Origin: Candidatus Omnitrophota bacterium
GTDB lineage: Bacteria > Omnitrophota > Gorgyraeia > Tantalellales > Tantalellaceae
NCBI GenBank assembly: GCA_049643885.1
Contig: JBARQV010000055.1
Location: 9,052 to 73,051 of the forward strand
Direction: 5' to 3'
Length of the DNA: 64,000 nucleotides
In this document: piece by piece, positions 1 through 64,000 of the stretch
How the letters are laid out: each line of letters opens with the position of its first letter
Position numbering within the stretch: the stretch's first letter is position 1
Made by a program: the position numbers and the translations under genes
Notes under the pieces: generated by a model
What the model was told of the DNA's origin: nothing
Seen by the model: the letters and a program-made list of their open reading frames with translations, nothing else
The model's database searches: none

Positions 1-467
1 AGGATGAAAATATCTATCTCCCCGAATCTCCGATATGCCAGGCAGAGAGGCGGCGCCGTGTATTCCATTGTAAGGAATGCGGCTACCAGCATGAGTACAA
101 GGAAAACAGGATTTCCTGTCAAAAGCCATATGCCGGTCCCGCACAGAAAAGAGATCAGGAAGAGAAAGGCAGCAAGACGCAATATATCCCGTGCCTTGGC
201 CAGGCCTTCCTGTATTACCCTCGACCCTCCAAAGAACGGACTTTCCCTGATCTCGACATTATCCGCTCCCGTTCTATGATCACAGTAATCGTTCAAGGTG
301 TTCCCGGCGAGATGCGCGGTAATTACGCCGGCCAGACCGAGCGTAAACCTGAGCGGGTGGATATAAAATCCCCTGCCGTAGGCGAAAGCGGCACCTATAA
401 GAAACGGTATAACGCTTGCCGGAAGAAAATTCGCCCTGGTCACCCTGGGTAGGATCTTAAGGATCAT
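1..467 (-). CDS. UbiA-family prenyltransferase (MenA-like), partial; C-terminus lies beyond the window edge
   Basis: Manual minus-strand translation from the ATG at 465-467 gives MILKILPRVTRANFLPASVIPFLIGAAF...NDYCDHRTGADN, with the NDxxD prenyl-diphosphate-binding motif and hydrophobic TM segments. The start overlaps the tlpA stop (ATGA). It is absent from the ORF track because it runs off the window. Confidence 0.55.
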   Translation of the reverse strand, partial: MILKILPRVTRANFLPASVIPFLIGAAFAYGRGFYIHPLRFTLGLAGVITAHLAGNTLNDYCDHRTGADNVEIRESPFFGGSRVIQEGLAKARDILRLAAFLFLISFLCGTGIWLLTGNPVFLVLMLVAAFLTMEYTAPPLCLAYRRFGEIDIFI

Positions 468-973
468 AAAAGTTTCTTTATCGCTTCTTCAAGGATCTCT
501 TTTCCGCGATATCCCACAAACTTTTCAACGATCCGTCCCTGGCGGTCGATCACGAACGTGGTGGGAATGGCGCGTATCCCTCCATAATCCTGCGTCACTT
601 TTTGATCATCAATAACGATAGGATAATTTATACTGAACTGCCTGGCAAAAGGCATGACCGTAGCCGCTCCTCCCCTGTCAAGAGAGACACCGACGATCTC
701 GAGCCCCTGTCTCTTGTAATCCATATAAAGCTCGACAAAGTGCGGTATCTCAGCCTTGCACGGGGGACACCACGTCGCCCAGAAATCAAGTATGACTACT
801 TTCCCCCGGGTCGAAGAAAATCGAAAAGGCTTACCGTCCAGGTCATTGAGGGTAAAATCGGGCGCCATCCCCAAGCCTGACTCCGTTTTGACCGGTTGGC
901 ACGAGACCAGGCCCGCGGCCAGAAATAAGACCAATGTCATCGGAATAAACCAGAACTTCCTTTTCCACTCCAT
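464..973 (-). CDS. TlpA/ResA-family thiol-disulfide oxidoreductase (thioredoxin fold, secreted/lipoprotein)
   Basis: WATWCPPCKAEIP active-site CxxC motif and an N-terminal signal peptide with a lipobox-like VSC. It lies directly downstream of ccdA. Confidence 0.8.
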   Translation of the reverse strand: MEWKRKFWFIPMTLVLFLAAGLVSCQPVKTESGLGMAPDFTLNDLDGKPFRFSSTRGKVVILDFWATWCPPCKAEIPHFVELYMDYKRQGLEIVGVSLDRGGAATVMPFARQFSINYPIVIDDQKVTQDYGGIRAIPTTFVIDRQGRIVEKFVGYRGKEILEEAIKKLL

Positions 974-990
974 TGTCTACCCCTCTCCCG

Positions 991-1719
991 CTACTTTGCG
1001 AGTTTATAAAAAACCGACGGAACGAATTTTATTAAAACATCAAGACTGTTGAAAAATATCAAGATCCCGATAATGATCAAAAGCAGTCCCGCAACGATCT
1101 CTCCCCAGCGTATGAACTTTTTATATTTCTCAAAAAATCGCATAAAAAGGCCCACGCCAAAACCTGTAATGATAAACGGTATTCCCAGCCCGAGGGAATA
1201 AACCGCCAGGAGAAACATCCCCCTGATGAGGGTCTGCTGGGCAGCCGCCAAAGCGAGGATACCCGCCAGGATAGGCCCAACACACGGTGTCCAGCCAAAA
1301 GCGAACGCGAGTCCTATTACAAAAGCCCCGAAGAACGAAGGTGAAAAATTTTTTACCTTCAGGCGTTTTTCATAGCCCAGCCAATCCATCCGGAGAACAC
1401 CTACGAGGTGCAATCCGAGAAGAACGATCACCACACCGGCTATTTTAGTAAATATGCCTATGTGCTCTGCAAGTAATCTTCCGATGAAGGATGCTGAAGC
1501 GCCTAACGCGATAAAAACGAGGGAAAACCCGGCTACGAAAAAGACAGATGTGAGCCCAGCCTTCCTGACGAGCTTACCGTGCGCAGTACCATGCTCAAGC
1601 TCTTCCAGGGAAATCCCCGAAAGGAACGAAATATAAGCCGGGACGAGCGGCAATACGCAGGGGGAAAGAAAAGAAACAATACCTGCAATAAATGCTATAC
1701 CAACTGAGACCTGATCCAT
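991..1719 (-). CDS. ccdA: Cytochrome c-type biogenesis protein CcdA (DsbD transmembrane domain)
   Basis: CVLPLVPAYISFLSG and WTPCVGPILAGIL paired-cysteine TM motifs typical of CcdA/DsbD-beta. Confidence 0.85.
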   Translation of the reverse strand: MDQVSVGIAFIAGIVSFLSPCVLPLVPAYISFLSGISLEELEHGTAHGKLVRKAGLTSVFFVAGFSLVFIALGASASFIGRLLAEHIGIFTKIAGVVIVLLGLHLVGVLRMDWLGYEKRLKVKNFSPSFFGAFVIGLAFAFGWTPCVGPILAGILALAAAQQTLIRGMFLLAVYSLGLGIPFIITGFGVGLFMRFFEKYKKFIRWGEIVAGLLLIIIGILIFFNSLDVLIKFVPSVFYKLAK

Positions 1720-1745
1720 ATGTATTTCACCTCGGATTATGGTAA

Positions 1746-1756
1746 ATTATACCACA
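1746..1756 (-). promoter_or_regulatory. Candidate extended -10 promoter (TGTGGTATAAT) for ccdA
   Basis: Minus-strand TGnTATAAT about 30 nt upstream of the ccdA ATG. It is followed by a GAGGTGA ribosome-binding site 7 nt before the start. Confidence 0.35.
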
Positions 1757-1761
1757 TTATG

Positions 1762-1803
1762 TATATAAAAAAAGCCCCGGGTATATCGCAACCCAGGGCT
1801 TTT
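1762..1803 (-). terminator. Rho-independent terminator downstream of gdhA
   Basis: AAGCCCCGGGT...ACCCAGGGCTT hairpin followed on the minus strand by a T-run (TTTTTTATATA). Confidence 0.55.
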
Positions 1804-1860
1804 ATCCATATGCCCGCACAAATATATAAGCCGTCCTTGCGCGAAAAACAGGGGTGGATC

Positions 1861-3375
<1,515 letters not shown>

Positions 3376-3443
3376 TTAAAGGACTTCGTCAAGGGATTTT
3401 ATAAAGATACAACTATTGGCATAACTTATTGAAATACGGGATG

Positions 3444-3827
3444 TTACGCCTTCCCCTCTTTCTTCCTGCGGAGGTGTTCTATCTTCGGGAGAAGAAAATC
3501 GTCCAGAAATTCTATCCTGAAAGGCTTGGGGATAAAACCGTCGGCACCGAGCCTCTTTGCTTCCCTTATGTTCTCATCACTGTCGTAACCGCTGAACATG
3601 AGAACCGGAATGTCCGGGCATTCTTCTTTTATTTTTTTGAGAAGCGGAAAACTCTTTTCCCTGCCAAGAGCGATATCGAGCATCACCATGTCATAATCCG
3701 GGCTGAATTTTTCTGTTCCGCTAGCCAGGTCATAGGCAATATCCACCTGAAACCCTCTCTTTTTGAAAAAGCGTAAAATAACATCGGCGACCATCTTTTC
3801 ATCCTCTACTACAAGTATCTTATTCAT
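3444..3827 (-). CDS. Response regulator, stand-alone receiver (CheY-like) domain
   Basis: ILVVEDE...MLDIAL...GADGFIPKPF receiver-domain hallmarks with no output domain. Confidence 0.85.
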   Translation of the reverse strand: MNKILVVEDEKMVADVILRFFKKRGFQVDIAYDLASGTEKFSPDYDMVMLDIALGREKSFPLLKKIKEECPDIPVLMFSGYDSDENIREAKRLGADGFIPKPFRIEFLDDFLLPKIEHLRRKKEGKA

Positions 3828-3855
3828 ATCTTCCCCCTGAACCGATCGATATTAT

Positions 3856-4389
3856 TTATATAAAAAAGAAAAACCTGAGCGCTCGTTCCAGTATACCGCC
3901 TTTGCCGGGACCGGACACTATGCCTTTTATCCTCGCATGGACGGGATTGGAACGGAATCTGATTATATAGCCCTCGGCAAACCTGAAAGGAGACTTTTCC
4001 TCTTCGAAAACCCTGTTGCACTGGTCCTGGAATCTTTCCCTGAACTCCGGATGTCTCATAATAATACTATACATCTCTAACGCGTCAAAGACACGTTCCG
4101 GCCCGGTCTCCGCAAGGAAATCATCAAGTTCGCCTGTTTCCCATAGTTTACCGTCCCGGTGGAGCTTGAAAGAAGTACCACCGTAAAGCTCCAGGAGCCC
4201 CCTCTTAAGAACAAAATGGAACATTGAACCATCCATGTCCCAATTATTCCATATATTATTCCTGTGCATGCAATCGATCAATTTCTTTCTGAGGTCCTTC
4301 GAAAGGAATAGGGACAACTCCCCGTTCTCTATTTTATCAGAGTGTCTTTGTGAGAAAAACTTCATCGTTAGGATAAGTATACACGTCAA
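3856..4389 (-). CDS. Hypothetical protein
   Basis: A 177-aa ORF tightly packed between pyrG and the receiver gene. I recognise no family. Confidence 0.4.
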   Translation of the reverse strand: MTCILILTMKFFSQRHSDKIENGELSLFLSKDLRKKLIDCMHRNNIWNNWDMDGSMFHFVLKRGLLELYGGTSFKLHRDGKLWETGELDDFLAETGPERVFDALEMYSIIMRHPEFRERFQDQCNRVFEEEKSPFRFAEGYIIRFRSNPVHARIKGIVSGPGKGGILERALRFFFFI

Positions 4390-5858
4390 TTATTCATATG
4401 GCAAGATGAATGCTGTTTGACCGCCGCTTTGACAAAATCCCGGAATAATGGATGGGCCCTATCGGGTTTTGATTGAAATTCCGGATGGAACTGGCAAGCC
4501 ACGAACCAGGGATGCCCTTTTAATTCGATTATTTCGACAAGATCACCTTTGGGGTGAACGCCGGAAAAGACCATCCCCTTCTTTTTCATAACATCCCGGT
4601 ATGAATTATTATATTCATACCTGTGCCTGTGGCGTTCCATCATTTTGTCTTTTCCGTACGCCGCAGAGCTTTTTGTCCCCTTTTTGATCTTACAGAGATA
4701 CTGCCCGAAGCGCATTGTCCCACCCTTTGCCTTTATTTTTTTCTGCTCCTCGAGAAGACTGATCACGGGATGTCTTGTCTTCTTATTGAACTCTGACGAA
4801 TTGGCCTTCTTCAATCCGCAGACGTTCCGGGCAAATTCGATCACCGCCGTCTGCATGCCGAGACATATCCCGAAATATGGGATGCCATTCTCCCTGGCAT
4901 ACGTTATCGCCTTTATCTTACCTTCGATCCCCCTGTAGCCGAAACCGCCGGGGACCAGGATCCCGTCGATCTCTTTAAATAATTTTTTGGCACTGGCCTT
5001 GGAAATACTTTCTGAGTCGACTCTCCTGATCTCGACTTTTGCGTTATTAGCTATACCTCCGTGTATCAAGGCTTCATATATCGATTTATACGCGTCCTGA
5101 AGAGTGATATATTTGCCTACGACCGCTATGTTCACCGTGCACTTGGGGGATCTTATGCGGTCGACGACTCTCTTTTTCCACCCGGCCAGGTCCTTTTTGC
5201 TGGATCTTAATTTTAATTGCCTGACAATAAGCTCGTCCAGCCCCTGCCTTCCAAAAACTACGGGAACTTCATAGATGCTCTTGACATCAAGAGCAAGGAT
5301 CACCTTTTCTTTGTCCACGTTGCAGAAAAGGGCTATCTTTTCCCGCGCCTCTTTGGATATAGGATGTTCCGACCTGCACAGAAGAATGTCGGGCTGTATA
5401 CCGATCTCCCTCAATTTACCTACGCTATGCTGAGTGGGCTTGGTCTTCATCTCCCCCGCGCTTTTTATATAAGGAATAAGCGTCAGGTGTATGAACAATG
5501 AGTTTCCTCTGCCCTCCTCCATGGAAAACTGCCTGATGGCCTCAAGAAAAGGGAGGCCTTCGATATCGCCCACGGTCCCCCCTATCTCGACTATTACGAG
5601 ATCGAGTTTTTTGCCCCTGGCCGCTCTGCGTATACCGTCCTTTATTTCGTCCGTTATATGGGGAATGACCTGGACGGTATTACCGAGATACTCGCCCTTC
5701 CTTTCCTTGCTGATGACCGAATGGTATACCTTGCCCGTGGTTATATTGTTATCGCTTCCCAGGTCGGCGTTCGTGAACCTTTCATAATGCCCGAGATCGA
5801 GATCGGTTTCAGCCCCGTCCCGTATTTTCCCTGGTCCGGCAATTCGATGGCCAGATCT
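4386..5858 (-). CDS. pyrG: CTP synthase, 5'-truncated (lacks about the first 60 codons and a start codon); possible pseudogene or assembly deletion
   Basis: The glutamine amidotransferase GICLGMQ motif and the synthetase GGTVGDIEGLPFLEAIRQ motif are present. Upstream translation in frame reads DGAETDLDLGHYERF...GEYLGNTVQVIPHITDEIK back to a TGA at 5859-5861 with no start codon. The P-loop GGVVSSLGKG region is absent, and a terminator hairpin sits at 5902-5937. Confidence 0.75.
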   Translation of the reverse strand, partial: RSGHRIAGPGKIRDGAETDLDLGHYERFTNADLGSDNNITTGKVYHSVISKERKGEYLGNTVQVIPHITDEIKDGIRRAARGKKLDLVIVEIGGTVGDIEGLPFLEAIRQFSMEEGRGNSLFIHLTLIPYIKSAGEMKTKPTQHSVGKLREIGIQPDILLCRSEHPISKEAREKIALFCNVDKEKVILALDVKSIYEVPVVFGRQGLDELIVRQLKLRSSKKDLAGWKKRVVDRIRSPKCTVNIAVVGKYITLQDAYKSIYEALIHGGIANNAKVEIRRVDSESISKASAKKLFKEIDGILVPGGFGYRGIEGKIKAITYARENGIPYFGICLGMQTAVIEFARNVCGLKKANSSEFNKKTRHPVISLLEEQKKIKAKGGTMRFGQYLCKIKKGTKSSAAYGKDKMMERHRHRYEYNNSYRDVMKKKGMVFSGVHPKGDLVEIIELKGHPWFVACQFHPEFQSKPDRAHPLFRDFVKAAVKQHSSCHMNN

Positions 5859-5891
5859 TCACACTCTTCCCTGTACTTCATTTTTCCGCTT

Positions 5892-5943
5892 CCAAATAAA
5901 AAAGCCCTTTCTAAGCCTTCTTCGCTTAAAAAGGGCTTCTTCG
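5892..5943 (-). terminator. Rho-independent terminator of the GAF-ANTAR/glnN transcript
   Basis: A 15-bp stem (AAGCCCTTTCTAAGC / GCTTAAAAAGGGCTT, one mismatch) with a 7-nt loop, followed on the minus strand by TTTTATTT. Confidence 0.6.
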
Positions 5944-6017
5944 CCTTTTATCTAACTTCTTTGTCAGTTACACGTTAGCACAAATAAGGAAAAATATCAA
6001 GCTTTCTATTTTCTTAA

Positions 6018-6722
6018 TTATTTCCTTCTTATCTCATAAGACAGTATTATTGCTTCTGCTATCTCTTTCATAGAAACTCTTTTGTTCATGCTCGACTTCC
6101 TTATCAGGTTGAAGGCCGTTTCTTCCGTAAGATCCTGTTCTTTCATCAGGATACCTTTTGCCTTTTCGACCTTCTTCCTCGTCTCCAGTTCCTCCTGGAT
6201 GACCTTCGTCTTGACCATAAGTTCGGTATTCTCGATGGCTACCGCCGCCTGGTTAGCTACGGTGATCAAGAGGTCTATGTCACTTTTGGTGAAATTATAA
6301 GGGTCTACCGTGTAAACGTTAATGACACCGACCACCTCGTTCTTCTCCATCATCGGAACGCTGAGCATGGAGACAAGTTTTTCCTTTTTAGCGAGAGTCT
6401 TCTCCTTGTACCGCTCGTCTTTAAGAACGTCGGGGATGACGATAGGCTCCCTTTTCTTAGCCACCAGGCCCACTATACCCTCTCCTACTTTCAGTGTCCT
6501 CTCTTTCAGGTATTCGCTGCTCATCGCCTGCGTCGCCCTTATCTTCAGCTCCTGGGTATCCTTGTCGACAAGCCATAGCGAGCATATTTTGGCGTTCATC
6601 ACTTTCGCCGTCAACGATACGATAAGCTTCAGGACGTCCTCCAGGTAAAGGTCAGAGGTTATCGCCCTGCTTATCTTGCTCAGTGTTGAAAGATACTCTT
6701 TTTCAGATGGCTTCTTCGGCAT
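6018..6722 (-). CDS. GAF-ANTAR RNA-binding antitermination regulator
   Basis: An N-terminal GAF-like domain and a C-terminal ANTAR motif (KAKGILMKEQDLTEETAFNLIRKSSMNKRVSMKEIAEAII). An AAGGTGA ribosome-binding site precedes the start. It lies immediately downstream of glnN. Confidence 0.8.
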   Translation of the reverse strand: MPKKPSEKEYLSTLSKISRAITSDLYLEDVLKLIVSLTAKVMNAKICSLWLVDKDTQELKIRATQAMSSEYLKERTLKVGEGIVGLVAKKREPIVIPDVLKDERYKEKTLAKKEKLVSMLSVPMMEKNEVVGVINVYTVDPYNFTKSDIDLLITVANQAAVAIENTELMVKTKVIQEELETRKKVEKAKGILMKEQDLTEETAFNLIRKSSMNKRVSMKEIAEAIILSYEIRRK

Positions 6723-6775
6723 ATCTTCACCTTTTTTTAATCCCGTCCGTTATCATCCCCAAGTTATAGCCTCAT

Positions 6776-8860
6776 TTAGAATCTGAACATCATTTCCGCG
6801 TATGAAGGAAGCGGCCACTTGCTTGCCGGAACCAGGCCTTCAAGTTCGTCGACCGATTTCCTGAGTTCGTTCATCGCGGCTATCTTTTTATCGGCCGGTT
6901 TTCCCTCGCCGATAGCGTTGTCGAGCTTTTTTACGCTTTTAAGTGCATCTTCAGTCAGTTTACATATCTTTTTGAGTAGATCTTGCGGCTCCGCAAACGC
7001 GCAACCGCGGCCATCCACTCTCTTAATAGTACTTGCAAGCTCATTCTGATATTCCAGCACAGCGGGTATTATCATTGTCTTCGCCATGGTCAAGGCGCAT
7101 TCCGCTTCGATCTCTATAGTCTTTTCGTACTGCTCCTTGTAGATCTCGTACCGTGACTCCAGCTCTCCCTTGGTGAGAACACTGTGTTTTCCAAAGAGTT
7201 CTTCAGTCTTTTTATCTTTCATTACTTCCAAGGCTTCCAGTGTGGTTTTCTTGTTCGAGAGGCCCCTCTTCTCGGCTTCTTTATGCCACTCCTCGGTATA
7301 GTTATCACCATTGAAAAGTATCCGCTTGTGTTTTTTGACGATATCATGCAGGACCACCTGTAGCGACTCGTTGAAATCTTTACCAGCCGCCAAGTCAGAC
7401 TCCAGTCTAGTGCATATCTCGTCCAGGGCTTCCGCGACAATGGTGTTCAGTATGACATTCGAGCCCGCGCAGCTCTGGTTCGAACCAACAGCGCGAAATT
7501 CGAATTTGTTCCCCGTGAAAGCGAAAGGCGAAGTCCTGTTCCGGTCGGTCACATCGCGCGGAAGCGGCGGCAGCGAAGTGACACCTATCTCAATGATCCC
7601 GCCTTTTTTAGAGCTTTTTGCTCCGCCTGCTTCTATCTGCTCGACGACATCAGCCAGCTGATCTCCGAGAAAGATCGAAAGGATCGCCGGTGGCGCTTCG
7701 TTCGCTCCCAGCCTGTGGTCATTACCGGCAGTAGCAACAGATGATCTCAAAACGTCCGCGTAAGTATCCACCGCTTTCATGAGCGCGCATATTATCGTAA
7801 GGAACTTAGCATTTTCGTGCGGATTTTCACCGGGTGTTAACCAGTTTTTGCCGTCAGGGCCGGTAACAGCCCAGTTATTGTGTTTGCCGGAACCGTTGAC
7901 CCCCGCATACGGCTTTTCATGAAGTAAACAAACCAGATTATGTCTCTCGGCGACCATTTTCAGCGTATCCATGATCAGCATATTGTGGTCGACCGCTAGA
8001 TTCAATTCTTCATAGACCGGCGCTATCTCGAACTGCGCGGGGCAGACCTCATTGTGTCTAGTCTTTGAGGGTATGCCAAGTTTCCAGAGCTCACGGTCCA
8101 ATTCCGCCATGAAATCCATTATCCTGCTCTTTATGGTCCCAAAATAATGATCTTCCATCTGTTGGTGCTTAGCCGGGGATCGCCCGAAAAGAGTCCTGCC
8201 GGTCTGCAATAGATCAAGCCTGCTGTCATAATACTTTTTGTCTATGAGGAAATATTCCTGTTCCGGGCCCATTGTTGCATACGCGCGCTTGTTTTCCACA
8301 TCGATCCCAAAAAGTTTCCCCAAACGGCATACCTGCTTAGAAAGAGCGCCCATCGACCTCAACAGAGGAGTCTTCTTGTCCAGGGCTTCGCCATGATATG
8401 AGTAAAAAGCTGTCGGGATACACAATGTTGCACCGTATTTATTCTTCTTGATAAATGCGGGGCTGGTCGGGTCCCAAGCAGTATAACCGCGGGCTTCGAA
8501 AGTCGCCCTGAGGCCCCCTGAAGGAAAGCTCGAAGCGTCAGGTTCTCCTTTTATCAGCTCTTCCCCGGAGAACTTAAGCACCACGCCGCCTTCGCCGTCG
8601 GGCATTATGAAAGAATCGTGTTTCTCTGCCGTCGCGCCCGTAAGCGGCTGGAACCAGTGCGTAAAATGGGTCGCGCCTTTTGACACGGCCCACGTTTTCA
8701 TGGCATCAGCGACTTCATCGGCTATCTCCGGATCAAGCGTGCGCCCTTCCTTTATCGTGGCCCAAAGCGATTTGTACGCTTTTTCCGAAAGATAGTTGCG
8801 CATAGTCTTAAGGCTGAATACGTCTTCACCGTAAATATCCGCAATAGTCTGAACATCCAT
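6776..8860 (-). CDS. glnN: Glutamine synthetase type III
   Basis: About 700-aa GS with a GSIII-type N-terminus (MDVQTIADIYGEDVF...ATHFTHWFQPLTG). The start is placed at MDVQ, which is preceded by AGAGGTGA. The ORF-track start at 8920 is an extension. Confidence 0.85.
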   Translation of the reverse strand: MDVQTIADIYGEDVFSLKTMRNYLSEKAYKSLWATIKEGRTLDPEIADEVADAMKTWAVSKGATHFTHWFQPLTGATAEKHDSFIMPDGEGGVVLKFSGEELIKGEPDASSFPSGGLRATFEARGYTAWDPTSPAFIKKNKYGATLCIPTAFYSYHGEALDKKTPLLRSMGALSKQVCRLGKLFGIDVENKRAYATMGPEQEYFLIDKKYYDSRLDLLQTGRTLFGRSPAKHQQMEDHYFGTIKSRIMDFMAELDRELWKLGIPSKTRHNEVCPAQFEIAPVYEELNLAVDHNMLIMDTLKMVAERHNLVCLLHEKPYAGVNGSGKHNNWAVTGPDGKNWLTPGENPHENAKFLTIICALMKAVDTYADVLRSSVATAGNDHRLGANEAPPAILSIFLGDQLADVVEQIEAGGAKSSKKGGIIEIGVTSLPPLPRDVTDRNRTSPFAFTGNKFEFRAVGSNQSCAGSNVILNTIVAEALDEICTRLESDLAAGKDFNESLQVVLHDIVKKHKRILFNGDNYTEEWHKEAEKRGLSNKKTTLEALEVMKDKKTEELFGKHSVLTKGELESRYEIYKEQYEKTIEIEAECALTMAKTMIIPAVLEYQNELASTIKRVDGRGCAFAEPQDLLKKICKLTEDALKSVKKLDNAIGEGKPADKKIAAMNELRKSVDELEGLVPASKWPLPSYAEMMFRF

Positions 8861-8948
8861 TTTTTCACCTCTTTTTTCCATGGCACCCTCTCTTTTTTCT
8901 TTTGAAGTATATATTACCATTATTTTACCACCTTTCCCTTACCCGTAA

Positions 8949-8997
8949 ACAAAAAAACGTCCTTTTCAGCCGCAGCCTCCGCGGCCAAAAAGGACGT
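8949..8997 (-). terminator. Strong hairpin plus U-tract in the glnN 5' leader (terminator or attenuator)
   Basis: The minus strand reads ACGUCCUUUU-UGGCCGC-GGAGGCU-GCGGCUG-AAAAGGACGU followed by UUUUUUUG. It sits about 80 nt upstream of the glnN start. Confidence 0.45.
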
Positions 8998-9023
8998 CAT
9001 TATCCTGAGCTCCTAACGTAGAA

Positions 9024-9053
9024 ATATAAAAAAAGGCGTTCACCTGAACGCCT
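9024..9053 (-). terminator. Rho-independent terminator of the GH5 gene
   Basis: An 8-bp stem (AGGCGTTC / GAACGCCT) with a 4-nt loop, followed on the minus strand by TTTTTTTATATTT. Confidence 0.6.
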
Positions 9054-9114
9054 CATCGCTGAGCATACTGCTTTGTGCTTACAGTGTTGATTTTAATCCC
9101 TTCTACTATTTTTA

Positions 9115-11313
9115 TCAAGAGATTTCCTTGATCCTTAGCGCTATGTCCCTTGAAAAATCCGGAAGTTCGATGTGCAGGACGCCTTTTTCAGATCTCGTTT
9201 TCTCGGTCGAGATCACTTTCCCCTTAAAAGTATCCCACTGCTCGATCAAATACTGGCCGTCTTTTAACACATCGGCCTCAAAATATGCTTTCTTTATGGT
9301 TTTAGGCTCTGCCGCGTCGAATGTATTTCTCCAGTTGAAATCCTTATTCTGCACCCATAAAAGCATATCCTTCCCGACGATCAAGCCGAGGCACCTCGCG
9401 TTAGCGATCGAACTGTCAACATAATCCTTGAGCGTGATACTCTTTATGCCTATCCAATCCTTCCCTGTATTAGTCAATCTTATCACGTGCCTGCCCCGGG
9501 GAACGTTTATTTTCACGTCGGTGTTATAAACGCATTGCCAGATGCCGTGGTCTTTTCTGAACATGCACCTTTCCCACGGCCCTTTTCCTTCACCGGTCGG
9601 GAAGTCTTTCTCCAGAACTTTCTCCTCGTCCAGGTAAGCGACAAGATGTCCCCCCTGGGATACCATGTCCACATGCGCGATGAATTTGCTGTCGACGGGA
9701 TAGTCGACATAAAATATCAGGTCAGCTTTGTAGTCTTCCCTGGCTTTACCGTGCAGGTATTTATTAGGCTCTCCTGAGCCCAGCATGTCGCCGTTCCTCA
9801 GAACTTCGAACTCGTTAAAGAAGATCTTGCTCCACTTGTCCACCGGCTTGATGGTCTTGTCGTGGTACGCTTTCTTTTTGCCCCGCGGGAGTTTTATCCT
9901 TACAGGGCTTGTCCGGGCGAGTTTGACCGTTTTTGAATCCCAGTCGACATCATGGAGAAAAGCGCTGAGCCCCTTGTAATGATAATATAGCCCTTTCGGC
10001 CTTATATAGTTGTCCCACCACCAGTTCATGGCGGTCGCGCAATACCTGGAGAGGGCCGTGCTCCATATACTGTTATGAAGCGCGGTCCCCTCGCCCTTCG
10101 GGTCGTAATATGAATCGTCCCTGGTATTGTCTATGCCGAACTCGGAAATAACGCAGGGCTTGCCGTACCTGTCAGTAAGCTCCTCGGCCCTCCGCACAAG
10201 TGAAGGCACCATTTCCTCTTTTACCGCGTTACTGTGGACATGGATCGTTGCCAGGTCTATCTCGTCCAGTCTCCAGATCCCGCTTTCATCGAAATTCTGT
10301 CCATAAGGATAGCCAAGACTGGTCGTAACGAGCTGCTCATGGGGGTTGGCCGATCTGATATAAGAAGCCATCTCTTTTACCCAGTCCGGAGGGGCATTGT
10401 ATTCATTCCAGATCTCAAACGCCATCACGTTCGGGGAATAACCCCACCTGGATATTATATAACGCAACTTGTTCTTATAAGCGCGCTTAGCTTCAGGATC
10501 GGTAAAAAGATCTTCCGGGTTCTCGCAAGGCCCCCCGTTTTTCGCGTTATAGGGATTTATCTTCCACCTGTTCTCTGCCCACTGACCCCCCTCGTCCATC
10601 AGGCTGCCGTAAGTATCAAGGCACAGCATGATGTATATGTTCCTTTTTTCAGCCAGCCTGAACAGTTCATCCAGTTTACCGGAGGCGTTCTGGTCGTATT
10701 GCCCCAGCTTTTTCCACTCTATCGGGAAAGACCAGTCGCAGATCCATACCCTGGTCAGGTTACAGCCATTTTTTCCAAGTTCGGCAAAGTATCTGTCGAA
10801 AAGAGAAATACTGTTATTATTGACCCATGCCACGTTGTGTCCTATGCCGAAAAAGGGCTTTCCGGAGTCGAATCTCAGATAATGATCGTTGTTCCTGCTT
10901 CTTCTAAGAAAACCGTCCTTTTCCCCTTTTTTCACGTCAAAAGAAAAAGAACTTGATTCTTCCCTTGTCGTCCGGGACTTCAGCTCCATAAAACACCTGT
11001 ACTTGCCCTCTTCAAGCGGAGTAAAACGTACTTCCCAAACGGATTCCTTGCTCTCCATATTGTTTTGAAGACAAAAGGCCGGCACCGTGATCAATTTCCC
11101 TGACGGGCTGGTGATCTTAGCGTCTAATCTCACCTGGTCGGAGTCATAGGGATCCCCTGAGAAATAAGGAAGGCTGAGCTTGAACACCAAAGGCTCATAC
11201 TGATCCGCCTTGCTTGGTTTTGAGCTTATCTTTATAAGCTCCGCGTGGGAAGAGGAACTTATAAAAAAGGCCCCCAGCAGGAAAAATATAGTAAAAAATA
11301 ACGTTCTTTTCAC
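9115..11313 (-). CDS. Secreted glycoside hydrolase, GH5-like catalytic domain with N-terminal DUF5060-like Ig domain
   Basis: A signal peptide, and FEIWNEYNAP (GH5 NE acid/base motif) within a TIM-barrel-like region. The N-terminal 100 aa resemble DUF5060. Confidence 0.7.
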   Translation of the reverse strand: MKRTLFFTIFFLLGAFFISSSSHAELIKISSKPSKADQYEPLVFKLSLPYFSGDPYDSDQVRLDAKITSPSGKLITVPAFCLQNNMESKESVWEVRFTPLEEGKYRCFMELKSRTTREESSSFSFDVKKGEKDGFLRRSRNNDHYLRFDSGKPFFGIGHNVAWVNNNSISLFDRYFAELGKNGCNLTRVWICDWSFPIEWKKLGQYDQNASGKLDELFRLAEKRNIYIMLCLDTYGSLMDEGGQWAENRWKINPYNAKNGGPCENPEDLFTDPEAKRAYKNKLRYIISRWGYSPNVMAFEIWNEYNAPPDWVKEMASYIRSANPHEQLVTTSLGYPYGQNFDESGIWRLDEIDLATIHVHSNAVKEEMVPSLVRRAEELTDRYGKPCVISEFGIDNTRDDSYYDPKGEGTALHNSIWSTALSRYCATAMNWWWDNYIRPKGLYYHYKGLSAFLHDVDWDSKTVKLARTSPVRIKLPRGKKKAYHDKTIKPVDKWSKIFFNEFEVLRNGDMLGSGEPNKYLHGKAREDYKADLIFYVDYPVDSKFIAHVDMVSQGGHLVAYLDEEKVLEKDFPTGEGKGPWERCMFRKDHGIWQCVYNTDVKINVPRGRHVIRLTNTGKDWIGIKSITLKDYVDSSIANARCLGLIVGKDMLLWVQNKDFNWRNTFDAAEPKTIKKAYFEADVLKDGQYLIEQWDTFKGKVISTEKTRSEKGVLHIELPDFSRDIALRIKEIS

Positions 11314-11320
11314 GAATTAT

Positions 11321-11587
11321 TTAAATAGATATGCTCTTTCGTTCTCTGGCAACGCTGAATATCCACCCGATAAATATAGCGGCTGTAATGGTGACACCCA
11401 ACATCAAATCCTTAGCCGCATTCTCAGAAATGAGGAACAACTCCCCATTCCACAAATGGTCTATCACGCCGAATATGGAGGCGCCGTAAAGCATGAGGGT
11501 CAGCCGCCAGATCCTGGGATCCTTGTTCTTTTTCTTCCATACGATCGTTGAAACCACTGAAGCCACCAACGGAACAGTGTAACACAT
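11321..11587 (-). CDS. Small integral membrane protein (hypothetical)
   Basis: An 88-aa protein with hydrophobic helices. A strong ribosome-binding site (AAGGAGGAG) lies 5 nt upstream of the ATG. It sits between the porin-like and GH5 genes. Confidence 0.5.
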   Translation of the reverse strand: MCYTVPLVASVVSTIVWKKKNKDPRIWRLTLMLYGASIFGVIDHLWNGELFLISENAAKDLMLGVTITAAIFIGWIFSVARERKSISI

Positions 11588-11608
11588 TTTCTCCTCCTTT
11601 TTTAAAAT

Positions 11609-12928
11609 TTAGAATCCAACTTGTCCTCTCGCGCCATAGACAAGCATAGTATCCCCGTCCTCGTCTTCCATTTTTCTGCCTACACCATTTGGACGCCATA
11701 TTATTTGTAAATCAGGACTTATTGTCAAATAATCATTCAACTTCCAGGCATAATAAGTCTCAAGATGCGTCTCACAATTGTTTGGATTTCCTGTTTTGCC
11801 ATACGGCCAACCGGGTATCGCCTGACCTACACCCAGGCCGATTACATCCTCGGCCCTGTTCCAGTACGCTCCTGTCATCTGCCCGCCGAGCGACCAGTGG
11901 TATTCTAAAGTCCTGTCCGCGGGATCCTGCCATCCGAATCTACCGAAAAGACCGAAAACATCCGTAACCATCTGGTCGCAGCTGATCCCCAGGCCATAAT
12001 TCCTGTCCTTGGTCTTTTCAGGATCTTTCAGCCTGGTATGATCAGTGCCGTTGCACCAGAAGTAAACACGGTAATTTCCGCCCCACTTCTCCTCGTCATA
12101 ATCAAAAGCCCTGGCAGGCATAAAATTCAGCTGTGTCCCGACAAATGGATGGTCAAATACATCTTCCCAATCGCCGTCACCTTCCATCCATAATCCTTCG
12201 ATCTCTATAAAGTCAAGCGCCTCGGGCGCAATGTTCACCCTGCCGCCCAGAGCCCAGTCACTTGAAGGAAACTCGACGGTGTCCGCGTTCCGGAACATCC
12301 TGCTTATAAACTGGGTGGTTTCATCGTTTGCGTATTCGTTTGTGTCAATATAGTTCGGCGCGTATAACTTGCCGGCTGTCAAGCTCAACTGGCCGTCGAA
12401 CAAATAATGTTCGTACCATACTTCGCTGACAAATACGTTAGAACTGGTATCATACGCATCGAAATTAACAATACTGAAAAGCGATAGGTCTTCGTCTAAA
12501 CCGTTCCCTTGGCCGGGTTCCATGAGGATATAAGCTAAGCCCCAGTCGGCGAACGATTTTTCTATTTCAAGATCGAGTGTATAACTTCCGTCGATCCTGC
12601 TATCCTCCTTGGTCCCGGCATTATTGGCATTTGACGTTCCCTGGACGATAAACGTTCCCCCGGCGCCGATCCGGAAACCTTCCCATTCAAACATTTCTTT
12701 GACCCCTTTCCGATGGAACACATGTTCCTCATGCGCCACGTCTTTAAGCTCCTGGACGCCCGGCTCCGCTTTTATGACTGATATCTCGCCTTCAAGCTCA
12801 GCGACTCTCCTCTCCAGGGACTCGATCTTCATCATTAGCTGGTCCATCGTGGGGGTTGCACCCGCCCACGCAGACATGGAAGACAAAAAGAAAATTGCAA
12901 TCAGGAACAATGCCACTTTTTTCTTCAT
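11609..12928 (-). CDS. Putative outer-membrane beta-barrel porin (OprB-like carbohydrate-selective porin) with N-terminal coiled coil
   Basis: A signal peptide (MKKKVALFLIAIFFLSSMSAWA), a coiled-coil segment, an aromatic/Gly-rich region ending in a C-terminal Phe, and an AAGGAG ribosome-binding site. Confidence 0.5.
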   Translation of the reverse strand: MKKKVALFLIAIFFLSSMSAWAGATPTMDQLMMKIESLERRVAELEGEISVIKAEPGVQELKDVAHEEHVFHRKGVKEMFEWEGFRIGAGGTFIVQGTSNANNAGTKEDSRIDGSYTLDLEIEKSFADWGLAYILMEPGQGNGLDEDLSLFSIVNFDAYDTSSNVFVSEVWYEHYLFDGQLSLTAGKLYAPNYIDTNEYANDETTQFISRMFRNADTVEFPSSDWALGGRVNIAPEALDFIEIEGLWMEGDGDWEDVFDHPFVGTQLNFMPARAFDYDEEKWGGNYRVYFWCNGTDHTRLKDPEKTKDRNYGLGISCDQMVTDVFGLFGRFGWQDPADRTLEYHWSLGGQMTGAYWNRAEDVIGLGVGQAIPGWPYGKTGNPNNCETHLETYYAWKLNDYLTISPDLQIIWRPNGVGRKMEDEDGDTMLVYGARGQVGF

Positions 12929-12943
12929 GACGGTTCTCCTTTT

Positions 12944-13930
12944 TTAACAAATACGAGGAAGCTGGTCAGCTTCCAAAACTGGGAGTATCCTGCTCGACCC
13001 GATCTTTGTCTTTAGATAAACCTCTTCTTTATGTTTTGATGTGACCTCGCCTATGATACGCGCTCCGGGTCCCATCGCTCTTTTAACTTTCCCTGCGTCC
13101 TGTTCCATGACGAAACAAACGAACTTTCCTTCATTGGCGACATACAAGGGATCAAACCCCAGAACATCGCAAAGTTTTTTGACGCTTTTTCTTATGGGTA
13201 TATCTTTTTCGTAGATATCGATCCCGAGACCCGAAGCCGAGGCTATTTCGTTAAGAGCCGTAGCCAGGCCCCCTCTTGTAGGGTCACGCATCACGCTGAT
13301 ATTTTTCGACGCTTTTAAACATTTTTCTACCACAAAATTGAGATTAGAGCAATCACTCTTTATGCCGGACTCAAACCCAAGCCCTTCCCTTGCGTTCAGG
13401 ATGGCCATACCGTGTTCGGCTATGCTCCCGTTTATAATTATCGCGTCGCCAGGCCTTGCCTTTGCGCCGATCCGCCTGCCCTTATTATATATAATTCCTA
13501 TACCTGAGGTATTGATATACAGCTTATCGGCCGCGGCTTTCTCGACCACCTTTATATCCCCGGTGACTATCTTCACTCCTGCCTTCCGTGAAGCCCGCTT
13601 GATCGATCTTGCGACCTTTTCAAGGACCGAAAACTCAAGCCCTTCTTCGATTATGAACGCGAGGGAAATATAAAGAGGCTTGGCGCCTTTCATCGATATA
13701 TCGTTAACGGTCCCGTAAACGGCAAGTTCCCCTATATCGCCCCCGGGAAAAAATAAAGGTTTTACGACGAAAGAATCGGTGCTGAAAGCAAGTTTACTCT
13801 TGGCCACCCGAAGCTCCGCGGCATCGGTAAGTTCATCGAGTATCGGGTTGGAAAACTCCCGACGCAACACGTCTATGAGCTCGTGCATGAGTCTTCCGCC
13901 ATTACCATGAGACAAAGTGATAGTATTCAT
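12944..13930 (-). CDS. hypE: [NiFe]-hydrogenase maturation protein HypE (carbamoyl dehydratase)
   Basis: Starts MNTITLSHGNGG and ends with the conserved C-terminal PRIC motif. The ORF-track start at 14002 is an extension into the repeat. Confidence 0.9.
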   Translation of the reverse strand: MNTITLSHGNGGRLMHELIDVLRREFSNPILDELTDAAELRVAKSKLAFSTDSFVVKPLFFPGGDIGELAVYGTVNDISMKGAKPLYISLAFIIEEGLEFSVLEKVARSIKRASRKAGVKIVTGDIKVVEKAAADKLYINTSGIGIIYNKGRRIGAKARPGDAIIINGSIAEHGMAILNAREGLGFESGIKSDCSNLNFVVEKCLKASKNISVMRDPTRGGLATALNEIASASGLGIDIYEKDIPIRKSVKKLCDVLGFDPLYVANEGKFVCFVMEQDAGKVKRAMGPGARIIGEVTSKHKEEVYLKTKIGSSRILPVLEADQLPRIC

Positions 13931-13957
13931 TGCAAATTTAAAAGGTAAAATTAAAAG

Positions 13958-14063
13958 TATGTCATCCCGGAATCGTGCCGTAGGCACGATATCCGGGACC
14001 AATTAAAATTATTATGTGATCCCGGGTCTCCTTCGCCTTCGGCTCAGTCGCCCGGGATGACAT
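13958..14063. repeat. Two tandem palindromic repeat units (GTCATCCCGG-hairpin-CCGGGA family)
   Basis: Unit 1 is GTATGTCATCCCGGAATCGTGCCGTAGGCACGATATCCGGGA. Unit 2 is GTGATCCCGGGTCTCCTTCGCCTTCGGCTCAGTCGCCCGGGATGACAT, which is the reverse complement of the unit at 32198-32246 with one mismatch. Confidence 0.65.
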
Positions 14064-14070
14064 ATTTTCT

Positions 14071-15081
14071 TCATCCGCCATATCTATACGCCGCCGCGCA
14101 CGTCCCCTCTGATGAAACCATGCACGGCCCGACAGGGCTCCCGGGGGTGCACTTTTTCCCGAACAATCTGCAATCCCGGGGCGAGCTTATGCCCTGGAGA
14201 ACATCACCGCATAAACATCCTTTGGGCAGCGGCACATCGGGCACGTTTACGTTAAATTCTTTTTCCGCGTCAAATTGCCTGTATTCCTTTTTCAGCCTAA
14301 GGCCGCTTTTTTTTATTTTTCCCAGGCCCCGCCATTCCGAATCTCCCTGTTCAAAAACCGACTGCAGGATCTTGTTCGCTTTCCGGTTACCTTTCTTCTT
14401 CACGGCTCTTTTATATTCTATCTCTACCTTGCTGTCGCCTTTATTTACCTGATCGACCAGACGTTTTACTCCTTTTATGATATCGATCTCATCAAACCCG
14501 GTTATTACACAAGGCTTTCCGTAACGCGCCGCGATCCTCTCGTAAGGCGCACTCCCTGTAATGACGCTTACATGGCCGGGACAAATAAAACCGTCTATTT
14601 GTATCTTATCTGATCCCGCTATCGCCTCAAGGGCAGGGAAAATGACCTTAAAATTCGAAAGCAGGAAGAAATTCCTGATCTTCCGCTTCTTTGCCTCCAT
14701 GATCGTCGCCGCGGCAGTAGGAGAAGTGGTCTCGAACCCCACACCCATGAACACGACTCTTCTGGAAGGATTCTCTTCAGCGATCCTGAGGGCGTCAAGA
14801 CAAGAATAGACCACTAACACATCCGCCCCGCTCTCGGCCGCGTCCTGAAAACTTGACCTGCTTCCGGGAACGCGCACCATATCCCCGAAAGTGGTCATTA
14901 GCACGTCTTTGATGCCGGCTATTTCTACAGCCCTGTCGATATCCCGCTGGGACGTCACGCAAACGGGACACCCCGGGCCGGAAACAAGCTCGATCTCTTC
15001 AGGAAGGAGCTTTTTTATACCCGCCCTGGCGATAGCCATCGTATGCGTCCCGCATACTTCCATCAGTTTTATCTTTTTCAT
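14071..15081 (-). CDS. hypD: [NiFe]-hydrogenase maturation protein HypD
   Basis: CGTHT, GPGCPVC and CPVCV Fe-S/cysteine motifs of HypD. Confidence 0.9.
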   Translation of the reverse strand: MKKIKLMEVCGTHTMAIARAGIKKLLPEEIELVSGPGCPVCVTSQRDIDRAVEIAGIKDVLMTTFGDMVRVPGSRSSFQDAAESGADVLVVYSCLDALRIAEENPSRRVVFMGVGFETTSPTAAATIMEAKKRKIRNFFLLSNFKVIFPALEAIAGSDKIQIDGFICPGHVSVITGSAPYERIAARYGKPCVITGFDEIDIIKGVKRLVDQVNKGDSKVEIEYKRAVKKKGNRKANKILQSVFEQGDSEWRGLGKIKKSGLRLKKEYRQFDAEKEFNVNVPDVPLPKGCLCGDVLQGISSPRDCRLFGKKCTPGSPVGPCMVSSEGTCAAAYRYGG

Positions 15082-15083
15082 AG

Positions 15084-15362
15084 CTATTCTTCCTCCACAC
15101 TCTTATGCGTGTGGTATCCATTCCCTGCACGGAAGTATAGGGTGCTAACCGCGTCTTTGAGCTCTTTTAGGGCTTTGAGTGTATCCGCAGCTTCTTCTCT
15201 TTCGACCTTGCCTATAGCGAACCCGGCGTGAACAAGGACATAATCCCCTTCCCTGACGCCGCTCAAAACGCCGAGAGACACTTCCTTAAACACGCCTCCA
15301 AAATCCACTTTTGCCGTGTTTTTATTTACGCTTTTAACTTTTGCAGGAACTGCTAAGCACAT
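15084..15362 (-). CDS. hypC: [NiFe]-hydrogenase maturation protein HypC
   Basis: The N-terminal MCLAVPAKV (essential Cys2) and its roughly 90-aa size. Confidence 0.85.
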   Translation of the reverse strand: MCLAVPAKVKSVNKNTAKVDFGGVFKEVSLGVLSGVREGDYVLVHAGFAIGKVEREEAADTLKALKELKDAVSTLYFRAGNGYHTHKSVEEE

Positions 15363-16392
15363 GATATTGTCCTAACGCGATATTCAGGTCGTTGACGGGA
15401 ACAGACCTATTAATGAAAACATTAAATCCTTCCCGGGCCAGATCTTCTGTAACTTTTTTTCTTAAAAATTTATTCTGAAAAACTCCCCCGCTCAAGGCCA
15501 CGTCCGTGACCTTCGCCTTTTTCGACAGGGCCTTAACGGTTTTGACTGCGATCTCGGACATGGAATTATGGAATTTTGTCGCTACTTCTTCCTTCTTCTT
15601 TTTCCTTTTCACATCACCGGCCATACCCCGGAACAGGCCTTTAACATCTATAATATAACACTCTCCGTCTCTTATTGTTTCAAATCCATAGCTTTCTTCC
15701 AGATCGTCCCTGCACATCGATTCAAGCTTTATCGGCCCTTCCGCTTCATAAGACGCGTAAGTGCAGATCCCCAAAAGGGCCGCCGCGGCGTCAAAAAGGC
15801 GCCCCGCGCTTGACGTCAAAGGCGAATTTATATTCCTTGTCATCATCTCAAAAACAAGTTTTTTATCGCTCTCTGGAACATCTTTTATAAAGGAACTGCC
15901 CTCTTCCCCTAATATACTCAATACCATGCGCCAGGGCTGGCTTACGACCTTGTCGCCGCCGGGCATCTTCCTGTACTTCAGGTAAGCCGCCCTTTCGAAA
16001 CTATCGCCTCTGGCGATAAGGAACTCACCGCCCCAAATATTACCGTCTGCCCCATACCCTGTCCCGTCAAAAGAAACGCCGATAACCGGTCCCTTCAGGT
16101 CAAATTCGCGCATCACGCTCGCTATATGAGCGTGGTGGTGCTGAACGGGCACGACATCTTTGAAGGATCCTTTCGCAAATTTTGTCGAGAAATACCCGGG
16201 ATGAAGATCGCAGGCGACGATATCCGGTTTTGCCTTCTTTACAAGCTTGCGGACCTCTTTTTTGAAGAGTTCATAGTTCTGGACATCGCTTAAGTCTCCG
16301 ATATCCGGACCGGGATACAGAGAATCCCCTTTTGCCAGGAGAAACCTGTTCTTTATATCCGCTCCGGTTGCAAAAATCGTTCTATTTTTCAT
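15334..16392 (-). CDS. hypF: HypF-like carbamoyltransferase, Kae1/YgjD-like C-terminal domain only (no acylphosphatase, Zn-finger or YrdC domains)
   Basis: A 352-aa protein with the HHHAH metal motif, GGEFL and GGVFQN. It aligns to roughly residues 400-750 of full-length HypF. The ORF begins right at the domain boundary. Confidence 0.75.
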   Translation of the reverse strand: MKNRTIFATGADIKNRFLLAKGDSLYPGPDIGDLSDVQNYELFKKEVRKLVKKAKPDIVACDLHPGYFSTKFAKGSFKDVVPVQHHHAHIASVMREFDLKGPVIGVSFDGTGYGADGNIWGGEFLIARGDSFERAAYLKYRKMPGGDKVVSQPWRMVLSILGEEGSSFIKDVPESDKKLVFEMMTRNINSPLTSSAGRLFDAAAALLGICTYASYEAEGPIKLESMCRDDLEESYGFETIRDGECYIIDVKGLFRGMAGDVKRKKKKEEVATKFHNSMSEIAVKTVKALSKKAKVTDVALSGGVFQNKFLRKKVTEDLAREGFNVFINRSVPVNDLNIALGQYHVLSSSCKS

Positions 16393-16404
16393 ATTGCGTT
16401 AAAG

Positions 16405-16506
16405 GGACCGGTTGGGAGGGTGTTCCGTGCTCAAACAGTTCGAAAAAAAGCGACCTAAAATCGCTTTTTTTCGAAAACTCGCACTGAACACCCTCCCAAC
16501 CGGTCC
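16405..16506. repeat. 102-nt near-perfect palindrome (21-bp perfect outer arms and 13-bp inner arms)
   Basis: GGACCGGTTGGGAGGGTGTTC...CGAAAAAAAGCGA-cctaaaa-TCGCTTTTTTTCG...GAACACCCTCCCAACCGGTCC. It fills the whole hypA-like/hypF intergenic space. Confidence 0.7.
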
Positions 16507-16510
16507 TTTC

Positions 16511-16753
16511 TTACTCTATATCAAAAGATAACACTTGCACGATCGTTCCGGGAAAAAACGTGATATCAAGTTCCGCGTTCTCAAGGACCGTGCCCTTAGC
16601 CAGGACTTTAAACGTCTCTTTAAAAGATTCCTCTTTTACGCCTGTCAGCTCCCCGACTTTTAACTTCACCGTGGCAACACTCTTTGCCCCTTCTTTCTCG
16701 GCATGTTCCGCTATCCCTTTTATTATTGGCTCGATCAAATGGGTCTCATGCAT
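16511..16753 (-). CDS. hypA: HypA-like nickel-binding domain protein lacking the C-terminal zinc finger
   Basis: The N-terminal MHE nickel-binding motif (MHETHLIEPIIKG...), an 80-aa length and no cysteines. Canonical HypA is about 113 aa with CxxC-x12-CxxC. Confidence 0.55.
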   Translation of the reverse strand: MHETHLIEPIIKGIAEHAEKEGAKSVATVKLKVGELTGVKEESFKETFKVLAKGTVLENAELDITFFPGTIVQVLSFDIE

Positions 16754-17204
16754 TTTTCGTCTCCTTTATTTTATCCGTGATCTCCGATATCGCGTTTTTA
16801 ATGCTTTCCGACATCTCTTCACCGAAAGAAACATTTTCGGGCTGGACAGCCAACATGTAAATACCGGCCTTTGTTTCTTTCTCCAGAAATTCCAAAAATA
16901 AGTTCGGCGAAAGGTCATGCGTAGTAAGACCGGTTTTGGCTATCTCTTCCTTTTTCAGGAACGCATATTCGCCGGGTTTAAGGTCAAGATGTGCCGCATC
17001 GGCTATTACAACAGTATCGGGGTCTTCTTTGATTATTTTGCCGGTATAATTTTCAGGCGCACTGCCGGCGTCGATACATGTAAGATCTGTTTCAGCCTTC
17101 AGTTTCTCGATAAGGGCCGGGCCGAAAGCGTCATCGCCGCGCAAAACATTACCGATGCCTACAAAGACAACTTTCCCCTTTAATATCTTCTTAAATGTAT
17201 CCAT
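16746..17204 (-). CDS. Hydrogenase maturation endopeptidase (HycI/HyaD family)
   Basis: The VVFVGIGNVLRGDDAFG motif typical of the large-subunit C-terminal-processing proteases. Confidence 0.8.
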   Translation of the reverse strand: MDTFKKILKGKVVFVGIGNVLRGDDAFGPALIEKLKAETDLTCIDAGSAPENYTGKIIKEDPDTVVIADAAHLDLKPGEYAFLKKEEIAKTGLTTHDLSPNLFLEFLEKETKAGIYMLAVQPENVSFGEEMSESIKNAISEITDKIKETKNA

Positions 17205-17210
17205 AGAAAT

Positions 17211-17250
17211 ATGTCATCCCGGATGAGCCCAAAGGGCTCAATCCGGGATC
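17211..17250. repeat. Palindromic repeat unit (GTCATCCCGG-hairpin-CCGGGATC family)
   Basis: ATGTCATCCCGGATGAGCCCAAAGGGCTCAATCCGGGATC. It is the reverse complement of the unit at 18652-18692 apart from a single A/G difference in the loop (CCCAAAGGG versus CCCGAAGGG). Confidence 0.65.
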
Positions 17251-17268
17251 AAATAAAAGCAATAATCC

Positions 17269-17910
17269 TTACTCTTCGTGCTTTTTATTCTCTTCCGGCT
17301 TAGTGGTCAGGGTAGTCTCTCTCCTGCACCGCGCGCACACTATCTTAACCCTGTCGGACCTGCCGTAGTCCTTGAGCGCGGAAATAATATTCTCATCAAC
17401 AATACCAAGACTTTTCAGGCGGGATAGATAAAGGGTGGGATTGGAATAAGTCAATTCGCCTATTCTTTCGGATATCCATTTCAGGTGATCCTTGCATGTA
17501 ATAACATCGCCGCATACTTCACAAAGCTGCAGTTCCTTTTCGATTTTTTCGCTAGCTTCTTTTCGGTCAAAAAACGCGAGTTCCCAGTCAGTTGAAAGCT
17601 TGATGCCTTCATTGTCCGCGATGCATGCCGCTTCACACTGCCCGCAGAATATGCATGTATCGGTATGATGATACAATGTCCTTTTCGGATTTTCAGGATC
17701 CGCTGAATCCTCAAAAGAGAGCGCCTCCACCGGGCAGACCTGGACGCACGCCGTGCATCCCACGCATTTCTCGTCATCATATTTCGGCTGGCCCCTGAAG
17801 TTAGGATGAGGCTTGTGCATGACCTTGGGGAATTTGGACGTATATGGCCCTACGATAAGCGCTTTTATCGCTTCTAACAATTCTCTAATTTTTGGCTTCG
17901 GTATTCTCAT
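17269..17910 (-). CDS. 2x[4Fe-4S] ferredoxin subunit (NuoI/MbhN-like) with C-terminal Cys-rich extension
   Basis: The two cluster motifs CVGCTACVQVCP and CIFCGQCEAAC. The start is placed at MRIPKPKIRELL. The ORF-track start at 18033 overlaps mrpG. Confidence 0.7.
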   Translation of the reverse strand: MRIPKPKIRELLEAIKALIVGPYTSKFPKVMHKPHPNFRGQPKYDDEKCVGCTACVQVCPVEALSFEDSADPENPKRTLYHHTDTCIFCGQCEAACIADNEGIKLSTDWELAFFDRKEASEKIEKELQLCEVCGDVITCKDHLKWISERIGELTYSNPTLYLSRLKSLGIVDENIISALKDYGRSDRVKIVCARCRRETTLTTKPEENKKHEE

Positions 17911-17938
17911 TTTTGATTTTTGCTCTTTGATCTTTGAT

Positions 17939-18274
17939 CTATATTTCGCCCTCTTTGTCTTCTTTATACCTGTCGACGACGCTTCCTTCCCAGAGCTTGA
18001 CCCCTGCCCTGTGCGCACCCCTGGCCACGGCATGCGCCGCGACAGGAGCGGTCAGGAGAATGAACAATATACACAATAAAGATTTAAATCCCGCCGATGT
18101 AAAACCGACAATGAGAAACGTTCCGAAAAGTATGCTGCATGTCCCTAAAGTAACACTTTTCGTCGCCGCCTGAAGACGATTATAAACATCGGGGAGCCTC
18201 ACCAGACCGAGACACCCGAAAAAGTCAAACGCCAGTCCAACTACTATGAAAATAAGACCTATCTTCTCAATCAT
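17939..18274 (-). CDS. Mrp antiporter subunit G-like (MnhG/MbhC-like)
   Basis: The LGLVRLPDVYNRLQAATKSVTLG motif characteristic of MrpG/PhaG. Confidence 0.7.
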   Translation of the reverse strand: MIEKIGLIFIVVGLAFDFFGCLGLVRLPDVYNRLQAATKSVTLGTCSILFGTFLIVGFTSAGFKSLLCILFILLTAPVAAHAVARGAHRAGVKLWEGSVVDRYKEDKEGEI

Positions 18275-18635
18275 CGAAACTCTTTCCCTCCAGATATTTT
18301 GAAAGCGCCAGTGTGCTTATGAAACTCTGAAGCGCCCACGCTATCCCTATGTCAATATACCAGGACCTGCGGGTAGTAATGGTCAGCACCGCGCACAGGC
18401 CCACGATCAATATCCCGAGAATATCTATGGCCACGATCCTGTCAGCACCGGTAGGCCCTTTCCATATCCGGTAAAGACACATCAACGCGCCAAGTGTCAA
18501 TATATAAAGCGCCCTTCCGAAGAAACCGACCAGCGGCAGGTCCGGGTAAAACAGGAACGGAAAAGGCTTTATCAGTATCCTCGTGATGATCGCGCCTAAT
18601 ATGATCGCGCCTATGATCCACCTTATCATTTTCAT
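18267..18635 (-). CDS. Mrp antiporter subunit F-like (MnhF/MbhB-like)
   Basis: A small 3-TM protein with the GPTGADRIVAID segment typical of MrpF. Confidence 0.6.
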   Translation of the reverse strand: MKMIRWIIGAIILGAIITRILIKPFPFLFYPDLPLVGFFGRALYILTLGALMCLYRIWKGPTGADRIVAIDILGILIVGLCAVLTITTRRSWYIDIGIAWALQSFISTLALSKYLEGKSFDD

Positions 18636-18651
18636 GATTACATCCTTATTC

Positions 18652-18692
18652 GATCCCGGATTGAGCCCTTCGGGCTCATCCGGGATGACACA
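18652..18692. repeat. Palindromic repeat unit (inverted copy of the 17211-17250 unit)
   Basis: GATCCCGGATTGAGCCCTTCGGGCTCATCCGGGATGACACAT. Confidence 0.65.
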
Positions 18693-19193
18693 TTATTCAA
18701 AAATTTTGGACAGTATTTCCTCGAACCTTTTAATAATTATTTTTGTAGCGGCCTCGGTATCTTTATCTTTTACATCGATCCAGTGGACATACAAAAAACC
18801 GTTGTCCCTGTCCACGTCCACGCTCATCGTCCCCGGCGTAAGAGTTATAGAATTCGCCAGAAAGGTAAGTCCCGTATCAGTCTTCAGTTCCGTCTTCACT
18901 TTGACGATCCCCGGATTTATGGGAAGCTTCGGGTGCAATACGCGATAAGCCACGTCGATATTCGCCTTGAAGCACTCCCACAAAAACACCGGAACATACC
19001 AGAAAATAAAATAAAACCATCGATGGGGATGGCTTAGTTTCAGGGGCTCCTGTATAAAAAAGTCACCCGTTATAAAAGCCACAAAAGCCGCTATAAATAC
19101 ACCGACGACAAGATGCTGCCAGTCAGGCATCCAGTTCAAAAAGCACCATACCACGTAAGCCAATATGAATAATATTATCCTGCTTTTCATCAC
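18693..19193 (-). CDS. Mrp antiporter subunit E-like (MnhE/MbhA-like)
   Basis: A 166-aa membrane protein with the LTPGTMSVDV motif of MnhE. Confidence 0.6.
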   Translation of the reverse strand: MMKSRIILFILAYVVWCFLNWMPDWQHLVVGVFIAAFVAFITGDFFIQEPLKLSHPHRWFYFIFWYVPVFLWECFKANIDVAYRVLHPKLPINPGIVKVKTELKTDTGLTFLANSITLTPGTMSVDVDRDNGFLYVHWIDVKDKDTEAATKIIIKRFEEILSKIFE

Positions 19194-20698
19194 CCGATCC
19201 CCTTAAACACTATCACGGCGTATTTGGTGCCTTCTAAAAGGACGTCCGTAGCGCGCTCCAGAAAAAGCTGGTTCACGCCCGCGAGTAGAAGAACGCCTCC
19301 TACCAGGCAAATAAGCGCGAGCACGCCCATTGAAAGCCTCATAAAAATTGGGACTTCTTTTACCTGCCCGCATCTTTCCTTTAACTTGTCGTAGAAAGCG
19401 TATTTCATCACCTTCATGAAAGAGGCCAAAGTCAATACGCTGGCCAAAACCGCCCAGAAGGCGTACCCATATCTTCCCGCCTGGACAGCCGCGATAATAA
19501 TTATCAACTTGCTCCAGAAACCGTTAAAAGGCGGGATCCCGGCGATCGACATCGACGCTACCAGGCAGGTCGAACCTGTCACAGGCATTTTCTGGGACAA
19601 GCCGCCCATTTTCTGGAGATCACGCGTTCCCGTTGAGTATTCGAGCGCCCCGGAATTCAAAAAGAGGAGCGATTTAAAAATAGAGTGATTGAAAAGATGG
19701 AACAGCCCACCTAGTATCCCGAGCGGCGTTCCCAAGCCGATGCCCAGTATGACATATCCTATCTGGCTTATGGAGTGATACGCGAGAAGACGCTTAAAAT
19801 CCCACTGCCCGATAGCCAGGCACACTCCCACGACCATGGACAAAGCCCCAAGAAACAAAAAGATCTCCAAAACCTTGGGGGTCATACCGAACACGTTAAA
19901 GAAGATCCTGCACAAGGTATAAATACCGAGCGATTTTATTATGACTCCCGAAAGCATGGCCGATATAGGCGCCGGGGCTGAAGGGTGAGCGTCAGGCAGC
20001 CAGGCATGGAACGGGACAAGCGCCGCCTTCAGGCCGAACCCCATGATAAAAAGTACACTTACCATGAGGATAATATTCCCCCCTCCTTTTTGGGCCAGTA
20101 TAGAAGCCATGTCCGCCATGTTCAACGTCGAAGTATAACCGTAAAGAAGGACTATGCCTAAAAGGACAAAAAGAGAGCCGACGGTGCTCATAATGGCGTA
20201 CTTAAAGGCCGCTTCAAGCTCGTGTTTTTCAGTCCCGAAAGCGACCAGCGCGTAACTCGCCACGGACGCTATTTCCAGGAACACAAAAAGATTGAATATA
20301 TCCCCGGTTATAATGACACCGTTCATCCCTGCCAGCATGAGGAGGAACAGGCTATAGAACTTCCATTTGGAGGTATATTTTTTCATGTAATCTATGGAAA
20401 AGACCGAAATACAGAACGCTACCAGATTGACCGTTACCAGCATGAACGAGGTCAGGCCGTCAAGCACCATGGCTATACCGAAAGGAGGTTTCCATGCGCC
20501 GACTCCGTACACAAGAGTTCCGTATTTGTTATATATGAAAATAGCGGCGATCGAAAGCAAAAGCGAACCCAGTGTCGACAGGTTCCCCATAAAATCCGGA
20601 AACCATTTCAGCCGTTTTCCGCCCAGGGTTACAAGAAAAGCACCGGCAAGCGGGATAACCGTAAATAAAGGAATTATATTAGCTGCTTCTACTATCAT
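19190..20698 (-). CDS. Proton-translocating antiporter-like subunit (MrpD/NuoN family)
   Basis: A 502-aa polytopic protein with the NuoL/M/N-family core (WLPDAHPSAPAPISA...). Confidence 0.85.
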   Translation of the reverse strand: MIVEAANIIPLFTVIPLAGAFLVTLGGKRLKWFPDFMGNLSTLGSLLLSIAAIFIYNKYGTLVYGVGAWKPPFGIAMVLDGLTSFMLVTVNLVAFCISVFSIDYMKKYTSKWKFYSLFLLMLAGMNGVIITGDIFNLFVFLEIASVASYALVAFGTEKHELEAAFKYAIMSTVGSLFVLLGIVLLYGYTSTLNMADMASILAQKGGGNIILMVSVLFIMGFGLKAALVPFHAWLPDAHPSAPAPISAMLSGVIIKSLGIYTLCRIFFNVFGMTPKVLEIFLFLGALSMVVGVCLAIGQWDFKRLLAYHSISQIGYVILGIGLGTPLGILGGLFHLFNHSIFKSLLFLNSGALEYSTGTRDLQKMGGLSQKMPVTGSTCLVASMSIAGIPPFNGFWSKLIIIIAAVQAGRYGYAFWAVLASVLTLASFMKVMKYAFYDKLKERCGQVKEVPIFMRLSMGVLALICLVGGVLLLAGVNQLFLERATDVLLEGTKYAVIVFKGIG

Positions 20699-21036
20699 TA
20701 TCCTCGTAGCTCCCGAATTTTAGTAATGTCAAATGTTTGGTATTTCTGGTATATCCTCATGGCAATGGCGGCCAAAAGCGCGGTCGTCGCCAGTCCGATG
20801 ACGATGGCCGTGAGGACCAGCGCCTGGGGAAGCGCGTCGACCATATTCACGATCGTCTGGTCAGGAGCATAGATCGGGGCCCGCCCGCCCTCACGATACG
20901 CGGTCAGGATAAAGAACAGATTTACCGCGTATTCCATGATTATCACACCGATTATGATCTTGATCACGTTGCGCTTCCTCAAAACACAGTAAAGGCCTAT
21001 ACTAAAAAGCACGATACTTAAAAGATAAACAGTCAT
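20698..21036 (-). CDS. MrpC/NuoK-like membrane subunit
   Basis: A 112-aa, 3-TM protein positioned between the MrpD-like and MrpB-like genes. Confidence 0.7.
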   Translation of the reverse strand: MTVYLLSIVLFSIGLYCVLRKRNVIKIIIGVIIMEYAVNLFFILTAYREGGRAPIYAPDQTIVNMVDALPQALVLTAIVIGLATTALLAAIAMRIYQKYQTFDITKIRELRG

Positions 21037-21485
21037 TATTCGTTCTCCTCGAAGATCTTCATAAGTGTCAAAGCTACAAAAATCGCGAAAAGTCCCGCAC
21101 CTACCTTAAGGCTTATCGCCACGTTACAAAGCGGGATGATCCCGGCGCTGAAAAGCTTGAAAGGTTCGCCTTTGCCCACGAAATTCAAAAAGAAATACCC
21201 GCCGGTAAACCCCAAAAGAGCTATGCTAAGAAAGAGCAGCGCGCCCATTCCTTCAAAAAAAGAAGCGACCGGACGCGGAAGCTTGCTCAATGCCACGTCT
21301 TTTCCGTAGGCCAGCATCAAATGGACAAAAGACAGAGCTATTATGACACCTCCCGCAAAACCGCCGCCGGGCGAAACGTGTCCATGCGCCACGATATATA
21401 TCCCGTACAGGAGTATGATCCCCACCGTAAGACGGGTGATGGTCTTGACGATCAGGGACATTCCTTTTTCGTGTTCTCTGCTCAT
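21036..21485 (-). CDS. MrpB-like subunit (MnhB domain)
   Basis: The HGHVSPGGGFAGG signature of MnhB. Confidence 0.7.
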   Translation of the reverse strand: MSREHEKGMSLIVKTITRLTVGIILLYGIYIVAHGHVSPGGGFAGGVIIALSFVHLMLAYGKDVALSKLPRPVASFFEGMGALLFLSIALLGFTGGYFFLNFVGKGEPFKLFSAGIIPLCNVAISLKVGAGLFAIFVALTLMKIFEENE

Positions 21486-22027
21486 CGATCTTCCTCTATC
21501 TTTTCGTCCCCTTTTATCCTTCCTATGCGCCGAACCACGGCAAGCACACCGATAACTGCCGTGAAAAGGATCGTCGCCTCGCCCAGTGTATCAAAAGCCC
21601 TGTAGTCCAGGATGACCGAAGCGACAAGGTTGGCAGCTCCGGACTGCATGAGGCCGTCTTTCAGATAAGTGCTTCCCACTCTCATTATCGGATGACCGAA
21701 CTCCGGCAGATCCTTGAAACACACGTAAGAGATCACCAGAAACGTTACGATAAAGATCACGGCAATAACGGTGTTAAGAAACCACCTGCCGGACGTCGAA
21801 AACGGCAGATCCTTCTTCAAGGTCGCCTGGATCAATATTATGAGTATCAGGATCTCTACGACCAGCTGGGTAATGGCCACGTCCGGGGCCTTGAGCATCA
21901 GAAACGCGATCGACAGTCCCAGCCCGACCGCGCCTACCGCGATGACCGAGGAAAGGAGATCCTTTACCTCTATAGCCACTATCGCGCCTATTATCATAAA
22001 TACTAAAAGCACATGCAGTTCTACCAT
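21482..22027 (-). CDS. MnhB-domain membrane subunit (MrpA C-terminal-like; MbhD/E-like)
   Basis: The NLVASVILDYRAFDTLGE motif. The start is placed at MVELHVLL just after the mrpA-like stop. Confidence 0.6.
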   Translation of the reverse strand: MVELHVLLVFMIIGAIVAIEVKDLLSSVIAVGAVGLGLSIAFLMLKAPDVAITQLVVEILILIILIQATLKKDLPFSTSGRWFLNTVIAVIFIVTFLVISYVCFKDLPEFGHPIMRVGSTYLKDGLMQSGAANLVASVILDYRAFDTLGEATILFTAVIGVLAVVRRIGRIKGDEKIEEDR

Positions 22028-23679
22028 GGTTTCCTCATCAATACATAAAACAGGACGATCATACCGAGCATGCACCAGGCCAGGTATGTGAGAAGAACCC
22101 CGTTATGTATATACCGTAACAACCTGTTAAATCCTAAAGTGATTTTAATGCCGATATCGTATATATCAAAAAACTTTTTCTCCGCCCAATCATATATCCT
22201 TTTTAAACCTCCCACCTTCCTTATGGTCTCGTAAAATTCGACTCCCGAAACTCTCATGTCGGGATGTTCTTCCACAATTTCTCCGCCCACGAATATTTCA
22301 GTGGTCCTTGTCTTCACTGCCGTACCCAAAAGATATATTATAAGACCCACAATTATCGCAGAAATCATCAAAACCGTTGCCAGCCCGGAATCCCATATTC
22401 CCGTGAACGCCGCACCGCCCCCGATACTCGGAAATATGAACATCTTAAGAGGAACGGCATAAGCAAAAATACCGAAAACGATGCACAATACGGCAAGTAC
22501 GGCCGGGGGTATCCACATTGACGGCCCGGTCTCGCCTTTTTTTCGTTCGGCTTCTGTAATTTCCCGGGAAGGCTGCCCGAGAAAAACCGAATGCACCAGT
22601 TTCATAAAACTGGCCAGTGTAAGCGCGCTGCCGAACATGGCCGCTATAAGCCATAGCACCCAGAGCGGGTTGTCCTTGGCCGTATCGATCACGCCCTGGT
22701 ATATCATCCATTTCGAAGCGAAACCGTTCAAGGGCGGTACTCCCGATATAGCCAATGAAGCTATCAGAAAAGAAGCGAAACTTACAGGCATTATCTTCGC
22801 GAACCCCCCCAGCTTTTCCAGGTCCGTAGTCCCGGTCCTTTTTTCAACCGCTCCGCCTGACAAAAACAAGCAGGATTTATAGATGGCGTTATTGAGCATA
22901 TGAAAAAGAGCGCCTGCGATGCCTATCGGGTTGCCCGTGCCGATGCCCAAGACCATATAACCGACCTGGCTTACCGCGTGATACCCAAGTAGTCTCTTTA
23001 AATCATGCTGGACAAGTGCCATCATGACAGCGGCAACTATTGTCACGCTTCCCAGGGCCATCAAAAATGTGTTCATGGCGGCATCCATCTGGAACATGTC
23101 CAGGGTCAACCTGACAAGAAAATAGATCCCCAGCAGTTTGTCGAGAGACGCAGGCAGAAAAGCAGCCACTGGCGTCGGAGCGTCTTCCGCGGTATCGGGC
23201 ACCCAGGTATGAACCGGCATGACCCCGCCCTTCGCGAACGCGCCAAGGGCCAGACACAGGTAAGCCCAGACTGCCGCGCCAGAGTCCAGGGGTATATTGA
23301 TCTTATCCATTTCAAACGCGCCGGACAGCTTCCAGACTAACCCGAGTCCCAAAAGCATAACGGCGTCCGTCCCGCCGATTATTATGAATGTTTTCTTGGC
23401 GGTATACGTTGTGCTTTCTTTCCGGCCGAATCCTATCAAAAGATAAAGAAGCAGTCCCAAAAATCCCCAGAAACCTATGAAAAGTATAAGGTTGTTCGAG
23501 AAAACCGCGCCGAGGGAAGCCGCTATGGTAAGCAATATGTAAAAGAAATACCTGATGAGCCCTTTTCTCCCTCGCATGAATCCTATTGAGTAAATAAGCA
23601 CGAGCAAAGAAAAAAGACAGACAAAGATCCCTACAAAAATGGACAGATGATCGATCCTGAAAAGCTCAGCGTTTGGCAT
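22021..23679 (-). CDS. MrpA/NuoL-like antiporter subunit (MbhH-like)
   Basis: A 552-aa polytopic NuoL-family protein (WVPDTAEDAPTPVAAF). Confidence 0.85.
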   Translation of the reverse strand: MPNAELFRIDHLSIFVGIFVCLFSLLVLIYSIGFMRGRKGLIRYFFYILLTIAASLGAVFSNNLILFIGFWGFLGLLLYLLIGFGRKESTTYTAKKTFIIIGGTDAVMLLGLGLVWKLSGAFEMDKINIPLDSGAAVWAYLCLALGAFAKGGVMPVHTWVPDTAEDAPTPVAAFLPASLDKLLGIYFLVRLTLDMFQMDAAMNTFLMALGSVTIVAAVMMALVQHDLKRLLGYHAVSQVGYMVLGIGTGNPIGIAGALFHMLNNAIYKSCLFLSGGAVEKRTGTTDLEKLGGFAKIMPVSFASFLIASLAISGVPPLNGFASKWMIYQGVIDTAKDNPLWVLWLIAAMFGSALTLASFMKLVHSVFLGQPSREITEAERKKGETGPSMWIPPAVLAVLCIVFGIFAYAVPLKMFIFPSIGGGAAFTGIWDSGLATVLMISAIIVGLIIYLLGTAVKTRTTEIFVGGEIVEEHPDMRVSGVEFYETIRKVGGLKRIYDWAEKKFFDIYDIGIKITLGFNRLLRYIHNGVLLTYLAWCMLGMIVLFYVLMRKPW

Positions 23680-24856
23680 CCCAGTCTTTCCTTATTTTTT
23701 CCGTTTTCTCCTGTGACAGCCTTACCAGATCATGTCCGGTGTACAGCTTTTTCCCCTTTGTATTACGGACAGCCATCCTCTCCGTGCAGCAGTAACACGG
23801 GTCTATCGCCGCGAGGATTATCGTAGCGTCGGATATCGTCTCTCCCTTGACAGTCGCTTTATATGTAGGAAGATTCATGAACGTAGGCGCTCTAACCTTG
23901 TGGCGCACCGGACTGTTCGTCCCGTCACTCCTTACATAATGGAAAGTTTCTCCTCTCGGCGCTTCATGAGTGCCGATGCCCTCCCCGGGAGGTATGTTCT
24001 TGATCTTCGCGTCGATCTCACCTTCCGGTAGATTCAAAAGGCATTCTTTCATTATCTTGTATGACTCGAACATCTCCAGTATTCTTACTACCACTTTATC
24101 AAAAACATCACCATTATGAGTGACTATCATGTCCCATTCCACCTTATCATAAGCCGCGTAAGGTGAATCTTTTCTGACGTCCCGGGCAACTCCGGAAGCC
24201 CGTGAAGTCGGTCCCAGAGCGGAAAAGTTTATCGATTCTTCTTTCGTTAGAATGCCTATTCCCTTTGTCCGGGCGTGAAGCACAGGGTCATCCACTACCG
24301 CTTTTTTCAGCATGTTCAGTGTGGGAATTATGGAATCAATTTTCTTGATCACCACAGGTATGTCTTCCTTCTTTATATCTCTTCTTACCCCTCCCGGCTT
24401 GAACATGGCGTAGTTATTCCTGTTCCCGGAAAGTATTTCCATAACATCCAATATCTCTTCCCTCAATTTCCAGGCCCACATATAGACAGTGTTGTATCCC
24501 AAAAAATGTCCCGCGAGGCCAAGCCACAATAGGTGGGAATGTATCCTTTCTCCTTCACCTATTATGGTCCTTATGTATTTAGCCCTGTCGGGGACTTCCA
24601 TGGGTATGATGTCCTCCACCGCCTGGGCATAAGCAAATGGATGGCTTGTGGAGCATATGCCGCATATTCTTTCGATCACGAATGTCGACTGGTCGAAAGT
24701 CTTCATCTCGGATAATTTCTCAATACCCCTGTGGTTGTACCCGACCTGGACATCGATATCGACGACCCTCTCACCCTCAACAGTAAGAGTGAAAAACTCA
24801 GGTTCTTCCTGAAGCGGGTGGTACGGTCCTATGGGAACTATTGTCTTCGCCATCAA
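23666..24856 (-). CDS. Group-4 [NiFe]-hydrogenase large (catalytic) subunit, NuoD-like
   Basis: The N-terminal L1 motif RICGICSTSH and the C-terminal L2 motif DPCYCCTER, that is, both Ni-Fe-ligating Cys pairs, in a 396-aa protein. Confidence 0.85.
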   Translation of the reverse strand: MMAKTIVPIGPYHPLQEEPEFFTLTVEGERVVDIDVQVGYNHRGIEKLSEMKTFDQSTFVIERICGICSTSHPFAYAQAVEDIIPMEVPDRAKYIRTIIGEGERIHSHLLWLGLAGHFLGYNTVYMWAWKLREEILDVMEILSGNRNNYAMFKPGGVRRDIKKEDIPVVIKKIDSIIPTLNMLKKAVVDDPVLHARTKGIGILTKEESINFSALGPTSRASGVARDVRKDSPYAAYDKVEWDMIVTHNGDVFDKVVVRILEMFESYKIMKECLLNLPEGEIDAKIKNIPPGEGIGTHEAPRGETFHYVRSDGTNSPVRHKVRAPTFMNLPTYKATVKGETISDATIILAAIDPCYCCTERMAVRNTKGKKLYTGHDLVRLSQEKTEKIRKDWDAKR

Positions 24857-25326
24857 ACACCTCTATCCCTTATTGCGCCCTCATCCCACTCCTTATAATC
24901 GCACCTCAAAGGATAGACACCTTCCGGCCATTCGTCAGGAAGAAGGAGTCTTCTCATATCAGGATGACCCTTGAAACTGATCCCCAGCATTTCGTTCATC
25001 TCTCTTTCTATCCAGTTTGCCGCCTCAAAAACAGGAGCAAGTGAATCGATCTCCAATCTATCTTTGGGCAGCTTTACTCTCAAAGATATCTGAAGATTTA
25101 TTTCTTCGATGATAAAATGATAAAGGATCTCCATGTGGAACCTGACATCCACGCCGGTCGCGATATTGAACCTCGCTCCCATATCTTTAAAAAGATAACT
25201 GCCGATCTTGACTATCGATTCAGGTTTTATCTCGATATAGACTCTCTTTTGGGACTTATCGAAAATATCGATAATATCGTCTTTGAATTTGCTTTTAAGA
25301 TTCTTTAAAACTTCATTCCTTGTCAT
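24853..25326 (-). CDS. NuoC-like (30 kDa) hydrogenase subunit
   Basis: ANWIEREMNEMLGISFKGHPDMRRLLL, the NuoC/EchD signature. Confidence 0.8.
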   Translation of the reverse strand: MTRNEVLKNLKSKFKDDIIDIFDKSQKRVYIEIKPESIVKIGSYLFKDMGARFNIATGVDVRFHMEILYHFIIEEINLQISLRVKLPKDRLEIDSLAPVFEAANWIEREMNEMLGISFKGHPDMRRLLLPDEWPEGVYPLRCDYKEWDEGAIRDRGV

Positions 25327-25361
25327 AATTCACTTCTCTGCTTGAGTATCCATCATCGATT

Positions 25362-25444
25362 GGGCGGGTCCTGTCGCTCAGTGCCCTGCGCGCCTCCGCG
25401 CCACTGGCTTGTGCGGTGCTCGGACACTGTCGCGCCACCCGCCC
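25362..25444 (+). repeat. GC-rich 83-nt structured repeat, copy A (GGGCGGGT...ACCCGCCC)
   Basis: It is 97-98% identical to the copies at 44575-44656 (+) and 30116-30198 (-). It has 8-bp terminal inverted repeats and an internal CAGTGTCC/GGACACTG stem. GC is about 70%, against roughly 45-50% for the flanks. Confidence 0.7.
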
Positions 25445-25485
25445 GCCGCTGACCGCAGACCGCTATGCCCTCTGCGCTCTGCTCT

Positions 25486-25911
25486 TTACTTCTTCCCTCT
25501 AACCTTCTCAATGAGCTTCACTACCCCCGCGATGATAGCTTCCGGCTTCGGGGGGCAGCCGGGAATATAAACGTCTACCGGGATGATCTTATCCAGCGGC
25601 ACGGGACAATTATAACTGTGGATGAACATGCCGCGGGACATGGAACATTCCCCTACAGCCACCACAAGCAAAGGTTTTGGCGCTTGTTCATATAATCTTT
25701 TCAATCTCTCCACGGACTTCCTATTACAAGAACCCGTGATCAGGAGCACATCTGCGTGTTTAATACTTCCGACAAGAAGCATCCCGAACCTCTCAATGTC
25801 GAACCTGGGGGTAAGACAATCGAGTATCTCGATATCGCAGTTATTACAACTACCGGTAGACAGGTGAAACACCCATGGAGACTTCAAAAGTGCTTTTAAT
25901 TTCATACTCAT
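25486..25911 (-). CDS. NuoB-like [NiFe]-hydrogenase small subunit (proximal 4Fe-4S)
   Basis: GSCNNCDIEI and VDVYIPGCPPKPE motifs. Confidence 0.85.
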   Translation of the reverse strand: MSMKLKALLKSPWVFHLSTGSCNNCDIEILDCLTPRFDIERFGMLLVGSIKHADVLLITGSCNRKSVERLKRLYEQAPKPLLVVAVGECSMSRGMFIHSYNCPVPLDKIIPVDVYIPGCPPKPEAIIAGVVKLIEKVRGKK

Positions 25912-25913
25912 GA

Positions 25914-26837
25914 TTATTTCCCTAATAATGCTAACACGACCGCTAGAGCAGCAAGAACCGTCATGGGGCCCCAGAAAAACCTCACCGCCTGGTCGATCCT
26001 CACCCGCGGGTTTGTATTCCGTATGACTGTTATTACCGCTACCAGTCCTATGTATTTCAGCACGCCGTATAAAAGATGAATACCGTCTACCCTCAAACCG
26101 CCCATGAACAGGATCATCAGGAAAAAAGGCAACGTGAACATGAGCATGTTCTTCATCAACCTGTAAACGGCGAGACCGGAACCTGAATATTCAATAAGCG
26201 CCCCTCCCGATATCTCCGTTTCCGCTTCCGGCATATCAAAAGGAACAAGGGCGAGTTTGGCCTGGGTGCACATAATGGCCACCACAAGGGCTATTACACC
26301 TGAAATGTTTCCCGCCACCACTCCGTTCGAAGCCTGAAAACTCAGGATATCCCCGATCCTTATAGAATATCCTGCTTTAATGACAGGCACTAAAAGCGCC
26401 AGGACAAAAGGAAGCTCGTAACTCAAGACAAGTTTCATCTCCCGCGAAGCACCCAAACTCGCAAAGGGATTGGCGGAGGCGAAACCCCCAATAATGATGC
26501 TTATAGAGGGAATGGTCAATAAATATATCGCGACAATAAGGTCCCCTAAAAATCCCGAGCCTGTATAGATATCATTCATCCAAAGCAAGGTCGACACCAC
26601 CACGACACTCCCGAAACCCAGGACAGGGGCCATCATGAAAGTCGCTTTTGAAGCACCGGCCGGGACAAGCGTCTCTTTTCCCAGGAGCTTGACTATGTCG
26701 ATCAAGGGCTGCAGAAGCGGCGGCCCGACTCGGTACTGCACCCGGGCAGTGACCTTCCTGTCGATCCAACTTGCCGCGAGCCCCATGGCGGCCGTCAGCA
26801 AAAATCCATAAACTAAAAGATATCCAATATAGTTCAC
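25914..26837 (-). CDS. NuoH-like membrane subunit (MbhM/EchB/HycD family)
   Basis: A 307-aa polytopic protein with the NuoH-family pattern. Confidence 0.8.
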   Translation of the reverse strand: MNYIGYLLVYGFLLTAAMGLAASWIDRKVTARVQYRVGPPLLQPLIDIVKLLGKETLVPAGASKATFMMAPVLGFGSVVVVSTLLWMNDIYTGSGFLGDLIVAIYLLTIPSISIIIGGFASANPFASLGASREMKLVLSYELPFVLALLVPVIKAGYSIRIGDILSFQASNGVVAGNISGVIALVVAIMCTQAKLALVPFDMPEAETEISGGALIEYSGSGLAVYRLMKNMLMFTLPFFLMILFMGGLRVDGIHLLYGVLKYIGLVAVITVIRNTNPRVRIDQAVRFFWGPMTVLAALAVVLALLGK

Positions 26838-27421
26838 GCTTTCTCCCTGTCCCAGTGAGTTGAATGGACTATTATGTTATCTCCTGCCAGGAATTCGTTC
26901 TCCCCGAGCTCCTTGTCAGCCTCTCTCAGGCTTAACGCCCCGTAGGGGCAAGTCGTTATGCAAAGCGGTTCTTGCTTCACGTCCCTCCGGTCCAGGCAGA
27001 AATCACAGTTGTGGACCAGGAGCGGAACAAGCTCGGGATAGATCGTCCCGTAAGGGCACGCATGCGAGCATGACCTGCAGCTTATACACCTCATGTTATG
27101 CCGCACGAGAAGAGCATCTTTCTCCTCCTCCTGCTCAAGCGCCTCTACCGGACACGCGGCGACACAGTGCGGATCCTCGCACCTGCGGCAGACAAGCGCG
27201 TAGGTAGCCAGTTCCGCCACGGAAAGGATCCCGTTATTCGCGGTCTGTCGGTGATACAAATAACTGCACTTTGTAACGCATTCTTCGCATTCACCGGAAG
27301 CGCAAACATCTAGATCGATAAAGAGCCTCTTGTCCTTGCCTTTCTTCGGCTCTACGTTCATCTTCCCCTGATGTATCTGTTCCGCGCTCGTATCCATATG
27401 GTTTTTGTCATCCCCGCGCAA
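26834..27421 (-). CDS. CooF/HycB-like multi-cluster 4Fe-4S ferredoxin
   Basis: Four CxxCxxCxxxCP-type motifs in 195 aa. Confidence 0.75.
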   Translation of the reverse strand: MRGDDKNHMDTSAEQIHQGKMNVEPKKGKDKRLFIDLDVCASGECEECVTKCSYLYHRQTANNGILSVAELATYALVCRRCEDPHCVAACPVEALEQEEEKDALLVRHNMRCISCRSCSHACPYGTIYPELVPLLVHNCDFCLDRRDVKQEPLCITTCPYGALSLREADKELGENEFLAGDNIIVHSTHWDREKA

Positions 27422-27432
27422 GCGGGGATCTA

Positions 27433-28260
27433 TTAATCCCAGATCTCGGAAAAATTCTTTATCTTGTCATACGTAAAAACTGGGCCATCCTTGCAGGCGT
27501 AATATGTCCCGATCCTGCAATGACCGCATTTACCTATGCCGCAGGACATGTTTTTTTCCATTGAAAGATAGATGTTGCCTTCTTTGAACCCCAGCTCCAG
27601 AAGTTTCATGGTCGCGAACCTCATCATTATAGGAGGTCCGCAGACGACCGCAATGCCTTTGGCGGAATCCATTTCGATACCGTCCATGATAGTGGTCACT
27701 ACCCCGACATTACCTTTCCACTCTTCGTCGCCGACATCGACCGTGAGCCTGAGATCAAGATCTTCCCTCTCGTGCCACCCGTGGATCTCGCTCCTGTAAA
27801 GCATTTCTTTGGACGCGCGGCACCCGCCTCTGAAAAACAGTTTCTTGAATTTTCCGCTCCTGTTGAAAAATTCATACATCAGGCTCCTCAAAGGCGCGTA
27901 ACCGCACCCGCCCCCGACAACCAGGACTTCCTTGCCTTCAAATTCATCCACCGGGTACCCGGTCCCGAGAGGGCCTCTCACACCGACCTTGTCACCTTTT
28001 TTAAGTTCATGGATCTTATCAGTGACTTTCCCTACCCTCATGACGGTGACTTCCAACACTTCTGTTGATTCAGGGTTTGAAGACGGCGTGAACGGCGCTT
28101 CCCCCACACCGGGAATGGTTATTTCCACAAACTGCCCGGTCTTGAAAGTCATGGGTTCTTTGGGTTTAAACCTTATCGTCTTGATGGTAGGCGTCTCGGT
28201 TATGACGTCAAGAACTTCGGCTTCGATCGGCCTGTATGGATTATTATTTTTCCCCATCAC
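27433..28260 (-). CDS. FAD/NAD(P)H-binding oxidoreductase subunit with C-terminal [2Fe-2S] (PyrK/HydG/AsrB/SudB family)
   Basis: A ferredoxin-reductase-like fold (FKTGQFVEI...GGGCGYAPL) and the C-terminal CGIGKCGHCRIG cluster motif. Confidence 0.75.
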   Translation of the reverse strand: MMGKNNNPYRPIEAEVLDVITETPTIKTIRFKPKEPMTFKTGQFVEITIPGVGEAPFTPSSNPESTEVLEVTVMRVGKVTDKIHELKKGDKVGVRGPLGTGYPVDEFEGKEVLVVGGGCGYAPLRSLMYEFFNRSGKFKKLFFRGGCRASKEMLYRSEIHGWHEREDLDLRLTVDVGDEEWKGNVGVVTTIMDGIEMDSAKGIAVVCGPPIMMRFATMKLLELGFKEGNIYLSMEKNMSCGIGKCGHCRIGTYYACKDGPVFTYDKIKNFSEIWD

Positions 28261-29284
28261 TATCTTTCAGTCTTCTTAGAACTTTCCTTATGTCTATTTT
28301 AGCCGGGCAGGCGGTTATACACCGGCCGCACCCGGTGCAGGCATGAAAATCGGCTACTTTAGGGAAAAAATCGAATTTTTTATCGAACCTGTTCCTGAGC
28401 CGCATCCAGAGTTTCTCCCTGGGGTTCGCACCCCCGGCGACCCGGGCGTAATCTTTTATCATGCACGAATCCCAGATCCTGAGCCGGGTCATCTTATCTT
28501 CGCTTTGCTGGTCATACAAGAGAAAACAATGGCAAGTGGGACAGATGATCGTGCATGCTCCGCATTCCACGCATGTCTTGGCCTCGTCGCTCCAGATATC
28601 GGATTCCCAGTTTCTTTCGATAATATCTTTCCTGAACTTATCATAACTGGGGACATTATTTTCCTTAATATTATTTTCTACTTCCTTCATAACCCGGTTA
28701 CGCTGCTCGTCCCTTTGGCGGATCATATCCGGCTTTGCTTCAATAAAGAGAGACGGGTTCTTGTCTATTAGTTCCTGGCCTCTCTTTGAACCGGTTTCCA
28801 CAACAAAACCCTTTTTGACCGGAGAAAGGCCGAGATCAAAATTTTCCTGGGGATACGGCTGATTTCCTGCCGCGAGACAGTAACACGTGTCTATCGTGCA
28901 GGTGCAATCGGAAGCTATGACCAGATTTTCTTCACGATTTTTAACGTAAAAAGGGTCCACATGATCATGATCCTTAAAAACATGATCCTGGACTTTGAAA
29001 CCCTGTCTCAGGTCGCAGTTCTTGACCCCTACTATCGCAAAAGGCTTGTCCCTGGAGTGGGGGATCTCGGGGCTGAAATCCTCGGCAACGACCTCTCTGG
29101 CCATGGTGAAAAAGGCTTTCAGCGGCTCAAAAGGCCTTACCTCGCCGATCATGATATCATCAGACCAATCATTGAGTTCTTTATAAAACCTTTGGTCGCC
29201 TTTCTTGACCGGGGCAAAGACCCTGTAATCCTTTTTCAGGTTTTCGAGTAAGATCGCGAGTTCATTAATAGCTAAATATTTCAT
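28244..29284 (-). CDS. 4Fe-4S dicluster protein, AsrA/HydB family (sulfhydrogenase beta-like)
   Basis: CVECGACTIICPTCHC and CTGCGRCITACP motifs in a 346-aa protein. It partners with the HydG-like gene. Confidence 0.7.
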   Translation of the reverse strand: MKYLAINELAILLENLKKDYRVFAPVKKGDQRFYKELNDWSDDIMIGEVRPFEPLKAFFTMAREVVAEDFSPEIPHSRDKPFAIVGVKNCDLRQGFKVQDHVFKDHDHVDPFYVKNREENLVIASDCTCTIDTCYCLAAGNQPYPQENFDLGLSPVKKGFVVETGSKRGQELIDKNPSLFIEAKPDMIRQRDEQRNRVMKEVENNIKENNVPSYDKFRKDIIERNWESDIWSDEAKTCVECGACTIICPTCHCFLLYDQQSEDKMTRLRIWDSCMIKDYARVAGGANPREKLWMRLRNRFDKKFDFFPKVADFHACTGCGRCITACPAKIDIRKVLRRLKDSDGEK

Positions 29285-29910
29285 TTCTTTTCCGCCAAAA
29301 AATACGAAAGCGTCTCGAGCTCACGCGAAAGGTCGACATCCTTGACTTTTACATTATCGGGAACATTCAGACTGACCGGGGCGAAATTGAGCAGGCATTC
29401 AATACCGCTGTTCACGAGTTCATTCGCCACTTCCTGGGCTTTATCGGAAGGGACGGCGATAATACCGATACTTATATTTTTTTTCGCTACCGTCTCCTGC
29501 AGGTCGCTCAAAGGCTGTATTATTATCCCGCCCAATTCTTTGCCGATCTTTTTTTCGCTCTCGTCAAAAGCGGCAACGATCTCTAGCCCGTGCTTTTTAA
29601 ATCCTGAATATGAAATGAGCGCTGAACCCAGGTGACCGGCGCCGACAACAGCAACGTTCCAGGTCTTATCCTTCCCCAGTATCTTTTCCAGAGCCTGTTT
29701 CAGTTCCTTCGTGTCATAACCGGAACCGCTCACCCCGAACTGCCCGAAATACCCCAGGTCTTTCCTTACCTGGGCGTCGCTTAGGTTTGTCCTGTCTCCT
29801 AATTCAGCTGATGATATGGTCCGGATGTTCAGCTTGACCAGTTCCGCCAGCTCACGCAAGTAAATGAAAAGACGGGAAATCGTTCCCTCGGGGATTTTTT
29901 TTCCGCTCAT
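29281..29910 (-). CDS. rex: Redox-sensing transcriptional repressor Rex
   Basis: A winged-helix N-terminus (ISSAELGDRTNLSDAQVRKDLGYFGQFG) and a Rossmann motif (VAVVGAGHLG). The start is placed at MSGKKIPEGT; the ORF-track start is an extension. Confidence 0.85.
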   Translation of the reverse strand: MSGKKIPEGTISRLFIYLRELAELVKLNIRTISSAELGDRTNLSDAQVRKDLGYFGQFGVSGSGYDTKELKQALEKILGKDKTWNVAVVGAGHLGSALISYSGFKKHGLEIVAAFDESEKKIGKELGGIIIQPLSDLQETVAKKNISIGIIAVPSDKAQEVANELVNSGIECLLNFAPVSLNVPDNVKVKDVDLSRELETLSYFLAEKK

Positions 29911-29917
29911 ATTTGGA

Positions 29918-29935
29918 TTGTGATAATCTTCACAG
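29918..29935. promoter_or_regulatory. Candidate Rex operator (TTGTGA-N6-TCACAG)
   Basis: A near-consensus Rex box (TTGTGAAnnnnTTCACAA) 8-25 nt upstream of the rex ATG, at the head of the hydrogenase operon. Confidence 0.5.
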
Positions 29936-30115
29936 ACTTCGTTCCGATTTTCACGAATATAATACTTTCGCAATAAAAAGTCAAGAGTTTTTTGGGGTGC
30001 TGGATGCTTGTCGTTAGTCGGTCGTCGGTCGTATTTCAAAGGACAGAGTGCGGAGCGGAGATATCAGATAGCATAGCGCAAAGAGCATCGCGGTTTGTGG
30101 TGTGCGGTCTTCGAT

Positions 30116-30198
30116 GGGCGGGTGGCGCGACGGTGTCCGAGCACCGCACAAGCCATTGGCGCGGAGGCGCGCAGGACACTGAGCGACAGGACCCGCCC
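30116..30198 (-). repeat. GC-rich 83-nt structured repeat, copy B (inverted orientation)
   Basis: It is the reverse complement of the 44575-44656 copy with 2 mismatches. About 40 nt of flanking sequence show weaker similarity to the copy-A flank. Confidence 0.7.
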
Positions 30199-30301
30199 AC
30201 TGGTAAACAGCCCTCTGCCTCGTTCTTCGAAAGTTGGAAAAATACCGTTAAAAAAATTGGTTGGGAAAGATTTTATTGTTTTTGCAAAGCTCAATGCTCG
30301 A

Positions 30302-32149
30302 CTAATGGCGCCTGCGCTTGCCGAGAAGGACTATGTCACGCAGGGCTTTCTCGTCCTTCGCTCTCATCCATTTTTTCTCGAAATGCGTATCCTGCACTAT
30401 TTGTGCGATAGCCGAAAGCGCGCGAAGGTGAAAATTGCGCTCGTCCTTCGTCCCCGCAATGACGAAGACGGTCCTCACTTTGCCTTCCGTTTCCGGAAAT
30501 ACTATGCCCCCCTTGCAGCGCACGAGGAGCATAACGAAATCCTTCTTCCCGTCTATTATAATGTGAGGTATGGCAAGCCCCGGAGCGAGAACGGTGCTGC
30601 TTTCCTTCTCCCTTTCAAGGAATTTATTGTAAATTACATCGGCGCTCGTTGAGAGCCTTTCCGAGAGCTTTTCCGAGGCGAGCCTGAAGAACTCGTCGGC
30701 GTTCATGGGTCCCGGAATATCGAGGACGATCGCCTCTTCCACGGATCTGTCGAACCTGTCCTTGACTATCTCATCCCTCTCCCTTATTATCTCTTTAAGC
30801 TCCTCTTCAAGCGTGACATCCACCAGCTCGCGGGCGGTCAGTCTTTCTATAAGATGTAAAAGCGCGAAATCTCTTCTTGCCCTTTCCCTGCCGTAAAACC
30901 AGTAAACCAGAAGCCCGCACGCGAAAAGCGTCGATCCCAGAAAAAGCGCCGCTTTACCCATGCCGACCACGAGCTGCCAGCACCCGAAGATCCCGATTAT
31001 CTGCGTCCAGGGATAAAAAGGCGAGCGGAAACGTGGCTGGTAGTTCTGGACCCTGCTCTCCCTCATGATGATGACGCAGAGCCCGGAAAATATGAAAGTA
31101 AATATAAGTACGGTCGAGGCAATTTTCACAAGTATACTGAGCTTAAGGAAGACCGCGATTATCATTAAGAGGCCGGTAAAGACGATCGAAATATGCGGAG
31201 TCTTGAACTTGGGATGTACGTTAGAGAAAAACTCAGGAAGCAGTCTGTCCCTGCTGAGGGCCAGGGGATACCTTGAAGCTGACATGATGCCCGCGTTGGC
31301 GGTCGAGATAAAAGCGAGCATCGCCGCAAAGGCCATTGCGAGCACTCCCCATTCTCCCATGAACACGCCCGCGCCGGCGGATATAGGAGTAAGGGAATTA
31401 TCAAGCGCCCCGCCCGGAAGTACACCGGTAGTGATAAACACGACCAGGGTATAAAGCACTCCCACCGCTGTAAGTGAAAGTATCATTCCCAGGGGCACCG
31501 TCCTCGCCGGATTTTTTACTTCTTCAGCAATGCTGGCGACTTTCAGAAGCCCTCCGTATGATATAAAGACAAATCCCGCCGTTGAAAAAACAGCGGCAAG
31601 GCCGTTGGGCATAAAGGGCTTAAGATTGGAATATTTTACGGCCGGCCAGCCTTTGAAAATATAAAAAACAAGTAAGCCGATAAGAACAATTACTATCACC
31701 GTCTGCACCTTTCCCGCTCCCTTGATCCCTATGTAATTCAAAATAACGAAAAAAGCGCAAAAAGCCAGGGCGATAAGCCGCGGATCCACACCAAGCATAA
31801 GATGGGTAAAGGCCGCCATTCCTACGAGGGCAAAAGAGCTTTTCAGGGAAACCGAAAGCCAGGTAAGCAAGCCGTCTACTGTCGCGATAGCGGGTCCCAT
31901 GCTTCGGGCGACGTAAAAATAAGTGCCTCCCGCTTTGGGCATTGCGGAGACAAGTTCGGCTTGGCTCAGCATACCCATCACGGCCAAAAGCCCCGCAAGA
32001 AAATAAGAAGCGATGACTGCGGGTCCGGCTTTGGCGTGGGCCAAGCCGGGAAGGACAAACAGCCCGGAACTGATCATCGCCCCGGAGGCTATGCAGAAAA
32101 CATCAAGAAGTCCAAGCTCCCGTTTAAGCGTAGAATTTTTTCTTCGCAT
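30302..32149 (-). CDS. APC-family amino-acid permease fused to a C-terminal PTS EIIA(Ntr/fructose)-type domain
   Basis: About 430 aa of 12-TM permease followed by a cytoplasmic domain with GLAIPHIII...VRTVFVIAGTKDE (EIIA-2 fold). Confidence 0.7.
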   Translation of the reverse strand: MRRKNSTLKRELGLLDVFCIASGAMISSGLFVLPGLAHAKAGPAVIASYFLAGLLAVMGMLSQAELVSAMPKAGGTYFYVARSMGPAIATVDGLLTWLSVSLKSSFALVGMAAFTHLMLGVDPRLIALAFCAFFVILNYIGIKGAGKVQTVIVIVLIGLLVFYIFKGWPAVKYSNLKPFMPNGLAAVFSTAGFVFISYGGLLKVASIAEEVKNPARTVPLGMILSLTAVGVLYTLVVFITTGVLPGGALDNSLTPISAGAGVFMGEWGVLAMAFAAMLAFISTANAGIMSASRYPLALSRDRLLPEFFSNVHPKFKTPHISIVFTGLLMIIAVFLKLSILVKIASTVLIFTFIFSGLCVIIMRESRVQNYQPRFRSPFYPWTQIIGIFGCWQLVVGMGKAALFLGSTLFACGLLVYWFYGRERARRDFALLHLIERLTARELVDVTLEEELKEIIRERDEIVKDRFDRSVEEAIVLDIPGPMNADEFFRLASEKLSERLSTSADVIYNKFLEREKESSTVLAPGLAIPHIIIDGKKDFVMLLVRCKGGIVFPETEGKVRTVFVIAGTKDERNFHLRALSAIAQIVQDTHFEKKWMRAKDEKALRDIVLLGKRRRH

Positions 32150-32197
32150 TGCATATTAATTATACACGAGCGTGGTGAAGAAAAAAAGGATTAGAAG

Positions 32198-32302
32198 TAT
32201 GTCATCCCGGGCGACTGAGCCAAAGGCGAAGGAGACCCGGGATCACACAAAATTTTTATTTGATCCCGGATATTTCGCTTCGCGAAATTCCGGGATAACA
32301 TA
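32198..32302. repeat. Two tandem palindromic repeat units (GTCATCCCGG family)
   Basis: TATGTCATCCCGGGCGACTGAGCCAAAGGCGAAGGAGACCCGGGATCAC is the inverse of the 14016-14063 unit. It is followed by GATCCCGGATATTTCGCTTCGCGAAATTCCGGGATAACAT. Confidence 0.65.
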
Positions 32303-32303
32303 T

Positions 32304-32933
32304 TTACTGACTTCTCGCTTCTTTCTTCACAAAAAGCATCGGGAACACAATGTCGCTCACGCAGCATGGTACCCAGACCGCGATGAAAAGGAACACGAAA
32401 ACCGCCGCGCAAGAGAACCAGGACCATGATTTTCCTGCCGCCATGATGATGTGCAAAAGCGAAGCCCAGGTGCTGATCAAGACATGGCCGGCGTGGGGAA
32501 ATTTTGTTGTTGGATATTTGTAGGCTATAGCGATACCTATGACCGCAAGGGGATTTACAAGCCACCATTCTTCGATAAAACCGATATGGGCATGCCTGTG
32601 GGGCATATTGAGAAGTGTCTCGCCAAGGTAGGGGATCAAGGAATCACTGAGTGTCGCGATGCCTACGGACCCCACATAACCGACAATGAACAATACCCAG
32701 AGATTGCATTTTCCTTTTATATGAGGACCCGGGCCGCAAACGTGGAGCCGGTAAATCGACGCCGTGACAAGAGCGCTTAAAACCACGTGCATCGGGTGGA
32801 ACGTGTAAAAAAGCTTATAAGCAATACCTTCGGGTATATTATGCAATAAGATCATTATAACTATCCCAGTAACCGCCCCGAAAATGGTAAAAGGCGCGTG
32901 ATGTTCCAGTTCTTTTAAAATATTTTTAAACAT
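32304..32933 (-). CDS. Hypothetical His-rich integral membrane protein (possible metal transporter)
   Basis: A 209-aa protein with about 6 TM helices and multiple His pairs (EHHAP, HRHAH, HAGH). I cannot assign a family with confidence. Confidence 0.4.
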   Translation of the reverse strand: MFKNILKELEHHAPFTIFGAVTGIVIMILLHNIPEGIAYKLFYTFHPMHVVLSALVTASIYRLHVCGPGPHIKGKCNLWVLFIVGYVGSVGIATLSDSLIPYLGETLLNMPHRHAHIGFIEEWWLVNPLAVIGIAIAYKYPTTKFPHAGHVLISTWASLLHIIMAAGKSWSWFSCAAVFVFLFIAVWVPCCVSDIVFPMLFVKKEARSQ

Positions 32934-32963
32934 TTTTACCTCTTTCTTTGCAAACTATGGGTT

Positions 32964-33332
32964 TTATAATAGAATGGAGATCTTTGCCATTATACTTCGT
33001 TTCAAATATTCAAGGTCAAACGGTTTGATGATATAATCCGCGGCCCCCAGCTTCACGGCTTCTTCCGCTATGTTTTTATCGACAACAGCCGTGGCCATGA
33101 TTATACCCACATTTTTATCGATCTCTCTGATCCTCCTCATCACCTCAATACCGTCCATCCCCGGCATCCTGATATCCAAGAGGATGACTTTTGGCCTTAC
33201 CGTTTTGAACTTTTCCATGCCTTCCATAGCGGAAGATGCCGTTGTCACTTCATACCCCTCTTTTGTAAGAAAAACATCCAGGAGCTTGCATATTTCGATC
33301 TCGTCGTCGATCACTAGAATTTTTCCTTTCAT
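32964..33332 (-). CDS. Response regulator, stand-alone receiver domain
   Basis: ILVIDDE...LLDIRMPGMDG...ADYIIKPF. Confidence 0.85.
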   Translation of the reverse strand: MKGKILVIDDEIEICKLLDVFLTKEGYEVTTASSAMEGMEKFKTVRPKVILLDIRMPGMDGIEVMRRIREIDKNVGIIMATAVVDKNIAEEAVKLGAADYIIKPFDLEYLKRSIMAKISILL

Positions 33333-33341
33333 ATCTTCCTC

Positions 33342-35252
33342 CTATCCACCAACTACGGGCAGGATAATAGTAGCTGTTGTCCCCTTCCCCTGCTTGCTGA
33401 CATAAGTGAGTTCGCCGCCATGGGCCTTCACGATACCGTAACACACCGAAAGCCCAAGACCCGTCCCGTGTTCCTTGGTCGTAAAAAACGGATCGAATAT
33501 TTTATTCATGTCTTCCTTTTTTATCCCAGTACCCGTATCTGAAATATCCACTCGTACTTTTTTGTCTTCTGCCCGGGAGGTGGTTATCGATATTCTTCCA
33601 CCTCCAGGCATCGCCTCTCCCGAATTCCTAAGAAGATTCATGAATACTTCGTGCATTTGTTTTTCATCGATCCTTACCGTGTGGAGGCTATCTGCGTAAT
33701 CTCTTACTATCTCTATGTTGGACAAAGAATATTGATGTTCGAGCAATTTAACGACGAAAACCACAACATCATTTATATTGACTTCCTTCATCTCTCCCTT
33801 GCTGGGTCTTGAGAACAAAAGCAGCCTGTGGATAACGTCTTTCGCGCGTTCGCACTGATCCATTATGATCTTCAGGTTTTCGTCGATCTCAGCGTTCAGA
33901 TCTTCACTCATAAGTGAAAGCTGGGCCCTGCCGGAGATTATCTGGAGAGGATTATTGACTTCATGCGCCATGTCTGAGACAAGCCTGCCGAGTGAAGCGA
34001 GCTTTTCGGATTGGAGAAGCTGTTCCTGGCTGCTTTTGAGCTCTCCATGGGATTTTTTGAGATCCGCCAGTATGTTTAAAACCGCTTGCTCATTTCTTCT
34101 TAGCTGTTCGTTGAGACGTTTCAACTCCTCTTCCGATGCCCTCATCTTGGTAATATCCTTGGCAACGCCGAGCAAACCGTCCAGCTCGCCTTTCTTGTTA
34201 CGCATTATGGAAGCGGAAAAAAGAATGGGTATCCTTTCCCCTCCTTTTGTTATAAAGGTCATTTCGTAAAGCTCCTGGGGATACCTCTGGACGAAGTCAA
34301 GCAGCCCCCGGCCTTCCAGTTCCAGTTTGGCGACGGTATGCGGGGAAAAGAGCTCGGATATCTTCTTCCCTATCATTTCCTCCTTTTCATATTTTAAAAG
34401 ATCAAGCGTCGCCTTGTTGATCGAACTTATCGACCCCGAGGGATCAAGAACGATCAGGGCATCAGTCATGGACTTTATTATGTTCTCTGCGTAATCCCTC
34501 GCGGATATAAGCTCTTCTCTCGATCTTTGAAGCGCTTCGGTCATCTTGTTGAACGATTCGGCGAGTATCTCTAGTTCATCCCCAGTCGATATCGATGCTC
34601 TCGCCGTCAGATCGCCTTTTGCGACTTTTTGGGTAACATCGGTCAGTGAAAAAATAGGCTGGCTTAACCGTCTTGCAAAAAGGTAAGAAAAACCCAGTCC
34701 CAGGAAAATACATAAAAAGGCGACCCAGAAAGTCCCCCGGTATATCGCTTTCAGGTCTTTGTAAAATCTCTCAGGTGAAAGGCCGATGTGTATCCAGCCC
34801 CAATTTATCCCCGAATAAGTAAAAGGAAAAGAATAATTGTAGACTGTTTTATTTGTAAGATCACTTTTGATAAATTCTCCGCTGGATGTCCTTTCCGGAG
34901 GAAGCCACATCCCGCTTAAAGTCTTTACATTCCATCCTTTCTCAGTGCTGATCAAAGAAAAACCATCGTTGCGCGTAATAACTACATAATCAATGCCGGG
35001 TCTTTCCAAAACCACCTTCAGACAATGATCGACAACAAAACTATAATCCTCCAGAACGAGCGCCTGAGCTACTACCTGCCCCACAGAAGTGGCTATAGCC
35101 TCGGCCGTTGAGTTCATGCCGCTTATAAGAGATTCCCTCTCAAAAGGTATGACAAAAAGAGCCATCACGGATATTGTTAAAATGATCACTATCCATAATA
35201 AGGTAACAGTACGAAATAATATGCTCCGGCCTCTAAACCCTAACTTTTTCAA
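33342..35252 (-). CDS. Sensor histidine kinase (periplasmic sensor domain-HAMP-PAS-HisKA-HATPase)
   Basis: Two TM segments flank an approximately 150-aa periplasmic region. It also has the H-box HEVNNPLQ and the G-boxes DTGTGI and GTGLGLS. Confidence 0.85.
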   Translation of the reverse strand: MKKLGFRGRSILFRTVTLLWIVIILTISVMALFVIPFERESLISGMNSTAEAIATSVGQVVAQALVLEDYSFVVDHCLKVVLERPGIDYVVITRNDGFSLISTEKGWNVKTLSGMWLPPERTSSGEFIKSDLTNKTVYNYSFPFTYSGINWGWIHIGLSPERFYKDLKAIYRGTFWVAFLCIFLGLGFSYLFARRLSQPIFSLTDVTQKVAKGDLTARASISTGDELEILAESFNKMTEALQRSREELISARDYAENIIKSMTDALIVLDPSGSISSINKATLDLLKYEKEEMIGKKISELFSPHTVAKLELEGRGLLDFVQRYPQELYEMTFITKGGERIPILFSASIMRNKKGELDGLLGVAKDITKMRASEEELKRLNEQLRRNEQAVLNILADLKKSHGELKSSQEQLLQSEKLASLGRLVSDMAHEVNNPLQIISGRAQLSLMSEDLNAEIDENLKIIMDQCERAKDVIHRLLLFSRPSKGEMKEVNINDVVVFVVKLLEHQYSLSNIEIVRDYADSLHTVRIDEKQMHEVFMNLLRNSGEAMPGGGRISITTSRAEDKKVRVDISDTGTGIKKEDMNKIFDPFFTTKEHGTGLGLSVCYGIVKAHGGELTYVSKQGKGTTATIILPVVGG

Positions 35253-36166
35253 CGTGATCCTTTCAATTCGTTATACTCATTGATAAGTTCTTTTATGCTA
35301 TTGAAATAAGTTGGATCGAAGAGAACGATCTTATCAACACGGAACAGGGTCAATATCTGTTTTCCTTTGGGATCCTCATGCAATTTTAAGCTTGTATCCA
35401 TGATTATCTTCTTATATTTCTCATCATACCCCTCTCGAAAACATGCCACGCTGACCAAGTAAGGCGGAGATTCCGCCAATACATCAAGTTCCCCGCCGAG
35501 CTGTGGATTCAATTCGGCAGCGGTACGGAAAGATCCGCGGGTCACGATGCAGGCATCCGCCTGACCAAAAAAAACAGGCAATACCGCTTGGGACGCCTTG
35601 GTCGCCCTTTTGATATTCGAGAATAATTCCCCGCTTTCCGGCAATCTGTCCTTTAGAAGGGTCGTGTTCAGCCATAATAAACCGATATCTCCTCTGCCAC
35701 CCGTCTCGACTAGCAGCTTTTTTCCTTTTAATTGGCTCAGTCTTTTGATCCCCTTGTCTTTCCTGACCAGGAGAATGAATTTCTGCTCAACTTCGCCGCC
35801 CGAAACCGTCGCCATAGAGACTTCCAGGGGGGCTTTATCTTTGACCTCGAAATATTCAAGGGTGGACATTCCAAGCATATCGGCTTTTTTATTCTTAATT
35901 GCTTGCACCAGCTCCCGAAGATCATAAAAAATGTGCTGTTCTGCCGTAAATTCTTCTTCCATGTTCCTTAAGATAACGTCACCCCATACCTGCAAAGCGG
36001 CAACTGCATCCTTTATATCGACTTCTGCAAAGGAATTGGCCATGTAACCGATCTTGAGGATTTTTGGTTCGCCGGCGGATAACTCTTCTTCCGCTTTAGA
36101 ACAACGGAATGCGCAGAAGGAAATAAAAAACAAAGTGCCGAGAACGATACAAATCGTATTTTTCAT
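35249..36166 (-). CDS. Periplasmic substrate-binding protein (PhnD/SsuA-like, PBP type 2), co-transcribed with the sensor kinase
   Basis: A signal peptide and a PBP2-like fold. Its stop overlaps the kinase start by 4 nt. Confidence 0.55.
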   Translation of the reverse strand: MKNTICIVLGTLFFISFCAFRCSKAEEELSAGEPKILKIGYMANSFAEVDIKDAVAALQVWGDVILRNMEEEFTAEQHIFYDLRELVQAIKNKKADMLGMSTLEYFEVKDKAPLEVSMATVSGGEVEQKFILLVRKDKGIKRLSQLKGKKLLVETGGRGDIGLLWLNTTLLKDRLPESGELFSNIKRATKASQAVLPVFFGQADACIVTRGSFRTAAELNPQLGGELDVLAESPPYLVSVACFREGYDEKYKKIIMDTSLKLHEDPKGKQILTLFRVDKIVLFDPTYFNSIKELINEYNELKGSR

Positions 36167-36174
36167 TTACTCCC

Positions 36175-37683
36175 CTATTGTTTTTCGCTTTTCAATATCT
36201 TGCTGACCTCTTCCCCAATGACAAAATCCAAATTAGACTTAGCTTCAAGGTGATCATAAAGTGCTTTTTGATGCTGGGCCTGCATGAAAGATTCCATGAT
36301 CTGGGCTTCTATAACGTCTTTTGTCTCGACAAGCCCGTCCTGGTAGGCGCGCACGTTAAGCTCTCTGTTCTCTTCCGCGGCCTTTGCCGCTTCAAGAGAA
36401 AACCCATACTGCTCCTGGGCGCTCGACATGCGCAGAAAAAGATGTTTTACCTGCAGGGCCAGTCCTTCTTTTAAAAGTATCTGTTCCTGTTTTAACTTCC
36501 TCAAACGCGCGCGGGCTTCCCTGACCTTGCTTGCGGTAAGAAAACCATCAAAAATAGGGAACTCCACGGCAAAACCCACTGTCCAGGTCTCTTTGTTCCT
36601 TGCGGCAGCCATGCCATACTTGTAGGGGTTTGCCCAGTAATTCAAAGTCCCGGTAAAAGCGACTTTCGGGCCAAAACCCCCTTCTTCCTCCTTTATCTTG
36701 GCCTCGGCAGCTTCGAGCCCTGCTTCCAGTTTTGCCCAATCCGGATTGAACATGTAGGAATCACTGACTAATGCCGCAAGGTCCACATCATACGGCGCGT
36801 AAGGGATCTCCGTATCCGAAAGTTCGATCCCCGTATTCCATTCCAGTCCCATGGTATTCACAAGGGCCGACCTAGCGACCTCTTTGTTGCTTTTTAAGGA
36901 CGCGACCGCGGAACGCAGCGCTTCTACTATGGTCTTGTTCCTCAAGTAATCCGTTTTTTTAACCCGGCCGGACCCTCTTTTATACAGGTTTTCCGTAAGT
37001 TCCAAGGTGACTTCTAAACGTGAAAGCGCGTCCCGGGCGATCTTGTAAAGTTCCCTTGCCAGCACTGTTCCGTAATACATCCTTTTTACGTCGTATATCA
37101 CCTGTAGATCGGTCCGTCTCACTTCCTCTTTTGCGGCCTTGATCCCCGAACTGGCTTGTTTCAATAGCGCGCTCCGCACGCCTCCGGTATACAGGGGATA
37201 CATCAGATCGAATGAAACGACCGTGTTCCTCCTGTCGGCGAGCTTTATTGTCTTCTCCCCCACCCTGGCCAGGGTTATCGTATCTCCAAAACCGAGGCCC
37301 GGACCCGACAGGACCGTGTTCCTTGAAACAGTATTTTCGCTCGGAAATACGAAAACCGGGTCACGGTTGAGCTCCTGGTAAGTCGCTTTCAAGCCGACTT
37401 GCGGGAAAAAGCCCGACATGGCCTGCATATACTGGGCTTCGGCTATCTCAAGGGCGAGTATGGAAGCGGGGCGCCTGCGGTTGTTTTCAAGAGCGAGCTC
37501 TATGCAATCTTCGAGACCCAGCATTCTAGGGAATTGAACCTCCTCTCCTGTCGAGGACCTGACACATGCGGATGTGCAGATAAAGCATAATAGAAAAATG
37601 AAGAACCTCTTCAACATTCTCACCTCTTTTTCCCTTGGATATTTAGTCGCTGAAGGATATATCATAAGGTGTCGGTTTACCAA
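36175..37683 (-). CDS. TolC-like outer membrane efflux protein (OEP family)
   Basis: A signal peptide and two OEP repeats with coiled-coil/beta segments in a 502-aa protein. Confidence 0.75.
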   Translation of the reverse strand: MVNRHLMIYPSATKYPREKEVRMLKRFFIFLLCFICTSACVRSSTGEEVQFPRMLGLEDCIELALENNRRRPASILALEIAEAQYMQAMSGFFPQVGLKATYQELNRDPVFVFPSENTVSRNTVLSGPGLGFGDTITLARVGEKTIKLADRRNTVVSFDLMYPLYTGGVRSALLKQASSGIKAAKEEVRRTDLQVIYDVKRMYYGTVLARELYKIARDALSRLEVTLELTENLYKRGSGRVKKTDYLRNKTIVEALRSAVASLKSNKEVARSALVNTMGLEWNTGIELSDTEIPYAPYDVDLAALVSDSYMFNPDWAKLEAGLEAAEAKIKEEEGGFGPKVAFTGTLNYWANPYKYGMAAARNKETWTVGFAVEFPIFDGFLTASKVREARARLRKLKQEQILLKEGLALQVKHLFLRMSSAQEQYGFSLEAAKAAEENRELNVRAYQDGLVETKDVIEAQIMESFMQAQHQKALYDHLEAKSNLDFVIGEEVSKILKSEKQ

Positions 37684-39703
37684 GTTCCTTGGAAAGTTCG
37701 TTTATTTTCTTTTTAAGTTCGATCATCTGCAGCTCGCGCCCGACTGTGACTTCTTTATATTTCTGCAGTTCATCTATGGTCTTCCTCAGCGCTTCCTCTG
37801 TCTCTTTGAGTTCGGTGACATCTATATCCGCCCCCCTATACCCTTTAAGTTCCCCTTTTCTGTCCAGGACAGGGACTCCGTTTGTCAAAAGCCAGATTAT
37901 CTTACCGATCTTAGTCATATTCCTGTTTAAAAATTCCTGAAAAGGCTCTTTTCTTGCGAAAACTTCGAGCGCTTTCTTCTTTAATTTTTCCTTTTCTTCG
38001 GGCATAAACATATCGTAAAAATGCTTTTTTCCGATCACTTCCTCAGGTTTGTAGCCAAGTATCTCCTGGATCTTTGGGTTTGCGTACAGGTACAAACCCT
38101 CCTTGTCGACTTCCCATATCCACTCTTTCGTGCTTCCCACGACCTGCTGGAACCTCTCTTCGGACTCTTTCAGCGCTTTTTCCGCCAGTTTTTGTTCGGT
38201 TATATCCCTCACGCTTTCAACAACACCCGTTATATTTCCTTTGTCGTCTCTAAGGGGAAAAGCTGAAAGCAACATCCATCCGGCGGGTGTTTCCTCAGAG
38301 GGATAAGGAACAACGCTTGATTGCGTTTCCCCCGTTTCCATGGCTTTTTTGGAAGGACACCAGGGACAGGTCTCTCCTCTTTTTTGATAAATCTTATAAC
38401 ATTTTTTCCCGACAATAGGCATGCTATCAGCGTACATCTTTTCCATCCACTTGTTCGTATTTATGATGTTAAAATCCCTGTCAAGAACGCTTATGCCGTC
38501 CTGGATCCCATCGAAAATATCCTGGAGAAATTTCCGGTTTTTCTTAATCTCGGTTTCCATTTTCCTGCGTTCGGTTATATCCCGGATAAAAATAAGACTG
38601 GCTCTTTTTCTCCCGTACATGACAAGGCTCGCGCTTACTTCCACATTGATATTTTTGCCGTTTCTGTGGACAAAAACTGTCTCGAACACCTGTCCTCTTT
38701 CCTGGCCTGAGATATGTTTTTTGTATTCCTCGTTAAAACTCTCGAGCGTGTCAGGACTGACATATCCGGAAAAATCCTTTCCGAGGACTTCACTAAAGTC
38801 GTATCCCATCATCTCCAAAAACCGCGGGTTAGCGTAAACGCTGCGCTTGTCCTGGATGACGCATATACCGTCATTTGCTTTCTCGGCGAGCGTCCTGTAC
38901 CTCTCTTCGCTTTCCCTGAGCATATCTTCCGCCCATCTGCGCTTGGTCACATCCCTTATGATGACCTCCATGCCGATGAAGTCGCGATTCTTCATGATAG
39001 GCGATGCCGCGGCCTCTATAGGGAAGATATGTCCGTCGCTATGGACCGCGCTGAATTCAAGCTTTCTGAAAGTTACGCCTTTCGATAGCTCCAAAAATGC
39101 TTTTACAGCTTCTTCTTGTGATCCTTTTGTCAGGTAATCCCGGAAATTAGTCCCGAGGGATTTTGAAGCGGCAATATTGAACATTTTTTCCGCGGACGGA
39201 TTCACATATGTAAGATTGCCTACCTTGTCTGTCGTGATGATGCCGTCAGCCGAAGTCTCCGCCAGGACCCTGTATTTTTCCTCGCTTTTACGAAGCTCGG
39301 CCTGGGCGGCCTCTTTTTCATCTTCTGCTCTTTTTTTATCAAGCGCCGATCTGACTACCATGCCAAGGTGGACCAGGTGGTCCTTCAGGACATAATCAGA
39401 GGCTCCCGCTTTCATACAAGTTACCGCGACTTCTTCGCTTATCGAACCGGTAACGACCACAAATGGAGTTTTCGGGGCGTAATTTTTCACAAGTCTAAGC
39501 GCGCTCATCGCATCGAACTCGGGAAGCGTGTAATCGGCAAGAATGATGTCCGGCTTGAAACTCCCCAGTTCTCTCAGGAGCGCGCCCTTCGTTTCGACTC
39601 TCCTTGCTTCAAATTTAAGTTGTTCTTTTTTGAGCGCCCGCCGCATGAGTTCAGCGTCAGCGGCATTATCTTCAAGGATCAGTATCCGTAATTTCTCTTC
39701 CAT
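37643..39703 (-). CDS. Signal-transduction protein: N-terminal receiver domain plus four PAS domains, no enzymatic output
   Basis: ILILEDN...LADYTLP receiver domain, then repeated PAS-like blocks, and a C-terminal coiled coil. Confidence 0.8.
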   Translation of the reverse strand: MEEKLRILILEDNAADAELMRRALKKEQLKFEARRVETKGALLRELGSFKPDIILADYTLPEFDAMSALRLVKNYAPKTPFVVVTGSISEEVAVTCMKAGASDYVLKDHLVHLGMVVRSALDKKRAEDEKEAAQAELRKSEEKYRVLAETSADGIITTDKVGNLTYVNPSAEKMFNIAASKSLGTNFRDYLTKGSQEEAVKAFLELSKGVTFRKLEFSAVHSDGHIFPIEAAASPIMKNRDFIGMEVIIRDVTKRRWAEDMLRESEERYRTLAEKANDGICVIQDKRSVYANPRFLEMMGYDFSEVLGKDFSGYVSPDTLESFNEEYKKHISGQERGQVFETVFVHRNGKNINVEVSASLVMYGRKRASLIFIRDITERRKMETEIKKNRKFLQDIFDGIQDGISVLDRDFNIINTNKWMEKMYADSMPIVGKKCYKIYQKRGETCPWCPSKKAMETGETQSSVVPYPSEETPAGWMLLSAFPLRDDKGNITGVVESVRDITEQKLAEKALKESEERFQQVVGSTKEWIWEVDKEGLYLYANPKIQEILGYKPEEVIGKKHFYDMFMPEEKEKLKKKALEVFARKEPFQEFLNRNMTKIGKIIWLLTNGVPVLDRKGELKGYRGADIDVTELKETEEALRKTIDELQKYKEVTVGRELQMIELKKKINELSKELGKPTPYDISFSD

Positions 39704-39730
39704 TTATTCTCCCATTTATTTTAAATAGAT

Positions 39731-40150
39731 CTATCTTGCCGGCTCATTGATCTCCACCCAATAATGACATACTTCTGAAACTATATCTTCGAACTTTTCC
39801 GAATCAACAGGCTTGATTATATAACTGTTAGCGCCGTTCCTGTAGCTTTTTACAATATCCTTATCCTGTTTAGACGAGGTAAAAATGACTATTGGCGTCT
39901 TTTCTATGTTCTCGACCGATTTTATCTCTCTTAATAGCTCGTTACCGTTGATCTTGGGAAGTTTAAGGTCAAGAAGTATGAGCTTGATCCTGGTTTGGCC
40001 GCTCAAAAGGATGTCCCTTGCTTCCGGGCAATCTTTTACCACTTTGATCTTGTAATCAAGCCCCCGTTTTTTAAGCGATCTTTTGACAAGTTCCGCGTCC
40101 GTGGGGCTGTCCTCTATTAAGAGGATATCAAGTTCTTCTATATTGTTCAT
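39731..40150 (-). CDS. Response regulator, stand-alone receiver domain
   Basis: ILLIEDS...LLDLKLPKINGNELL...NSYIIKP. Confidence 0.85.
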   Translation of the reverse strand: MNNIEELDILLIEDSPTDAELVKRSLKKRGLDYKIKVVKDCPEARDILLSGQTRIKLILLDLKLPKINGNELLREIKSVENIEKTPIVIFTSSKQDKDIVKSYRNGANSYIIKPVDSEKFEDIVSEVCHYWVEINEPAR

Positions 40151-40162
40151 TTTTTTATTTCC

Positions 40163-41851
40163 TTATTCTTTCGGTAATGTGAAATAGAATGTCGCGCCTT
40201 CGCCGGACTTCCCTTCCGCCCAAATATCCCCTCCGTGGCGGCGGATTATCCTCTGGACTATGGCAAGCCCCACGCCGGTTCCCTCGAATTCGTCTTTCCC
40301 GTGCAGCCGCTGAAAAACAGCGAAGAGCTTGTCCTTGTATTCCATGTTAAACCCCACACCGTTATCTTTGATGTAATAGATGTTCCTGTCTTCCTCAGGC
40401 GTTGCCCCTATTTCTATCACTGCTTTCTCTTTCGGGCGGGTGAATTTGACCGAATTAGACATGAGGTTCGCGAGGGCCTGCTGTATCATCTTCCTGTCCC
40501 CTTTAGTAGCGGGAACTTCTTTTATGTCGAACTCTATATCTCTTTCCGGGGCGCTCGCCTTCTGTCTTTCGCTCTCCTCTTTCGCAAGAGAACTTATATC
40601 CACTTCCGATACCCTCATATCCTGCCTGCCTACCCGGGAGAATGCAAGGAGATCATCGATGAGCTGGCTCATGTTCCGCGTGTTCTCTTGTATAACATCC
40701 GTAACTTTCTTTCCTTCCTCGTCAAGTTTTTCGGAATAATCCTCCTTGAGGATATTGGAAAAGCCGTCTATCGCCCTCAAGGGAGCCCTGAGGTCGTGTG
40801 AAACGGAGTAGGAAAACGATTCAAGCTCTTCGGTGCGTTCCTTTACAAGTTCTTCAAGATGTTCCCGATATCTTATAAGTTCTTCTTCCGCCCTCTTACG
40901 TTCGGTTATGTCCCGTCCATAAATATTAACATACCCTGCTTCCAAGACAGGTGCTACGGAGAATAAAATGATCCTTCCCCTGATCTCTGTTTCTTTTTGT
41001 GAAATTATTCCTGTTTCTACCGATTCTTTTACAACATCATCCCAACAATGCCTGGGGATCTCTTCTCCGATCGTGCATCCAAATTCTTCTAATACAGGCT
41101 TGCTTGCGTCATTTGCGTAAAGAAGTATCTTTTTGGTTGATATCCGCAAAACAGGATTTGGATTTTCCTCTGGGAACTTCGCAAGGCTTTGTATCTTTTC
41201 TGTGGCCTGCATTTTTTCGGTAATATCTTCATAGATAGCGACTATTTCTCCCGTGGGCAGTTTGTAGACATAATTATCTCTCCATCCAACTATCCTTTGG
41301 TCTTTGTATATTTTTGCGGGAAAGTGTTCCGGCTCTCCTGTTCGCCACACCCTCTGGAACACCTCAAAAAGGCCGAATTCCTTTACCCCCGGGAATACTT
41401 CCGTAACGGGCCTGCCTATGATGTCCTCTTTTCTTGCTTTTTCCATCTTCTCGCCGGACCGGTTGAAATCCTGAAAAATAAAATCTCTCCCTTCATCGAC
41501 TGACTTGTATATCGCTACGGCACTCTTCATATTATTAAAAAGTTCTTTAAACCTTGTTTCACTGTCTCTCAATTCTTTTTCGGCTATTCCCTTCAGGAGC
41601 GCGTAAAAAACGAAGGCCCACCACATAGGAATCAACGCCCCAATAAGGTCTTCCAGAATATCGAGCGCCTTGGTTATCCCGGCCCATTCCAGAAAAAGAC
41701 ACAAGCTGTAAACAAGAGTAAAAAGGAGAGTTCCCGCCAACAACAGTTTCGTTTCCGTCTGCAAAGCACGTTTCCACCCTTTTAAAAGTATGCCCAGTGT
41801 AAACACTGAAGCCAGAAAAGTGATAAGGTCAATAATAGCGATAGGGTGCAT
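40163..41851 (-). CDS. Membrane sensor histidine kinase (3TM-PAS-PAS-HisKA-HATPase)
   Basis: The H-box SHDLRAPL, the N-box NLMSNSVKF and the G-box GTGVGLAIV. The start is placed at MHPIAIIDL, coupled (ATGA) to the upstream small ORF. Confidence 0.85.
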   Translation of the reverse strand: MHPIAIIDLITFLASVFTLGILLKGWKRALQTETKLLLAGTLLFTLVYSLCLFLEWAGITKALDILEDLIGALIPMWWAFVFYALLKGIAEKELRDSETRFKELFNNMKSAVAIYKSVDEGRDFIFQDFNRSGEKMEKARKEDIIGRPVTEVFPGVKEFGLFEVFQRVWRTGEPEHFPAKIYKDQRIVGWRDNYVYKLPTGEIVAIYEDITEKMQATEKIQSLAKFPEENPNPVLRISTKKILLYANDASKPVLEEFGCTIGEEIPRHCWDDVVKESVETGIISQKETEIRGRIILFSVAPVLEAGYVNIYGRDITERKRAEEELIRYREHLEELVKERTEELESFSYSVSHDLRAPLRAIDGFSNILKEDYSEKLDEEGKKVTDVIQENTRNMSQLIDDLLAFSRVGRQDMRVSEVDISSLAKEESERQKASAPERDIEFDIKEVPATKGDRKMIQQALANLMSNSVKFTRPKEKAVIEIGATPEEDRNIYYIKDNGVGFNMEYKDKLFAVFQRLHGKDEFEGTGVGLAIVQRIIRRHGGDIWAEGKSGEGATFYFTLPKE

Positions 41852-42126
41852 TATGCGGTATCCCTTCCCCTTCCGAATACTTTCCAACACCAGACAACTA
41901 TCAATATCGAGCTGACCGCGTAAGAAATGTGTTCAAGGTAGTTCAAAACCTTCTCCAGGAAGAAACCTTCGAGGATGGTCAGCATCCAGCCTGCCAGAAG
42001 AACAGCATATCCTATAAAAAGTATGTTCGAGGCCGGGATCGATCTTACCCGCTGGCGGTTACTTATAATGAAGATCATGACGCCGGCGCCAAGCAAAAAC
42101 ATGAGGACTTCGTTTTCATGTACCAT
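41851..42126 (-). CDS. Small 3-TM membrane protein (hypothetical), translationally coupled to the sensor kinase
   Basis: A 91-aa hydrophobic protein. Its stop overlaps the kinase ATG. Confidence 0.4.
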   Translation of the reverse strand: MVHENEVLMFLLGAGVMIFIISNRQRVRSIPASNILFIGYAVLLAGWMLTILEGFFLEKVLNYLEHISYAVSSILIVVWCWKVFGRGRDTA

Positions 42127-42412
42127 CTATCCTGTCGCTCCTTTTTTACCTCTAAATCTAAATCTGTACCGAATCACGTCCGTTATTATCCCCAACGCCA
42201 TTTAGGGTGTTTTTATATCGGACGGAATAAATAAAAAAGCCCGGGTAAAAAATACCCAGGCTTAAAAAATCAGGATTTTTCAAGTATAACAAAGAAAACA
42301 AACCATAGATCCATTTTTCCCCCCTGAAAAATGGAATGTATTGTATATGCGCTAAACAAGTATATTGTATTACACATGTTTACCATGTCAACATAATAAG
42401 CGAAAAGTCAGT

Positions 42413-42441
42413 TTGCCAAATCCTGCTGGTTAAGTTATAAT
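42413..42441 (+). promoter_or_regulatory. Sigma-70-like promoter (TTGCCA-N17-TATAAT) for the GT2 gene
   Basis: Near-consensus -35 and -10 elements with a 17-nt spacer. An AGGTGA ribosome-binding site lies 4 nt before the ATG at 42463. Confidence 0.5.
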
Positions 42442-42462
42442 ACAGCAAATCCCAGGTGAAAT

Positions 42463-43158
42463 ATGGCAAAATTACAAAACTTATCAGTATTTTTCCCCGC
42501 TTATAACGAGGAAGATAATATAGTCCGGACGGTCAATAAGGCGCTCGATATCTTCCCCTCCTATGCCGAAAACTTTGAGGTCATAATCGTCAATGACGGT
42601 TCCGGCGACCGCACCAAAGAACTGGCCGAAGAGATGGCCGAAAAACATGCAAATGTCAGAGTCGTCTCTCACGAAAAGAACAGGGGTTACGGCGGAGCTT
42701 TGAAAAGCGGCTTTACCAGCGCTAAATACGAGAATGTTTTCTATTCTGACGGTGACGGTCAGTTCGACCTTAAAGAAATAGAACAGCTTTTGCCTTTGGT
42801 CCCGGAATGCGATATTACCGCCGGTTACAGGATAAAAAGGAACGACCCCATCCACAGGATCATAAACGGCAAGGCATACAATCTGCTGGTGCGGATCCTC
42901 TTCGGATTAAATGTGCGGGATATAGACTGCGCTTTTAAGATCATAAAAAAGAAAGTCATTGAAAACGTCGATCTTAAAAGTGAAAGCCAGTTCATAAGCG
43001 CGGAACTTTTGATCAAAGCGAAGAAAAAGGGGTACTCGATAAAACAGGTCGGCGTCCACCATTACCCAAGAGAGAAAGGCAAACCTACCGGAAACAGCAT
43101 CCGCGCGATCATAGGCTCTTTCAGTGAACTGTTCAGTCTTTGGCGGGAACTACTGTAA
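42463..43158 (+). CDS. GT2-family polyprenyl-phosphate glycosyltransferase (DPM1/ArnC/GtrB-like)
   Basis: LSVFFPAYNEE...VIIVNDGSGDRT...SDGDGQ (the DxD-type GT-A motifs). Confidence 0.85.
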   Translation: MAKLQNLSVFFPAYNEEDNIVRTVNKALDIFPSYAENFEVIIVNDGSGDRTKELAEEMAEKHANVRVVSHEKNRGYGGALKSGFTSAKYENVFYSDGDGQFDLKEIEQLLPLVPECDITAGYRIKRNDPIHRIINGKAYNLLVRILFGLNVRDIDCAFKIIKKKVIENVDLKSESQFISAELLIKAKKKGYSIKQVGVHHYPREKGKPTGNSIRAIIGSFSELFSLWRELL

Positions 43159-43197
43159 ATCAAAAATTAGTAGATAGAAATTAGATAGTAGTGAAGC

Positions 43198-44559
43198 TCA
43201 CTCCATTTTGATGAGTTCGAAATCAGATTTATCAAAAAGAATGGAATATTTTACCTTAGCGAAGGCATTTATGCTTCTTTTGTCGGTGAAGATATACCGG
43301 CCTTTTTGTGTGATCACAGTTTCAAAAGCCTCTTCCCCTACGATATTCTCGCCCACATCCCCAAGATAAAACTGAAGACCCGGATCGCTTATGTCATAAA
43401 GATACAGTTTTTCGCCCTTTGGAACAGTCTCCTTGACCTTCACGGCTATTTGCTTTATGCCGGGAGAATAATCGAGATCCATGATATTCTTATCAATAGA
43501 AAGATACGAAAGTGAGGCGAAAGCCAGCATAGAAACGATCGCTATTGTACGCTTTTTAAGAAGCCTGCTCGCTCCCCAACCGGTCATTATCGAAAGCGCC
43601 GGGTATATCGGCATCATGTACCAGTGAAGCTTGGTCCGGACCAGGCTGAAAAGTACCAGCACCGTGCCCGCCCATATAACCGGTATAAGATGTTCTTTTT
43701 CCCCGTTCCGAAATATCCTCCATATCAAATACGGCGCCAGGACAAGACCTACCCCCGCCCAGGGCCGGCCTTTATTCGGTACCACCCCGATGTATGTCAA
43801 TAGATCCCCGGTATGGCCTTCGACCGCCTGTGTCGTCCGGATAAAAAGATGCTTGATAATATAGTCTTTAACAAAATCATCGCCGTAATGAGAAAAAGCA
43901 AGCCAGTGCCACCAGCCCAGGACAAGCAAAGTGACCGCAAGGCCGGCAACAAGCGCCGGCTCTTTCAACATTTTATATTTTCCGGTAAAAACCAGATACA
44001 GACCAAGTATGATCGGGATAAGGAACGACCCCAACCCCTTCACAAGAAACGCGCAGGTAAAAGCTAAGCATGAGAAAAAAAGATAGATCTTCTTTTCTTC
44101 GCCGAGTTTGAACATAAAAAGTGAAAGAATTATAAAAAAAGTAAGGGGCATGTCAAGCATACCCACTCTTGCCGACCAGATAAAATGCCAGGTGGAAAGT
44201 AGGACCAGAGCCGAAGTAAAAGCGGCGTTCCTGGAATATAACCTGTTCGCGAAAAGGTACGTCAAAAGAACCGCGCCTATCCCGCAAAGAGCCGAAAAAA
44301 GCCTTACTGAAAATTCACTTACCCCGAAAAGCATATAGAAAAGCGCGGTGACCCACATGTAAAGAGGCGGCTTATCGCTCCACGGTTTGTCCGCCCAAGA
44401 AAGATCGATCCAATTCCCGGTCTTCAGGATCTCGCGTGAAACTCCCCCGTACAGGCCTTCGTCCCAGGAAAGAAGGCTTCCCGTGCCGAGATTCCAGAGA
44501 AGCAATATCGCGGCAATAACGAAGAGTATCAGTAAGTCGATTCGTGTTCTATTACCCAT
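43198..44559 (-). CDS. GT-C glycosyltransferase, ArnT/PMT family (GT39/GT83)
   Basis: The first-loop motif SWDEGLYGG and a polytopic 453-aa membrane protein. Confidence 0.75.
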   Translation of the reverse strand: MGNRTRIDLLILFVIAAILLLWNLGTGSLLSWDEGLYGGVSREILKTGNWIDLSWADKPWSDKPPLYMWVTALFYMLFGVSEFSVRLFSALCGIGAVLLTYLFANRLYSRNAAFTSALVLLSTWHFIWSARVGMLDMPLTFFIILSLFMFKLGEEKKIYLFFSCLAFTCAFLVKGLGSFLIPIILGLYLVFTGKYKMLKEPALVAGLAVTLLVLGWWHWLAFSHYGDDFVKDYIIKHLFIRTTQAVEGHTGDLLTYIGVVPNKGRPWAGVGLVLAPYLIWRIFRNGEKEHLIPVIWAGTVLVLFSLVRTKLHWYMMPIYPALSIMTGWGASRLLKKRTIAIVSMLAFASLSYLSIDKNIMDLDYSPGIKQIAVKVKETVPKGEKLYLYDISDPGLQFYLGDVGENIVGEEAFETVITQKGRYIFTDKRSINAFAKVKYSILFDKSDFELIKME

Positions 44560-44574
44560 TATCCACTATCCAAT

Positions 44575-44656
44575 GGGCGGGTCCTGTCGCTCAGTGTCCT
44601 GCGCGCCTCCGCGCCAATGGCTTGTGCGGTGCTCGGACACTGTCGCACCACCCGCC
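44575..44656 (+). repeat. GC-rich 83-nt structured repeat, copy C
   Basis: It differs from copy A (25362-25444) by 3 mismatches. Confidence 0.7.
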
Positions 44657-44689
44657 CTGGCTAATCCAAATTCCAACATCCATTATCTA

Positions 44690-45235
44690 TTATCTATTAT
44701 CTATCTCTTCCATGTATTTCGTCGGAACTTCCTTTACAAGAAAAAGGTTCCCTTCTTTATAAAACTCTATCCCATCGGCAAAAGCTTGTCCAGCCATAAT
44801 TTTCAAAATGACCGGTTCGGAGTCGTGCCGCAACCCCACCGCGTAGGCATCCTTTTCATTCATGCTCAAATGGACGAACTGGCGGTCCATCGATCTCAGC
44901 CCGCCGGCAAGTATATTGTCCATACTGTCCCCGGATGTCCCGTGGTATAAAAATTCCGGCGGCTCAACGTTCCCCGACACCGGCCGGACCTCTACTGAAT
45001 GGCCGTAAGTGGCCCGTATTTTCTTCCGCGATATCCCAAAGCGGCCTTTGGGATCCTTTTCAACAAGGGTGAAAAGCTCCTCTTCCTGGAACTTCTTGAA
45101 TCTTCCCTTAAGAACGGCAAGGACTTTCTCAAGATCGGCAAAACCATTCCCGTCAAGTTCGAGACCATACTTGCCGGGATCATGCCGCAGGATATAGGAC
45201 AAAAACTTGCTCAGTCTTATACTGTATTCAGTCAT
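44690..45235 (-). CDS. kptA: RNA 2'-phosphotransferase (Tpt1/KptA family)
   Basis: LSKFLSYILRHDPGKYGLELDGNGFADLEKV and HGTS motifs. The start is placed at MTEYSIRLSK. A heptamer repeat overlaps the stop. Confidence 0.8.
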   Translation of the reverse strand: MTEYSIRLSKFLSYILRHDPGKYGLELDGNGFADLEKVLAVLKGRFKKFQEEELFTLVEKDPKGRFGISRKKIRATYGHSVEVRPVSGNVEPPEFLYHGTSGDSMDNILAGGLRSMDRQFVHLSMNEKDAYAVGLRHDSEPVILKIMAGQAFADGIEFYKEGNLFLVKEVPTKYMEEIDNR

Positions 45236-45236
45236 A

Positions 45237-46139
45237 TTACGAAAAACCTCGATGCAAGCCTGTTTCCGCGGCGTAGTCAAGAGCTTCCTTGAATTCTTCC
45301 AAAGTGATTCCCCGCGAAAGCTCTTCGTGTTTATACGCCTGAAAACAGGGGTGGTATTGTTCCATGATGTTCACGTATGAATCTTTCGAAATTTTTTCAG
45401 CTATAAAATCCAAAACGACGATCGACCCGGCCAGCCTGTTAGGAAGAACAAGATGGCGGATCAAAAGCCCCCTTTCGGCTACCCCTTCATCGTTTATTGC
45501 CAGATCTCCTACCTGACCGTGCATTTCAAGAAGCGTTTCTTTGCATACCTTCCAGTAGTTCTGCGCTCTCGAATATTTTTGTGAGTGCCCTTCGTCAGAA
45601 TATTTCGCGTCCGGCATATATATATCAAAAATACCCTCCATCTCCTTCAAGGTGGAGGCCTTGTCATATCCTCCCGAATTGTAGACCAGGGGCAGTTTTA
45701 GTCCTTCTTCTATCGCTATAATAAGAGCTTCCAGTATCTGCGCGGTGACATGTGACGGGGTCACGAAGTTTATGTTATGGGCGCCTCGCCTTTGCAGGGA
45801 AAGCATCACTTCAGCAAGTTCTCTAGGTTTCATCTCTACGCCTTCCCCGAGATGCGATATCGTGTAGTTCTGGCAGTATATGCACCCCAGATTACACCAT
45901 GTGAAAAAGATGGTCCCGGAACCGCCTTTCCCGACTAGCGGAGGTTCTTCCCCGAAATGAAGGCTATAACTGGAGATCATGGCATAGCGCCCGGCCCTGC
46001 AAAACCCCAGTTCCCCTTCAAGCCTGTTAACCTTACAATCCCGGGGACAAAGATCGCATTTCGCGAGCCTTTCAACAAAGCTGTTCTTTATCTCTTCAAG
46101 CTTTCCGCTTTCGTACAGTTTCAGATATGACGGTCTCAT
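45237..46139 (-). CDS. Radical SAM enzyme (PFL-activase-like; AmmeMemoRadiSam-type rSAM family)
   Basis: The CNLGCIYCQN CxxxCxxC motif plus an upstream CDLCPRDC auxiliary cysteine cluster. Confidence 0.8.
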   Translation of the reverse strand: MRPSYLKLYESGKLEEIKNSFVERLAKCDLCPRDCKVNRLEGELGFCRAGRYAMISSYSLHFGEEPPLVGKGGSGTIFFTWCNLGCIYCQNYTISHLGEGVEMKPRELAEVMLSLQRRGAHNINFVTPSHVTAQILEALIIAIEEGLKLPLVYNSGGYDKASTLKEMEGIFDIYMPDAKYSDEGHSQKYSRAQNYWKVCKETLLEMHGQVGDLAINDEGVAERGLLIRHLVLPNRLAGSIVVLDFIAEKISKDSYVNIMEQYHPCFQAYKHEELSRGITLEEFKEALDYAAETGLHRGFS

Positions 46140-46140
46140 C

Positions 46141-46923
46141 TTATTTGTGAACGGTCACGGGAGTACCTTTTTTCCCGTTAAAAAATTTCTGGGCGTTATC
46201 GTTGCTGACAGAGATCTCCAGAAAACCGAAACTGCCGAAAATAGCCAAAGGTTTCCTCTGCTCAGTATCCTCATACGACCTGGATATGGTCTTTATCGTT
46301 TTATCTTCTATTTTAACTTTATACGGCCGGCCTTTCGCGAACCGCCTCATCGATAATTTACTTATATTGCTTACAAGGTTGCCGAACCTGTCTATGTAGA
46401 TCACTTCTCCTTTCAATACGTTCTTGTCCTCCTCAGGCTCATGGATATTCAGCTGTTCTATATAATCATTGCTTTCGCCGAAACTGTCCAGTTTCTTCCC
46501 TCCGGAGAGGTGGGCCGCCACAGGGGCGAATATGTCCCTGCCGTGAAAGGTATCCGAAACCGGTTTCCTGAAATATGCTTTATTTTCTGCTACTTTTATT
46601 TCCTTTATGCCGTCCTCCCTGACCGCCAGGCTTAAAACACCGTTATCCGGTCCCACGAAACAGTAATGTTCGGTCTGGACTATGACCGGCCTCCTTTCCG
46701 AACCCACGCCGGGATCGACCACGACCAGAAAAATGGTCCCTTCCGGAAAATATTTGAAAGAGCCTTTTAATAGAAACGCGGCTTCAAAAATGTCCTGTGG
46801 GTTCACATCGTGGGAAATATCGACCAACCTGACATCAGGATTTATCGAGAGGATCGCTCCTTTCATGACGCCCACAAAATTATCTTTTAGCCCAAAATCC
46901 GTCATTAAAGCTATAGTGCTCAT
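46141..46923 (-). CDS. SAM hydroxide adenosyltransferase (DUF62, fluorinase/chlorinase-like fold)
   Basis: MSTIALMTDFGLKDNFVGVMKGAILSINPDVRLVDISHDV, a DUF62-type N-terminus. Confidence 0.7.
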   Translation of the reverse strand: MSTIALMTDFGLKDNFVGVMKGAILSINPDVRLVDISHDVNPQDIFEAAFLLKGSFKYFPEGTIFLVVVDPGVGSERRPVIVQTEHYCFVGPDNGVLSLAVREDGIKEIKVAENKAYFRKPVSDTFHGRDIFAPVAAHLSGGKKLDSFGESNDYIEQLNIHEPEEDKNVLKGEVIYIDRFGNLVSNISKLSMRRFAKGRPYKVKIEDKTIKTISRSYEDTEQRKPLAIFGSFGFLEISVSNDNAQKFFNGKKGTPVTVHK

Positions 46924-47086
46924 TTTTCAAACTCCCCCAATCTTTTAAAAGCTTTCATTTTTTCACTCTGTCCTATTTTCGCTTTGGAGACCGCGCCCCT
47001 GAGGAACCGTATGGACGAGTCATAAACAGTTCGATTTACCGGATCTTCTCATAATCTCACACAAACTACCAACTACTAACTACTAA

Positions 47087-47518
47087 CTACATCTTCTTAT
47101 AAAGCCCTACCACCTCAGCCTTATCGACTACGTGGCCTTCCATGGCTTTTTCAAGGTCTTTCTTGCTTATGCCTTCTTTCAGGCCAAGTTCCCTGTCCAG
47201 CGCGTACACCTTGAAAAAGTAACGGTGAGTCCCCGAAGGCGGACAAGGGCCGCCATAATCTTTTCTGCCGAAATCGTTCCTTCCCTGTTTCCCCGGGACC
47301 GTATCTTCTTCGACCCTGGAGATAATAGGCATGTCATAGACCACCCAGTGGACCCATGTTCCCATGGGGGCATCCGGGTCATCAACTACCAGTGCCAGGC
47401 TTTTAGCTTCCACCGGAATATCGTCGATCATGAGCGCGGGATTCACGTCATCCCCCTGACACGTAAACTTAGAAGGGATCATCTCGTTATTTCCGAATTC
47501 AGGGCTTGCGATCCGCAT
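47087..47518 (-). CDS. YbhB/YbcL-family PEBP (Raf-kinase-inhibitor-like) protein
   Basis: DDPDAP...HWVVYDMP...GGPCPPSGTHRYFFKVYALD. Confidence 0.8.
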   Translation of the reverse strand: MRIASPEFGNNEMIPSKFTCQGDDVNPALMIDDIPVEAKSLALVVDDPDAPMGTWVHWVVYDMPIISRVEEDTVPGKQGRNDFGRKDYGGPCPPSGTHRYFFKVYALDRELGLKEGISKKDLEKAMEGHVVDKAEVVGLYKKM

Positions 47519-47538
47519 AACACACCTCCTCTTTACGC

Positions 47539-49671
47539 CTAGAACGGACACTTCCGGAAAACGCATCCTCCGGAGTATTCCGACCCGGCAGTCATTATCT
47601 CTTCAGCGTTCGAGGGTTTTCTTTTTTCCCTGTGATCAAAGGACAATACCTGCCCGTCCTTGCTCCCGTACCTGTAAACGGTTATCCCTTTGCATTTAAG
47701 CCCGTGTGCCATCATGTAAATCTTTCTTACGTCCTCTATCGTGGCATCTTCCGGAAGATTTATTGTTTTGGAGACAGAGTTATCGGTATATTTCTGGAAT
47801 GCCGCCTGGACTTTTAAATGATCATCGGGTGTTATATCGAATGCCGTGGTGAATATTCTTTTCAGATCATCCGGAACTCCTTTAACATCCTTCAATGATC
47901 CGCTTCTCGCGATATCGGAAACGGTTTTTTTGTTATATATCTTCCTTTTTCTGGCCGCTTCTTCAAACAGAGGATTGATCTCAAAAAGCCGGGAGCCGGA
48001 AAGAACGTTCCTGACAAAACTGACCGCGAATAAAGGCTCGATCCCGGAAGAACACCCAGCGATAATACTTATCGAACCCGTCGGGGCTATGGTATTGACC
48101 GTCGCGTGCCTGATCTTCAGTTTCTTCTTGGAATAAATGCTTTTCCTGTAATTGGGGAACGTTCCTCTTTCTTTCGCGAGGATCGACGAGGCCTTCAGTG
48201 ATTCCTTGTGGATGAACTTCATGAGTCCTTCCGCCAGGCCGACAGCCTTTCTTGAGTTGTAAGGAACGCCCATTTTTATCAGCATATCCGCGAACCCCAT
48301 GACGCCCAGCCCGATCTTCCTGTTGGCAAAAGTTATCTTTTTTATTTCCGGCATGGGAAACTTGTTAACCTCGATAACATCGTCCAGGAACCGGATGCCC
48401 CATTTAACGCTTTCCCCGAGCTTTGACCAGTCCGGAGCGTTTCCTTTGACCATTTTGGCCAGATTTATGGAAGCCAGATTACAGCTTTCATACGGCAAAA
48501 GCGGAAGTTCGCCGCAAGGGTTCGTAGCCTCTATCCTGCCGACTTCGGGGGTCGGGTTTTTCCTGTTTATCTCGTCAAGGAACACCAGGCCCGGGTCCCC
48601 CGTCCGCCAGGCCGTGTTCACGATAAGATCGAAAACAGCCCTAGCCTTTATCTTTCTGACCCTTTTACCGGTCCGCGGGTTCACGAGAGCGAACTCCCCG
48701 TTCTTTTTCACCGCTTCCATGAACTTATCCGTAACGCCCACGGATATATTGAAATTCGAGAACTTCCCCTTATCTATCTTTGACCCGATGAATTCGACAA
48801 TATCCGGATGGTCACAGCGCAGTATCCCCATGTTCGCACCGCGCCTTCTGCCGCCCTGGACAATAACACCCGTGGCCTGATCGAATATGCTCATGAAGGA
48901 GACCGGGCCCGAAGCTTCTCCTTTTGTAGACGTGACAAGATCGCCTTTCGGCCTCAAACCGGAGAAACTGAAACCGGTCCCACCGCCGGTCTGATGGATC
49001 CTGGCCATATCCTTCAAAGCCTCGAATATCCCGTCCATTGAATCTTCAACCGGTATGACAAAACAGGCCGAAAGCTGCCCCAGCGATGTCCCGGCATTCA
49101 TAAGGGTCGGGGAATTCGGCAGGAACTCCAGGTTTCTCATCATGTGATAGAAATTTTCCTCTATCTCTTTTATGTTCTTCTTTGTTTTGAAATTCTTTTC
49201 CCCCTGGGCGACAGCGGAAGCCACCCTCCTGAAAAGTTCGCTCGGGGTCTCGACTATATTCCTTTCATCGTCTTTCTTGAGATATCTCCTCCTCAAGACC
49301 TCAACGGTATTCACCGGCAGCTTTAGATCATCTTTCAGACCTAAAGCCGATTTTGCCAAACGTAGCTCTTTTCGCCTTTCGCGGTATAAAATATAACTCT
49401 TGGCTATGTGGCTGTATCCCTCGCTCATCAAGGACATCTCGACAATGTCCTGGATAGATTCGATGCCTGGTATTTTGTCTTTGTACAGCGAAACAAGTTT
49501 TTCGACTACAATATCGGTTACTGCTGTCGATATATTACGGGCTTTTGTTCTGTTCTGCAGGACTTCAAACGCGGCCCCCTCTATCGCCTGCTGGATCTCT
49601 TTTTTATTGAACCTGACAACTGTCCCGTCTCTTTTCTTTACTTTTTTGAGAAATGTTTTTTTCGGCATCAC
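47539..49671 (-). CDS. nrdJ: Class II (adenosylcobalamin-dependent) ribonucleotide reductase with N-terminal ATP-cone
   Basis: ATNPCGELPLLPYESCNLASINL and an N-terminal ATP-cone (KRDGTVVRFNKKEIQQAI). Confidence 0.85.
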   Translation of the reverse strand: MMPKKTFLKKVKKRDGTVVRFNKKEIQQAIEGAAFEVLQNRTKARNISTAVTDIVVEKLVSLYKDKIPGIESIQDIVEMSLMSEGYSHIAKSYILYRERRKELRLAKSALGLKDDLKLPVNTVEVLRRRYLKKDDERNIVETPSELFRRVASAVAQGEKNFKTKKNIKEIEENFYHMMRNLEFLPNSPTLMNAGTSLGQLSACFVIPVEDSMDGIFEALKDMARIHQTGGGTGFSFSGLRPKGDLVTSTKGEASGPVSFMSIFDQATGVIVQGGRRRGANMGILRCDHPDIVEFIGSKIDKGKFSNFNISVGVTDKFMEAVKKNGEFALVNPRTGKRVRKIKARAVFDLIVNTAWRTGDPGLVFLDEINRKNPTPEVGRIEATNPCGELPLLPYESCNLASINLAKMVKGNAPDWSKLGESVKWGIRFLDDVIEVNKFPMPEIKKITFANRKIGLGVMGFADMLIKMGVPYNSRKAVGLAEGLMKFIHKESLKASSILAKERGTFPNYRKSIYSKKKLKIRHATVNTIAPTGSISIIAGCSSGIEPLFAVSFVRNVLSGSRLFEINPLFEEAARKRKIYNKKTVSDIARSGSLKDVKGVPDDLKRIFTTAFDITPDDHLKVQAAFQKYTDNSVSKTINLPEDATIEDVRKIYMMAHGLKCKGITVYRYGSKDGQVLSFDHREKRKPSNAEEIMTAGSEYSGGCVFRKCPF

Positions 49672-49672
49672 T

Positions 49673-50266
49673 TTACCCCGCCTTTACTATCTTCGAATAA
49701 GTCACTTTCCTCGCGCCTCGCCTGACCATAAGGGCCGCTGACTTTTCGGAGTCCTTCGGTTTAACATTTACTCCTTTTATCGCGTCCGTAAGCAGCTTGA
49801 CGCTGAACCCTGATCTCAAAGCGTCCAGAACAGACCACTTCACGCAATAATCCGTGGCCAGGCCGCCTATATATAGTTCCTCTATACCAAGTTTTTTCAG
49901 TAGATCCAGGAACGGCTTTTTGCCCCGGCTGGCGGCGTGAAAAGCGGAATAACTGTCCCTGCCGGGATCCATCCCTTTGGATATGATGATCACGTTTTTC
50001 GGCAACTTTAAAGCGGGACGGAACCTGGCTCCTTTGGTCCTTTGGACGCAATGCGACGGCCATTTCCCGCCGTATTTTTTGAAATGTTTTGTCGTCCGGG
50101 GATGCCAATCCCTGGAAGCGAAAACGGGAAGCTTTTTCTTTGAGAAGATCTTAATATATTTGTTCAAAACAGGGACTGTCTTATCCCCGTCGGTGACCGG
50201 CAGGGCGCCGCCCGGACAAAAATCATTCTGGACGTCGACTACGAGAAGGGCTTTATTTTTTTTCAT
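49673..50266 (-). CDS. pncA: Isochorismatase-family nicotinamidase/pyrazinamidase
   Basis: KALLVVDVQNDFCPGGALPV. The ORF-track start at 50380 is an extension. Confidence 0.75.
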   Translation of the reverse strand: MKKNKALLVVDVQNDFCPGGALPVTDGDKTVPVLNKYIKIFSKKKLPVFASRDWHPRTTKHFKKYGGKWPSHCVQRTKGARFRPALKLPKNVIIISKGMDPGRDSYSAFHAASRGKKPFLDLLKKLGIEELYIGGLATDYCVKWSVLDALRSGFSVKLLTDAIKGVNVKPKDSEKSAALMVRRGARKVTYSKIVKAG

Positions 50267-50295
50267 AGTTCGATATAGAACTTGGATCTTGGAAA

Positions 50296-50778
50296 TTAGA
50301 GCTTGGAGTTTAAGCCCAACTGACCAAGAATACTTTTTACGAATCCCTCGGCACCTTCTTCGCCTTCGCGTGGAGCCCACCCGGCAAACGTCTTATCGAC
50401 TTCTTTATCGTAAGGCCCGTCTTTTATCTCGTATAGGACCGAGACTTCGTCAAGCGGTATCAAGTTATGCCAGGTTCTTGGCCCGAGTTCGACCCCGAAA
50501 CTTCCTTCTTTTGGGTCCAAAACAATATGATCAGTTATATTCCCGCTATCGTCATATTCTACCATGACAACCCTTCCTTCAAGAATAATAAACACTTCAC
50601 GCTTATCGGGATCTTCATGCTTATGGGGCGGGAAATACGCGGACCGTTCCATGACGTTGATCATCCTGTTGATCGGATCGCTGTTGTCCTCATGAAAATT
50701 GTAATTGCACCTTTTTCTTTCAGCCTTCCCGGCTTTAGCGGCGATCTCTGTAAACAGTTTTTCCGTTATTTTGATCAT
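50296..50778 (-). CDS. Cupin-fold protein (WbuC-like)
   Basis: HKHEDPDKREVFIILEG, a cupin metal motif. Confidence 0.5.
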   Translation of the reverse strand: MIKITEKLFTEIAAKAGKAERKRCNYNFHEDNSDPINRMINVMERSAYFPPHKHEDPDKREVFIILEGRVVMVEYDDSGNITDHIVLDPKEGSFGVELGPRTWHNLIPLDEVSVLYEIKDGPYDKEVDKTFAGWAPREGEEGAEGFVKSILGQLGLNSKL

Positions 50779-50781
50779 TTT

Positions 50782-51771
50782 TTAAAACCTGATAAACTTC
50801 CCTTTTTTGAGTTTTTTCGCTTTATTGTAGATAATAACGGCTACCGCTATATCCTGGACCGCGAGCCCTGTCGAATCGAATATGGTAATTTCTCCTTTTC
50901 TAGTCCTGCCTTTTTTCTTTTTTGCGGCTATCTCTCCTATGCTCGCATATACATTTTTCTTTGACAACTGTTTTTTGGCCAAAGGGACATTGATCTCACC
51001 CGAATGGCTGGCCTGTTCCCAGGCGTCAACGACTATCTTCCCCTTTTTCAATATATTCACGTCCAGCTCCTGTTTTCCCCTGGCGTCCGCCCCTATCGCG
51101 TTTATATGCGCTCCTTTCTTAAGCCATTCCAGTTTTAAAAGCGGTCGGCGGGAGGGCGTTGTGGTAACAATTATGTCGCTATCCTTTACACAGGACTCTA
51201 TAGTCGCGCAAGATCTCATTTTAAGCTTTTCGCCTTCCCCTGCCTCTTTAATGAATTTCCTTACTTCATTTTGTTTAAGGCCCCAGACGTTCACCTCTTT
51301 TATTTTGAAAATCTCCTTTAAGGCCGCGAGCTGTGTCTGCGCCTGGACGCCGCAACCGACCAGGGCTACTACCCGGGAATCTTTCCTGGCAAGATATTTA
51401 GCCGCCACACCTCCGGCCGCACCGGTCCTTAAGGCCGTGATATGTGTCGCGTCCATCACGCAAAGCGGAAATCCGGTAGCAGGATCGTTCAAGATCATCA
51501 AGGCCATGACCGTTGGCAATCCTTTTTTCCTGTTCTCCGGATGCACATTCACCCATTTTATACCGGCAGCTTTAAATCCTTCCACGTACGCGGGCATCGC
51601 CCGGAAATCCCCCCTGTATTTATCAAGGTTGATGTATACCTTGGGCGGCATCTGCGTTTTTCCTTCCCCGAAAAAGCGAAAACTTTTTTCGACCGCTTTT
51701 AACGCCTCTTTCATGGTAACGATCTTCCGGACTGTTTTACCGTCCAAGATCAAAGTCCCGCGTCTTGTCAT
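50782..51771 (-). CDS. Ornithine cyclodeaminase/mu-crystallin-family dehydrogenase
   Basis: A Rossmann motif (VALVGCGVQAQ) within the ornithine cyclodeaminase (OCD)-family architecture. Confidence 0.7.
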   Translation of the reverse strand: MTRRGTLILDGKTVRKIVTMKEALKAVEKSFRFFGEGKTQMPPKVYINLDKYRGDFRAMPAYVEGFKAAGIKWVNVHPENRKKGLPTVMALMILNDPATGFPLCVMDATHITALRTGAAGGVAAKYLARKDSRVVALVGCGVQAQTQLAALKEIFKIKEVNVWGLKQNEVRKFIKEAGEGEKLKMRSCATIESCVKDSDIIVTTTPSRRPLLKLEWLKKGAHINAIGADARGKQELDVNILKKGKIVVDAWEQASHSGEINVPLAKKQLSKKNVYASIGEIAAKKKKGRTRKGEITIFDSTGLAVQDIAVAVIIYNKAKKLKKGKFIRF

Positions 51772-51890
51772 ATCCTCTCCTTTTTGTATTCTTTTATGCT
51801 CATTATAATTGCTATTGTTTTCTTACTTATTCTAGTTTAGAGAGAAGCTGGTTGCAAATTAAATAATGTAAAAAGCCAGGGAAGGAACAA

Positions 51891-52892
51891 CTAAACGGTT
51901 AATTCTTGAGAGGAGACAAATTCTTCTATAAGACCGGTCATCTCAGGTTTATTGCAGGCTTGAGAAACATTAATTCTTAGGGGTTTGGTTTTTGAAAACC
52001 CACGAGTGTACCAGATATAAAATTTGCGAAAATGCACAGCACCTGTCTTTTCGCCATAGAAATCCAGACATAGATCCAGGTGACGTTTCATCATCTGCGC
52101 AACTTCCTTTACAGCCGGTCTGGATACGACTTTTCCTGTGGCTAAAAATTTGTCAATTTCATTGAATATCCAGGGATTACCCAAAGCTCCACGGGCTATT
52201 GTAATTGCATCGCAACCGGTTTCATCAAACATTTTTTTAGCCATTTGAGCCGACCAGATATCACCGCTGGCAATAACCGGAATACTAAGGGCGTCTTTTA
52301 CTTTTTTTATTGCCGCGTAGTTGACTGGACTTTGATATCCCTGTGCCATGGTCCTGCCGTGCACGCAAACAGCCTTAACGCCGGCGTCTTGAACATATTT
52401 TGCGATATCGACAATATTTTTTTCGTTGTCCCAGCCAAGCCGTAATTTAGTAGTTACCGGAACGGTTACTTCTTTAACGATAAAGGCCAATAGTTTTTGC
52501 AATTCTTTGGGGCATTTAAGGAGGGCTGCTCCTTTGCCATGACTGGTTATTTTTTTCTGAGGACAAGCAGCATTAAAATCTAAGATATCATAAGAGTAGT
52601 CTTTTAATTTTTCTAATGCTTTTGATATGTAGTAAGTATCGTTTCCTAAGAGCTGTACGCCTAAGGGACGGTCATGTTTATTGGTAAGCATCATCTGAAG
52701 GGTTTTTTTAGTTGAATAGCTTAAAGAGCGCGCGTTCACCATTTCCAGGAAAGCAAATTTGCAGCCAGCGTTTCTATTAAGCGTGCGAAAGGGTAAAGAA
52801 CTTATCCCCGATAAAGGTGCAAGAATTACGCGGGGAAACAGGCTGTGCATCAAAAATCTCCTTTTCCTTTCAATTATATCATCCAACTTCAA
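51891..52892 (-). CDS. dus: tRNA-dihydrouridine synthase
   Basis: A TIM-barrel Dus pattern (ILAPLSGISSLPFR...NAACP...VTTKLRLGWD). Confidence 0.8.
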   Translation of the reverse strand: MKLDDIIERKRRFLMHSLFPRVILAPLSGISSLPFRTLNRNAGCKFAFLEMVNARSLSYSTKKTLQMMLTNKHDRPLGVQLLGNDTYYISKALEKLKDYSYDILDFNAACPQKKITSHGKGAALLKCPKELQKLLAFIVKEVTVPVTTKLRLGWDNEKNIVDIAKYVQDAGVKAVCVHGRTMAQGYQSPVNYAAIKKVKDALSIPVIASGDIWSAQMAKKMFDETGCDAITIARGALGNPWIFNEIDKFLATGKVVSRPAVKEVAQMMKRHLDLCLDFYGEKTGAVHFRKFYIWYTRGFSKTKPLRINVSQACNKPEMTGLIEEFVSSQELTV

Positions 52893-53090
52893 ATAGGTTA
52901 TTTTATTATCTTGGTTAGCATTTGTGTAATTAAGCCTGCTACGGGAGGAAAGAAGAATACACTAATAATGCGTATAAGCGTGAACCGCCACCCCATTATC
53001 CCCATTTCCATAGGTAATTTGAATTTTTCCTATTTTTGTTCATTTTTATATCTTTCTCGATTATTGTGACCTCTATTTTACAATAAACAA

Positions 53091-53124
53091 AAGCCCTCTG
53101 CATCATTTTTTGATGAGAGGGCTT
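53091..53124 (-). terminator. Hairpin plus T-run (minus strand), candidate terminator
   Basis: AGCCCTCTGCATCA-TTTTT-TGATGAGAGGGCT, followed on the minus strand by TTTTGTTTATTG. Confidence 0.4.
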
Positions 53125-53132
53125 AGAATATA

Positions 53133-53148
53133 TGGCTCCCCGGGTTGG
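53133..53148 (-). repeat. 16-nt direct duplicate of the tRNA-Asn 3' end (CCAACCCGGGGAGCCA)
   Basis: An exact copy of tRNA positions about 61-76 lies 127 nt downstream of the gene. It resembles an att-site remnant. Confidence 0.5.
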
Positions 53149-53235
53149 CGCCGGCTTCGCCGGCATTCCTTCAGCACTTCGTGCTTCAGTCACTCCCTCA
53201 GCGGTTTCACCGCTAACTTCGCCTCACGGCGGCCA

Positions 53236-53275
53236 ATATTAAAAAGGCCCACTTTTAGTGGCCCTTTTTAATATT
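53236..53275 (-). terminator. Palindromic terminator immediately 3' of tRNA-Asn
   Basis: AATATTAAAAAGGCCCAC-TTTTA-GTGGCCCTTTTTAATATT, with an 18-bp arm and 1 mismatch. Confidence 0.5.
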
Positions 53276-53351
53276 GGCTCCCCGGGTTGGACTCGAACCA
53301 ACAACCTACTGGTTAACAGCCAGTCGCTACTACCATTGAGCTACCGGGGAG
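53276..53351 (-). tRNA. tRNA-Asn (anticodon GUU)
   Basis: Manual cloverleaf: acceptor TCCCCGG/CCGGGGA, discriminator G, CCA. The anticodon stem is ACTGG/CCAGT with loop CUGUUAA. The T-arm is GTTGG-TTCGAGT-CCAAC. Confidence 0.85.
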
Positions 53352-53424
53352 CGTATAAAAAAGAGCAATACTGTGTTTAAATTATAGGAGAAACGTATAC
53401 CGTTGTCAATTGCAAAGGCCCTCC

Positions 53425-53433
53425 TGATATAAT
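53425..53433 (+). promoter_or_regulatory. Candidate extended -10 promoter (TGaTATAAT) upstream of dinB
   Basis: A TGnTATAAT element about 95 nt upstream of the dinB TTG start, with a possible TTGTCA -35 element 19 nt upstream. Confidence 0.3.
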
Positions 53434-53526
53434 ATACTGGAATGAACATCCGGGCAAAAACAATAAAATCAAAGGACCCCATTTACAAATTTTATTGTTT
53501 TTGCAGAAATATAAAGGAGTACCGCT

Positions 53527-54714
53527 TTGACAGCTAAAAATTTAAACATTACAAGATACATAGTCCACGTGGACATGGACGCCTTTTTCGCCTCTGTCGA
53601 ACAGAGGGATAATCCCTCTTACCTGGGCAAGCCCGTCATCGTGGGGGCGGATCCAAAGCACGGAAAAGGCCGGGGTGTAGTATCCACCTGCTCATACGAA
53701 GCTCGTAAATTCGGGATCCATTCGGGCATGCCTATTTCTACTGCTTACAGGAAATGTCCACGCGGTATATTTCTTCCCGTTAACATGGCAAAATACGCCC
53801 GCGAATCCCACAATATCTTCGATATCCTGGAAAGATTCACCCCGGACATAGAACCGGTAAGCGTGGACGAAGCGTTCCTTGATATTACCGGAAGTTACCG
53901 TCTTTTCGGATCTCCGACCGGGACCTGCCGTAAGATAAAGGAGACTATAAAAAAAGAAACCGGTCTTACAGCTTCCATCGGCTTGGCCTCCAATAAAATG
54001 ACCGCGAAAATAGCTTCCGACATCGGCAAGCCTGACGGTCTGGTGGAAGTGAACGAAGAACGGCTCCTGGATTTCCTCCACCCTCTTCCCGTCGATACAT
54101 TATGGGGTGTCGGCGAAAAGACCAAAAAGGAGCTCGTAAAGATAGGCATAAGGACCATAGGAGACCTTGCCAGGCGGGATGTGGATGAACTTGCCGGCAT
54201 CTTCGGAAAAAACGGGGAACACGCGTGGGAGCTTGCTAACGGTATCGACCCGCGCGAAGTCGAACCGAGTTATGAAATAAAATCAGTAAGCAACGAACAT
54301 ACCTTTGAGCAGGACACAAGAAATCTTGAAAAGATCAAAGACGCGCTTATGAATTTAAGCGAAAGCGTTTCCATGCGCCTGCGTAAGGCCGGGCTCAAGG
54401 GAAAAACCGTTACACTGAAAATACGTTTCAGCGACTTCAGTACATATACCAGATCAAAAACTATTGAACATCCAACTAACTTTATCGATGATATCTATAA
54501 AAATTGTATCAGCCACCTTGAAAAGTTCGACCTTCACAAAAAATCGGTGAGATTGGTCGGCGTGAGGGCATCGAACCTTTCGGAAGGTTCATGGCGATCC
54601 GACCTTCTGGACGAAAATTCCGAAGAAACGATCAAAAAAGAAAGATTGCACAAAGCACTGGGCCGGATAATAGACAGGTTCGGCGAAGGAGCTATTGGAC
54701 ACCGGGACGCTTGA
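53527..54714 (+). CDS. dinB: DNA polymerase IV (Y-family translesion polymerase)
   Basis: YIVHVDMDAFFASVEQRDNP and the SIDEAFLDIT catalytic motifs. It has a TTG start with an AAGGAG ribosome-binding site. Confidence 0.9.
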   Translation: MTAKNLNITRYIVHVDMDAFFASVEQRDNPSYLGKPVIVGADPKHGKGRGVVSTCSYEARKFGIHSGMPISTAYRKCPRGIFLPVNMAKYARESHNIFDILERFTPDIEPVSVDEAFLDITGSYRLFGSPTGTCRKIKETIKKETGLTASIGLASNKMTAKIASDIGKPDGLVEVNEERLLDFLHPLPVDTLWGVGEKTKKELVKIGIRTIGDLARRDVDELAGIFGKNGEHAWELANGIDPREVEPSYEIKSVSNEHTFEQDTRNLEKIKDALMNLSESVSMRLRKAGLKGKTVTLKIRFSDFSTYTRSKTIEHPTNFIDDIYKNCISHLEKFDLHKKSVRLVGVRASNLSEGSWRSDLLDENSEETIKKERLHKALGRIIDRFGEGAIGHRDA

Positions 54715-55269
54715 TCACGCAGAGTACAGCATCTGCTTCCCTACCATGTCCGCAGTTTCTTTTCCTGCAAGGTTTTCCGCGATCTTTAAGCTGAAATCAA
54801 ACGCTGTGCCCGGTCCCCGGCTGGTGATCACGTTGCCGTCCTGCACGACCTTCTCTTTGGCGCATTTGACCTTGGCGGAAAAATTCTCATCCATGCCCGG
54901 GTAACACGTCGCTTTTTTCCCGTCAAGGACCCCAAGCGGGGCAAGAACGAGAGCCGGAGAAGCGCAAATCGCCGCGATAAGTTTCTTGCCTGAATCCATG
55001 GCCAGGATCATATCCTTGACTTTTGACGACCTGGCGAGATTCTCGGCGCCCGGCATCCCCCCGGGAAAGATCACAGCATCCGGAAGAGTCTTGATCTTTT
55101 CAAGAACCGTATCAGTCTTGAACATCATGCCATGAGCGCCTGTCACGGTATCATCTTCCAGCCCGGCAACAATGACGTCTATACCTGCCCGGCGAAGGAC
55201 ATCTATTGGAGTGGCGGCTTCTACTTCCTCAAAACCATTTGCAAGGACGACTATAGCTTTTTTCTTCAT
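54715..55269 (-). CDS. DJ-1/PfpI (ThiJ) family protein
   Basis: KAIVVLANGFEEVEA...AICASPALVL, a nucleophile-elbow Cys. Confidence 0.8.
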   Translation of the reverse strand: MKKKAIVVLANGFEEVEAATPIDVLRRAGIDVIVAGLEDDTVTGAHGMMFKTDTVLEKIKTLPDAVIFPGGMPGAENLARSSKVKDMILAMDSGKKLIAAICASPALVLAPLGVLDGKKATCYPGMDENFSAKVKCAKEKVVQDGNVITSRGPGTAFDFSLKIAENLAGKETADMVGKQMLYSA

Positions 55270-56036
55270 TCTCTTTCCTCCTCTTCCGCGAATCCTACCG
55301 AATAACGGATCACCTTGTCCATCCCATCCGAGTAAGCCTTTTTTTCGCCTGGGATGAGCTCCTCTCCCAGGGGTTTTTTCAAAGGAAGGTCGCTGACGAA
55401 AAGCAGTCCCGCGGCCTTGCGCCCTATCGCCCTTGCGGCGCTGTAAACCGCTGACAGCTCAAGATCTATGCCGATAAATCCCTTACCTTCGATCTGCATC
55501 AGGTTTTCGCGGTTTTCCGCAAGAAGCGACCCGATGGTGAATATGCTTCCGGAGTTTAAGTTGATCTCTTCATCGCCCCTCCCCAGCACAAATTCTTTCA
55601 TCTTTCCGACATATTCGTCATCGGCATAAGACATCTGCCCGGTGTCAAAAACGGTATCCATGCCGGAGTTCTGGATATGATACTGCGAAAACCCTTCACC
55701 GCTGAACGCGCTCTCGCACAGGACAAGGTCCCCTATCTCACGATCTTTAAGCCCCCCGCAAGTGCCGATAAAAATTATCTTCGATGCCGGGGTCTCTTTC
55801 ATAAGAAGAACAGCGTCACCCATGAGACGGTCCCCGATGCCGCACCTTACCACCGTGACATATTTCCCATCCCTGTAAAGCGTGCCGCCCGAATAGACCT
55901 TCCCCTTGAACGTTGAAGCTATATCCGAGAACTTATCGAACGAATCCAGGTAAAAGAACGGTGTCACTATCACCGTTCCCGATATATGCGACTCGGGACA
56001 TCCAAAGCAATATTTAAAAAATTTCTCGTTACTCAC
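55266..56036 (-). CDS. PNP_UDP_1-family nucleoside phosphorylase/nucleosidase-like protein
   Basis: VVRCGIGDRLMGDAVLLMK...IFIGTCGGL resembles MTA/SAH nucleosidase and futalosine hydrolase. Confidence 0.55.
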   Translation of the reverse strand: MSNEKFFKYCFGCPESHISGTVIVTPFFYLDSFDKFSDIASTFKGKVYSGGTLYRDGKYVTVVRCGIGDRLMGDAVLLMKETPASKIIFIGTCGGLKDREIGDLVLCESAFSGEGFSQYHIQNSGMDTVFDTGQMSYADDEYVGKMKEFVLGRGDEEINLNSGSIFTIGSLLAENRENLMQIEGKGFIGIDLELSAVYSAARAIGRKAAGLLFVSDLPLKKPLGEELIPGEKKAYSDGMDKVIRYSVGFAEEEERE

Positions 56037-56757
56037 GGGGCTTCCTGCATTTCTGGCATACTTTGCTAAGCACGGGGTTATCCGTATAGCAATTAGGGCA
56101 GACCCAGAATCCCTCAGGAGGATTCTTCAGCCTTTTCTGTCTCTTGTAATGCGGCCATACCCTATACCTTGCCACAATATAGAGCAGTACTAAAACTAAC
56201 GCCAACAATAAAGGAGAAATAAATACCGGAAAAGTTATTACCGGGAAAACCTTGTCCAGGTCTATCCCATACCCTTTCAACCGCTCCCTGACAAGCTCTT
56301 CCGCCGGCACGTATTCTTCAACGTTATACGCTGAAAAATAACGTATTAGTGATTCCGAGATCGGATACTCTCCTTTGTGAAACTTCTTAAGCTTGTTCAG
56401 ATAACTTTTATAATACCTTGCGGCTCTTTCATAATTCCCTTTATTTTCATACGTAAGCGCCAATAAAAAATCCGGGGCGAAATATTCCGGCCATATTTCA
56501 CGTGCCTTTAAAAAATCTTTCTCCGCTTCTTCAAAATCACCTGAAGAAAATTCGTAAATCCCGTCTATAAAAAAGCTGGTGAATCTGCTGATATCTTGCT
56601 GGGCCCTCCCGTCGGAGGGCATTTCTTCAGTGTATTTTAAATCAAAGGAAAAACGTTCATGAGAAAAAAATCTATCCCGGTCTACATAGCCTTGGGCGGG
56701 CACAATGGAACACAGAAGGATCGTAAGGGTTATAAAGAAGAACAGTTTGGGTCTCAT
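56029..56757 (-). CDS. TPR-repeat membrane-anchored protein with C-terminal zinc ribbon
   Basis: A signal/TM segment, TPR-like helices, a second TM and a CPNCYTDNPVLSKVCQKC motif. Confidence 0.45.
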   Translation of the reverse strand: MRPKLFFFITLTILLCSIVPAQGYVDRDRFFSHERFSFDLKYTEEMPSDGRAQQDISRFTSFFIDGIYEFSSGDFEEAEKDFLKAREIWPEYFAPDFLLALTYENKGNYERAARYYKSYLNKLKKFHKGEYPISESLIRYFSAYNVEEYVPAEELVRERLKGYGIDLDKVFPVITFPVFISPLLLALVLVLLYIVARYRVWPHYKRQKRLKNPPEGFWVCPNCYTDNPVLSKVCQKCRKPRE

Positions 56758-56778
56758 CTTCGAATGAAGGCAACGTGA

Positions 56779-57138
56779 TTATACGTTGTCCTTGATCAAG
56801 CCCAGGACTTTATCTATTTCGAAAGGCTTATAGATAATATCCGAAGCTTTTTCCTCGATGGCTTTATGGACCATCTCATCAACGGGATACCCGGTCATCA
56901 TGATAACTACGGTATCCGGGCGGAGTTTTTTGACTTCCTTGAGAGTCTGGATACCATCCATGACCGGCATCCTGATATCCAAAAATACGACATCATAGAC
57001 ATCGCTTTTTACCTTTTCCACGGCCTGGGCGCCTCCGTAGCAACAATCGGCCTTGTAGTTATTTGTCCTCAGCATATCGCAGAAAATATCGGCAAAATCC
57101 TTGTTATCGTCTACAATCAGGATATTATGCTCTTTCAT
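56779..57138 (-). CDS. Response regulator, stand-alone receiver domain
   Basis: ILIVDDN...FLDIRMPVMDGIQTL...IIYKPF. Confidence 0.85.
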   Translation of the reverse strand: MKEHNILIVDDNKDFADIFCDMLRTNNYKADCCYGGAQAVEKVKSDVYDVVFLDIRMPVMDGIQTLKEVKKLRPDTVVIMMTGYPVDEMVHKAIEEKASDIIYKPFEIDKVLGLIKDNV

Positions 57139-57217
57139 GTACTCTCCTGTGGTTGAACGGGTACGCAGAATCGATATAGATTCTACAATAATAAGCTGGA
57201 TTTGTCGACAACAATGT

Positions 57218-57841
57218 TCATTTTATGACCACATTATCGATATAGACAGGCCCGTGGTACTTATGGCCTACACGGTACGGGGGCGAAGCGTCATATTCGA
57301 TCCGGATAGCGATCTTCTTGACATGGTGGATATGGTGGAAAAGGCGTTTTTCCTTTCTACCTTTCCAGTCTGACTTTTCAACCTCATCATTCTCAAGCTT
57401 CGCTTCTATCCTTGTCCAGCGACCGGGAACCAGGGGCACCGCGTAACGCATCTCGGTAAAATGCCATCCTATCCCAATAGTCAATATAAACCGGGCAACG
57501 ATGATGCCTTTCGGGGCGTCCTTTGGAAGATAAATGTCCGCGGAGATGGTTTCCTTTCCGCTTAGATCCATGTCTTCAAGGTGTTCTACAAGCGCAGCTT
57601 TCCAGACATTACCGGGGAATTCGCACATCACGGCCAGGGAGCTCTCGCCTGTTGAAGCTTTTTTTGAGCTCACTTCAACTTCTTTTGCCACGTGATCGCC
57701 TTGATAATAAGCCCAATCAGGTATACTCCACCCCTTATTGCTTCCTTCAAAATCATATTTGATCTCTTCGGAAGCATAAGAAAAACTGCTTGCGGCAAAA
57801 ATAAGCGCAATTATCATTATCAAGCAAGCTCTCTTTTTCAT
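57218..57841 (-). CDS. Secreted hypothetical protein (possible carbohydrate-binding beta-sandwich)
   Basis: A signal peptide and 207 aa. I recognise no catalytic motif. Confidence 0.4.
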   Translation of the reverse strand: MKKRACLIMIIALIFAASSFSYASEEIKYDFEGSNKGWSIPDWAYYQGDHVAKEVEVSSKKASTGESSLAVMCEFPGNVWKAALVEHLEDMDLSGKETISADIYLPKDAPKGIIVARFILTIGIGWHFTEMRYAVPLVPGRWTRIEAKLENDEVEKSDWKGRKEKRLFHHIHHVKKIAIRIEYDASPPYRVGHKYHGPVYIDNVVIK

Positions 57842-57858
57842 CGGATTTTCCCCTTTTT

Positions 57859-57894
57859 GGATATAAAAAACCTTAAGATTGCCTTTTTATATCC
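57859..57894. promoter_or_regulatory. 11-bp perfect inverted repeat (GGATATAAAAA-N14-TTTTTATATCC) in the divergent promoter region
   Basis: It lies between the divergent starts at 57841 (-) and 58009 (+), with a CTTAAG centre. It is a candidate operator. Confidence 0.3.
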
Positions 57895-58008
57895 TTTACG
57901 CTAATATTATACCTCATAAGTCTATAAACCACAAATAGTTATAATTTTTTTCACTGTCTTGCTTTTTGGGACCTGATATGATACTCTTATTTGAAAGGAA
58001 ATTGAGCC

Positions 58009-59181
58009 ATGAACAGCCAAAACAGCGAAATAGAACTATCTGTCGTAATGCCCTGCCTTAACGAGGAGAAAACCCTCGGGACATGCATTAAAAAAGCCAT
58101 CGGGTCCATGGAAAAAATGGGTATAAAAGGCGAGGTCGTAATATCCGACAACGGTTCAACCGACAATTCCGTGGAAATAGCCGAGTCTCTCGGGGCCAGG
58201 GTCGTATACGAGCCTACGAAAGGCTACGGGAACGCCCTTGTAAAAGGGATAACCGAAGCCAGGGGTAAATACGTCATAATGGGTGACGCCGACGAATCGT
58301 ATGATTTTTCCGATATAGAGAGATTCGTGAATAAACTTCGCGAAGGTTATGACCTGGTGATGGGGACGAGACTAAAAGGAGAGATCAAAAAAGGCGCAAT
58401 GCCGCTGCTCCACCGTATCGGGAATCCCCTCATGACCCGGTTCTTAAATATGCTGTATAAGACAGGTATATCCGACGTCCATTGCGGGATGAGAGCTTTT
58501 TCCAAAGAAGCTTTCAATAAACTGGACTTGAAGTGCGGCGGTATGGAATTCGCGTCCGAATTCGTCATCAAGGCCGTGAAAGAAAAACTGAAGATCACAG
58601 AGATCCCCATCACTCTTTATAAAGACGGGAGAGAAAGACGCCCGCATTTAAGGACCTTCCACGACGGTTGGCGGCACCTGCGGTTTTTCCTTATTTATAG
58701 CCCTGTTTTTCTTTATCTCCTTCCCGGGATACTGCTGCTTTTTATCGGCTTTTTGATCCTGATCAGCGGCCTTTTTGTCCCTATCAGGATCGGGAATGTG
58801 ACTTTTGATTATCACATAAATTTTCTGGCCGCGGTCATGGCCATAATAGGGTTCCAACTATGCACGATCGGAATACTTGCCCGCTCATTTGCCTACATCA
58901 AAGGTTTCGACAAATACGACAGGTTCATAGAACGCTACCTGAAAAGATTTTCACTGGAAAGAAACCTCGTACTGGGTTCGATCATTACCGGCGTGGGAAT
59001 AGCGTTTTTCGTGATAATCCTGGTAAAATGGCTGATAACAGGCCTTGGACCTTTATTTGAAGTCAGAAGAGCGATCCTCGCGGTAACACTCTTCGCGATA
59101 GGTTTCCAGTATATAAGTTCATCTTTTTTTCTTAGCATGCTGCTGATGGAATCCGAAAGAACAGACACGCAGACACTATAA
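58009..59181 (+). CDS. GT2 glycosyltransferase with C-terminal multi-TM domain (GtrB/DPM-synthase-like)
   Basis: SVVMPCLNEE...VISDNGSTDNS...GDADESYD, followed by 4 TM helices. Confidence 0.8.
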   Translation: MNSQNSEIELSVVMPCLNEEKTLGTCIKKAIGSMEKMGIKGEVVISDNGSTDNSVEIAESLGARVVYEPTKGYGNALVKGITEARGKYVIMGDADESYDFSDIERFVNKLREGYDLVMGTRLKGEIKKGAMPLLHRIGNPLMTRFLNMLYKTGISDVHCGMRAFSKEAFNKLDLKCGGMEFASEFVIKAVKEKLKITEIPITLYKDGRERRPHLRTFHDGWRHLRFFLIYSPVFLYLLPGILLLFIGFLILISGLFVPIRIGNVTFDYHINFLAAVMAIIGFQLCTIGILARSFAYIKGFDKYDRFIERYLKRFSLERNLVLGSIITGVGIAFFVIILVKWLITGLGPLFEVRRAILAVTLFAIGFQYISSSFFLSMLLMESERTDTQTL

Positions 59182-59183
59182 AT

Positions 59184-60104
59184 ATGTCTCCCTACGCATC
59201 AATTATCATTCCAACAAAAAATGCCGGCAAGCAGCTGGATTCCGTCTTTGAAGCCATATTTAAAAATTTTCCGCACTTTTCTTTTGAGGTCATTGTCGTC
59301 GATTCCGGATCGACTGATGCAACCAAAGACATAATTTCGAAATATCCCGTAAAACTGCTCGAGATCCCTCCGTCTTCCTTCAGCCATGGCGGTGCAAGAA
59401 ATCTTGGCGCCCGGTCCGCAGAAGGAAAAATACTTGTATTCCTGACCCAGGACGCGGTACCCGCTGATAACTGGTTATCTAGCCTGGTAAAAGATTTTGA
59501 AGACAGCAATGTTGCCGGTGTCTTCGGAAGCCAGCTTCCGAAAAAAGATTCTTCGCCGCTCGAAAAGTTTTTTTTAGGCTACCTTTATCCTGACCGCAGG
59601 ATAATCAAGGATTCAATAAACCCTGACGATTGCCTTTTGTCCGAGATCTTTTTCTCGAACGTCAATTCCGCCATAAGAAAAAGCTTGTGGCAAAATACCA
59701 GATTCAACGAAAAACTTATTATGAGCGAAGACCAGGAATGGTCCAAGGATATGCTTATGAAAGGGATGAAGATAATTTACGAACCTTCAGCAGCGGTATA
59801 TCACAGCCACAAATATACTTTCGCGGAAATAATAAGAAGAAACTTCGACAGCGGGATGTCCTTAAAAGGCATGGTGAACGCGCCCCTGAAAAGAAGTTTT
59901 CGTTGTGAGATGGATTACCTGAAAAGCGGTTTTTCGTTCTTTTTGAAAAATAAATCCTATCTTTCCCTGCTTGTATTTCCCTTCTATGAGACCGCCAGGA
60001 TGCTCGGTTTTTTCCTGGGATTCCATAACAGGTTTTTGCCGCTGTTCCTGAAGAAGTTCCTGAGCCAGAATAAGGCCTATTGGCGGGCAGGCAAAAAAGC
60101 TTAA
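59184..60104 (+). CDS. GT2-family glycosyltransferase
   Basis: ASIIIPTKNAGKQLD...VIVVDSGSTDAT...TQDAVP. Confidence 0.8.
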   Translation: MSPYASIIIPTKNAGKQLDSVFEAIFKNFPHFSFEVIVVDSGSTDATKDIISKYPVKLLEIPPSSFSHGGARNLGARSAEGKILVFLTQDAVPADNWLSSLVKDFEDSNVAGVFGSQLPKKDSSPLEKFFLGYLYPDRRIIKDSINPDDCLLSEIFFSNVNSAIRKSLWQNTRFNEKLIMSEDQEWSKDMLMKGMKIIYEPSAAVYHSHKYTFAEIIRRNFDSGMSLKGMVNAPLKRSFRCEMDYLKSGFSFFLKNKSYLSLLVFPFYETARMLGFFLGFHNRFLPLFLKKFLSQNKAYWRAGKKA

Positions 60105-61570
60105 AAGAAAAAGAAATTATTCTTCACTACCACTGTGAAATCAAAATAAAGGGTTTTAGCCACGGCATACATCACAACCATTATTATTAATACTGCGGGA
60201 ACTGTCCTCATCCATCCGGATCTGCTTAAACAAAGGGATAATGATTCCTTTACAGTGTAAGCCGCCAGCATCATCAAGGCCGGCATGGCTATGATAACAA
60301 AACGTGATTCATACGCTTTGAAAAGGCCAAAAAACGTAAACAGTGATATCGCTACCGCTGCCAGAAGAAAATTCCATTCGTCCCATTTCTTTATAAAAAG
60401 AACTGAAAAATACGAGATAAGGAACAAAAGCGATATCCTTGCCATATGGTAGAAATAGAAATAACCGGGCTGACCTTTAAAGGGATCCATCAGATTCGTC
60501 GGGACGGGTAAGTACGTCCAATCAAGCGCTTTTAAAAAATGTTCGCCTGACAGGAGAAATAATATTGCCGTGAATATGGCGATAAGGAAGTAGGAAAAAT
60601 TTTTCACTTCCCGGGCCAAAGAAGATCCTTTAGTTTTTGCCAGTATTTCGTCTAACTTGTCTTTAAAAAAATATTTTGCCGTAAAAAAACCGGCCATCAA
60701 TATAACCGGGACAGCGGCTATTAATGAAAATTTAGTAATATACTTAAATGACGCTGCCGATGAATTGATCTTCATTATTTCATAAAAAAGATTATTTCCG
60801 TAGACATTATAATTCCATAAAACCCACGGAAGGCCTACTATAAACGGGGTCAAAACATAAAGAAGCATCTTTTTTCTGTCGGGGATGATATCCGTAAATA
60901 AGATAATGGCATAAATAGCAATAACCGCCAATATCGCCGAATATTTGCATAATAAGGCCATTCCTAAACATACTCCAGATATAATGAGAAAAAGCGTTCT
61001 TTTCCTGCCTAAGTACAAAAAAAAGATCCCCAAATAGACAAATAAACCAAGCGTTGTTTCTATCCATATCTTTTGTGAGCAAAGCCAGTAATTCGGCTCT
61101 ATCGCCATGAAAAACGCCGCCAGCAGTCCCCAAATTTCTCCCCACAAGGATTTACATAAAAAATATACGACAAAAATTATGGCGACTCCCGAAAAAAGCG
61201 ACACGAAATTAGCCGGCATATATTCGTCCCCGAAAAGGGTCTTTGATATCGCTATCAGATAGCAAAACAGCGGCGGATGTTTGAACAGCGGGACATCCAC
61301 ATACCTCTTCACCCTTTCTCTTTCCTTCGGGTTACGTATATATTTGGCCATCAATTTATAAAAATTACTTGAAGAATAGTTAAGCGGCTGGTATTTCAAC
61401 TGCGTGCCCAGGTAATTATAAAGCCCTTCATCAAAACTTCTGATGCTGGCGTTTTTCGCGGCGTTGAATCTCGGGATCAGCGCGAAAATAAGCAAAATTA
61501 CGATCAAGCTCGGGGCGATCATTTTCAAGAAAAATTTTTGCCTTATATCATTTTTAGAAATTTTCTGCAT
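60101..61570 (-). CDS. GT-C membrane glycosyltransferase (ArnT/PMT-like)
   Basis: A 489-aa polytopic protein with the first-loop FDEGLYNY (DE motif). Confidence 0.6.
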   Translation of the reverse strand: MQKISKNDIRQKFFLKMIAPSLIVILLIFALIPRFNAAKNASIRSFDEGLYNYLGTQLKYQPLNYSSSNFYKLMAKYIRNPKERERVKRYVDVPLFKHPPLFCYLIAISKTLFGDEYMPANFVSLFSGVAIIFVVYFLCKSLWGEIWGLLAAFFMAIEPNYWLCSQKIWIETTLGLFVYLGIFFLYLGRKRTLFLIISGVCLGMALLCKYSAILAVIAIYAIILFTDIIPDRKKMLLYVLTPFIVGLPWVLWNYNVYGNNLFYEIMKINSSAASFKYITKFSLIAAVPVILMAGFFTAKYFFKDKLDEILAKTKGSSLAREVKNFSYFLIAIFTAILFLLSGEHFLKALDWTYLPVPTNLMDPFKGQPGYFYFYHMARISLLFLISYFSVLFIKKWDEWNFLLAAVAISLFTFFGLFKAYESRFVIIAMPALMMLAAYTVKESLSLCLSRSGWMRTVPAVLIIMVVMYAVAKTLYFDFTVVVKNNFFFF

Positions 61571-61590
61571 TCTTTATTCCCTGTACCAGA

Positions 61591-62799
61591 TCACAATAAT
61601 CCGGTGATCTTTTCATAAACCCTCTTACTATTATCCCCGTCACGATATTCATGGATGATCTCCCGGACTCTTTCCCTGTCGGATCTGTATTTATCCGGTG
61701 AGGACACGCAGTCATCAACCCACCTTAAAACATCTTTCCAGCTGTTTGCCTTAGGCCCCGGCGTAATTTCATTATAGTCGTAATATAACTCTCTGTCGAC
61801 CTTGATATAATCATCCATATCAAAAGGCGCAAAAATAACAGGCCTATCCAACAGCAAGTAATCGAAATATACACTCGAATAGTCTGTGATCATAAAATCC
61901 GTTAACGGAAGGATCGAATATATATCCTGTTCGATATCCTCATTTTTTATGAAATAAATGTTTGAGTGATCCAACTGTAGTTTTTCAATCTCTTTCAAGT
62001 GATAATAGTGCAATTTTACCAATAATATGACCTGTTTTTTCTTTAATTCCAAATTTAGATCTTCAATTTCATCGACTAACAGCGAAAGAATGGACGATCT
62101 TCCTTCCTTCCGGTGGGTGGGCATGTATATCCCTATTTTAAGGCCCTTCTTCCTGTATTCGGATAATTTCTCATCAAAAGGTGTTTCGACGGTCTTTTCC
62201 TTAAAGAAAACATCATTCCTGGGATAGCCCGTTACCGCAATATTACCGCCCGGGATCCTCAAAGCCCCGGCCATGATCTTTTTAACAGCATGGGAAGGCG
62301 CAACAACAAGATCCCATTTTTTCTTCAGAAAAGGAAAGAAAAAAAGATGGGCCCCGGAGAGCCTTTCATAAGTGATCGTGTCATCGTATACCACCTTTTT
62401 TAAAGGGGCACCATACCACAGATTGACGATAATTTTCCCCGCCATCGTATACCAGTTAATATCCCTGTTGCTCACGCAGATCACGCCGACCTTTGCCCTC
62501 ATGGACAGCCAGCAGCCCCTTAAGCTATAAGTACGATACGCTTTGTATCCCTTTTTTCTCAAAAGTTCTAAGGTGTTTTTGCTCGTGGTCAGCCATATCG
62601 CCCTGATCCCGGGCTGGTTCTTATTGACATATTCGAACAGATACTTGCTATTGTCCGAATAAGTTCCGCCAAACCAAGCGCCAAAAACCCAGATATTTTT
62701 GCTCTTCGGGATAAAAAATGACATCAAATACAGCAGGTTCCCGAATAACAGTGAAAGTATCCCAATAAGAAATCTATTTTCTTCTTTTAAGAAAGCCAT
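61591..62799 (-). CDS. CDP-glycerol/CDP-alcohol glycerophosphotransferase (TagB/TagF family)
   Basis: A TagF-family C-terminal domain (DFMITDYSSVYFDYLLLDRPVIFAPFDMDDY). Confidence 0.8.
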   Translation of the reverse strand: MAFLKEENRFLIGILSLLFGNLLYLMSFFIPKSKNIWVFGAWFGGTYSDNSKYLFEYVNKNQPGIRAIWLTTSKNTLELLRKKGYKAYRTYSLRGCWLSMRAKVGVICVSNRDINWYTMAGKIIVNLWYGAPLKKVVYDDTITYERLSGAHLFFFPFLKKKWDLVVAPSHAVKKIMAGALRIPGGNIAVTGYPRNDVFFKEKTVETPFDEKLSEYRKKGLKIGIYMPTHRKEGRSSILSLLVDEIEDLNLELKKKQVILLVKLHYYHLKEIEKLQLDHSNIYFIKNEDIEQDIYSILPLTDFMITDYSSVYFDYLLLDRPVIFAPFDMDDYIKVDRELYYDYNEITPGPKANSWKDVLRWVDDCVSSPDKYRSDRERVREIIHEYRDGDNSKRVYEKITGLL

Positions 62800-62804
62800 C
62801 AGCG

Positions 62805-63500
62805 TTATCGAGAGGATCTAATGTGATCTTTAACCTTTTCAAGATCTTCGGGAAAATCTATTTCTACGCAAAACAGATCCTTTATCTCCACAGGCGTTAT
62901 TTTAATCTTGTCTTTCTTGATCATATTTTCAACGGCCTTTTCGAAGTAATCCTGCGGTCCCACTGCTTTTAAATGTTCAACGAACGCGGGGAGATCTTTT
63001 TCCTTGATAAGATTGATCCCTACCGCCTCCCCGAGGCCGCCGGTCACGGATTTAGATATCTCTTTCACGAAACCCTTGCCATCCACGTTATATTTTATCT
63101 CTTCCTCCCCGCACTTTTTGTTCTGTACAAGGATAGTCGTATTTTTTGCGTCAGTCAGCTTTGCCAGGACCTCTTCATCGAAAAACACATCACCGTTAAG
63201 CCATATTGTATCCTCTTTTATCTTCTGTAAGGCCAAGAGCAGGCTTTTAGCCGTGTTGGTCTTTGTATATTGATGGTTATAAACGTATGCCAGCTCAGGA
63301 TGTTTTTCCATTAAAAGTTCTTTTTTATAACCTACCACCACAAAAATATCATGAACCGATATGTACTTTGTAAGTTTTTTGATCTGGAAATCCAATATGG
63401 TTTCCCCGCCCTCTAGTGATATCATGGGTTTGGGAACGGTATCTTCCAACCTCATCCCCATCCCCGCCGCTAAAATAACAGCTTTCATTCTGTCCTCCAA
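62805..63500 (-). CDS. Sugar/alcohol-phosphate nucleotidyl(cytidylyl)transferase (LicC/NTP_transferase family)
   Basis: MKAVILAAGMGMRL, an N-terminal nucleotide-binding motif. Confidence 0.75.
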   Translation of the reverse strand: MEDRMKAVILAAGMGMRLEDTVPKPMISLEGGETILDFQIKKLTKYISVHDIFVVVGYKKELLMEKHPELAYVYNHQYTKTNTAKSLLLALQKIKEDTIWLNGDVFFDEEVLAKLTDAKNTTILVQNKKCGEEEIKYNVDGKGFVKEISKSVTGGLGEAVGINLIKEKDLPAFVEHLKAVGPQDYFEKAVENMIKKDKIKITPVEIKDLFCVEIDFPEDLEKVKDHIRSSR

Positions 63501-64000
63501 GAATTAAGTTTATAACTTGTTTTCTCTATTAAAAGATGAATCGTATAAAAAAACTTTCTCATGATCAAAAGTAGTCTCCATAATACATGTAAACAAGCCC
63601 GATTCGATCTGGCAAGAGAGCCAGGAGGCCAAAATCCCCTGAATGGCCTGATCTTGGAACTGTACAGTAAAACATCAGCAATATTTACGACTGGTGCAAC
63701 TTCTATAAGATCGTTCTTCTTGAACTGAAAAGAATGGAGATATTTACCATATGCCGTCGCTTCCGCAAGAGATGGCGTGAATATGAATTTTGTCAATATA
63801 GTCCTTAATATTTCACGGGCCGCCTTATCTTCCACAAGATCCTTTTTACAATGTTTCGTAAATTCGTCCGCAAACTTAATTATACTTTCTTGTTGGGTTT
63901 TTACTCCCCATTCAATGGCTTCTTTGTTGATCAGGTTATCAAAAACCGGATAAAAGACCTCATTTTTTTGTGAATATTCTATTGTTTTTCCATGATCTGC
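63485..64000 (-). CDS. Hypothetical protein, 5'-partial; the ORF continues in frame past the window end
   Basis: Minus-strand translation is open from 64000 down to a stop at 63485. The ORF-track GTG start at 63835 is internal. No family assigned. Confidence 0.35.
   Translation of the reverse strand, partial: ADHGKTIEYSQKNEVFYPVFDNLINKEAIEWGVKTQQESIIKFADEFTKHCKKDLVEDKAAREILRTILTKFIFTPSLAEATAYGKYLHSFQFKKNDLIEVAPVVNIADVLLYSSKIRPFRGFWPPGSLARSNRACLHVLWRLLLIMRKFFYTIHLLIEKTSYKLNSWRTE

What the first reader, a model, noticed from the sequence alone, without database searches (positions are those of the whole stretch)
12944..17204. Minimalist hyp maturation set: HypF reduced to its Kae1-like domain, HypA without zinc finger, no hypB
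hypC, hypD and hypE look canonical, with MCLAVP, the CGTHT/GPGCPVC motifs and a C-terminal PRIC. The hypF ORF is only 352 aa and starts exactly at the Kae1/YgjD-like carbamoyl-transfer domain (HHHAH). The acylphosphatase, twin zinc-finger and YrdC-like carbamoyladenylate-forming domains are missing. Upstream, an 80-aa HypA-like protein keeps the MHE nickel-binding N-terminus but has no cysteines at all, so the CxxC...CxxC zinc domain is absent. No HypB GTPase lies in the cluster. A 102-nt palindrome occupies the entire hypA-like/hypF junction. This is either a natural split or reduced maturation system, with the YrdC part and hypB encoded elsewhere, or a deletion scar.
Basis: partly seen in the sequence, partly recalled or inferred. 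Interest (0 to 1): 0.6.

Follow-up and report, generated by a model that had tools for sequence, protein, structure and literature searches.

The report
Minimal hydrogenase maturation set in Omnitrophota
This uncultured Omnitrophota bacterium, like its whole lineage, carries stripped-down helper genes for building its nickel-iron hydrogenase (a half-size HypF, a zinc-free 80-residue HypA, no HypB nearby), and this is a conserved natural design rather than a deletion or an assembly error.

Summary
On the minus strand the order is hycI, an 80-aa Cys-free HypA, a 108-nt hairpin, a 352-aa HypF made only of the Kae1-like domain, then canonical hypC, hypD and hypE. They sit at the end of an Mbh/Mrp-type group-4 [NiFe] hydrogenase operon. 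No hypB and no HypF N-half occur in the 64 kb.

It is not a scar or misassembly. Three independent assemblies agree. More than 120 protein clusters (56-70% identity, about 350 aa) and more than 115 HypA clusters (exactly 80 aa in nearly all) share the architecture, including two single-contig MAG chromosomes of 1.14 and 1.43 Mb. In relatives hypA and hypF overlap (ATGTTGAATAA), so the palindrome is a later, lineage-specific insertion.

The HypA has lost exactly its zinc ribbon and gained an invariant His5. The HypF keeps every conserved Kae1-domain residue.

A Kae1-only HypF has one known precedent, Cupriavidus necator HypF1, whose function is unclear.

Most likely an unlinked enzyme supplies carbamoyl-adenylate in trans, and nickel goes in without an operon-encoded HypB. 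Whether hypB or a YrdC-type partner lies elsewhere in these genomes could not be tested here.

The parts
16746..17204 (-). hycI-type hydrogenase maturation endopeptidase (152 aa)
   Evidence: Pfam HycI at 2e-16 and TIGR00072 at 110 bits, above its cut-off. The large subunit carries a 36-aa C-terminal tail after DPCYCCTER for it to cleave.
16511..16753 (-). Zinc-free mini-HypA (80 aa): the nickel-binding domain only, with MHE, an invariant His5 and no Cys
   Evidence: Pfam HypA positions 1-70 of 112. In an alignment with 44 canonical HypA, the roughly 33-residue CxxC...CPxC ribbon is excised and the last beta-strand is kept. The AF2 model has pLDDT 93.6 and matches PDB 3a43_B with TM-score 0.90 and rmsd 1.8 A. 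More than 115 clusters are 73-93% identical, nearly all exactly 80 aa.
16402..16509 (.). 108-nt nested palindrome filling the hypA/hypF junction; a lineage-specific insertion, possibly flanked by a TAA direct repeat
   Evidence: Found. It is present in assemblies L001-L003 only. Relatives have overlapping or closely abutting genes without it. No Rfam family matches and there is no copy in viral contigs.
15334..16392 (-). Kae1-like-domain-only HypF (352 aa), the carbamoyl-transfer module
   Evidence: Domain matches are. The AF2 model has pLDDT 85.9 and matches PDB 3vth_A with TM-score 0.92. 43 Kae1-domain positions are conserved identically with full-length HypF. More than 120 clusters are 338-407 aa long.
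15084..15362 (-). hypC (92 aa, MCLAVP); overlaps the 3' end of hypF by 29 nt
   Evidence: Pfam HupF_HypC at 2.5e-26. The same 29-nt overlap is seen in relatives.
14071..15081 (-). hypD (336 aa; CGTHT, GPGCPVC); starts at profile position 18 (Pfam) or 32 (TIGR00075)
   Evidence: Pfam HypD at 6.5e-148 and TIGR00075 at 466 bits, above its cut-off.
12944..13930 (-). hypE (328 aa from the ATG at 13930; the ORF runs up to 14002); C-terminal PRIC
   Evidence: TIGR02124 at 428 bits, above its cut-off. An independent assembly calls the 328-aa gene.
17269..26837 (-). Structural genes of the Mbh/Mrp-type group-4 [NiFe] hydrogenase served by the hyp genes. Large subunit 24853..23666, small subunit 25911..25486, plus Mrp-like antiporter subunits and a ferredoxin.
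   Evidence: Pfam calls are. The large subunit carries RICGICSTSH and DPCYCC, so both metal-binding cysteine pairs are intact.

Best explanation
This is a functional, lineage-wide minimal [NiFe]-hydrogenase maturation module. It is co-transcribed with the only hydrogenase it serves, an Mbh/Mrp-type group-4 enzyme.

Shown:
- The architecture hycI, Zn-free HypA (80 aa), Kae1-only HypF (about 350 aa), hypC, hypD, hypE is conserved across Omnitrophota, including two single-contig MAG chromosomes of 1.1-1.4 Mb.
- The two short proteins are complete, well-folded single domains that keep all family-conserved residues.
- The palindrome is a later insertion into an ancestrally overlapping hypA/hypF junction.

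Inferred:
- The short HypF performs only the last HypF step. It takes carbamoyl-adenylate and carbamoylates the C-terminal Cys of HypE (PRIC). HypE then dehydrates this to thiocyanate and passes CN to Fe on HypC-HypD.
- The adenylate is made in trans by an unlinked YrdC/Sua5-fold enzyme, either the t6A enzyme TsaC/Sua5 or a paralogue. I put this at about 50%. The t6A pathway works the same way, with TsaC and TsaD as separate proteins.
- Nickel is delivered by the HypA nickel domain alone, using Met1-His2-Glu3 and possibly the clade-specific invariant His5, without an operon-encoded HypB. HycI then cleaves the 36-residue tail of the large subunit.
- The hairpin most likely acts only on the mRNA, through decoupling, attenuation or stabilisation, or is a MITE-like passenger.
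For: Conservation:
- One search found more than 120 clusters of 338-407 aa at 56-70% identity. Those that carry an organism name are Omnitrophota.
- One search shows a conserved N-terminus (M..KTILALGADIKNRF), so the start is real.
- One search found more than 115 HypA clusters, exactly 80 aa in nearly all.
- Searches show the same operon in the window, L004, L005, L167 and L168.
- One search shows the hypA/hypF overlap ATGTTGAATAA in relatives and three identical independent assemblies of the window lineage.

Intact chemistry:
- 43 Kae1-domain positions, including H85, H86, H89, D109 and D335, are at least 90% conserved and identical in 48 short and 189 full-length HypF. Only one position is clade-specific. 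So the same active site is kept, and therefore the same substrate.
- the fold matches the Kae1 domain of 3VTH and 3VTI (TM-score 0.92).
- HypA keeps MHE and the full nickel-domain fold. His5 is invariant in the mini family (42 of 42) and absent from canonical HypA (0 of 44).
- the large subunit keeps both CxxC pairs and a cleavable tail, so CN ligands and nickel are needed.

Precedent:
- C. necator HypF1 is Kae1-only at 394 aa.

Co-variation:
- A sister Omnitrophota lineage (L065) has a short HypF with a canonical 114-aa HypA followed by hypB.
- All nine core-clade loci examined pair the mini-HypA with no adjacent hypB.
Against: - Whole-genome absence of hypB, of a full-length hypF or of a stand-alone N-half was not testable here. 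All 'missing' parts may simply be unlinked.
- C. necator HypF1 was inactive in E. coli delta-hypF, which does have TsaC (PMC5350229). It seemed to interfere with maturation under anaerobic conditions (PMC9100943). This argues against a housekeeping YrdC enzyme being a sufficient adenylate source. However, HypF1 synthesis was not demonstrated in that study, and HypE/HypF pairs are species-specific.
- Zinc-site residues of H. pylori HypA matter for hydrogenase activity (PMC5557546), so a zinc-free HypA is not obviously competent.
- No expression or activity data exist for any of these uncultured organisms.
Confidence: 0.65

Rival explanations
1. Split system. A dedicated HypF N-terminal protein (acylphosphatase, Zn fingers, YrdC), or a second full-length HypF, together with hypB, is encoded elsewhere in the genome and works with the operon-encoded short proteins. 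C. necator does this with HypF2 alongside HypF1.
For: C. necator carries a full-length HypF2 and HypA2/B2 besides HypF1. At least one Omnitrophica-labelled partial HypF carries all the N-terminal domains (P0431). L065 has hypA-hypB 10 kb from its short hypF.
Against: No N-half or hypB was found in the 64-kb window or in 199 kb of flanks from 12 short-HypF loci, apart from the hypB start in L065. The N-half-only proteins found on long contigs are followed at once by a HypF_C ORF, in long-read assemblies that carry other broken genes, so they are frameshift artefacts. A full-length HypF in the same small genome would make a strongly conserved short copy redundant.
Confidence: 0.25
2. The Kae1-like domain is self-sufficient. 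It uses carbamoyl phosphate, with or without ATP bound in its ASKHA nucleotide site, to carbamoylate HypE directly, so no adenylating partner is needed.
For: No partner is found in any operon. Carbamoyl phosphate is itself an activated donor (established biochemistry, my own knowledge). The short form is widespread, with about 48 clusters in one block and at least one further origin.
Against: There is no retooling of the active site: 43 of 43 conserved positions are the same as in full-length enzymes, with one clade-specific change. HypF1 was inactive in E. coli delta-hypF. In full-length HypF the adenylation is assigned to the YrdC domain (Petkun 2011 and Shomura 2012, from memory).
Confidence: 0.1
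3. Deletion scar, pseudogenisation or misassembly centred on the palindrome. This would have removed the 3' end of hypA, all of hypB and the 5' half of hypF.
For: The breakpoints fall in mid-hypA and mid-hypF, and the canonical order hypA-hypB-hypF would fit one deletion. A long palindrome sits exactly at the junction.
Against: Three independent assemblies are identical. Relatives at 56-70% identity have the same two short genes without the palindrome, and the genes overlap. HypA keeps its C-terminal strand after a precise internal excision, which a single hypA-to-hypF deletion cannot produce. Both proteins fold as complete domains.
Confidence: 0.02

Closest known systems
Cupriavidus necator (Ralstonia eutropha) H16 HypF1, megaplasmid pHG1 (NC_005241.1 10034..11218, 394 aa)
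   Same: It is a Kae1-like-domain-only HypF: its match to my full-length HypF model starts at position 401 of 765. It lies immediately upstream of hypC-hypD-hypE. It is 35.6% identical to the window protein over residues 6-345. The literature describes it as 'unusually truncated', as comprising 'only one of three domains', and as 'likely requiring carbamoyl adenylate'.
   Different: HypF1 follows a canonical hypA1 and hypB1 and coexists with a full-length HypF2. The host is an aerobe with group 1, 2 and 3 hydrogenases. In clustering, HypF1 falls outside the Omnitrophota short block, among full-length HypFs, which points to an independent truncation. The Omnitrophota form is tied to a group-4 operon, a zinc-free HypA and no adjacent hypB.
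Canonical four-domain HypF (E. coli; Caldanaerobacter subterraneus, PDB 3VTH and 3VTI; T. kodakarensis, PDB 4G9I)
   Same: The C-terminal Kae1-like domain matches in sequence (E = 4e-71 to 3VTH residues 401-744) and in fold (TM-score 0.92). All 43 conserved positions are the same.
   Different: The acylphosphatase domain, the two zf-HYPF motifs and the YrdC-like adenylation domain are all missing.
t6A biosynthesis, with TsaC/Sua5 (YrdC fold) and TsaD/Kae1 as separate proteins
   Same: It works as two separate enzymes: a YrdC-fold protein makes an acyl-adenylate (threonylcarbamoyl-AMP) and a Kae1-fold protein receives it and transfers the carbamoyl group (my own knowledge). TsaD structures are the next-best fold matches after HypF.
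   Different: This is an analogy only. No experiment links TsaC to HypF, and the window protein is a HypF-type domain, not a TsaD-type one (TsaD Pfam score only 36.7 bits).
Canonical HypA/HybF (T. kodakarensis, PDB 3A43; H. pylori, PDB 2KDX and 6G81)
   Same: It shares the N-terminal MHE nickel motif and the complete alpha/beta nickel-domain fold, including the returning C-terminal strand.
   Different: The whole zinc ribbon (CxxC...CPxC, about 33 residues) is absent. His5 is invariant here and absent from 44 canonical sequences. The score is below the TIGR00100 equivalog cut-off.

Membership tests
Carbamoyltransferase HypF (TIGR00143 equivalog) | N-terminal acylphosphatase domain (PF00708) | tested here: not met
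   No match in Pfam or NCBIfam. The protein starts at TIGR00143 position 390.
Carbamoyltransferase HypF (TIGR00143 equivalog) | Two zf-HYPF zinc-finger motifs (PF07503) | tested here: not met
   No match.
Carbamoyltransferase HypF (TIGR00143 equivalog) | YrdC/Sua5-like carbamoyl-adenylate-forming domain (PF01300) | tested here: not met
   No match in the protein, in the window, or within 10 kb in 12 related loci.
Carbamoyltransferase HypF (TIGR00143 equivalog) | Kae1-like carbamoyl-transfer domain with the HxxxH...D...D metal and nucleotide site | tested here: met
   PF17788 and PF22521 match over their whole length. H85, H86, H89, D109 and D335 are conserved as in full-length HypF. The fold matches with TM-score 0.92.
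Carbamoyltransferase HypF (TIGR00143 equivalog) | Whole-protein score above the curated cut-off (466 bits) | tested here: not met
   265.4 bits.
Truncated HypF1 type (C. necator) | Kae1-only architecture, encoded directly upstream of hypCDE | tested here: met
Truncated HypF1 type (C. necator) | Common descent with HypF1 (same truncation event) | tested here: not met
   UPGMA clustering of 320 Kae1 domains puts HypF1 among full-length HypFs, outside the 48-member Omnitrophota short block. This is a phenetic method, so the result is provisional.
Truncated HypF1 type (C. necator) | Coexistence with a full-length HypF in the same genome | not testable with these tools
   Whole genomes could not be read. 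Only 10-kb flanks and the 64-kb window were searched.
HypA nickel metallochaperone (PF01155 / TIGR00100) | N-terminal Met-His-Glu nickel-binding motif on the alpha/beta nickel domain | tested here: met
   M1, H2 and E3 are invariant. The fold matches 3a43_B with TM-score 0.90.
HypA nickel metallochaperone (PF01155 / TIGR00100) | Structural zinc site, CxxC...CxxC | tested here: not met
   There is no cysteine in the protein. The alignment shows the ribbon excised.
HypA nickel metallochaperone (PF01155 / TIGR00100) | Score above curated cut-offs | tested here: inconclusive
   It passes the Pfam gathering score (61.7 against 28.9 bits) but fails the TIGR00100 equivalog cut-off (61.7 against 88.1 bits).
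HypB nickel GTPase (PF02492, ENVGNLVCP motif) | Presence of the gene in the cluster | tested here: not met
   Absent from the window and from the core-clade loci. The HMM detected even a 42-residue HypB fragment in L065, so sensitivity is adequate.
HypB nickel GTPase (PF02492, ENVGNLVCP motif) | Presence of the gene anywhere in the genome | not testable with these tools
HypC / HypD / HypE | N-terminal Cys of HypC; CGxHx and GPGCPVC of HypD; C-terminal PRIC of HypE; scores above NCBIfam cut-offs | tested here: met
   HypC 81.8 against 48 bits, HypD 466 against 193, HypE 428 against 252.

The most novel reading that the evidence does not exclude
Omnitrophota with 1.1-1.4 Mb genomes may assemble a working NiFe(CN)2CO site with only hycI, a zinc-free HypA, a Kae1-only HypF and HypCDE. 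There would be no HypB and no HypF adenylation, acylphosphatase or zinc-finger module anywhere in the genome. This would be the smallest natural [NiFe] maturation machinery known. It would imply either that the universal t6A enzyme TsaC/Sua5 moonlights as the carbamoyl-AMP supplier for cyanide ligand synthesis, or that the Kae1 domain alone suffices. It would also imply that the HypA zinc domain exists to serve HypB.
Probability: 0.35. Interest if true: 0.8.

Novelty: new variant of a known kind. Interest (0 to 1): 0.6.

Why it matters
HypF's three N-terminal modules and HypA's zinc domain are treated as integral to [NiFe] hydrogenase maturation. The one known Kae1-only HypF, C. necator HypF1, has remained a puzzle: it was inactive in E. 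coli and always has a full-length paralogue beside it.

Here a whole phylum keeps only the Kae1 module, in the single hyp operon attached to its single hydrogenase operon. It pairs it with a HypA reduced to its nickel domain. This gives a natural experiment with many sequence variants.

Three questions become directly testable:
- What supplies carbamoyl-adenylate?
- What are the HypA zinc domain and HypB needed for?
- How small can a transplantable maturation cassette be for heterologous hydrogenase production?

The two short forms are already annotated in databases as ordinary HypF and HypA or as hypothetical proteins, and I found no paper that remarks on them.

Tried and rejected
They returned mostly full-length HypFs from other phyla. 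These were useful as controls and for building HypB and HypF HMMs, but gave only about 8 loci with a short HypF.
- I searched for a stand-alone HypF N-half with the N-terminal 374 residues of the full-length HypF closest to the short clade (P0250). The top 120 hits were mostly contig-end fragments. The N-only proteins on long contigs (P0436, P0467) were frameshift-split genes.
- Whole-genome presence or absence of hypB, hypF-N and tsaC in the single-contig chromosomes CP070655.1 and CP070780.1 cannot be checked, because no tool reads whole genomes.
- I looked for a conserved unknown gene that could replace the missing domains. A 341-aa protein with no Pfam hit lies upstream of short hypF in L044, L095 and L169, but it is absent from the window and the core clade, so it is rejected as a general partner.
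- The palindrome has no other copy in the window, in 171 loci or in viral contigs. It matches no Rfam family and is not called as a simple terminator. Its function is unresolved.
- Literature searches for HypF or hydrogenase maturation in Omnitrophota, for truncated or short HypF, and for organisms lacking hypB found only the C. necator HypF1 papers and a Frankia study.
- A Biopython neighbour-joining tree timed out. It was replaced by UPGMA on p-distances, so the claims about clades are phenetic only.


Full report
OBSERVATION. On the minus strand the window carries hycI (17204..16746), an 80-aa HypA-like gene (16753..16511), a 118-nt spacer, a 352-aa hypF (16392..15334), hypC (15362..15084), hypD (15081..14071) and hypE (ORF 14002..12944). 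An independent assembly calls hypE from the ATG at 13930, giving 328 aa.

The HypF ORF matches HypF_C and HypF_C_2 over their whole length. It matches only positions 390-738 of 741 of TIGR00143, at 265 bits against a 466-bit cut-off. It has no acylphosphatase, zf-HYPF or Sua5/YrdC match. It aligns to residues 401-744 of the 761-residue HypF of PDB 3VTH.

The HypA-like protein has no cysteine and begins MHE. It matches Pfam HypA positions 1-70 of 112. HypC (MCLAVP), HypD (CGTHT, GPGCPVC) and HypE (PRIC) all score above their NCBIfam cut-offs.

The spacer holds a nested palindrome at 16402-16509. The outer arms are 29 nt and 93% complementary; the inner arms are 15 nt and 100%. The RNA fold is -75.3 kcal/mol with z = -11.6, and the element is unique in the window.

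No HypB and no HypF N-half occur anywhere in the 64 kb. This rests on Pfam scans of 46 large ORFs, precomputed Pfam calls, and HMMs I built from 32 HypB and 23 full-length HypF sequences and ran over every ORF of 50 aa or more.

NOT A SCAR AND NOT AN ARTEFACT. Three independent assemblies (one from ENA, two NCBI MAGs) match the window at 99.94-99.98% identity without a gap across the junction, and they carry the palindrome.

A search of 5.8 billion proteins returned more than 120 clusters at 56-70% identity. All are 338-407 aa with only HypF_C domains, and those that carry an organism name are Omnitrophota. Their N-termini are conserved (M..KTILALGADIKNRF), so the short start is genuine.

The HypA query returned more than 115 clusters at 73-93% identity, exactly 80 aa in nearly all. 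This protein is more conserved than the HypF.

Two single-contig MAG chromosomes (CP070655.1 at 1.14 Mb, CP070780.1 at 1.43 Mb) and two long metagenomic contigs show the same order. It runs Mbh/Mrp-type hydrogenase genes, ferredoxin, HycI, HypA (80-81 aa), HypF_C (345-359 aa), HypC, HypD, HypE.

In these relatives the hypA stop overlaps the hypF start (ATGTTGAATAA in L004, L167 and L006), or the genes are 17-81 nt apart with no palindrome. The palindrome is therefore a secondary, lineage-specific insertion into an ancestrally translationally coupled junction. It did not cause the truncations.

ANATOMY OF THE TWO REDUCED PROTEINS: HypF. The AlphaFold model (pLDDT 85.9) superposes on the Kae1-like domain of 3VTH and of the HypE-HypF complex 3VTI, with TM-score 0.92 and rmsd 2.4 A. 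TsaD and Kae1 structures are the next matches.

I aligned 48 short and 189 full-length Kae1 domains. 43 positions are at least 90% conserved and identical in both groups, including H85, H86, H89, D109 and D335. Only one position is specific to the short clade, N39 against T. The active site has not been retooled.

ANATOMY OF THE TWO REDUCED PROTEINS: HypA. Aligned with 44 canonical HypA from the fetched loci, the mini-HypA lacks exactly the CxxC...CPxC ribbon of about 33 residues. It keeps the terminal strand: G-T/S-R-I/V-E-V-x-S-F-D-V/I-E aligns with G-x-E-L-x-V-E-S-I-E-V-E.

The model (pLDDT 93.6) superposes on T. kodakarensis HypA 3a43_B with TM-score 0.90 and rmsd 1.8 A, across an alignment that skips the zinc domain. 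M1, H2, E3, H5 and H17 are invariant. His5 occurs in 0 of 44 canonical HypA.

THE CLIENT ENZYME. The large subunit (24853..23666) keeps RICGICSTSH and DPCYCCTER, followed by a 36-residue tail. So it needs nickel, Fe(CN)2CO and HycI processing.

WIDER DISTRIBUTION AND PRECEDENT. Full-length HypFs (about 760 aa) appear only at 44% identity or lower to the window protein.

A profile search of 1.84 billion cluster representatives gave 12,108 hits. Among the best 150, about 45 are 354-400 aa and begin within 30 residues of the Kae1 domain. Several sit on contigs of 60-220 kb, so they are not fragments.

UPGMA clustering puts 48 short HypFs into one block with no full-length member. The block contains the Omnitrophota core plus a more divergent set that includes L044, L065, L095 and P0252. 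P0252 sits in shortHypF-HypC-D-E directly upstream of the same kind of group-4 hydrogenase.

One divergent Omnitrophota locus, L065, combines a short HypF with a canonical 114-aa HypA followed by the start of hypB. So the HypF truncation is independent of the HypA and HypB reduction, while the zinc-free HypA and the missing hypB go together.

The known precedent is C. necator H16 HypF1. It is 394 aa, and its match to my full-length HypF model starts at position 401. It is 35.6% identical to the window protein and lies in hypA1-B1-F1-C-D-E. It clusters apart from the Omnitrophota block, which suggests at least two independent truncations.

The literature calls HypF1 'unusually truncated' and reports it inactive in E. 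coli delta-hypF (PMC5350229). [quoted passage not shown]

WHERE IS THE MISSING CHEMISTRY? I found no YrdC-like or HypB-like ORF in the window or in 199 kb around 12 short-HypF loci, apart from the hypB start in L065. I then queried with a HypF N-half. The N-only proteins on long contigs turned out to be followed at once by a HypF_C ORF overlapping by 14 nt. They lie in long-read assemblies, and one of them shows other broken genes, so they are frameshift artefacts.

One Omnitrophica-labelled partial HypF carries all the N-terminal domains (P0431), so canonical HypF does exist in the phylum. Whether the genomes with the short form also hold an unlinked partner or hypB could not be tested with these tools.

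MECHANISM (inferred). The active site is unchanged, so the short HypF most likely does what the Kae1 domain does in the full enzyme. It would bind carbamoyl-adenylate and transfer the carbamoyl group to the C-terminal Cys of HypE. HypE then dehydrates it to thiocyanate for HypCD.

The adenylate must then come in trans. The most economical source is an unlinked YrdC/Sua5-fold enzyme, as in t6A synthesis, where TsaC and TsaD are separate proteins. I put this at about 50%, a dedicated split N-half or second HypF at about 25%, and a self-sufficient Kae1 domain at about 10%. The E. coli result for HypF1 counts against a housekeeping supplier, but HypF1 synthesis was not shown there.

Nickel would be handed over by the HypA nickel domain alone, perhaps helped by His5. 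In H. pylori, zinc-site residues matter for hydrogenase activity, so this is a real departure.

The hairpin probably acts on the mRNA, through uncoupling, attenuation or stabilisation, or is a MITE-like passenger with a possible TAA duplication. Nothing tested here decides between these.

VERDICT. The 'deletion scar' reading is refuted and the 'natural reduced system' reading is supported. This is a new variant of a known kind: Kae1-only HypF was known from one organism, while the zinc-free HypA and the phylum-wide operon appear undescribed in the library I could search. Interest is moderate to high for hydrogenase maturation specialists.

Noticed in passing
window 17269-30039 (-): The hydrogenase operon is an Mbh/Mrp-type group-4 enzyme. 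It is preceded by a Fer4_11 protein (27421..26834), an FAD/NAD-binding DHODB-FeS protein (28260..27433), a Fer4_22 protein (29284..28244) and a Rex-like regulator (30039..29281). This looks like an NAD(P)H-linked, ion-translocating hydrogenase under redox control. The same module accompanies the short HypF in L169.
   Followed up: partly
window 4386-5762 (-), 3856-4389 (-): The CTP synthase (pyrG) ORF lacks its first 65-140 residues, including the P-loop region, and stop codons lie upstream. It matches CTP_synth_N only from profile position 144. The gene callers of the independent assemblies give 395 or 458 aa. An AbiJ_NTD4-domain ORF abuts its 3' end.
   Followed up: partly
L044 192-1226; L095 1245-2270; L169 7412-8437: In the divergent short-HypF clade, a conserved 341-aa protein with no Pfam hit lies upstream of short hypF. 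Its motifs are FWPQLPK, IHCCGNTDW and TPSCGxGTL, the copies are 47-55% identical, and it looks like a Zn-dependent TIM-barrel MetE/UROD type. A conserved ApbE-like protein of about 245 aa lies downstream of hypE (after hypA in L095). Neither is present in the window.
   Followed up: partly
L065 20602-21089: An Omnitrophota MAG with a short HypF (41% identical) has a canonical 114-aa HypA with CxxC...CPxC. It is followed by the first 42 residues of a HypB at the end of the locus. So the zinc-free HypA and the absence of an adjacent hypB co-vary, independently of the HypF truncation.
   Followed up: partly
L014 8744-11065; L170 8001-9897; L171 6964-9250: HypF genes are split into N-half and Kae1-half ORFs. 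In a Rikenellaceae MAG a single in-frame stop falls exactly at the domain boundary. In two long-read contigs the halves overlap by 14 nt, and L170 also has other broken genes. These are probably sequencing or frameshift artefacts and could be mistaken for natural splits.
   Followed up: partly
window 16511-16753 (-), residue 5: His5 (MHETH...) is invariant in 42 of 42 mini-HypA sequences and absent from 44 canonical HypA, where Ser is usual. It lies one helical turn from His2 and could be an extra nickel ligand.
   Followed up: partly
window 16393-16401 and 16510-16516: The palindrome is flanked by TAA on both sides (GAGTAA|GAAAGGACC...GGTCCCTT|TAACGC). One TAA is the hypA stop codon. This may be a 3-bp target-site duplication of a MITE-like element, or it may be chance.
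   Followed up: no
window 14071-15362 (-): HypD starts at Pfam profile position 18 (TIGR00075 position 32), so it lacks the usual N-terminal 17-30 residues. This is also true in relatives (332-345 aa). The window's HypC (92 aa) has about 19 extra C-terminal residues compared with relatives (73-77 aa).
   Followed up: no
window 53232-53350: A 22-nt, 95% complementary hairpin (53232-53278) directly abuts a tRNA gene (53350..53278, minus strand). It is probably the tRNA's terminator.
   Followed up: no

Follow-up and report, generated by a model that had tools for sequence, protein, structure and literature searches.

The known repeats closest to those described here are the CGTC-tagged REPs, a superfamily defined in 2013 (Di Nocera, De Gregorio and Rocco, BMC Genomics 14:522, PMC3733652). 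According to the available part of that description, these elements have a stem of 8-9 bp with A-T and T-A at the first and second positions, a loop of 4-5 nt, a three-nucleotide unpaired tail with the consensus CCA, and a CGTC tag that often turns into TGTC or CCTC; unusual loops are given for Bradyrhizobium, Kosmotoga and Mesotoga only (PMC3733652). HH dimers predominate, TT dimers are rare and HT dimers negligible, most are heterodimers with spacers of 20-100 nt, and the elements are intergenic, mostly between unidirectional or convergent ORFs and beside the 3' end of the upstream one (PMC3733652). The same available text reports no link to transposase genes: tyrosine transposase genes occur in several CGTC-positive species, and none of them is flanked by CGTC units (PMC3733652). 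Neisseria dRS3 repeats and NIMEs as well as Rickettsia RPE-4 and RPE-6 are counted among the members, and no mention of Omnitrophota or Patescibacteria as hosts was found in the available part of the paper (PMC3733652).

Seven palindromic units were found in the window, that is, the whole 64-kb stretch of DNA that was analysed, which comes from an Omnitrophota MAG; their setting is an Mbh/Mrp-type [NiFe] hydrogenase with hyp maturation genes. These units most likely represent a TGTC variant of the CGTC-tagged REP superfamily, i.e., short, non-autonomous, dispersed hairpin elements, an assignment made at the superfamily level, above CGTC-1 to CGTC-4. They share with the CGTC REPs, as far as the available description of these goes, the unpaired (C/T)GTC tag, a stem whose first two pairs are A-T and T-A (A1 deviates in its 3' arm), HH heterodimers, a unidirectional-ORF setting near the upstream 3' end, no adjacent transposase gene, and occurrence in distant phyla; their short C-N-A tail may correspond to the CCA tail. 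Unit E has exactly the format of an 8-bp stem with a 4-nt loop, whereas the other 6 of the 7 units carry a bulged purine and a second variable helix of 6-8 bp instead of the 4-5 nt loop.

The dRS3 repeat has the form ATTCCC-N8-GGGAAT; its units flank larger repeat units and are a phage integration target. With dRS3/NIMEs and RPE-4/RPE-6 the present units have in common the GTCAT-stem...stem-ATC-N-A frame and the habit of small, dispersed and often paired elements. The stem sequence differs, and RPEs often lie inside genes whereas none of the seven window units does. The RAYT-associated GTAG REPs, REPINs and BIMEs of E. coli and Pseudomonas (Bertels and Rainey, 2011, PMC3116915; Nunvar et al.) are also polar imperfect palindromes, extragenic and located past stop codons, with an inverted doublet as the repeated unit and likely effects on mRNA; they differ by their GTAG tag, against TGTC here, and by the flanked single-copy RAYT gene, which was not found in the window and 1.54 Mb of unit-bearing loci. 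Integron attC sites are similar by analogy only, in that structure is conserved over sequence, with a conserved stem base, extrahelical bases conferring polarity and a variable terminal hairpin. However, RYYYAAC/GTTRRRY cores, an integrase and a cassette layout are absent here, and the genes flanked are conserved operon genes; given the TGTCAT/ATCNA ends and no integrase domain in the window, attC was rejected.

Inventory and anatomy of the units

A sequence scan of the window revealed exactly six TCCCGG-N(20-26)-CCGGGA units, at the places listed in the first-pass annotation, and a search with a covariance model raised the total to seven by adding unit E (Table 1). Orientation was set by the TGTC head. 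All six long units have the layout TGTCATCCCGG-[variable hairpin]-CCGGGATCA. The annotation had described shared ends around a variable hairpin of 12-15 bp; the shared ends stood, with the A1 tail (CCGGGAC) and the D2 head (TGTT) deviating, whereas the variable part was found to measure 20-26 nt (an upper stem of 6-8 bp plus a loop of 3-4 nt).

Table 1. Position, setting, covariance-model score and predicted fold of the palindromic units in the window
Unit	Position	Strand	Type and setting	Score (bits; E value)	Fold (kcal/mol; z)
A1	13960..14002	+	left member of HH heterodimer A, hypD-hypE gap	36.9; 4e-7 (model R1)	-28; -6.3 (RNA fold)
A2	14016..14062	-	right member of HH dimer A; TGTC head 8 nt past hypD stop	36.1	-28.9; -5.8
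B	17212..17252	+	singleton, gap between nuoI-like gene and hycI; tail 16 nt past nuoI-like stop, head 7 nt ahead of hycI start codon	42.3; 2e-8	-28.2; -6.1
C	18650..18690	-	singleton of B sequence type, orientation opposite to B; head 2 nt past mrpE stop, tail 14 nt ahead of mrpF start	44.4; 6e-9	
E	27406..27432	+	short canonical CGTC-type REP; adjoins stop codon of FAD/NAD-binding subunit gene, 8 nt ahead of Fer4_11 start	24.1; about 7e-4 (model R1)	-15.7; -4.3
D1	32200..32246	+	A2 sequence type, left member of HH heterodimer D; between 209-aa hypothetical gene and permease gene promoter region	36.1	-27.2; -4.1
D2	32260..32300	-	right member of HH dimer D; head 3 nt past 209-aa gene stop	40.3; 6e-8	-21.3; -4.7

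In a unit, the (C/T)GTC tag is unpaired and the lower stem measures 8 bp (ATCCCGG and one further pair that covaries). A purine on the 3' side is bulged and conserved, the upper hairpin varies, and a short C-N-A tail leads into a stretch rich in A. Conservation reaches to (A)TA-TGTCAT at the 5' end and to ATC-R-M-A-Y-AA at the 3' end. Lengths range from 27 to 47 nt, and the consistent difference between head (TGTCAT) and tail (ATC-N-A) gives each unit a polarity. Six of the seven window units bear a TGTC tag; in D2, whose apex is ATTTCGC-GAAG-GCGAAAT, the tag reads TGTT. The AT...AT stem frame was present in A2, B, C, D1, D2 and E, and AT...AC in A1; the tails read CAC, CAA, CGA, CAA and CTA (C-N-A), and in A1 the variant ACC is followed by CAA. 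In A1, the TGTC tag is followed by the lower stem ATCCCGG+A, the upper hairpin ATCGTGCC-GTAG-GGCACGAT and a bulged A; the 3' arm (CCGGGAC) is degenerate and passes into an A-rich tail. A2 belongs to the class with a CGA/GAGA internal loop (apex GCGACTGAGCC-GAA-GGCGAAGGAGAC), and the sequence of unit E is TGTC-ATCCCCGC-GCAA-GCGGGGAT-CTA. The palindromes also give rise to spurious small ORFs starting with MSSR (from ATGTCATCCCGG).

Such motifs were far more frequent than in randomized sequence: GTCATCCCGG with at most one mismatch occurred 21 times versus 3.7 +/- 1.9 in shuffles, and the paired motif 6 times, whereas 200 first-order Markov simulations gave 0.18 on average and 2 at most. The upper stem covaries, with 118 cells altered on both sides versus 36 +/- 4 after shuffling (matched in 0 of 500 shuffles) and 91% of the cells paired versus 20-44% with partners slid; covariation of this stem would be expected of a hairpin formed at the DNA level as well. 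Among 273 distinct units from all loci, the closing pair covaries beside the bulged purine in 217, TCCA is the commonest ending (90 units), and the first base of the tag is T in 238, C in 31 and G in 4, a split skewed to T by the patterns that fetched most loci, which demanded T. Predicted folds are stable (-21 to -29 kcal/mol for the six long units and less for E, with z from -4.1 to -6.3), and a doublet folds as a whole into head:head and tail:tail stems with two arms (-57 kcal/mol, z -8.5). In Rfam, the sole match at gathering scores was tRNA-Asn, and at E<=5 the region 13.9-32.4 kb gave nothing beyond chance-level miRNA/snoRNA matches.

Besides single units there are heterodimers with the tags outward (HH), about 110 nt in length, and the doublets are themselves repeated whole. 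Both window dimers are HH heterodimers. Dimers in Omnitrophota-like contigs comprised 17 HH, 0 TT and 0 HT, those in a broad genome sample 40 HH, 2 TT and 7 HT, and in both sets the apexes were always different. The first-pass annotation had described the units at 17211 and 18652 (B and C), and those at 14016 and 32198 (A2 and D1), as reverse complements with one difference each. This was borne out: B differs from the reverse complement of C by one loop base (A/G) and A2 from that of D1 by one base, the inverted pairs covering 38 and 46 nt. The similarity between the A and D loci in fact reaches 79 nt at 91%, and dimer A aligns with the reverse complement of dimer D over about 110 nt save one apex; each dimer is an inverted copy of the other over its full length. 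In the same species, contigs assembled from short reads stop at the A doublet, and palindromes of this kind break short-read assemblies of these MAGs.

Genomic setting, empty sites and copies elsewhere

At each of the five window loci the flanking genes point the same way and the units sit 0-16 nt past the upstream stop codon, in keeping with the earlier description of REP/BIME-like dispersed palindromes in short gaps at gene 3' ends. By crude gene calls, the window and the Omnitrophota-like contigs together comprised 17 unidirectional, 1 convergent and 3 divergent settings. Because the units are placed inside co-directional operons, they are co-transcribed in either orientation, and since both orientations are found among the three singletons, any RNA role must be orientation-independent. 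The seven units all fall inside 18.3 kb of the window, occupying 5 of 24 gaps there versus 0 of 44 elsewhere (p=0.004); this clustering could also reflect local amplification. A peptide-based search for further loci of the same MAG returned the same scaffold only.

The orthologous sites of all five loci are empty in related Omnitrophota (68-95% protein identity). No unit was present in the B gap of the relatives L186-L189 and L192, L191 has a possible relic there, and the E gap measures just 1-15 nt in relatives. At site C, the empty site of L191 reads TTTTTGAATAA followed directly by TAAGGAT, whereas in the filled site TTTTTGAATAA and TAAGGAT are separated by a segment running from TGTGTCATCCCGG to CCGGGATCGAA. 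Unit C is therefore part of a 44-nt insertion directly past the mrpE stop codon, and this one empty/filled pair showed no clear target duplication. Gene order is identical in the relatives without units, which keep hypD next to hypE, the succession mrpE, mrpF, mrpG, nuoI and hycI, and Rex beside the permease; gene order and orientation likewise agree in three further assemblies of this species. Empty sites together with the same gene order demonstrate that the window units are insertions in this lineage and not inversion markers.

Further copies, whose absence the first-pass annotation had named as grounds against its reading, were found in related metagenome contigs and in many other bacteria. 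The related contigs carry units of the same apex types at different flanks, with densities of up to 7 per 12.9 kb in metagenome contigs of 42-49% GC, and near-identical units at separate loci are usual for this TGTC-tagged family. The core was found in at least 120 genome loci, mostly of Alphaproteobacteria; Gammaproteobacteria, Fibrobacter, Saccharibacteria/Parcubacteria and Omnitrophota are other hosts among the matches listed. In hosts that carry the labels of about ten phyla, Omnitrophota and reduced-genome Patescibacteria among them, the TGTC-ATCCCGG core is almost the same at every base. The marks of polarity are conserved as well: the tag, the mismatched C-C of head and tail, the bulged purine and the covarying closing pair.

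Origin, spread and possible effects

Stable hairpins at the 3' ends of genes inside operons, with most of their loci crowded into the mbh/hyp cluster, could have evolved locally as terminators or attenuators of the hydrogenase operon and not be mobile repeats at all. However, a T-run follows none of the seven units (the post-stem sequence is ACATA... or ATCAMATAA), and none coincides with any of the 32 terminator-like sites found by a terminator scan of 13.5-32.8 kb. The terminator role that the first-pass annotation had offered is not supported, and the near-identical copies at unrelated flanks, the empty orthologous gaps in relatives and a core shared by unrelated phyla and gene contexts make a local origin highly improbable. 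The annotation had also regarded the inverted pairs as potential substrates for inversion or deletion, and the gene content it gave between them agreed with the Pfam matches (nuoI-like, mrpG and mrpF between B and C; hypD to the permease between A and D). The near-perfect match within both pairs, which is longest for A and D, would suit paired sites for programmed rearrangement of these segments. Yet the canonical mrpE-F-G and hypD-hypE order is the same in unit-free relatives and in the three assemblies of the same species, no recombinase or integrase gene or domain was detected in the window by Pfam, inversion would break operons, and the same apex types recur at unrelated loci in relatives. 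The units have not rearranged the locus. The inverted repeats are still a formal recombination substrate with no sign of use, and we consider a programmed switch extremely improbable.

Classical REP/REPIN elements moved by a RAYT encoded elsewhere in the genome would suit the REPIN-like architecture: inverted doublets with a short spacer are repeated whole, a doublet can fold as one large structure with head paired to head and tail to tail, and one filled/empty site without clear target duplication is what HUH enzymes would give. Nevertheless, the tag is TGTC/CGTC and not the GT[AG]G of RAYT-associated REPs, a tblastn search with E. coli RayT gave nothing below E=1 in the window and 1.54 Mb of unit-bearing loci, and Pfam matched neither Y1_Tnp nor any other transposase domain in the window. 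In the available literature, moreover, the tyrosine transposase genes found in several CGTC-positive species were not flanked by CGTC units (PMC3733652). The role as RAYT targets proposed in the first-pass annotation is thus unlikely. Neither a RAYT nor another transposase turned up in the window and the unit-bearing loci, in line with published work, where no dedicated transposase is given for CGTC-tagged REPs. Derivation from a DDE insertion sequence with TGTCATCCCGG terminal inverted repeats, in the manner of MITEs, would account for ends that are near-inverted copies and for units that are dispersed and insertion-polymorphic. It is very unlikely for elements of only 27-47 nt with head/tail polarity and no evident target duplication at site C; in the neighbourhood of about 190 loci, neither an IS nor a DDE transposase with ends of this kind was seen.

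It is conceivable, with rather more doubt than belief on our side, that the TGTC-ATCCCGG hairpin is one horizontally spreading element and not a set of unrelated look-alikes, the four-way junction of the HH heterodimer being the substrate of a putative non-RAYT enzyme acting in trans. On the CGTC REP reading favoured here, the units would have spread by a cut-and-insert or copy process that is single-stranded, recognises the hairpin and leaves no target duplication, catalysed in trans by a putative enzyme encoded away from them, and the inserted stem-loops would act, if at all, on mRNA. To our knowledge, no mobilising enzyme has been known for the CGTC REP class since its description in 2013. 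If the hairpin is indeed one spreading element, the present data define recognition features and a host range for finding the enzyme by phylogenetic profiling.

In E. coli, REPs close to stop codons have been shown to reduce termination or translation. Because the window units lie within about 15 nt of stop codons, their hairpins could likewise lower termination or translation of the upstream gene; they could also block 3'-to-5' exonucleases and thereby give operon segments differing stabilities. Any effect probably concerns how stable the mRNA segments are or how the neighbouring stop codons are translated through or terminated at the level of translation. For the locus itself the units matter little, as the hydrogenase and hyp genes are left intact and in ancestral order. 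The class is already described; new here are the host lineages (Omnitrophota and CPR/Patescibacteria MAGs), the compound-stem (two-helix) variant with strong covariation, and a clean empty/filled site pair, which together provide a sharper recognition motif for the enzyme search.

TGTC-tagged units in the hydrogenase region

The pattern TCCCGG-N(20-26)-CCGGGA occurred exactly six times in the 64-kb window, both by direct reading and in a pattern scan, which confirmed the six palindromic units of the first-pass annotation; their variable part measured 20-26 nt rather than the 12-15 bp given there. Orientation of the units by their asymmetric ends gave the consensus (A)TA-TGTCATCCCGG-(variable hairpin)-A-N-CCGGGATC-R-M-A-Y-AA, with the TGTC-tag end as head, the C-N-A end as tail and the variable upper tip of the hairpin as apex. 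The window was also scanned with a covariance model (CM) of related units, which recovered a seventh, short unit (E) that the first reading had missed. One weak CM match (14 bits, E 0.17) inside a PBP-family gene was treated as chance. The head motif GTCATCCCGG was found 21 times at no more than one mismatch (3.7 ± 1.9 in shuffled sequences) and the paired motif six times (0.18 in simulations). The hexamer TCCCGG alone occurred 82 times against 44 ± 7 expected, and since the seven units supply only 12 of these, the window has a background excess of the hexamer.

The inverted pairs reported earlier were reproduced, as the reverse complement of C equals B apart from one loop base and that of D1 equals A2 apart from one base. 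Doublets A (A1, A2) and D (D1, D2) are alike along their full length of ~110 nt, with the exception of one apex.

Coordinates of the units and of other features, with lengths of the gaps in the window and in relatives (L001, L187, L188, L189 and L191 are fetched loci, the last four syntenic loci from relatives)
Feature	Position	Strand	Site or description	Gap in window (nt)	Gap in relatives (nt)
Unit A1	13960-14002	+	hypD-hypE gap	about 140, with A1 and A2	19-75
Unit A2	14016-14062	-	hypD-hypE gap	about 140, with A1 and A2	19-75
Unit B	17212-17252	+	nuoI-hycI gap	64	11-39
Unit C	18650-18690	-	mrpE-mrpF gap	57	12-16
Unit E (short CGTC-type REP)	27406-27432		FAD/NAD subunit-Fer4_11 gap; TGTC-ATCCCCGC-GCAA-GCGGGGAT-CTA	35	1-15
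Unit D1	32200-32246	+	gap upstream of permease	154, with D1 and D2	110-126, without unit
Unit D2	32260-32300	-	gap upstream of permease	154, with D1 and D2	110-126, without unit
Weak CM match	47446-47482		inside PBP-family gene
ORFs from unit starts	13960 and 32201 onward; L001 11001-11120
84-nt element	25361-25444	+
84-nt element	30116-30199	-
84-nt element	44574-44657	+
108-nt palindrome	16402-16509		occupies hypA-hypF gap		11 (L187)
Inverted repeat	53232-53278		abuts tRNA-Asn
tRNA-Asn	53275-53350	-
HypF	15334-16392		C-terminal half
CTP synthase region	4386-6017		ORF 4386-5573
Candidate unit remnant	L191 3297-3325		nuoI-hycI gap
Fillers in relatives	L189 1151-1240, 11134-11255, 14205-14281; L188 1416-1486

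According to Pfam, all genes of the unit-bearing stretch lie on the minus strand. In the order of transcription these are a 209-aa hypothetical gene, (D2, D1), amino-acid permease-EIIA, Rex, Fer4_22, the FAD/NAD subunit, (E), Fer4_11, NuoH-like, 20-kDa, 30-kDa and [NiFe] large subunits, MrpA-like, MbhD/E, MrpB, MrpC, MrpD, MrpE, (C), MrpF, MrpG, NuoI-like, (B), HycI, HypA, HypF, HypC, HypD, (A2, A1) and HypE. The distance from the upstream stop codon to the start of the element is 0-16 nt throughout. The hydrogenase region, with 24 intergenic gaps, contains all five loci, and the ~44 gaps elsewhere contain none (p=0.004). This clustering could stem from local spread or from a bias towards long co-directional operons. 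The remaining genes of the window are ordinary housekeeping, signalling and glycosyltransferase genes, and a domain search of this remainder revealed no transposase or recombinase domain.

HypF comprises only the C-terminal Kae1-like half (352 aa), as in relatives (352-407 aa), and its N-terminal acylphosphatase/zinc-finger/YrdC part was not adjacent. The match of the CTP synthase ORF to the CTP_synth_N profile starts only at position 144; the preceding ~143 residues have no in-frame counterpart upstream, and other assemblies call the protein as 395 or 458 aa, which points to a frameshift, a pseudogene or a misassembly.

Identification as CGTC-tagged REPs and their structure

Two superfamilies of REPs, GTAG-tagged and CGTC-tagged, have been distinguished (Di Nocera, De Gregorio, Rocco 2013, PMC3733652). 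In the parts of that paper that describe the CGTC class, the tag is frequently TGTC, the stems nearly always open with complementary A-T residues, and the tail consists of three nucleotides, mostly CCA. Dimers with tags outward (HH) predominate, whereas TT dimers are rare and HT dimers negligible; many are heterodimers, and the spacers measure 20-100 nt. The elements lie between unidirectional or convergent ORFs near the upstream 3' end, occur in five phyla with Alphaproteobacteria foremost, have no associated transposase gene, and include Neisseria dRS3 and Rickettsia RPE-4 and RPE-6. The window units, with tails of the form C-N-A, match the features described there with the exception of stem and loop size, in which unit E is canonical (8-bp stem, 4-nt loop) whereas the six long units differ. 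In the latter, a bulge and a second helix replace the loop, and they were therefore filed as a compound-stem variant. The earlier reading as a REP/BIME-like family was right; the window units are the TGTC variant of the CGTC-tagged REPs, a known kind, with a compound stem. The same parts of PMC3733652 do not mention Omnitrophota for the class, and its supplements contain no ATCCCGG-type sequences. Rfam gave no family match for the units at gathering scores or permissive E-values, and full-text literature matches to the exact motif GTCATCCCGG were unrelated primer sequences only.

Both dimers of the window are HH heterodimers. Dimers in Omnitrophota-like contigs were HH in 17 cases, with no TT or HT, and a broad sample contained 40 HH, 2 TT and 7 HT dimers, always with different apexes.

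On the transcribed strand all seven units are predicted to form stable hairpins, with energies between -21 and -29 kcal/mol in the six long ones and of -15.7 kcal/mol in unit E; the folding z-scores were -4.1 to -6.3. Among 273 distinct units pooled from all loci, 217 possessed a covarying closing pair (A..T, C..G, G..C) beside a bulged purine on the 3' side. For the upper helix, 55 units of equal length were aligned without gaps; 118 cells had changed on both sides compared with 36 ± 4 after shuffling (none of 500 shuffles reached 118), and 91% of cells were paired compared with 20-44% when partners were slid. The lower stem is fixed by the search pattern and is uninformative for covariation either way. 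Head (GTCAT) and tail (ATCAC) pair imperfectly, owing to a C-C mismatch, which gives every unit a polarity; within a doublet, head is perfectly complementary to head and tail to tail, and the predicted fold, a four-way junction, equals two separate hairpins in energy. The hairpins are polar; their base is conserved, their apex covaries, and the doublet is repeated as a unit.

Lineage-specific insertions beside stop codons

The syntenic region was taken from relatives whose NuoI-like protein showed 75-95% identity and whose permease showed 73-84%. A CM scan of these loci (79 kb + 14 kb) revealed no units at E<=1, and a 20-kb stretch of Omnitrophota CP070684.1 contained no unit. For unit C, an empty site was available in an 88% relative (L191), which reads TTTTTGAATAA followed directly by TAAGGAT, compared with TTTTTGAATAA-TGTGTCATCCCGG...CCGGGATCGAA-TAAGGAT in the window. 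This insertion comprises 44 nt immediately 3' of the mrpE stop codon and shows no clear target duplication. The units are lineage-specific insertions beside stop codons. The nuoI-hycI gap of L191 (TACGGGGCGCCCGGGGTGATGTATTTCTATG) is similar in sequence to the head side of the window's unit B (CCGGGATGACATATTTCTATG) and may hold the remains of a unit, decayed or truncated, at this position.

The window sequence is also present in several metagenome-assembled genomes, and for two of its proteins the nearest homologues carry the name Candidatus Omnitrophota. In two short-read contigs of the species, doublet A forms the end and the start lies inside another palindrome, as expected for repeats. The first-pass annotation had considered the inverted pairs as substrates for inversion or deletion of the intervening genes. 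Synteny speaks against this, since gene order and orientation are unchanged with or without units, in relatives as well as in other assemblies of the species; the pairs thus mark neither an inversion nor a cassette, and near-identical units at separate loci are simply the ordinary look of this family.

Other repeats were found in the window and in relatives. A GC-rich 84-nt element with complementary ends (TGGGCGGGTCCTGTCGCTCAGTG...CCACCCGCCC) is present in three copies (93-97% identical), one of them in the mbh operon, where it separates the 30-kDa and 20-kDa subunit genes; the element had no Rfam match and was absent from every other fetched locus. A near-perfect 108-nt palindrome has 29-nt outer arms around an A/T-rich inner hairpin (-74 kcal/mol and z -12.6 for the palindrome), and short-read contigs of the species break inside it. 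A perfect 22-bp inverted repeat with a 3-nt loop beside tRNA-Asn is probably a bidirectional terminator. In REP-free relatives, gaps of the unit-bearing operon hold fillers of other kinds, short tandem repeats or palindromes such as GGTCTCA x4 and GTAACC/GGTTAC.

Distribution, mobilisation and possible effects on RNA

The core is not specific to the window organism, as a scan of one genome per species located it at at least 120 loci. Among the matches listed, Alphaproteobacteria formed the majority (Caulobacter, Phenylobacterium, Bradyrhizobium, Methylobacterium, Microvirga, Bosea), and others came from Coxiellaceae, Thioalkalivibrio, Alteromonas, Fibrobacter, Saccharibacteria, Parcubacteria, Omnitrophota and more. 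Complete genomes with the core include ones from Caulobacter, Phenylobacterium and Henriciella (OZ244132.1). Interiors of core matches had a mean MFE of -6.0 kcal/mol compared with -2.5 for shuffled interiors, and 72% compared with 34% reached <= -3 kcal/mol. A lineage-tuned pattern matched 24 metagenome contigs; those of 42-49% GC possess the same A-rich tails and as many as 7 units in 12.9 kb, and particular apex types recur in them unchanged at different flanks and with different partners.

About half of the 35 IMG/VR matches were real units. Four of these (L009, L016, L032, L035) lie between prohead protease and major capsid genes in alphaproteobacterial, GTA- or prophage-like portal-protease-capsid clusters, and in L009 two inverted units 2.7 kb apart enclose the capsid gene. 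Some loci (L085, L100, L148, L161; also L046, L049, L067, L089, L097, L106, L111), among others from Comamonadaceae, other betaproteobacterial and Fibrobacter contigs, carry a tandem second head GTCATCCCGG 9-16 nt upstream of the minimal unit, as in GTCATCCCGGACTTGATCCGGGATCCAGTGCCA, apparently an alternative arrangement of the core. As the unit starts with ATG TCA TCC CGG, gene callers can open spurious ORFs (MSSR...) through a doublet. One such read-through product of 39 aa is present in a public protein collection, and a protein-collection search with the ORF through doublet D matched solely the doublet-A ORF of the same scaffold.

The proposal that the units are RAYT targets was not borne out, as a tblastn search of 1.54 Mb, comprising the window and all loci, with E. 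coli RayT as query produced no match below E=1. Unbiased clustering of the 1710 ORFs within 1.5 kb of units did not yield a candidate enzyme; the only recurrent neighbours were phage or GTA portal, protease and capsid genes on IMG/VR contigs, besides chance matches inside one phage gene. We know of no mobilising enzyme for the CGTC class. RAYT and IS200-type HUH enzymes leave no target duplication, and by analogy with them the units may be mobilised in trans by an enzyme that recognises the folded single strand.

A present-day effect, if any, would be exerted at the RNA level. The units showed no T-run terminator signature, contrary to the suggestion that they serve as terminators. The hairpins could act as barriers to 3'-exonucleases and set the stability of operon segments, or, lying within about 15 nt of stop codons, could disturb termination of the upstream gene; E. 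coli REPs reportedly have both kinds of effect. Since the three singletons include both orientations, such a role could not depend on orientation. Both the conserved features of polarity and the range of hosts could help to find the mobilising enzyme of the class.

What the first reader, a model, noticed from the sequence alone, without database searches (positions are those of the whole stretch)
17269..29935. Rex-headed, Mrp-linked group-4 [NiFe]-hydrogenase carrying an NAD(P)H-binding HydB/HydG (AsrA/AsrB)-like plus CooF-like input module
The sequence shows one uninterrupted minus-strand gene string. It runs from rex through an AsrA/HydB-like 2x[4Fe-4S] gene, a PyrK/HydG-like FAD/NAD(P)H plus [2Fe-2S] gene and a CooF-like 4-cluster ferredoxin. 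It continues through NuoH-like, NuoB-like, NuoC-like and [NiFe] large-subunit genes. It then has MrpA, a MnhB-domain gene, MrpB, MrpC, MrpD, MrpE, MrpF and MrpG-like genes, a NuoI-like ferredoxin and a maturation endopeptidase. The large subunit keeps both Ni-ligating Cys pairs (RICGICS and DPCYCC), so it is a real hydrogenase and not an Mbx/Mbs-type paralog. Energy-converting Mbh/Ech-type enzymes are classically ferredoxin-coupled. Here an NAD(P)H-binding module is fused into the operon and the NADH/NAD+ sensor Rex is the first gene, with a near-consensus Rex box at its own start. I therefore infer an ion-gradient-coupled H2:NAD(P)+ oxidoreductase. The Mrp module could drive uphill H2 evolution from NAD(P)H or conserve energy during H2 oxidation. 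This may be an undescribed variant of the Mbh family.
Basis: partly seen in the sequence, partly recalled or inferred. Interest (0 to 1): 0.7.

Follow-up and report, generated by a model that had tools for sequence, protein, structure and literature searches.

The report
Rex-controlled Hun membrane hydrogenase operon
This is a real, tightly packed operon for a membrane-bound nickel-iron hydrogenase with an added NAD(P)H-type input module and a redox-sensing repressor, but the gene cluster was already described from metagenomes as the "Hun" complex, so only its proposed NAD(P)H coupling and Rex control remain open and interesting.

Summary
The gene string exists as described. On the minus strand it runs rex, then AsrA/HydB-like, AsrB/HydG-like, CooF-like, NuoH, NuoB, NuoC, [NiFe] large subunit, eight Mrp-type genes and a NuoI-like gene. 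It then continues with hycI and hypA-F-C-D-E. The window comes from a Candidatus Omnitrophota MAG.

It is not an undescribed variant. The 16 structural genes match, gene for gene, the "hun" operon named by Glass et al. (bioRxiv 10.1101/536078). That work lists the operon in Atribacteria, Omnitrophica, Elusimicrobia and Kosmotoga. Its HunG large subunit is HydDB group 4g with a CGIC/CYCC motif, and the window has RICGICS/DPCYCC. Matheus Carnevali 2019 and Meheust 2020 also noted the asrA-asrB-cooF "oxidoreductase module".

All 57 related loci with enough upstream DNA carry hunABC in the same order.

Two points remain open. HunA and HunB align over their full length with the NADPH-binding beta and gamma subunits of P. 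furiosus sulfhydrogenase I, and the FAD/NAD(P) and [2Fe-2S] motifs are invariant. That favours NAD(P)H over the ferredoxin donor proposed in print. Rex boxes sit at the operon's 5' end in 35 of 59 loci, about 100 times the background density, whether rex is the first or the last gene.

My reading is an ion-coupled, Rex-derepressed NAD(P)H:H+ oxidoreductase. This is untested.

The parts
29956..29984 (-). Sigma-70-like promoter, TTGACT-17-TATATT
   Evidence: It is the best-scoring promoter-like site on the minus strand in 12500-30400, at 10 of 12 matches. The sequence was read.
29919..29934 (.). Rex operator, TGTGAAGATTATCACA. It has 1 mismatch to TGTGAAnnnnTTCACA.
   Evidence: It is the only match in the window with at most 1 mismatch, against 0.12 expected. 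Equivalent boxes are found upstream of the first operon gene in 35 of 59 related loci: 43 boxes in 18.5 kb against 0.40 expected.
29281..29910 (-). rex, the NADH/NAD+-sensing repressor (209 aa). Its stop overlaps the hunA start by 4 nt.
   Evidence: NCBIfam Rex equivalog NF003993 scores 259 bits against a cut-off of 217. Pfam finds Put_DNA-bind_N plus CoA_binding.
28244..29284 (-). hunA: AsrA / sulfhydrogenase-beta-like Fe-S subunit (346 aa)
   Evidence: Pfam Fer4_22. PDB 9nez_B, sulfhydrogenase 1 beta, matches at E = 2.8e-40 over residues 12-340. 15 Cys are invariant in 59 orthologs.
27433..28260 (-). hunB: AsrB / sulfhydrogenase-gamma-like FAD, NAD(P)H and [2Fe-2S] subunit (275 aa)
   Evidence: Pfam FAD_binding_6, NAD_binding_1 and DHODB_Fe-S_bind. 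PDB 9nez_C matches at E = 3.2e-57 over the full length. GGGxGxAP, PFTPSS and the 4 cluster Cys are conserved in 67 orthologs.
26834..27421 (-). hunC: CooF/HycB-type connecting subunit with four [4Fe-4S] clusters. The probable start is ATG 27396 or 27361.
   Evidence: Pfam Fer4_11. 16 Cys are conserved in 69 orthologs. There are weak matches to FdnH, to HycB3/HycB4 of HDCR and to HycB of FHL. Its stop overlaps the hunD start.
25914..26837 (-). hunD: NuoH/MbhM-like membrane subunit
   Evidence: Pfam NADHdh, E = 2.7e-65.
25486..25911 (-). hunE: NuoB-like hydrogenase small subunit
   Evidence: Pfam Oxidored_q6. Four cluster Cys (C22, C25, C89, C119) are invariant in 77 orthologs.
25361..25444 (-). 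85-nt GC-rich hairpin repeat inserted between hunE and hunF. It is one of 3 copies in the window.
   Evidence: blastn finds copies at 30116-30199 and 44574-44657 with 96% identity, aligned. The RNA fold is -66.9 kcal/mol with z = -2.5. It is absent from the 80 related loci.
24853..25326 (-). hunF: NuoC-like subunit
   Evidence: Pfam Complex1_30kDa.
23666..24853 (-). hunG: [NiFe] large subunit (395 aa). L1 is RICGICS and L2 is DPCYCC. A C-terminal tail follows, available for HycI cleavage.
   Evidence: Pfam NiFeSe_Hases plus Complex1_49kDa. The best PDB hit is MbhL, 6cfw_L, at 1.6e-90. It is 100% identical to an NCBI Candidatus Omnitrophota MAG protein. C65, C68, C354 and C357 are invariant and C356 is 99% conserved in 81 sequences.
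22021..23679 (-). hunH: MrpA/NuoL-like antiporter-type subunit (552 aa)
   Evidence: Pfam Proton_antipo_M. PDB hits are MbhH, MrpA and MbsH'.
21482..22075 (-). hunI: MbhD plus MbhE domains. The probable start is ATG 22027.
   Evidence: Pfam PF13244 and PF20501.
21036..21485 (-). hunJ: MnhB/MrpB-like
   Evidence: Pfam MnhB.
20698..21036 (-). hunK: MrpC/NuoK-like
   Evidence: Pfam Oxidored_q2.
19190..20698 (-). hunL: MrpD/MbhH-like antiporter-type subunit (502 aa)
   Evidence: Pfam Proton_antipo_M. PDB MrpD 7qru_D matches at 2.5e-81 and MbhH at 1.4e-80.
18693..19193 (-). hunM: MrpE-like
   Evidence: Pfam MNHE, E = 1.2e-49.
18267..18635 (-). hunN: MrpF-like
   Evidence: Pfam MrpF_PhaF.
17939..18274 (-). 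hunO: MrpG-like
   Evidence: Pfam PhaG_MnhG_YufB.
17269..17910 (-). hunP: NuoI/HycF-like 2x[4Fe-4S] subunit with a Cys4 C-terminal extension
   Evidence: NCBIfam FHL iron-sulfur subunit and NuoI families. PDB hits are HycF 7z0s_F and MbhN 6cfw_N. 8 cluster Cys plus 4 extra Cys are invariant in 59 orthologs.
16746..17204 (-). hycI-type maturation endopeptidase
   Evidence: Pfam HycI. It follows hunP in 55 related loci.
12944..16753 (-). hypA (16511-16753), short hypF (15334-16392), hypC (15084-15362), hypD (14071-15081), hypE (12944-14002)
   Evidence: Pfam HypA, HypF_C plus HypF_C_2, HupF_HypC, HypD, and AIRS plus AIRS_C.

Best explanation
The locus is a Rex-controlled hun operon of a Candidatus Omnitrophota bacterium. 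It encodes the 16-subunit Hun complex.

**Composition (shown by sequence)**
- The core is an Mbh/Mbs-like, Mrp-linked group-4 [NiFe]-hydrogenase: HunD, HunE, HunF, HunG and HunP, plus the membrane subunits HunH to HunO.
- The peripheral arm is extended by HunC, a CooF/HycB-type subunit with four clusters.
- HunC is followed by HunA and HunB, which are homologs of the beta and gamma (diaphorase) subunits of NADPH-dependent sulfhydrogenase I.
- Rex operators are conserved at the 5' end of the operon.

**Mechanism (inferred)**
- Electrons pass between NAD(P)H on the FAD of HunB and the NiFe site. The path runs through the HunB [2Fe-2S] cluster, the HunA clusters, the four HunC clusters, the two HunP clusters and the proximal HunE cluster.
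- NAD(P)H to H2 is uphill except at very low H2. I therefore expect the membrane arm, with its two antiporter-like subunits, to let ion influx drive H2 evolution. It would act as a redox relief valve.
- The valve would be derepressed by Rex when NADH/NAD+ rises.
- The reaction should be reversible: H2-driven NAD(P)+ reduction with ion export at high H2.
- Together with Rnf this would amount to a chemiosmotic equivalent of electron confurcation.
For: **Identity with Hun**
- Gene order and content match the description in Glass et al..
- The HunG signature CGIC/CYCC is present and invariant.
- 57 of 57 related loci with enough upstream DNA have hunA-B-C directly upstream of hunD, with median gaps of 0-30 nt.

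**NAD(P)H module**
- HunB aligns over its full length with SHI gamma, 9nez_C, at 3.2e-57. HunA aligns with SHI beta, 9nez_B, at 2.8e-40.
- The nucleotide-binding GGGxGxAP motif, the flavin motif and the four [2Fe-2S] Cys are conserved in 67 orthologs.

**Wiring**
- HunC keeps 16 Cys. It resembles the HycB/CooF adaptors that dock soluble dehydrogenases onto group-4 hydrogenases.
- In the rearranged locus L051 and the Mrp-less locus L036, hunABC stays with the peripheral-arm genes.

**Rex**
- The Rex protein scores above the curated cut-offs.
- The operator lies between the promoter and the ATG.
- 35 of 59 loci have boxes within 300 nt upstream of the first gene, in both the rex-first and the rex-last architecture. 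That is 43 boxes against 0.40 expected.
- rex is linked to hun in 36 loci.

**Physiology**
[quoted passage not shown] The first three are pyridine-nucleotide-linked types by established knowledge of those groups.
- The 4g carriers also encode Rnf.
Against: - No biochemical data exist for any Hun complex.
- The only published functional proposal has ferredoxin donating to HunABC. All characterised group-4 hydrogenases use ferredoxin, formate or CO.
- HunP could still accept ferredoxin directly, as MbhN does.
- NAD(P)H to H2 cannot itself power ion export, so the direction of coupling is conjecture.
- Rex also regulates ferredoxin-dependent hydrogenases in other bacteria (my knowledge of the Rex literature, not checked here). 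Rex control therefore does not prove that NADH is the substrate.
- Nucleotide specificity is unresolved. Position 148 is always K or R and no acidic NADH determinant is present, which hints at NADPH, whereas Rex senses NADH.
- 24 of 59 loci show no box at a threshold of 2 mismatches or fewer.
Confidence: 0.6

Rival explanations
1. This is a ferredoxin-driven Hun complex, as published. HunABC, HunP, or both take electrons from reduced ferredoxin. The complex evolves H2 and exports H+/Na+ like P. furiosus MBH. The NAD-binding fold of HunB would be vestigial or regulatory.
For: Glass et al. propose this. Omnitrophota papers assume it for group 4g. The core is closest to MbhL/MbhH/MbhN of the ferredoxin-dependent MBH. 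Fd to H2 is exergonic and can drive the two pump modules.
Against: A flavoprotein with an invariant NAD(P)-binding motif and a [2Fe-2S] cluster is kept in all 67 orthologs. It is not needed to oxidise ferredoxin. Its solved homolog, SHI gamma, is the NADPH site. The cited analogy to AsrAB does not argue for ferredoxin, because AsrB is itself an FAD/NAD-binding protein (domains).
Confidence: 0.2
2. This is a dual-acceptor enzyme. Reduced ferredoxin enters at HunP or HunC. Electrons leave either to protons at the NiFe site or to NAD(P)+ at HunB. Hun would then be both an MBH-like hydrogenase and an Rnf-like ion-pumping Fd:NAD(P)+ oxidoreductase. Rex would set its level according to NADH load.
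For: Both an MbhN-like HunP and a diaphorase module are present. The membrane arm has two antiporter-like subunits, as in MBS, and suits an exergonic donor. Rex control fits any enzyme that shifts the NADH balance.
Against: The 4g-carrying Omnitrophota already encode Rnf, which would make this function redundant. Nothing in the sequence shows a ferredoxin site once HunC caps HunP. No data exist.
Confidence: 0.15
3. hunA and hunB are a separate soluble enzyme that merely sits next to an ordinary Mbh operon. Candidates are an anaerobic sulfite reductase remnant, an Nfn-like remnant or a group-3b sulfhydrogenase remnant.
For: HunA and HunB hit the AsrA/AsrB and sulfhydrogenase beta/gamma models.
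Against: All those hits are below the curated cut-offs. There is no AsrC, no NfnB/GltD-like gene and no group-3 large or small subunit in the operon. Genes overlap or abut: rex/hunA by 4 nt, hunA/hunB by 17 nt and hunC/hunD by 4 nt. The order is invariant in 57 of 57 loci across divergent lineages.
Confidence: 0.03

Closest known systems
Hun supercomplex / hun operon (Glass et al., bioRxiv 10.1101/536078; metagenomic description only)
   Same: [quoted passage not shown] It has the same HunG CGIC/CYCC motif. Omnitrophica are among the listed carriers.
   Different: The paper does not mention rex or Rex operators, and it proposes ferredoxin as the donor. Here rex is the first gene, the operator is conserved across loci, and homology points to NAD(P)H. 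An 85-nt repeat is inserted between hunE and hunF in this genome only.
'Enigmatic' Mrp-Mbh-type group-4 hydrogenase of Saganbacteria RX5A (Matheus Carnevali 2019) and the 'Mbh-Mrp-oxidoreductase type' of Elusimicrobia (Meheust 2020)
   Same: asrA-like, asrB-like and cooF-like genes lie next to hydrogenase and Mrp subunits. The closest relatives were stated to be in Zixibacteria and Omnitrophica.
   Different: The Saganbacteria region also carries an FdhH-like molybdopterin subunit. None is present in the window. No gap large enough for one exists between hunB and hunC in the 66 related loci measured, where the largest gap is 453 nt.
P. furiosus membrane-bound hydrogenase MBH (PDB 6cfw; HydDB group 4d)
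   Same: It is the best solved relative of the large subunit (1.6e-90). MbhH, MbhN, MbhD/E and the Mrp-type subunits are all present.
   Different: MBH has 14 subunits, one antiporter-like subunit, a different gene order, a ferredoxin donor and no HunABC. Hun has a second antiporter-like subunit, HunH, as MBS does.
E. coli formate hydrogenlyase (PDB 7z0s) and CooF-linked CO-hydrogenases
   Same: The design principle is shared. A soluble dehydrogenase is docked onto the NuoI-like subunit of a group-4 hydrogenase through a HycB/CooF-type polyferredoxin. HycE, HycF and HycB are detectable homologs.
   Different: The docked dehydrogenase here is an FAD/NAD(P)H flavoprotein pair rather than FdhF or CooS. 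The membrane arm is Mrp-type.
P. furiosus soluble sulfhydrogenase I (group 3b; PDB 9nez)
   Same: HunA and HunB are full-length homologs of its beta and gamma subunits, which carry the Fe-S chain, the FAD and the NADP(H) site.
   Different: The catalytic alpha and delta subunits are absent. The hydrogenase core is group 4 and membrane-bound.

Membership tests
Hun complex (hun operon, Glass et al.) | [quoted passage not shown] | tested here: met
   Pfam and NCBIfam assignments match the order given. The same order is seen in 80 related loci. The letter-to-gene mapping is inferred from the paper's text, because the figure is not held.
Hun complex (hun operon, Glass et al.) | HunG metal-site motifs CGIC (L1) and CYCC (L2) | tested here: met
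   RICGICS and DPCYCC are present in the window. C65, C68, C354 and C357 are invariant and C356 is 99% conserved in 81 sequences.
Hun complex (hun operon, Glass et al.) | HydDB assignment to group 4g, on a branch distant from other 4g sequences | not testable with these tools
   HydDB is not available here. The assignment is taken for Omnitrophota and Hun large subunits.
Group 4 energy-converting [NiFe]-hydrogenase | Large subunit with both Ni-ligating Cys pairs, a NuoB-like small subunit with one [4Fe-4S] cluster, and a NuoH-like membrane anchor | tested here: met
   The best PDB relatives are MbhL and HycE.
Group 4 energy-converting [NiFe]-hydrogenase | Maturation machinery: a C-terminal extension, its endopeptidase and Hyp proteins | tested here: met
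   A tail of 36 residues follows DPCYCCTER. hycI, hypA, hypF, hypC, hypD and hypE lie directly downstream. hypB was not found in the window.
Group 4 energy-converting [NiFe]-hydrogenase | H2 turnover coupled to ion translocation | not testable with these tools
   This needs vesicle or proteoliposome assays.
Mbx/Mbs (hydrogenase-like complexes without a NiFe site) | Large-subunit homolog that lacks the Ni-binding Cys pairs | tested here: not met
   All four ligand Cys are present and invariant. MbsL is a much weaker match, 2e-48, than MbhL, 1.6e-90. The locus is therefore not Mbx/Mbs, although it shares the second antiporter-like subunit with them.
P. furiosus-type MBH (group 4d) | 14-subunit mbhA-N composition with a single antiporter-like subunit and no extra electron-input subunits | tested here: not met
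   Two antiporter-like subunits and three extra subunits, HunABC, are present, and the gene order differs.
Formate hydrogenlyase / group 4a-4b | A molybdopterin formate dehydrogenase subunit in the cluster | tested here: not met
   No molybdopterin protein is found in 12944-32149. No gap for one exists between hunB and hunC in the 66 related loci measured.
Group 3b sulfhydrogenase | A four-subunit alpha-beta-gamma-delta enzyme with group-3 large and small subunits | tested here: not met
   Only beta and gamma homologs are present, and they score below the equivalog cut-offs (171 against 690 and 195 against 650). The large subunit is of the NuoD/Mbh type.
Anaerobic sulfite reductase AsrABC | The sirohaem subunit AsrC together with AsrA and AsrB | tested here: not met
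   There is no AsrC. TIGR02912 gives only a 27.8-bit ferredoxin-domain hit on HunP, against a cut-off of 324. The AsrA and AsrB hits are below their cut-offs.
Rex regulon member | A Rex protein, plus a TTGTGAAnnnnTTCACAA-type operator in the promoter region | tested here: met
   Rex scores above the equivalog cut-offs. The operator has 1 mismatch and lies between the -10 element and the ATG. It is positionally conserved in 35 of 59 loci.
Rex regulon member | NADH-sensitive binding of Rex and derepression in vivo | not testable with these tools
   This needs EMSA or footprinting with and without NADH, plus expression data.

The most novel reading that the evidence does not exclude
Hun would be the first energy-converting (group 4) hydrogenase that works on pyridine nucleotides. 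It would be a reversible NAD(P)H:H+ oxidoreductase in which ion influx through a two-pump Mrp arm pays for uphill H2 evolution from NAD(P)H, and ion export conserves energy during H2 oxidation. With Rnf it would form a chemiosmotic substitute for flavin-based electron confurcation. It would be switched on by Rex when NADH accumulates. This would explain how the widespread Omnitrophota, Atribacterota, Elusimicrobiota and Fermentibacterota lineages that carry it dispose of NADH as H2.
Probability: 0.4. Interest if true: 0.8.

Novelty: new member of a known kind. Interest (0 to 1): 0.45.

Why it matters
The Hun-type hydrogenase is widespread in uncultivated anaerobes. In the protein search the best 120 large-subunit clusters listed were all at least 83% identical. 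The genome scan kept 80 species-level loci.

Metabolic reconstructions routinely book it as a ferredoxin-dependent 'group 4g' enzyme. If its input module really uses NAD(P)H, those energy budgets are wrong. A new bioenergetic coupling mode, ion-gradient-driven NAD(P)H-dependent H2 evolution or its reverse, would then exist.

The conserved Rex operators give a cheap, testable handle. The Kosmotoga isolates reported to carry the operon give a cultivable system for the test.

Tried and rejected
- **Sulfite reductase, Nfn remnant or group-3b remnant.** Rejected. There is no AsrC, NfnB or group-3 catalytic subunit, and hunABC is invariantly co-linear with the core.
- **Formate-linked variant, as in Saganbacteria.** Rejected for this clade. 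No molybdopterin gene is present in the window, and there is no room for one in the 66 loci measured.
- **T. onnurineus NADP-dependent Fdh3 as a precedent for a HydBG-type module.** Rejected. Its NAD(P) subunit is modelled on NfnI (GltD-like), not HydG-like.
- **Kosmotoga olearia transcriptome paper.** It gave no locus-level information on this hydrogenase.
- **Papers on Atribacterota isolates.** They did not describe Hun in the cultured strains. A. laminatus lacks NiFe hydrogenases.
- **A paper on the sulfhydrogenase I structure (9nez).** None was found in the library.
- **Polymorphism of the hunE-hunF repeat.** Contig L082 appeared to lack the insertion. In fact the contig simply begins inside the repeat.
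- **Rfam.** It gave no family for the repeat or the leader, only a tRNA at 53278-53350.
- **Nucleotide specificity.** NADH versus NADPH could not be decided from sequence.
- **More distant large-subunit relatives.** I did not determine where on the tree hunABC is lost. The one genome scan returned only relatives at least 81% identical.

Full report
**1. What is in the sequence**

ORF listing and profile searches confirm a single minus-strand gene string. In order it contains:
- rex (29281-29910)
- an AsrA/HydB-like Fe-S protein (28244-29284)
- an AsrB/HydG-like protein with FAD, NAD and [2Fe-2S] domains (27433-28260)
- a CooF/HydN-like 16-Cys protein (26834-27421)
- NuoH-like (25914-26837), NuoB-like (25486-25911) and NuoC-like (24853-25326) genes
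- a [NiFe] large subunit with RICGICS and DPCYCC (23666-24856)
- an MrpA/NuoL-like subunit, an MbhD+MbhE protein, MnhB, MrpC, MrpD, MrpE, MrpF and MrpG (17939-23679)
- a NuoI/HycF-like protein (17269-17910)

Several points go beyond the stated range. hycI (16746-17204) comes next, then hypA, a short hypF, hypC, hypD and hypE, down to 12944.

Neighbouring genes overlap or abut. rex and hunA overlap by 4 nt, hunA and hunB by 17 nt, and hunC and hunD by 4 nt. The exception is a 159-nt gap between the NuoB and NuoC genes.

The Rex box TGTGAAGATTATCACA lies at 29919-29934, 8 nt before the rex ATG. It sits just downstream of the best promoter-like site of the region, TTGACT-17-TATATT. It is the only match in 64 kb with at most 1 mismatch, against 0.12 expected.

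**2. Origin and distribution**

The large subunit is 100% identical to a protein of an NCBI "Candidatus Omnitrophota bacterium" MAG, GCA_049644745.1. The best 120 protein clusters listed were all at least 83% identical.

A scan of one genome per species kept 80 loci with large subunits 81-90% identical. Most are Omnitrophota. Others are bins labelled Elusimicrobiota, Fermentibacteria/Aegiribacteria, Atribacterota, Hydrogenedentota and Spirochaetota, among others.

tblastn of all window proteins against these loci shows the same genes in the same order and on the same strand. All 57 loci with at least 3.6 kb upstream of the NuoB gene contain the HydB-like, HydG-like and CooF-like genes. Median intergenic distances are 0-30 nt.

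The three accessory genes are as conserved as the Mrp subunits, with median identities of 64%, 72% and 73%. They are an integral and constant part of this hydrogenase, not a neighbouring unit.

**3. It has been described before**
- Glass et al. (bioRxiv 10.1101/536078) named exactly this 16-gene cluster hun. HunAB are AsrAB-like and HunC is CooF-like. HunEFGP form the NiFe module, HunDHILK are called 'P-module-like', and HunIJKLMNO are Mrp-like. The authors report it in Atribacteria, Omnitrophica, Elusimicrobia, Bacteroidetes and Firmicutes MAGs and in Kosmotoga isolates. HunG was classified by HydDB as group 4g but lies distant from other 4g sequences and has a distinctive CGIC/CYCC motif. 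The window has it, and it is conserved in 81 sequences.
- Matheus Carnevali et al. 2019 described an 'enigmatic' Mrp-linked group-4 hydrogenase in Saganbacteria. It has cooF, asrA and asrB, and in that case also an FdhH-like gene. Its closest relatives were in Zixibacteria and Omnitrophica.
- Meheust et al. called the arrangement 'Mbh-Mrp-oxidoreductase type' and stated that the function of the oxidoreductase is unknown.
- Omnitrophota surveys list a 'group 4g, Mrp-linked' hydrogenase as a standard trait.

The claim of an undescribed variant therefore fails. None of these works includes biochemistry. In the passages I read or term-searched there was no mention of Rex for this operon: the term is absent from the texts searched, and section 8 of the Glass preprint does not mention it. 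Glass et al. propose ferredoxin, not NAD(P)H, as the donor to HunABC.

**4. What the input module is**

The PDB now holds P. furiosus sulfhydrogenase I (9nez). HunA matches its beta subunit over residues 12-340 at E = 2.8e-40. HunB matches its gamma subunit over residues 2-267 at E = 3.2e-57.

In 67 HunB orthologs three features are essentially invariant:
- the nucleotide-binding GGGxGxAP motif
- the flavin-site PFTPSS motif
- the four [2Fe-2S] Cys

HunA keeps 15 invariant Cys. HunC keeps 16, enough for four clusters. HunE keeps four. HunP keeps eight, plus four extra invariant Cys.

HunC resembles the HycB/CooF/FdnH adaptor proteins. These dock FdhF or CooS onto group-4 hydrogenases (established knowledge; FHL structure 7z0s).

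The sequence therefore shows a continuous cofactor inventory from an FAD/NAD(P) site to the NiFe centre. That the subunits form one chain is inferred from homology and co-linearity.

Nucleotide specificity cannot be read from the sequence. Position 148 is always K or R and aligns with an Arg of the NADPH-dependent SHI gamma. No acidic NADH determinant is present.

**5. Rex**

The Rex protein scores above the curated equivalog cut-offs. I scanned all 80 loci for TGTGAAnnnnTTCACA with at most 2 mismatches.
- 35 of 59 evaluable loci have at least one box within 300 nt upstream of the first operon gene.
- That is 43 boxes in 18.5 kb, against 0.40 expected from the density elsewhere in the same loci, which is 22 boxes in 1.03 Mb.

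Two architectures exist.
- In 27 loci rex is the first gene. Boxes were found in 19 of these. They lie 17-95 nt before rex, mostly 17-68 nt, and are often paired 21 nt apart.
- In 9 loci a more divergent rex (43-47% identity) lies downstream, after hycI or, in L040, directly after hunP. In these a box, usually TGTGATTTTATTCACA, sits mostly 43-78 nt before hunA.

The operator stays at the operon's 5' end wherever rex itself is placed. That is good comparative evidence that Rex controls hun. As far as the searched library shows, it has not been reported.

**6. Most likely mechanism**

*Shown.* The composition, the conserved cofactor ligands, the co-linearity of the genes and the conserved operators.

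*Inferred.*
- NAD(P)H is the soluble redox partner.
- Electrons run from the HunB FAD and [2Fe-2S] through HunA, HunC, HunP and HunE to the NiFe site.
- The membrane arm has two antiporter-like subunits, HunH and HunL. This resembles MBS rather than MBH. It would couple the reaction to ion movement.

By standard redox potentials NAD(P)H sits at -320 mV and H+/H2 at -414 mV. H2 evolution from NAD(P)H is therefore uphill except at very low H2 and cannot pump ions outward. The coherent reading is that ion influx drives H2 evolution, making Hun a relief valve that Rex derepresses when NADH/NAD+ is high. The reverse reaction, H2 to NAD(P)+ with ion export, would run at high H2.

[quoted passage not shown] The first three are pyridine-nucleotide-linked types by established knowledge of those groups. 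The 4g carriers also encode Rnf. This fits Hun plus Rnf acting as a chemiosmotic counterpart of confurcation. That last step is speculation.

Rivals are the published ferredoxin-driven model, a dual-acceptor model (Fd to H+ or to NAD(P)+), and an independent soluble HunAB(C) enzyme. The last is practically excluded by synteny and by the absence of any catalytic partner.

**7. Verdict**

The locus is real and ordinary for its clade. It is another member of the already named, but biochemically uncharacterised, Hun family. The functional idea remains open. It is better grounded in homology than the published ferredoxin proposal, and conserved Rex operators now support it.

**8. Side observations**
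- An 85-nt GC-rich hairpin repeat has three copies in the window. One lies inside the operon and one just upstream of the rex promoter.
- The hypF is short, with Kae1-like domains only.
- An amino-acid permease fused to a PTS EIIA domain lies upstream of rex and is syntenic there in four related loci.
- One contig, L036, carries an Mrp-less version of the cluster, and one locus, L051, is reordered.
- About ten loci have a PhoU-like ORF between hunG and hunH.

Noticed in passing
window 25361-25444, 30116-30199, 44574-44657: An 85-nt GC-rich repeat with terminal inverted repeats (GGGCGGGT...ACCCGCCC) is present in three copies at 96% identity. One copy fills the only long intergenic gap of the operon, between the NuoB-like and NuoC-like genes. 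Another lies in the opposite orientation just upstream of the rex promoter. It is absent from all 80 related loci and has no Rfam family. A public contig (L082) breaks inside it. It looks like a REP/MITE-type element. Its effect on operon transcription is unknown.
   Followed up: partly
window 15334-16392: The hypF is short, at 352 aa. It has only the C-terminal Kae1-like domains and lacks the acylphosphatase, zinc-finger and YrdC domains. The same short form follows hycI in 23 related loci. No hypB was seen in the window.
   Followed up: no
window 17269-17910 (HunP): The NuoI/HycF-like subunit carries four additional invariant Cys (C130, C133, C192, C195) in a C-terminal extension, beyond the eight cluster ligands. 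This may be a zinc or additional Fe-S site. MbhN, at 139 aa, is too short to carry such an extension.
   Followed up: partly
L036 1-7124; L051 6667-19397: L036, a Spirochaetota-labelled MAG contig, has hunA-G followed directly by hunP and hycI, with no Mrp-type genes at all. L051 has the order hunABC-E-F-G-P-D followed by the Mrp genes. In both, hunABC stays with the peripheral-arm genes.
   Followed up: partly
L009 11116-11784 and about 10 other loci (L005, L010, L014, L016, L025, L028, L033, L059): An extra ORF of about 200 aa is inserted between the large-subunit gene and hunH. From reading the sequence it looks PhoU-like. It is absent from the window.
   Followed up: no
window 30302-32149: An amino-acid permease fused to a C-terminal PTS EIIA-2 domain lies directly upstream of the rex promoter region. 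The same gene is syntenic upstream of rex in L009, L014, L016 and L024.
   Followed up: no
loci L001-L080: The large subunit (81-90%) and NuoB-like subunit (77-95%) are far more conserved than the other subunits (HunA 49-76%, Mrp subunits down to about 45%). This holds across MAGs labelled as different phyla. It suggests very strong constraint, horizontal transfer, or mislabelled bins.
   Followed up: no
window 1861-8920: A nitrogen-assimilation cluster lies downstream of the hyp genes. It comprises glutamate dehydrogenase (1861-3306), a CTP-synthase-like ORF that lacks the first ~140 positions of the N-terminal domain profile (4386-5573), a GAF-ANTAR regulator (6018-6722) and a type III glutamine synthetase (6776-8920).
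   Followed up: no
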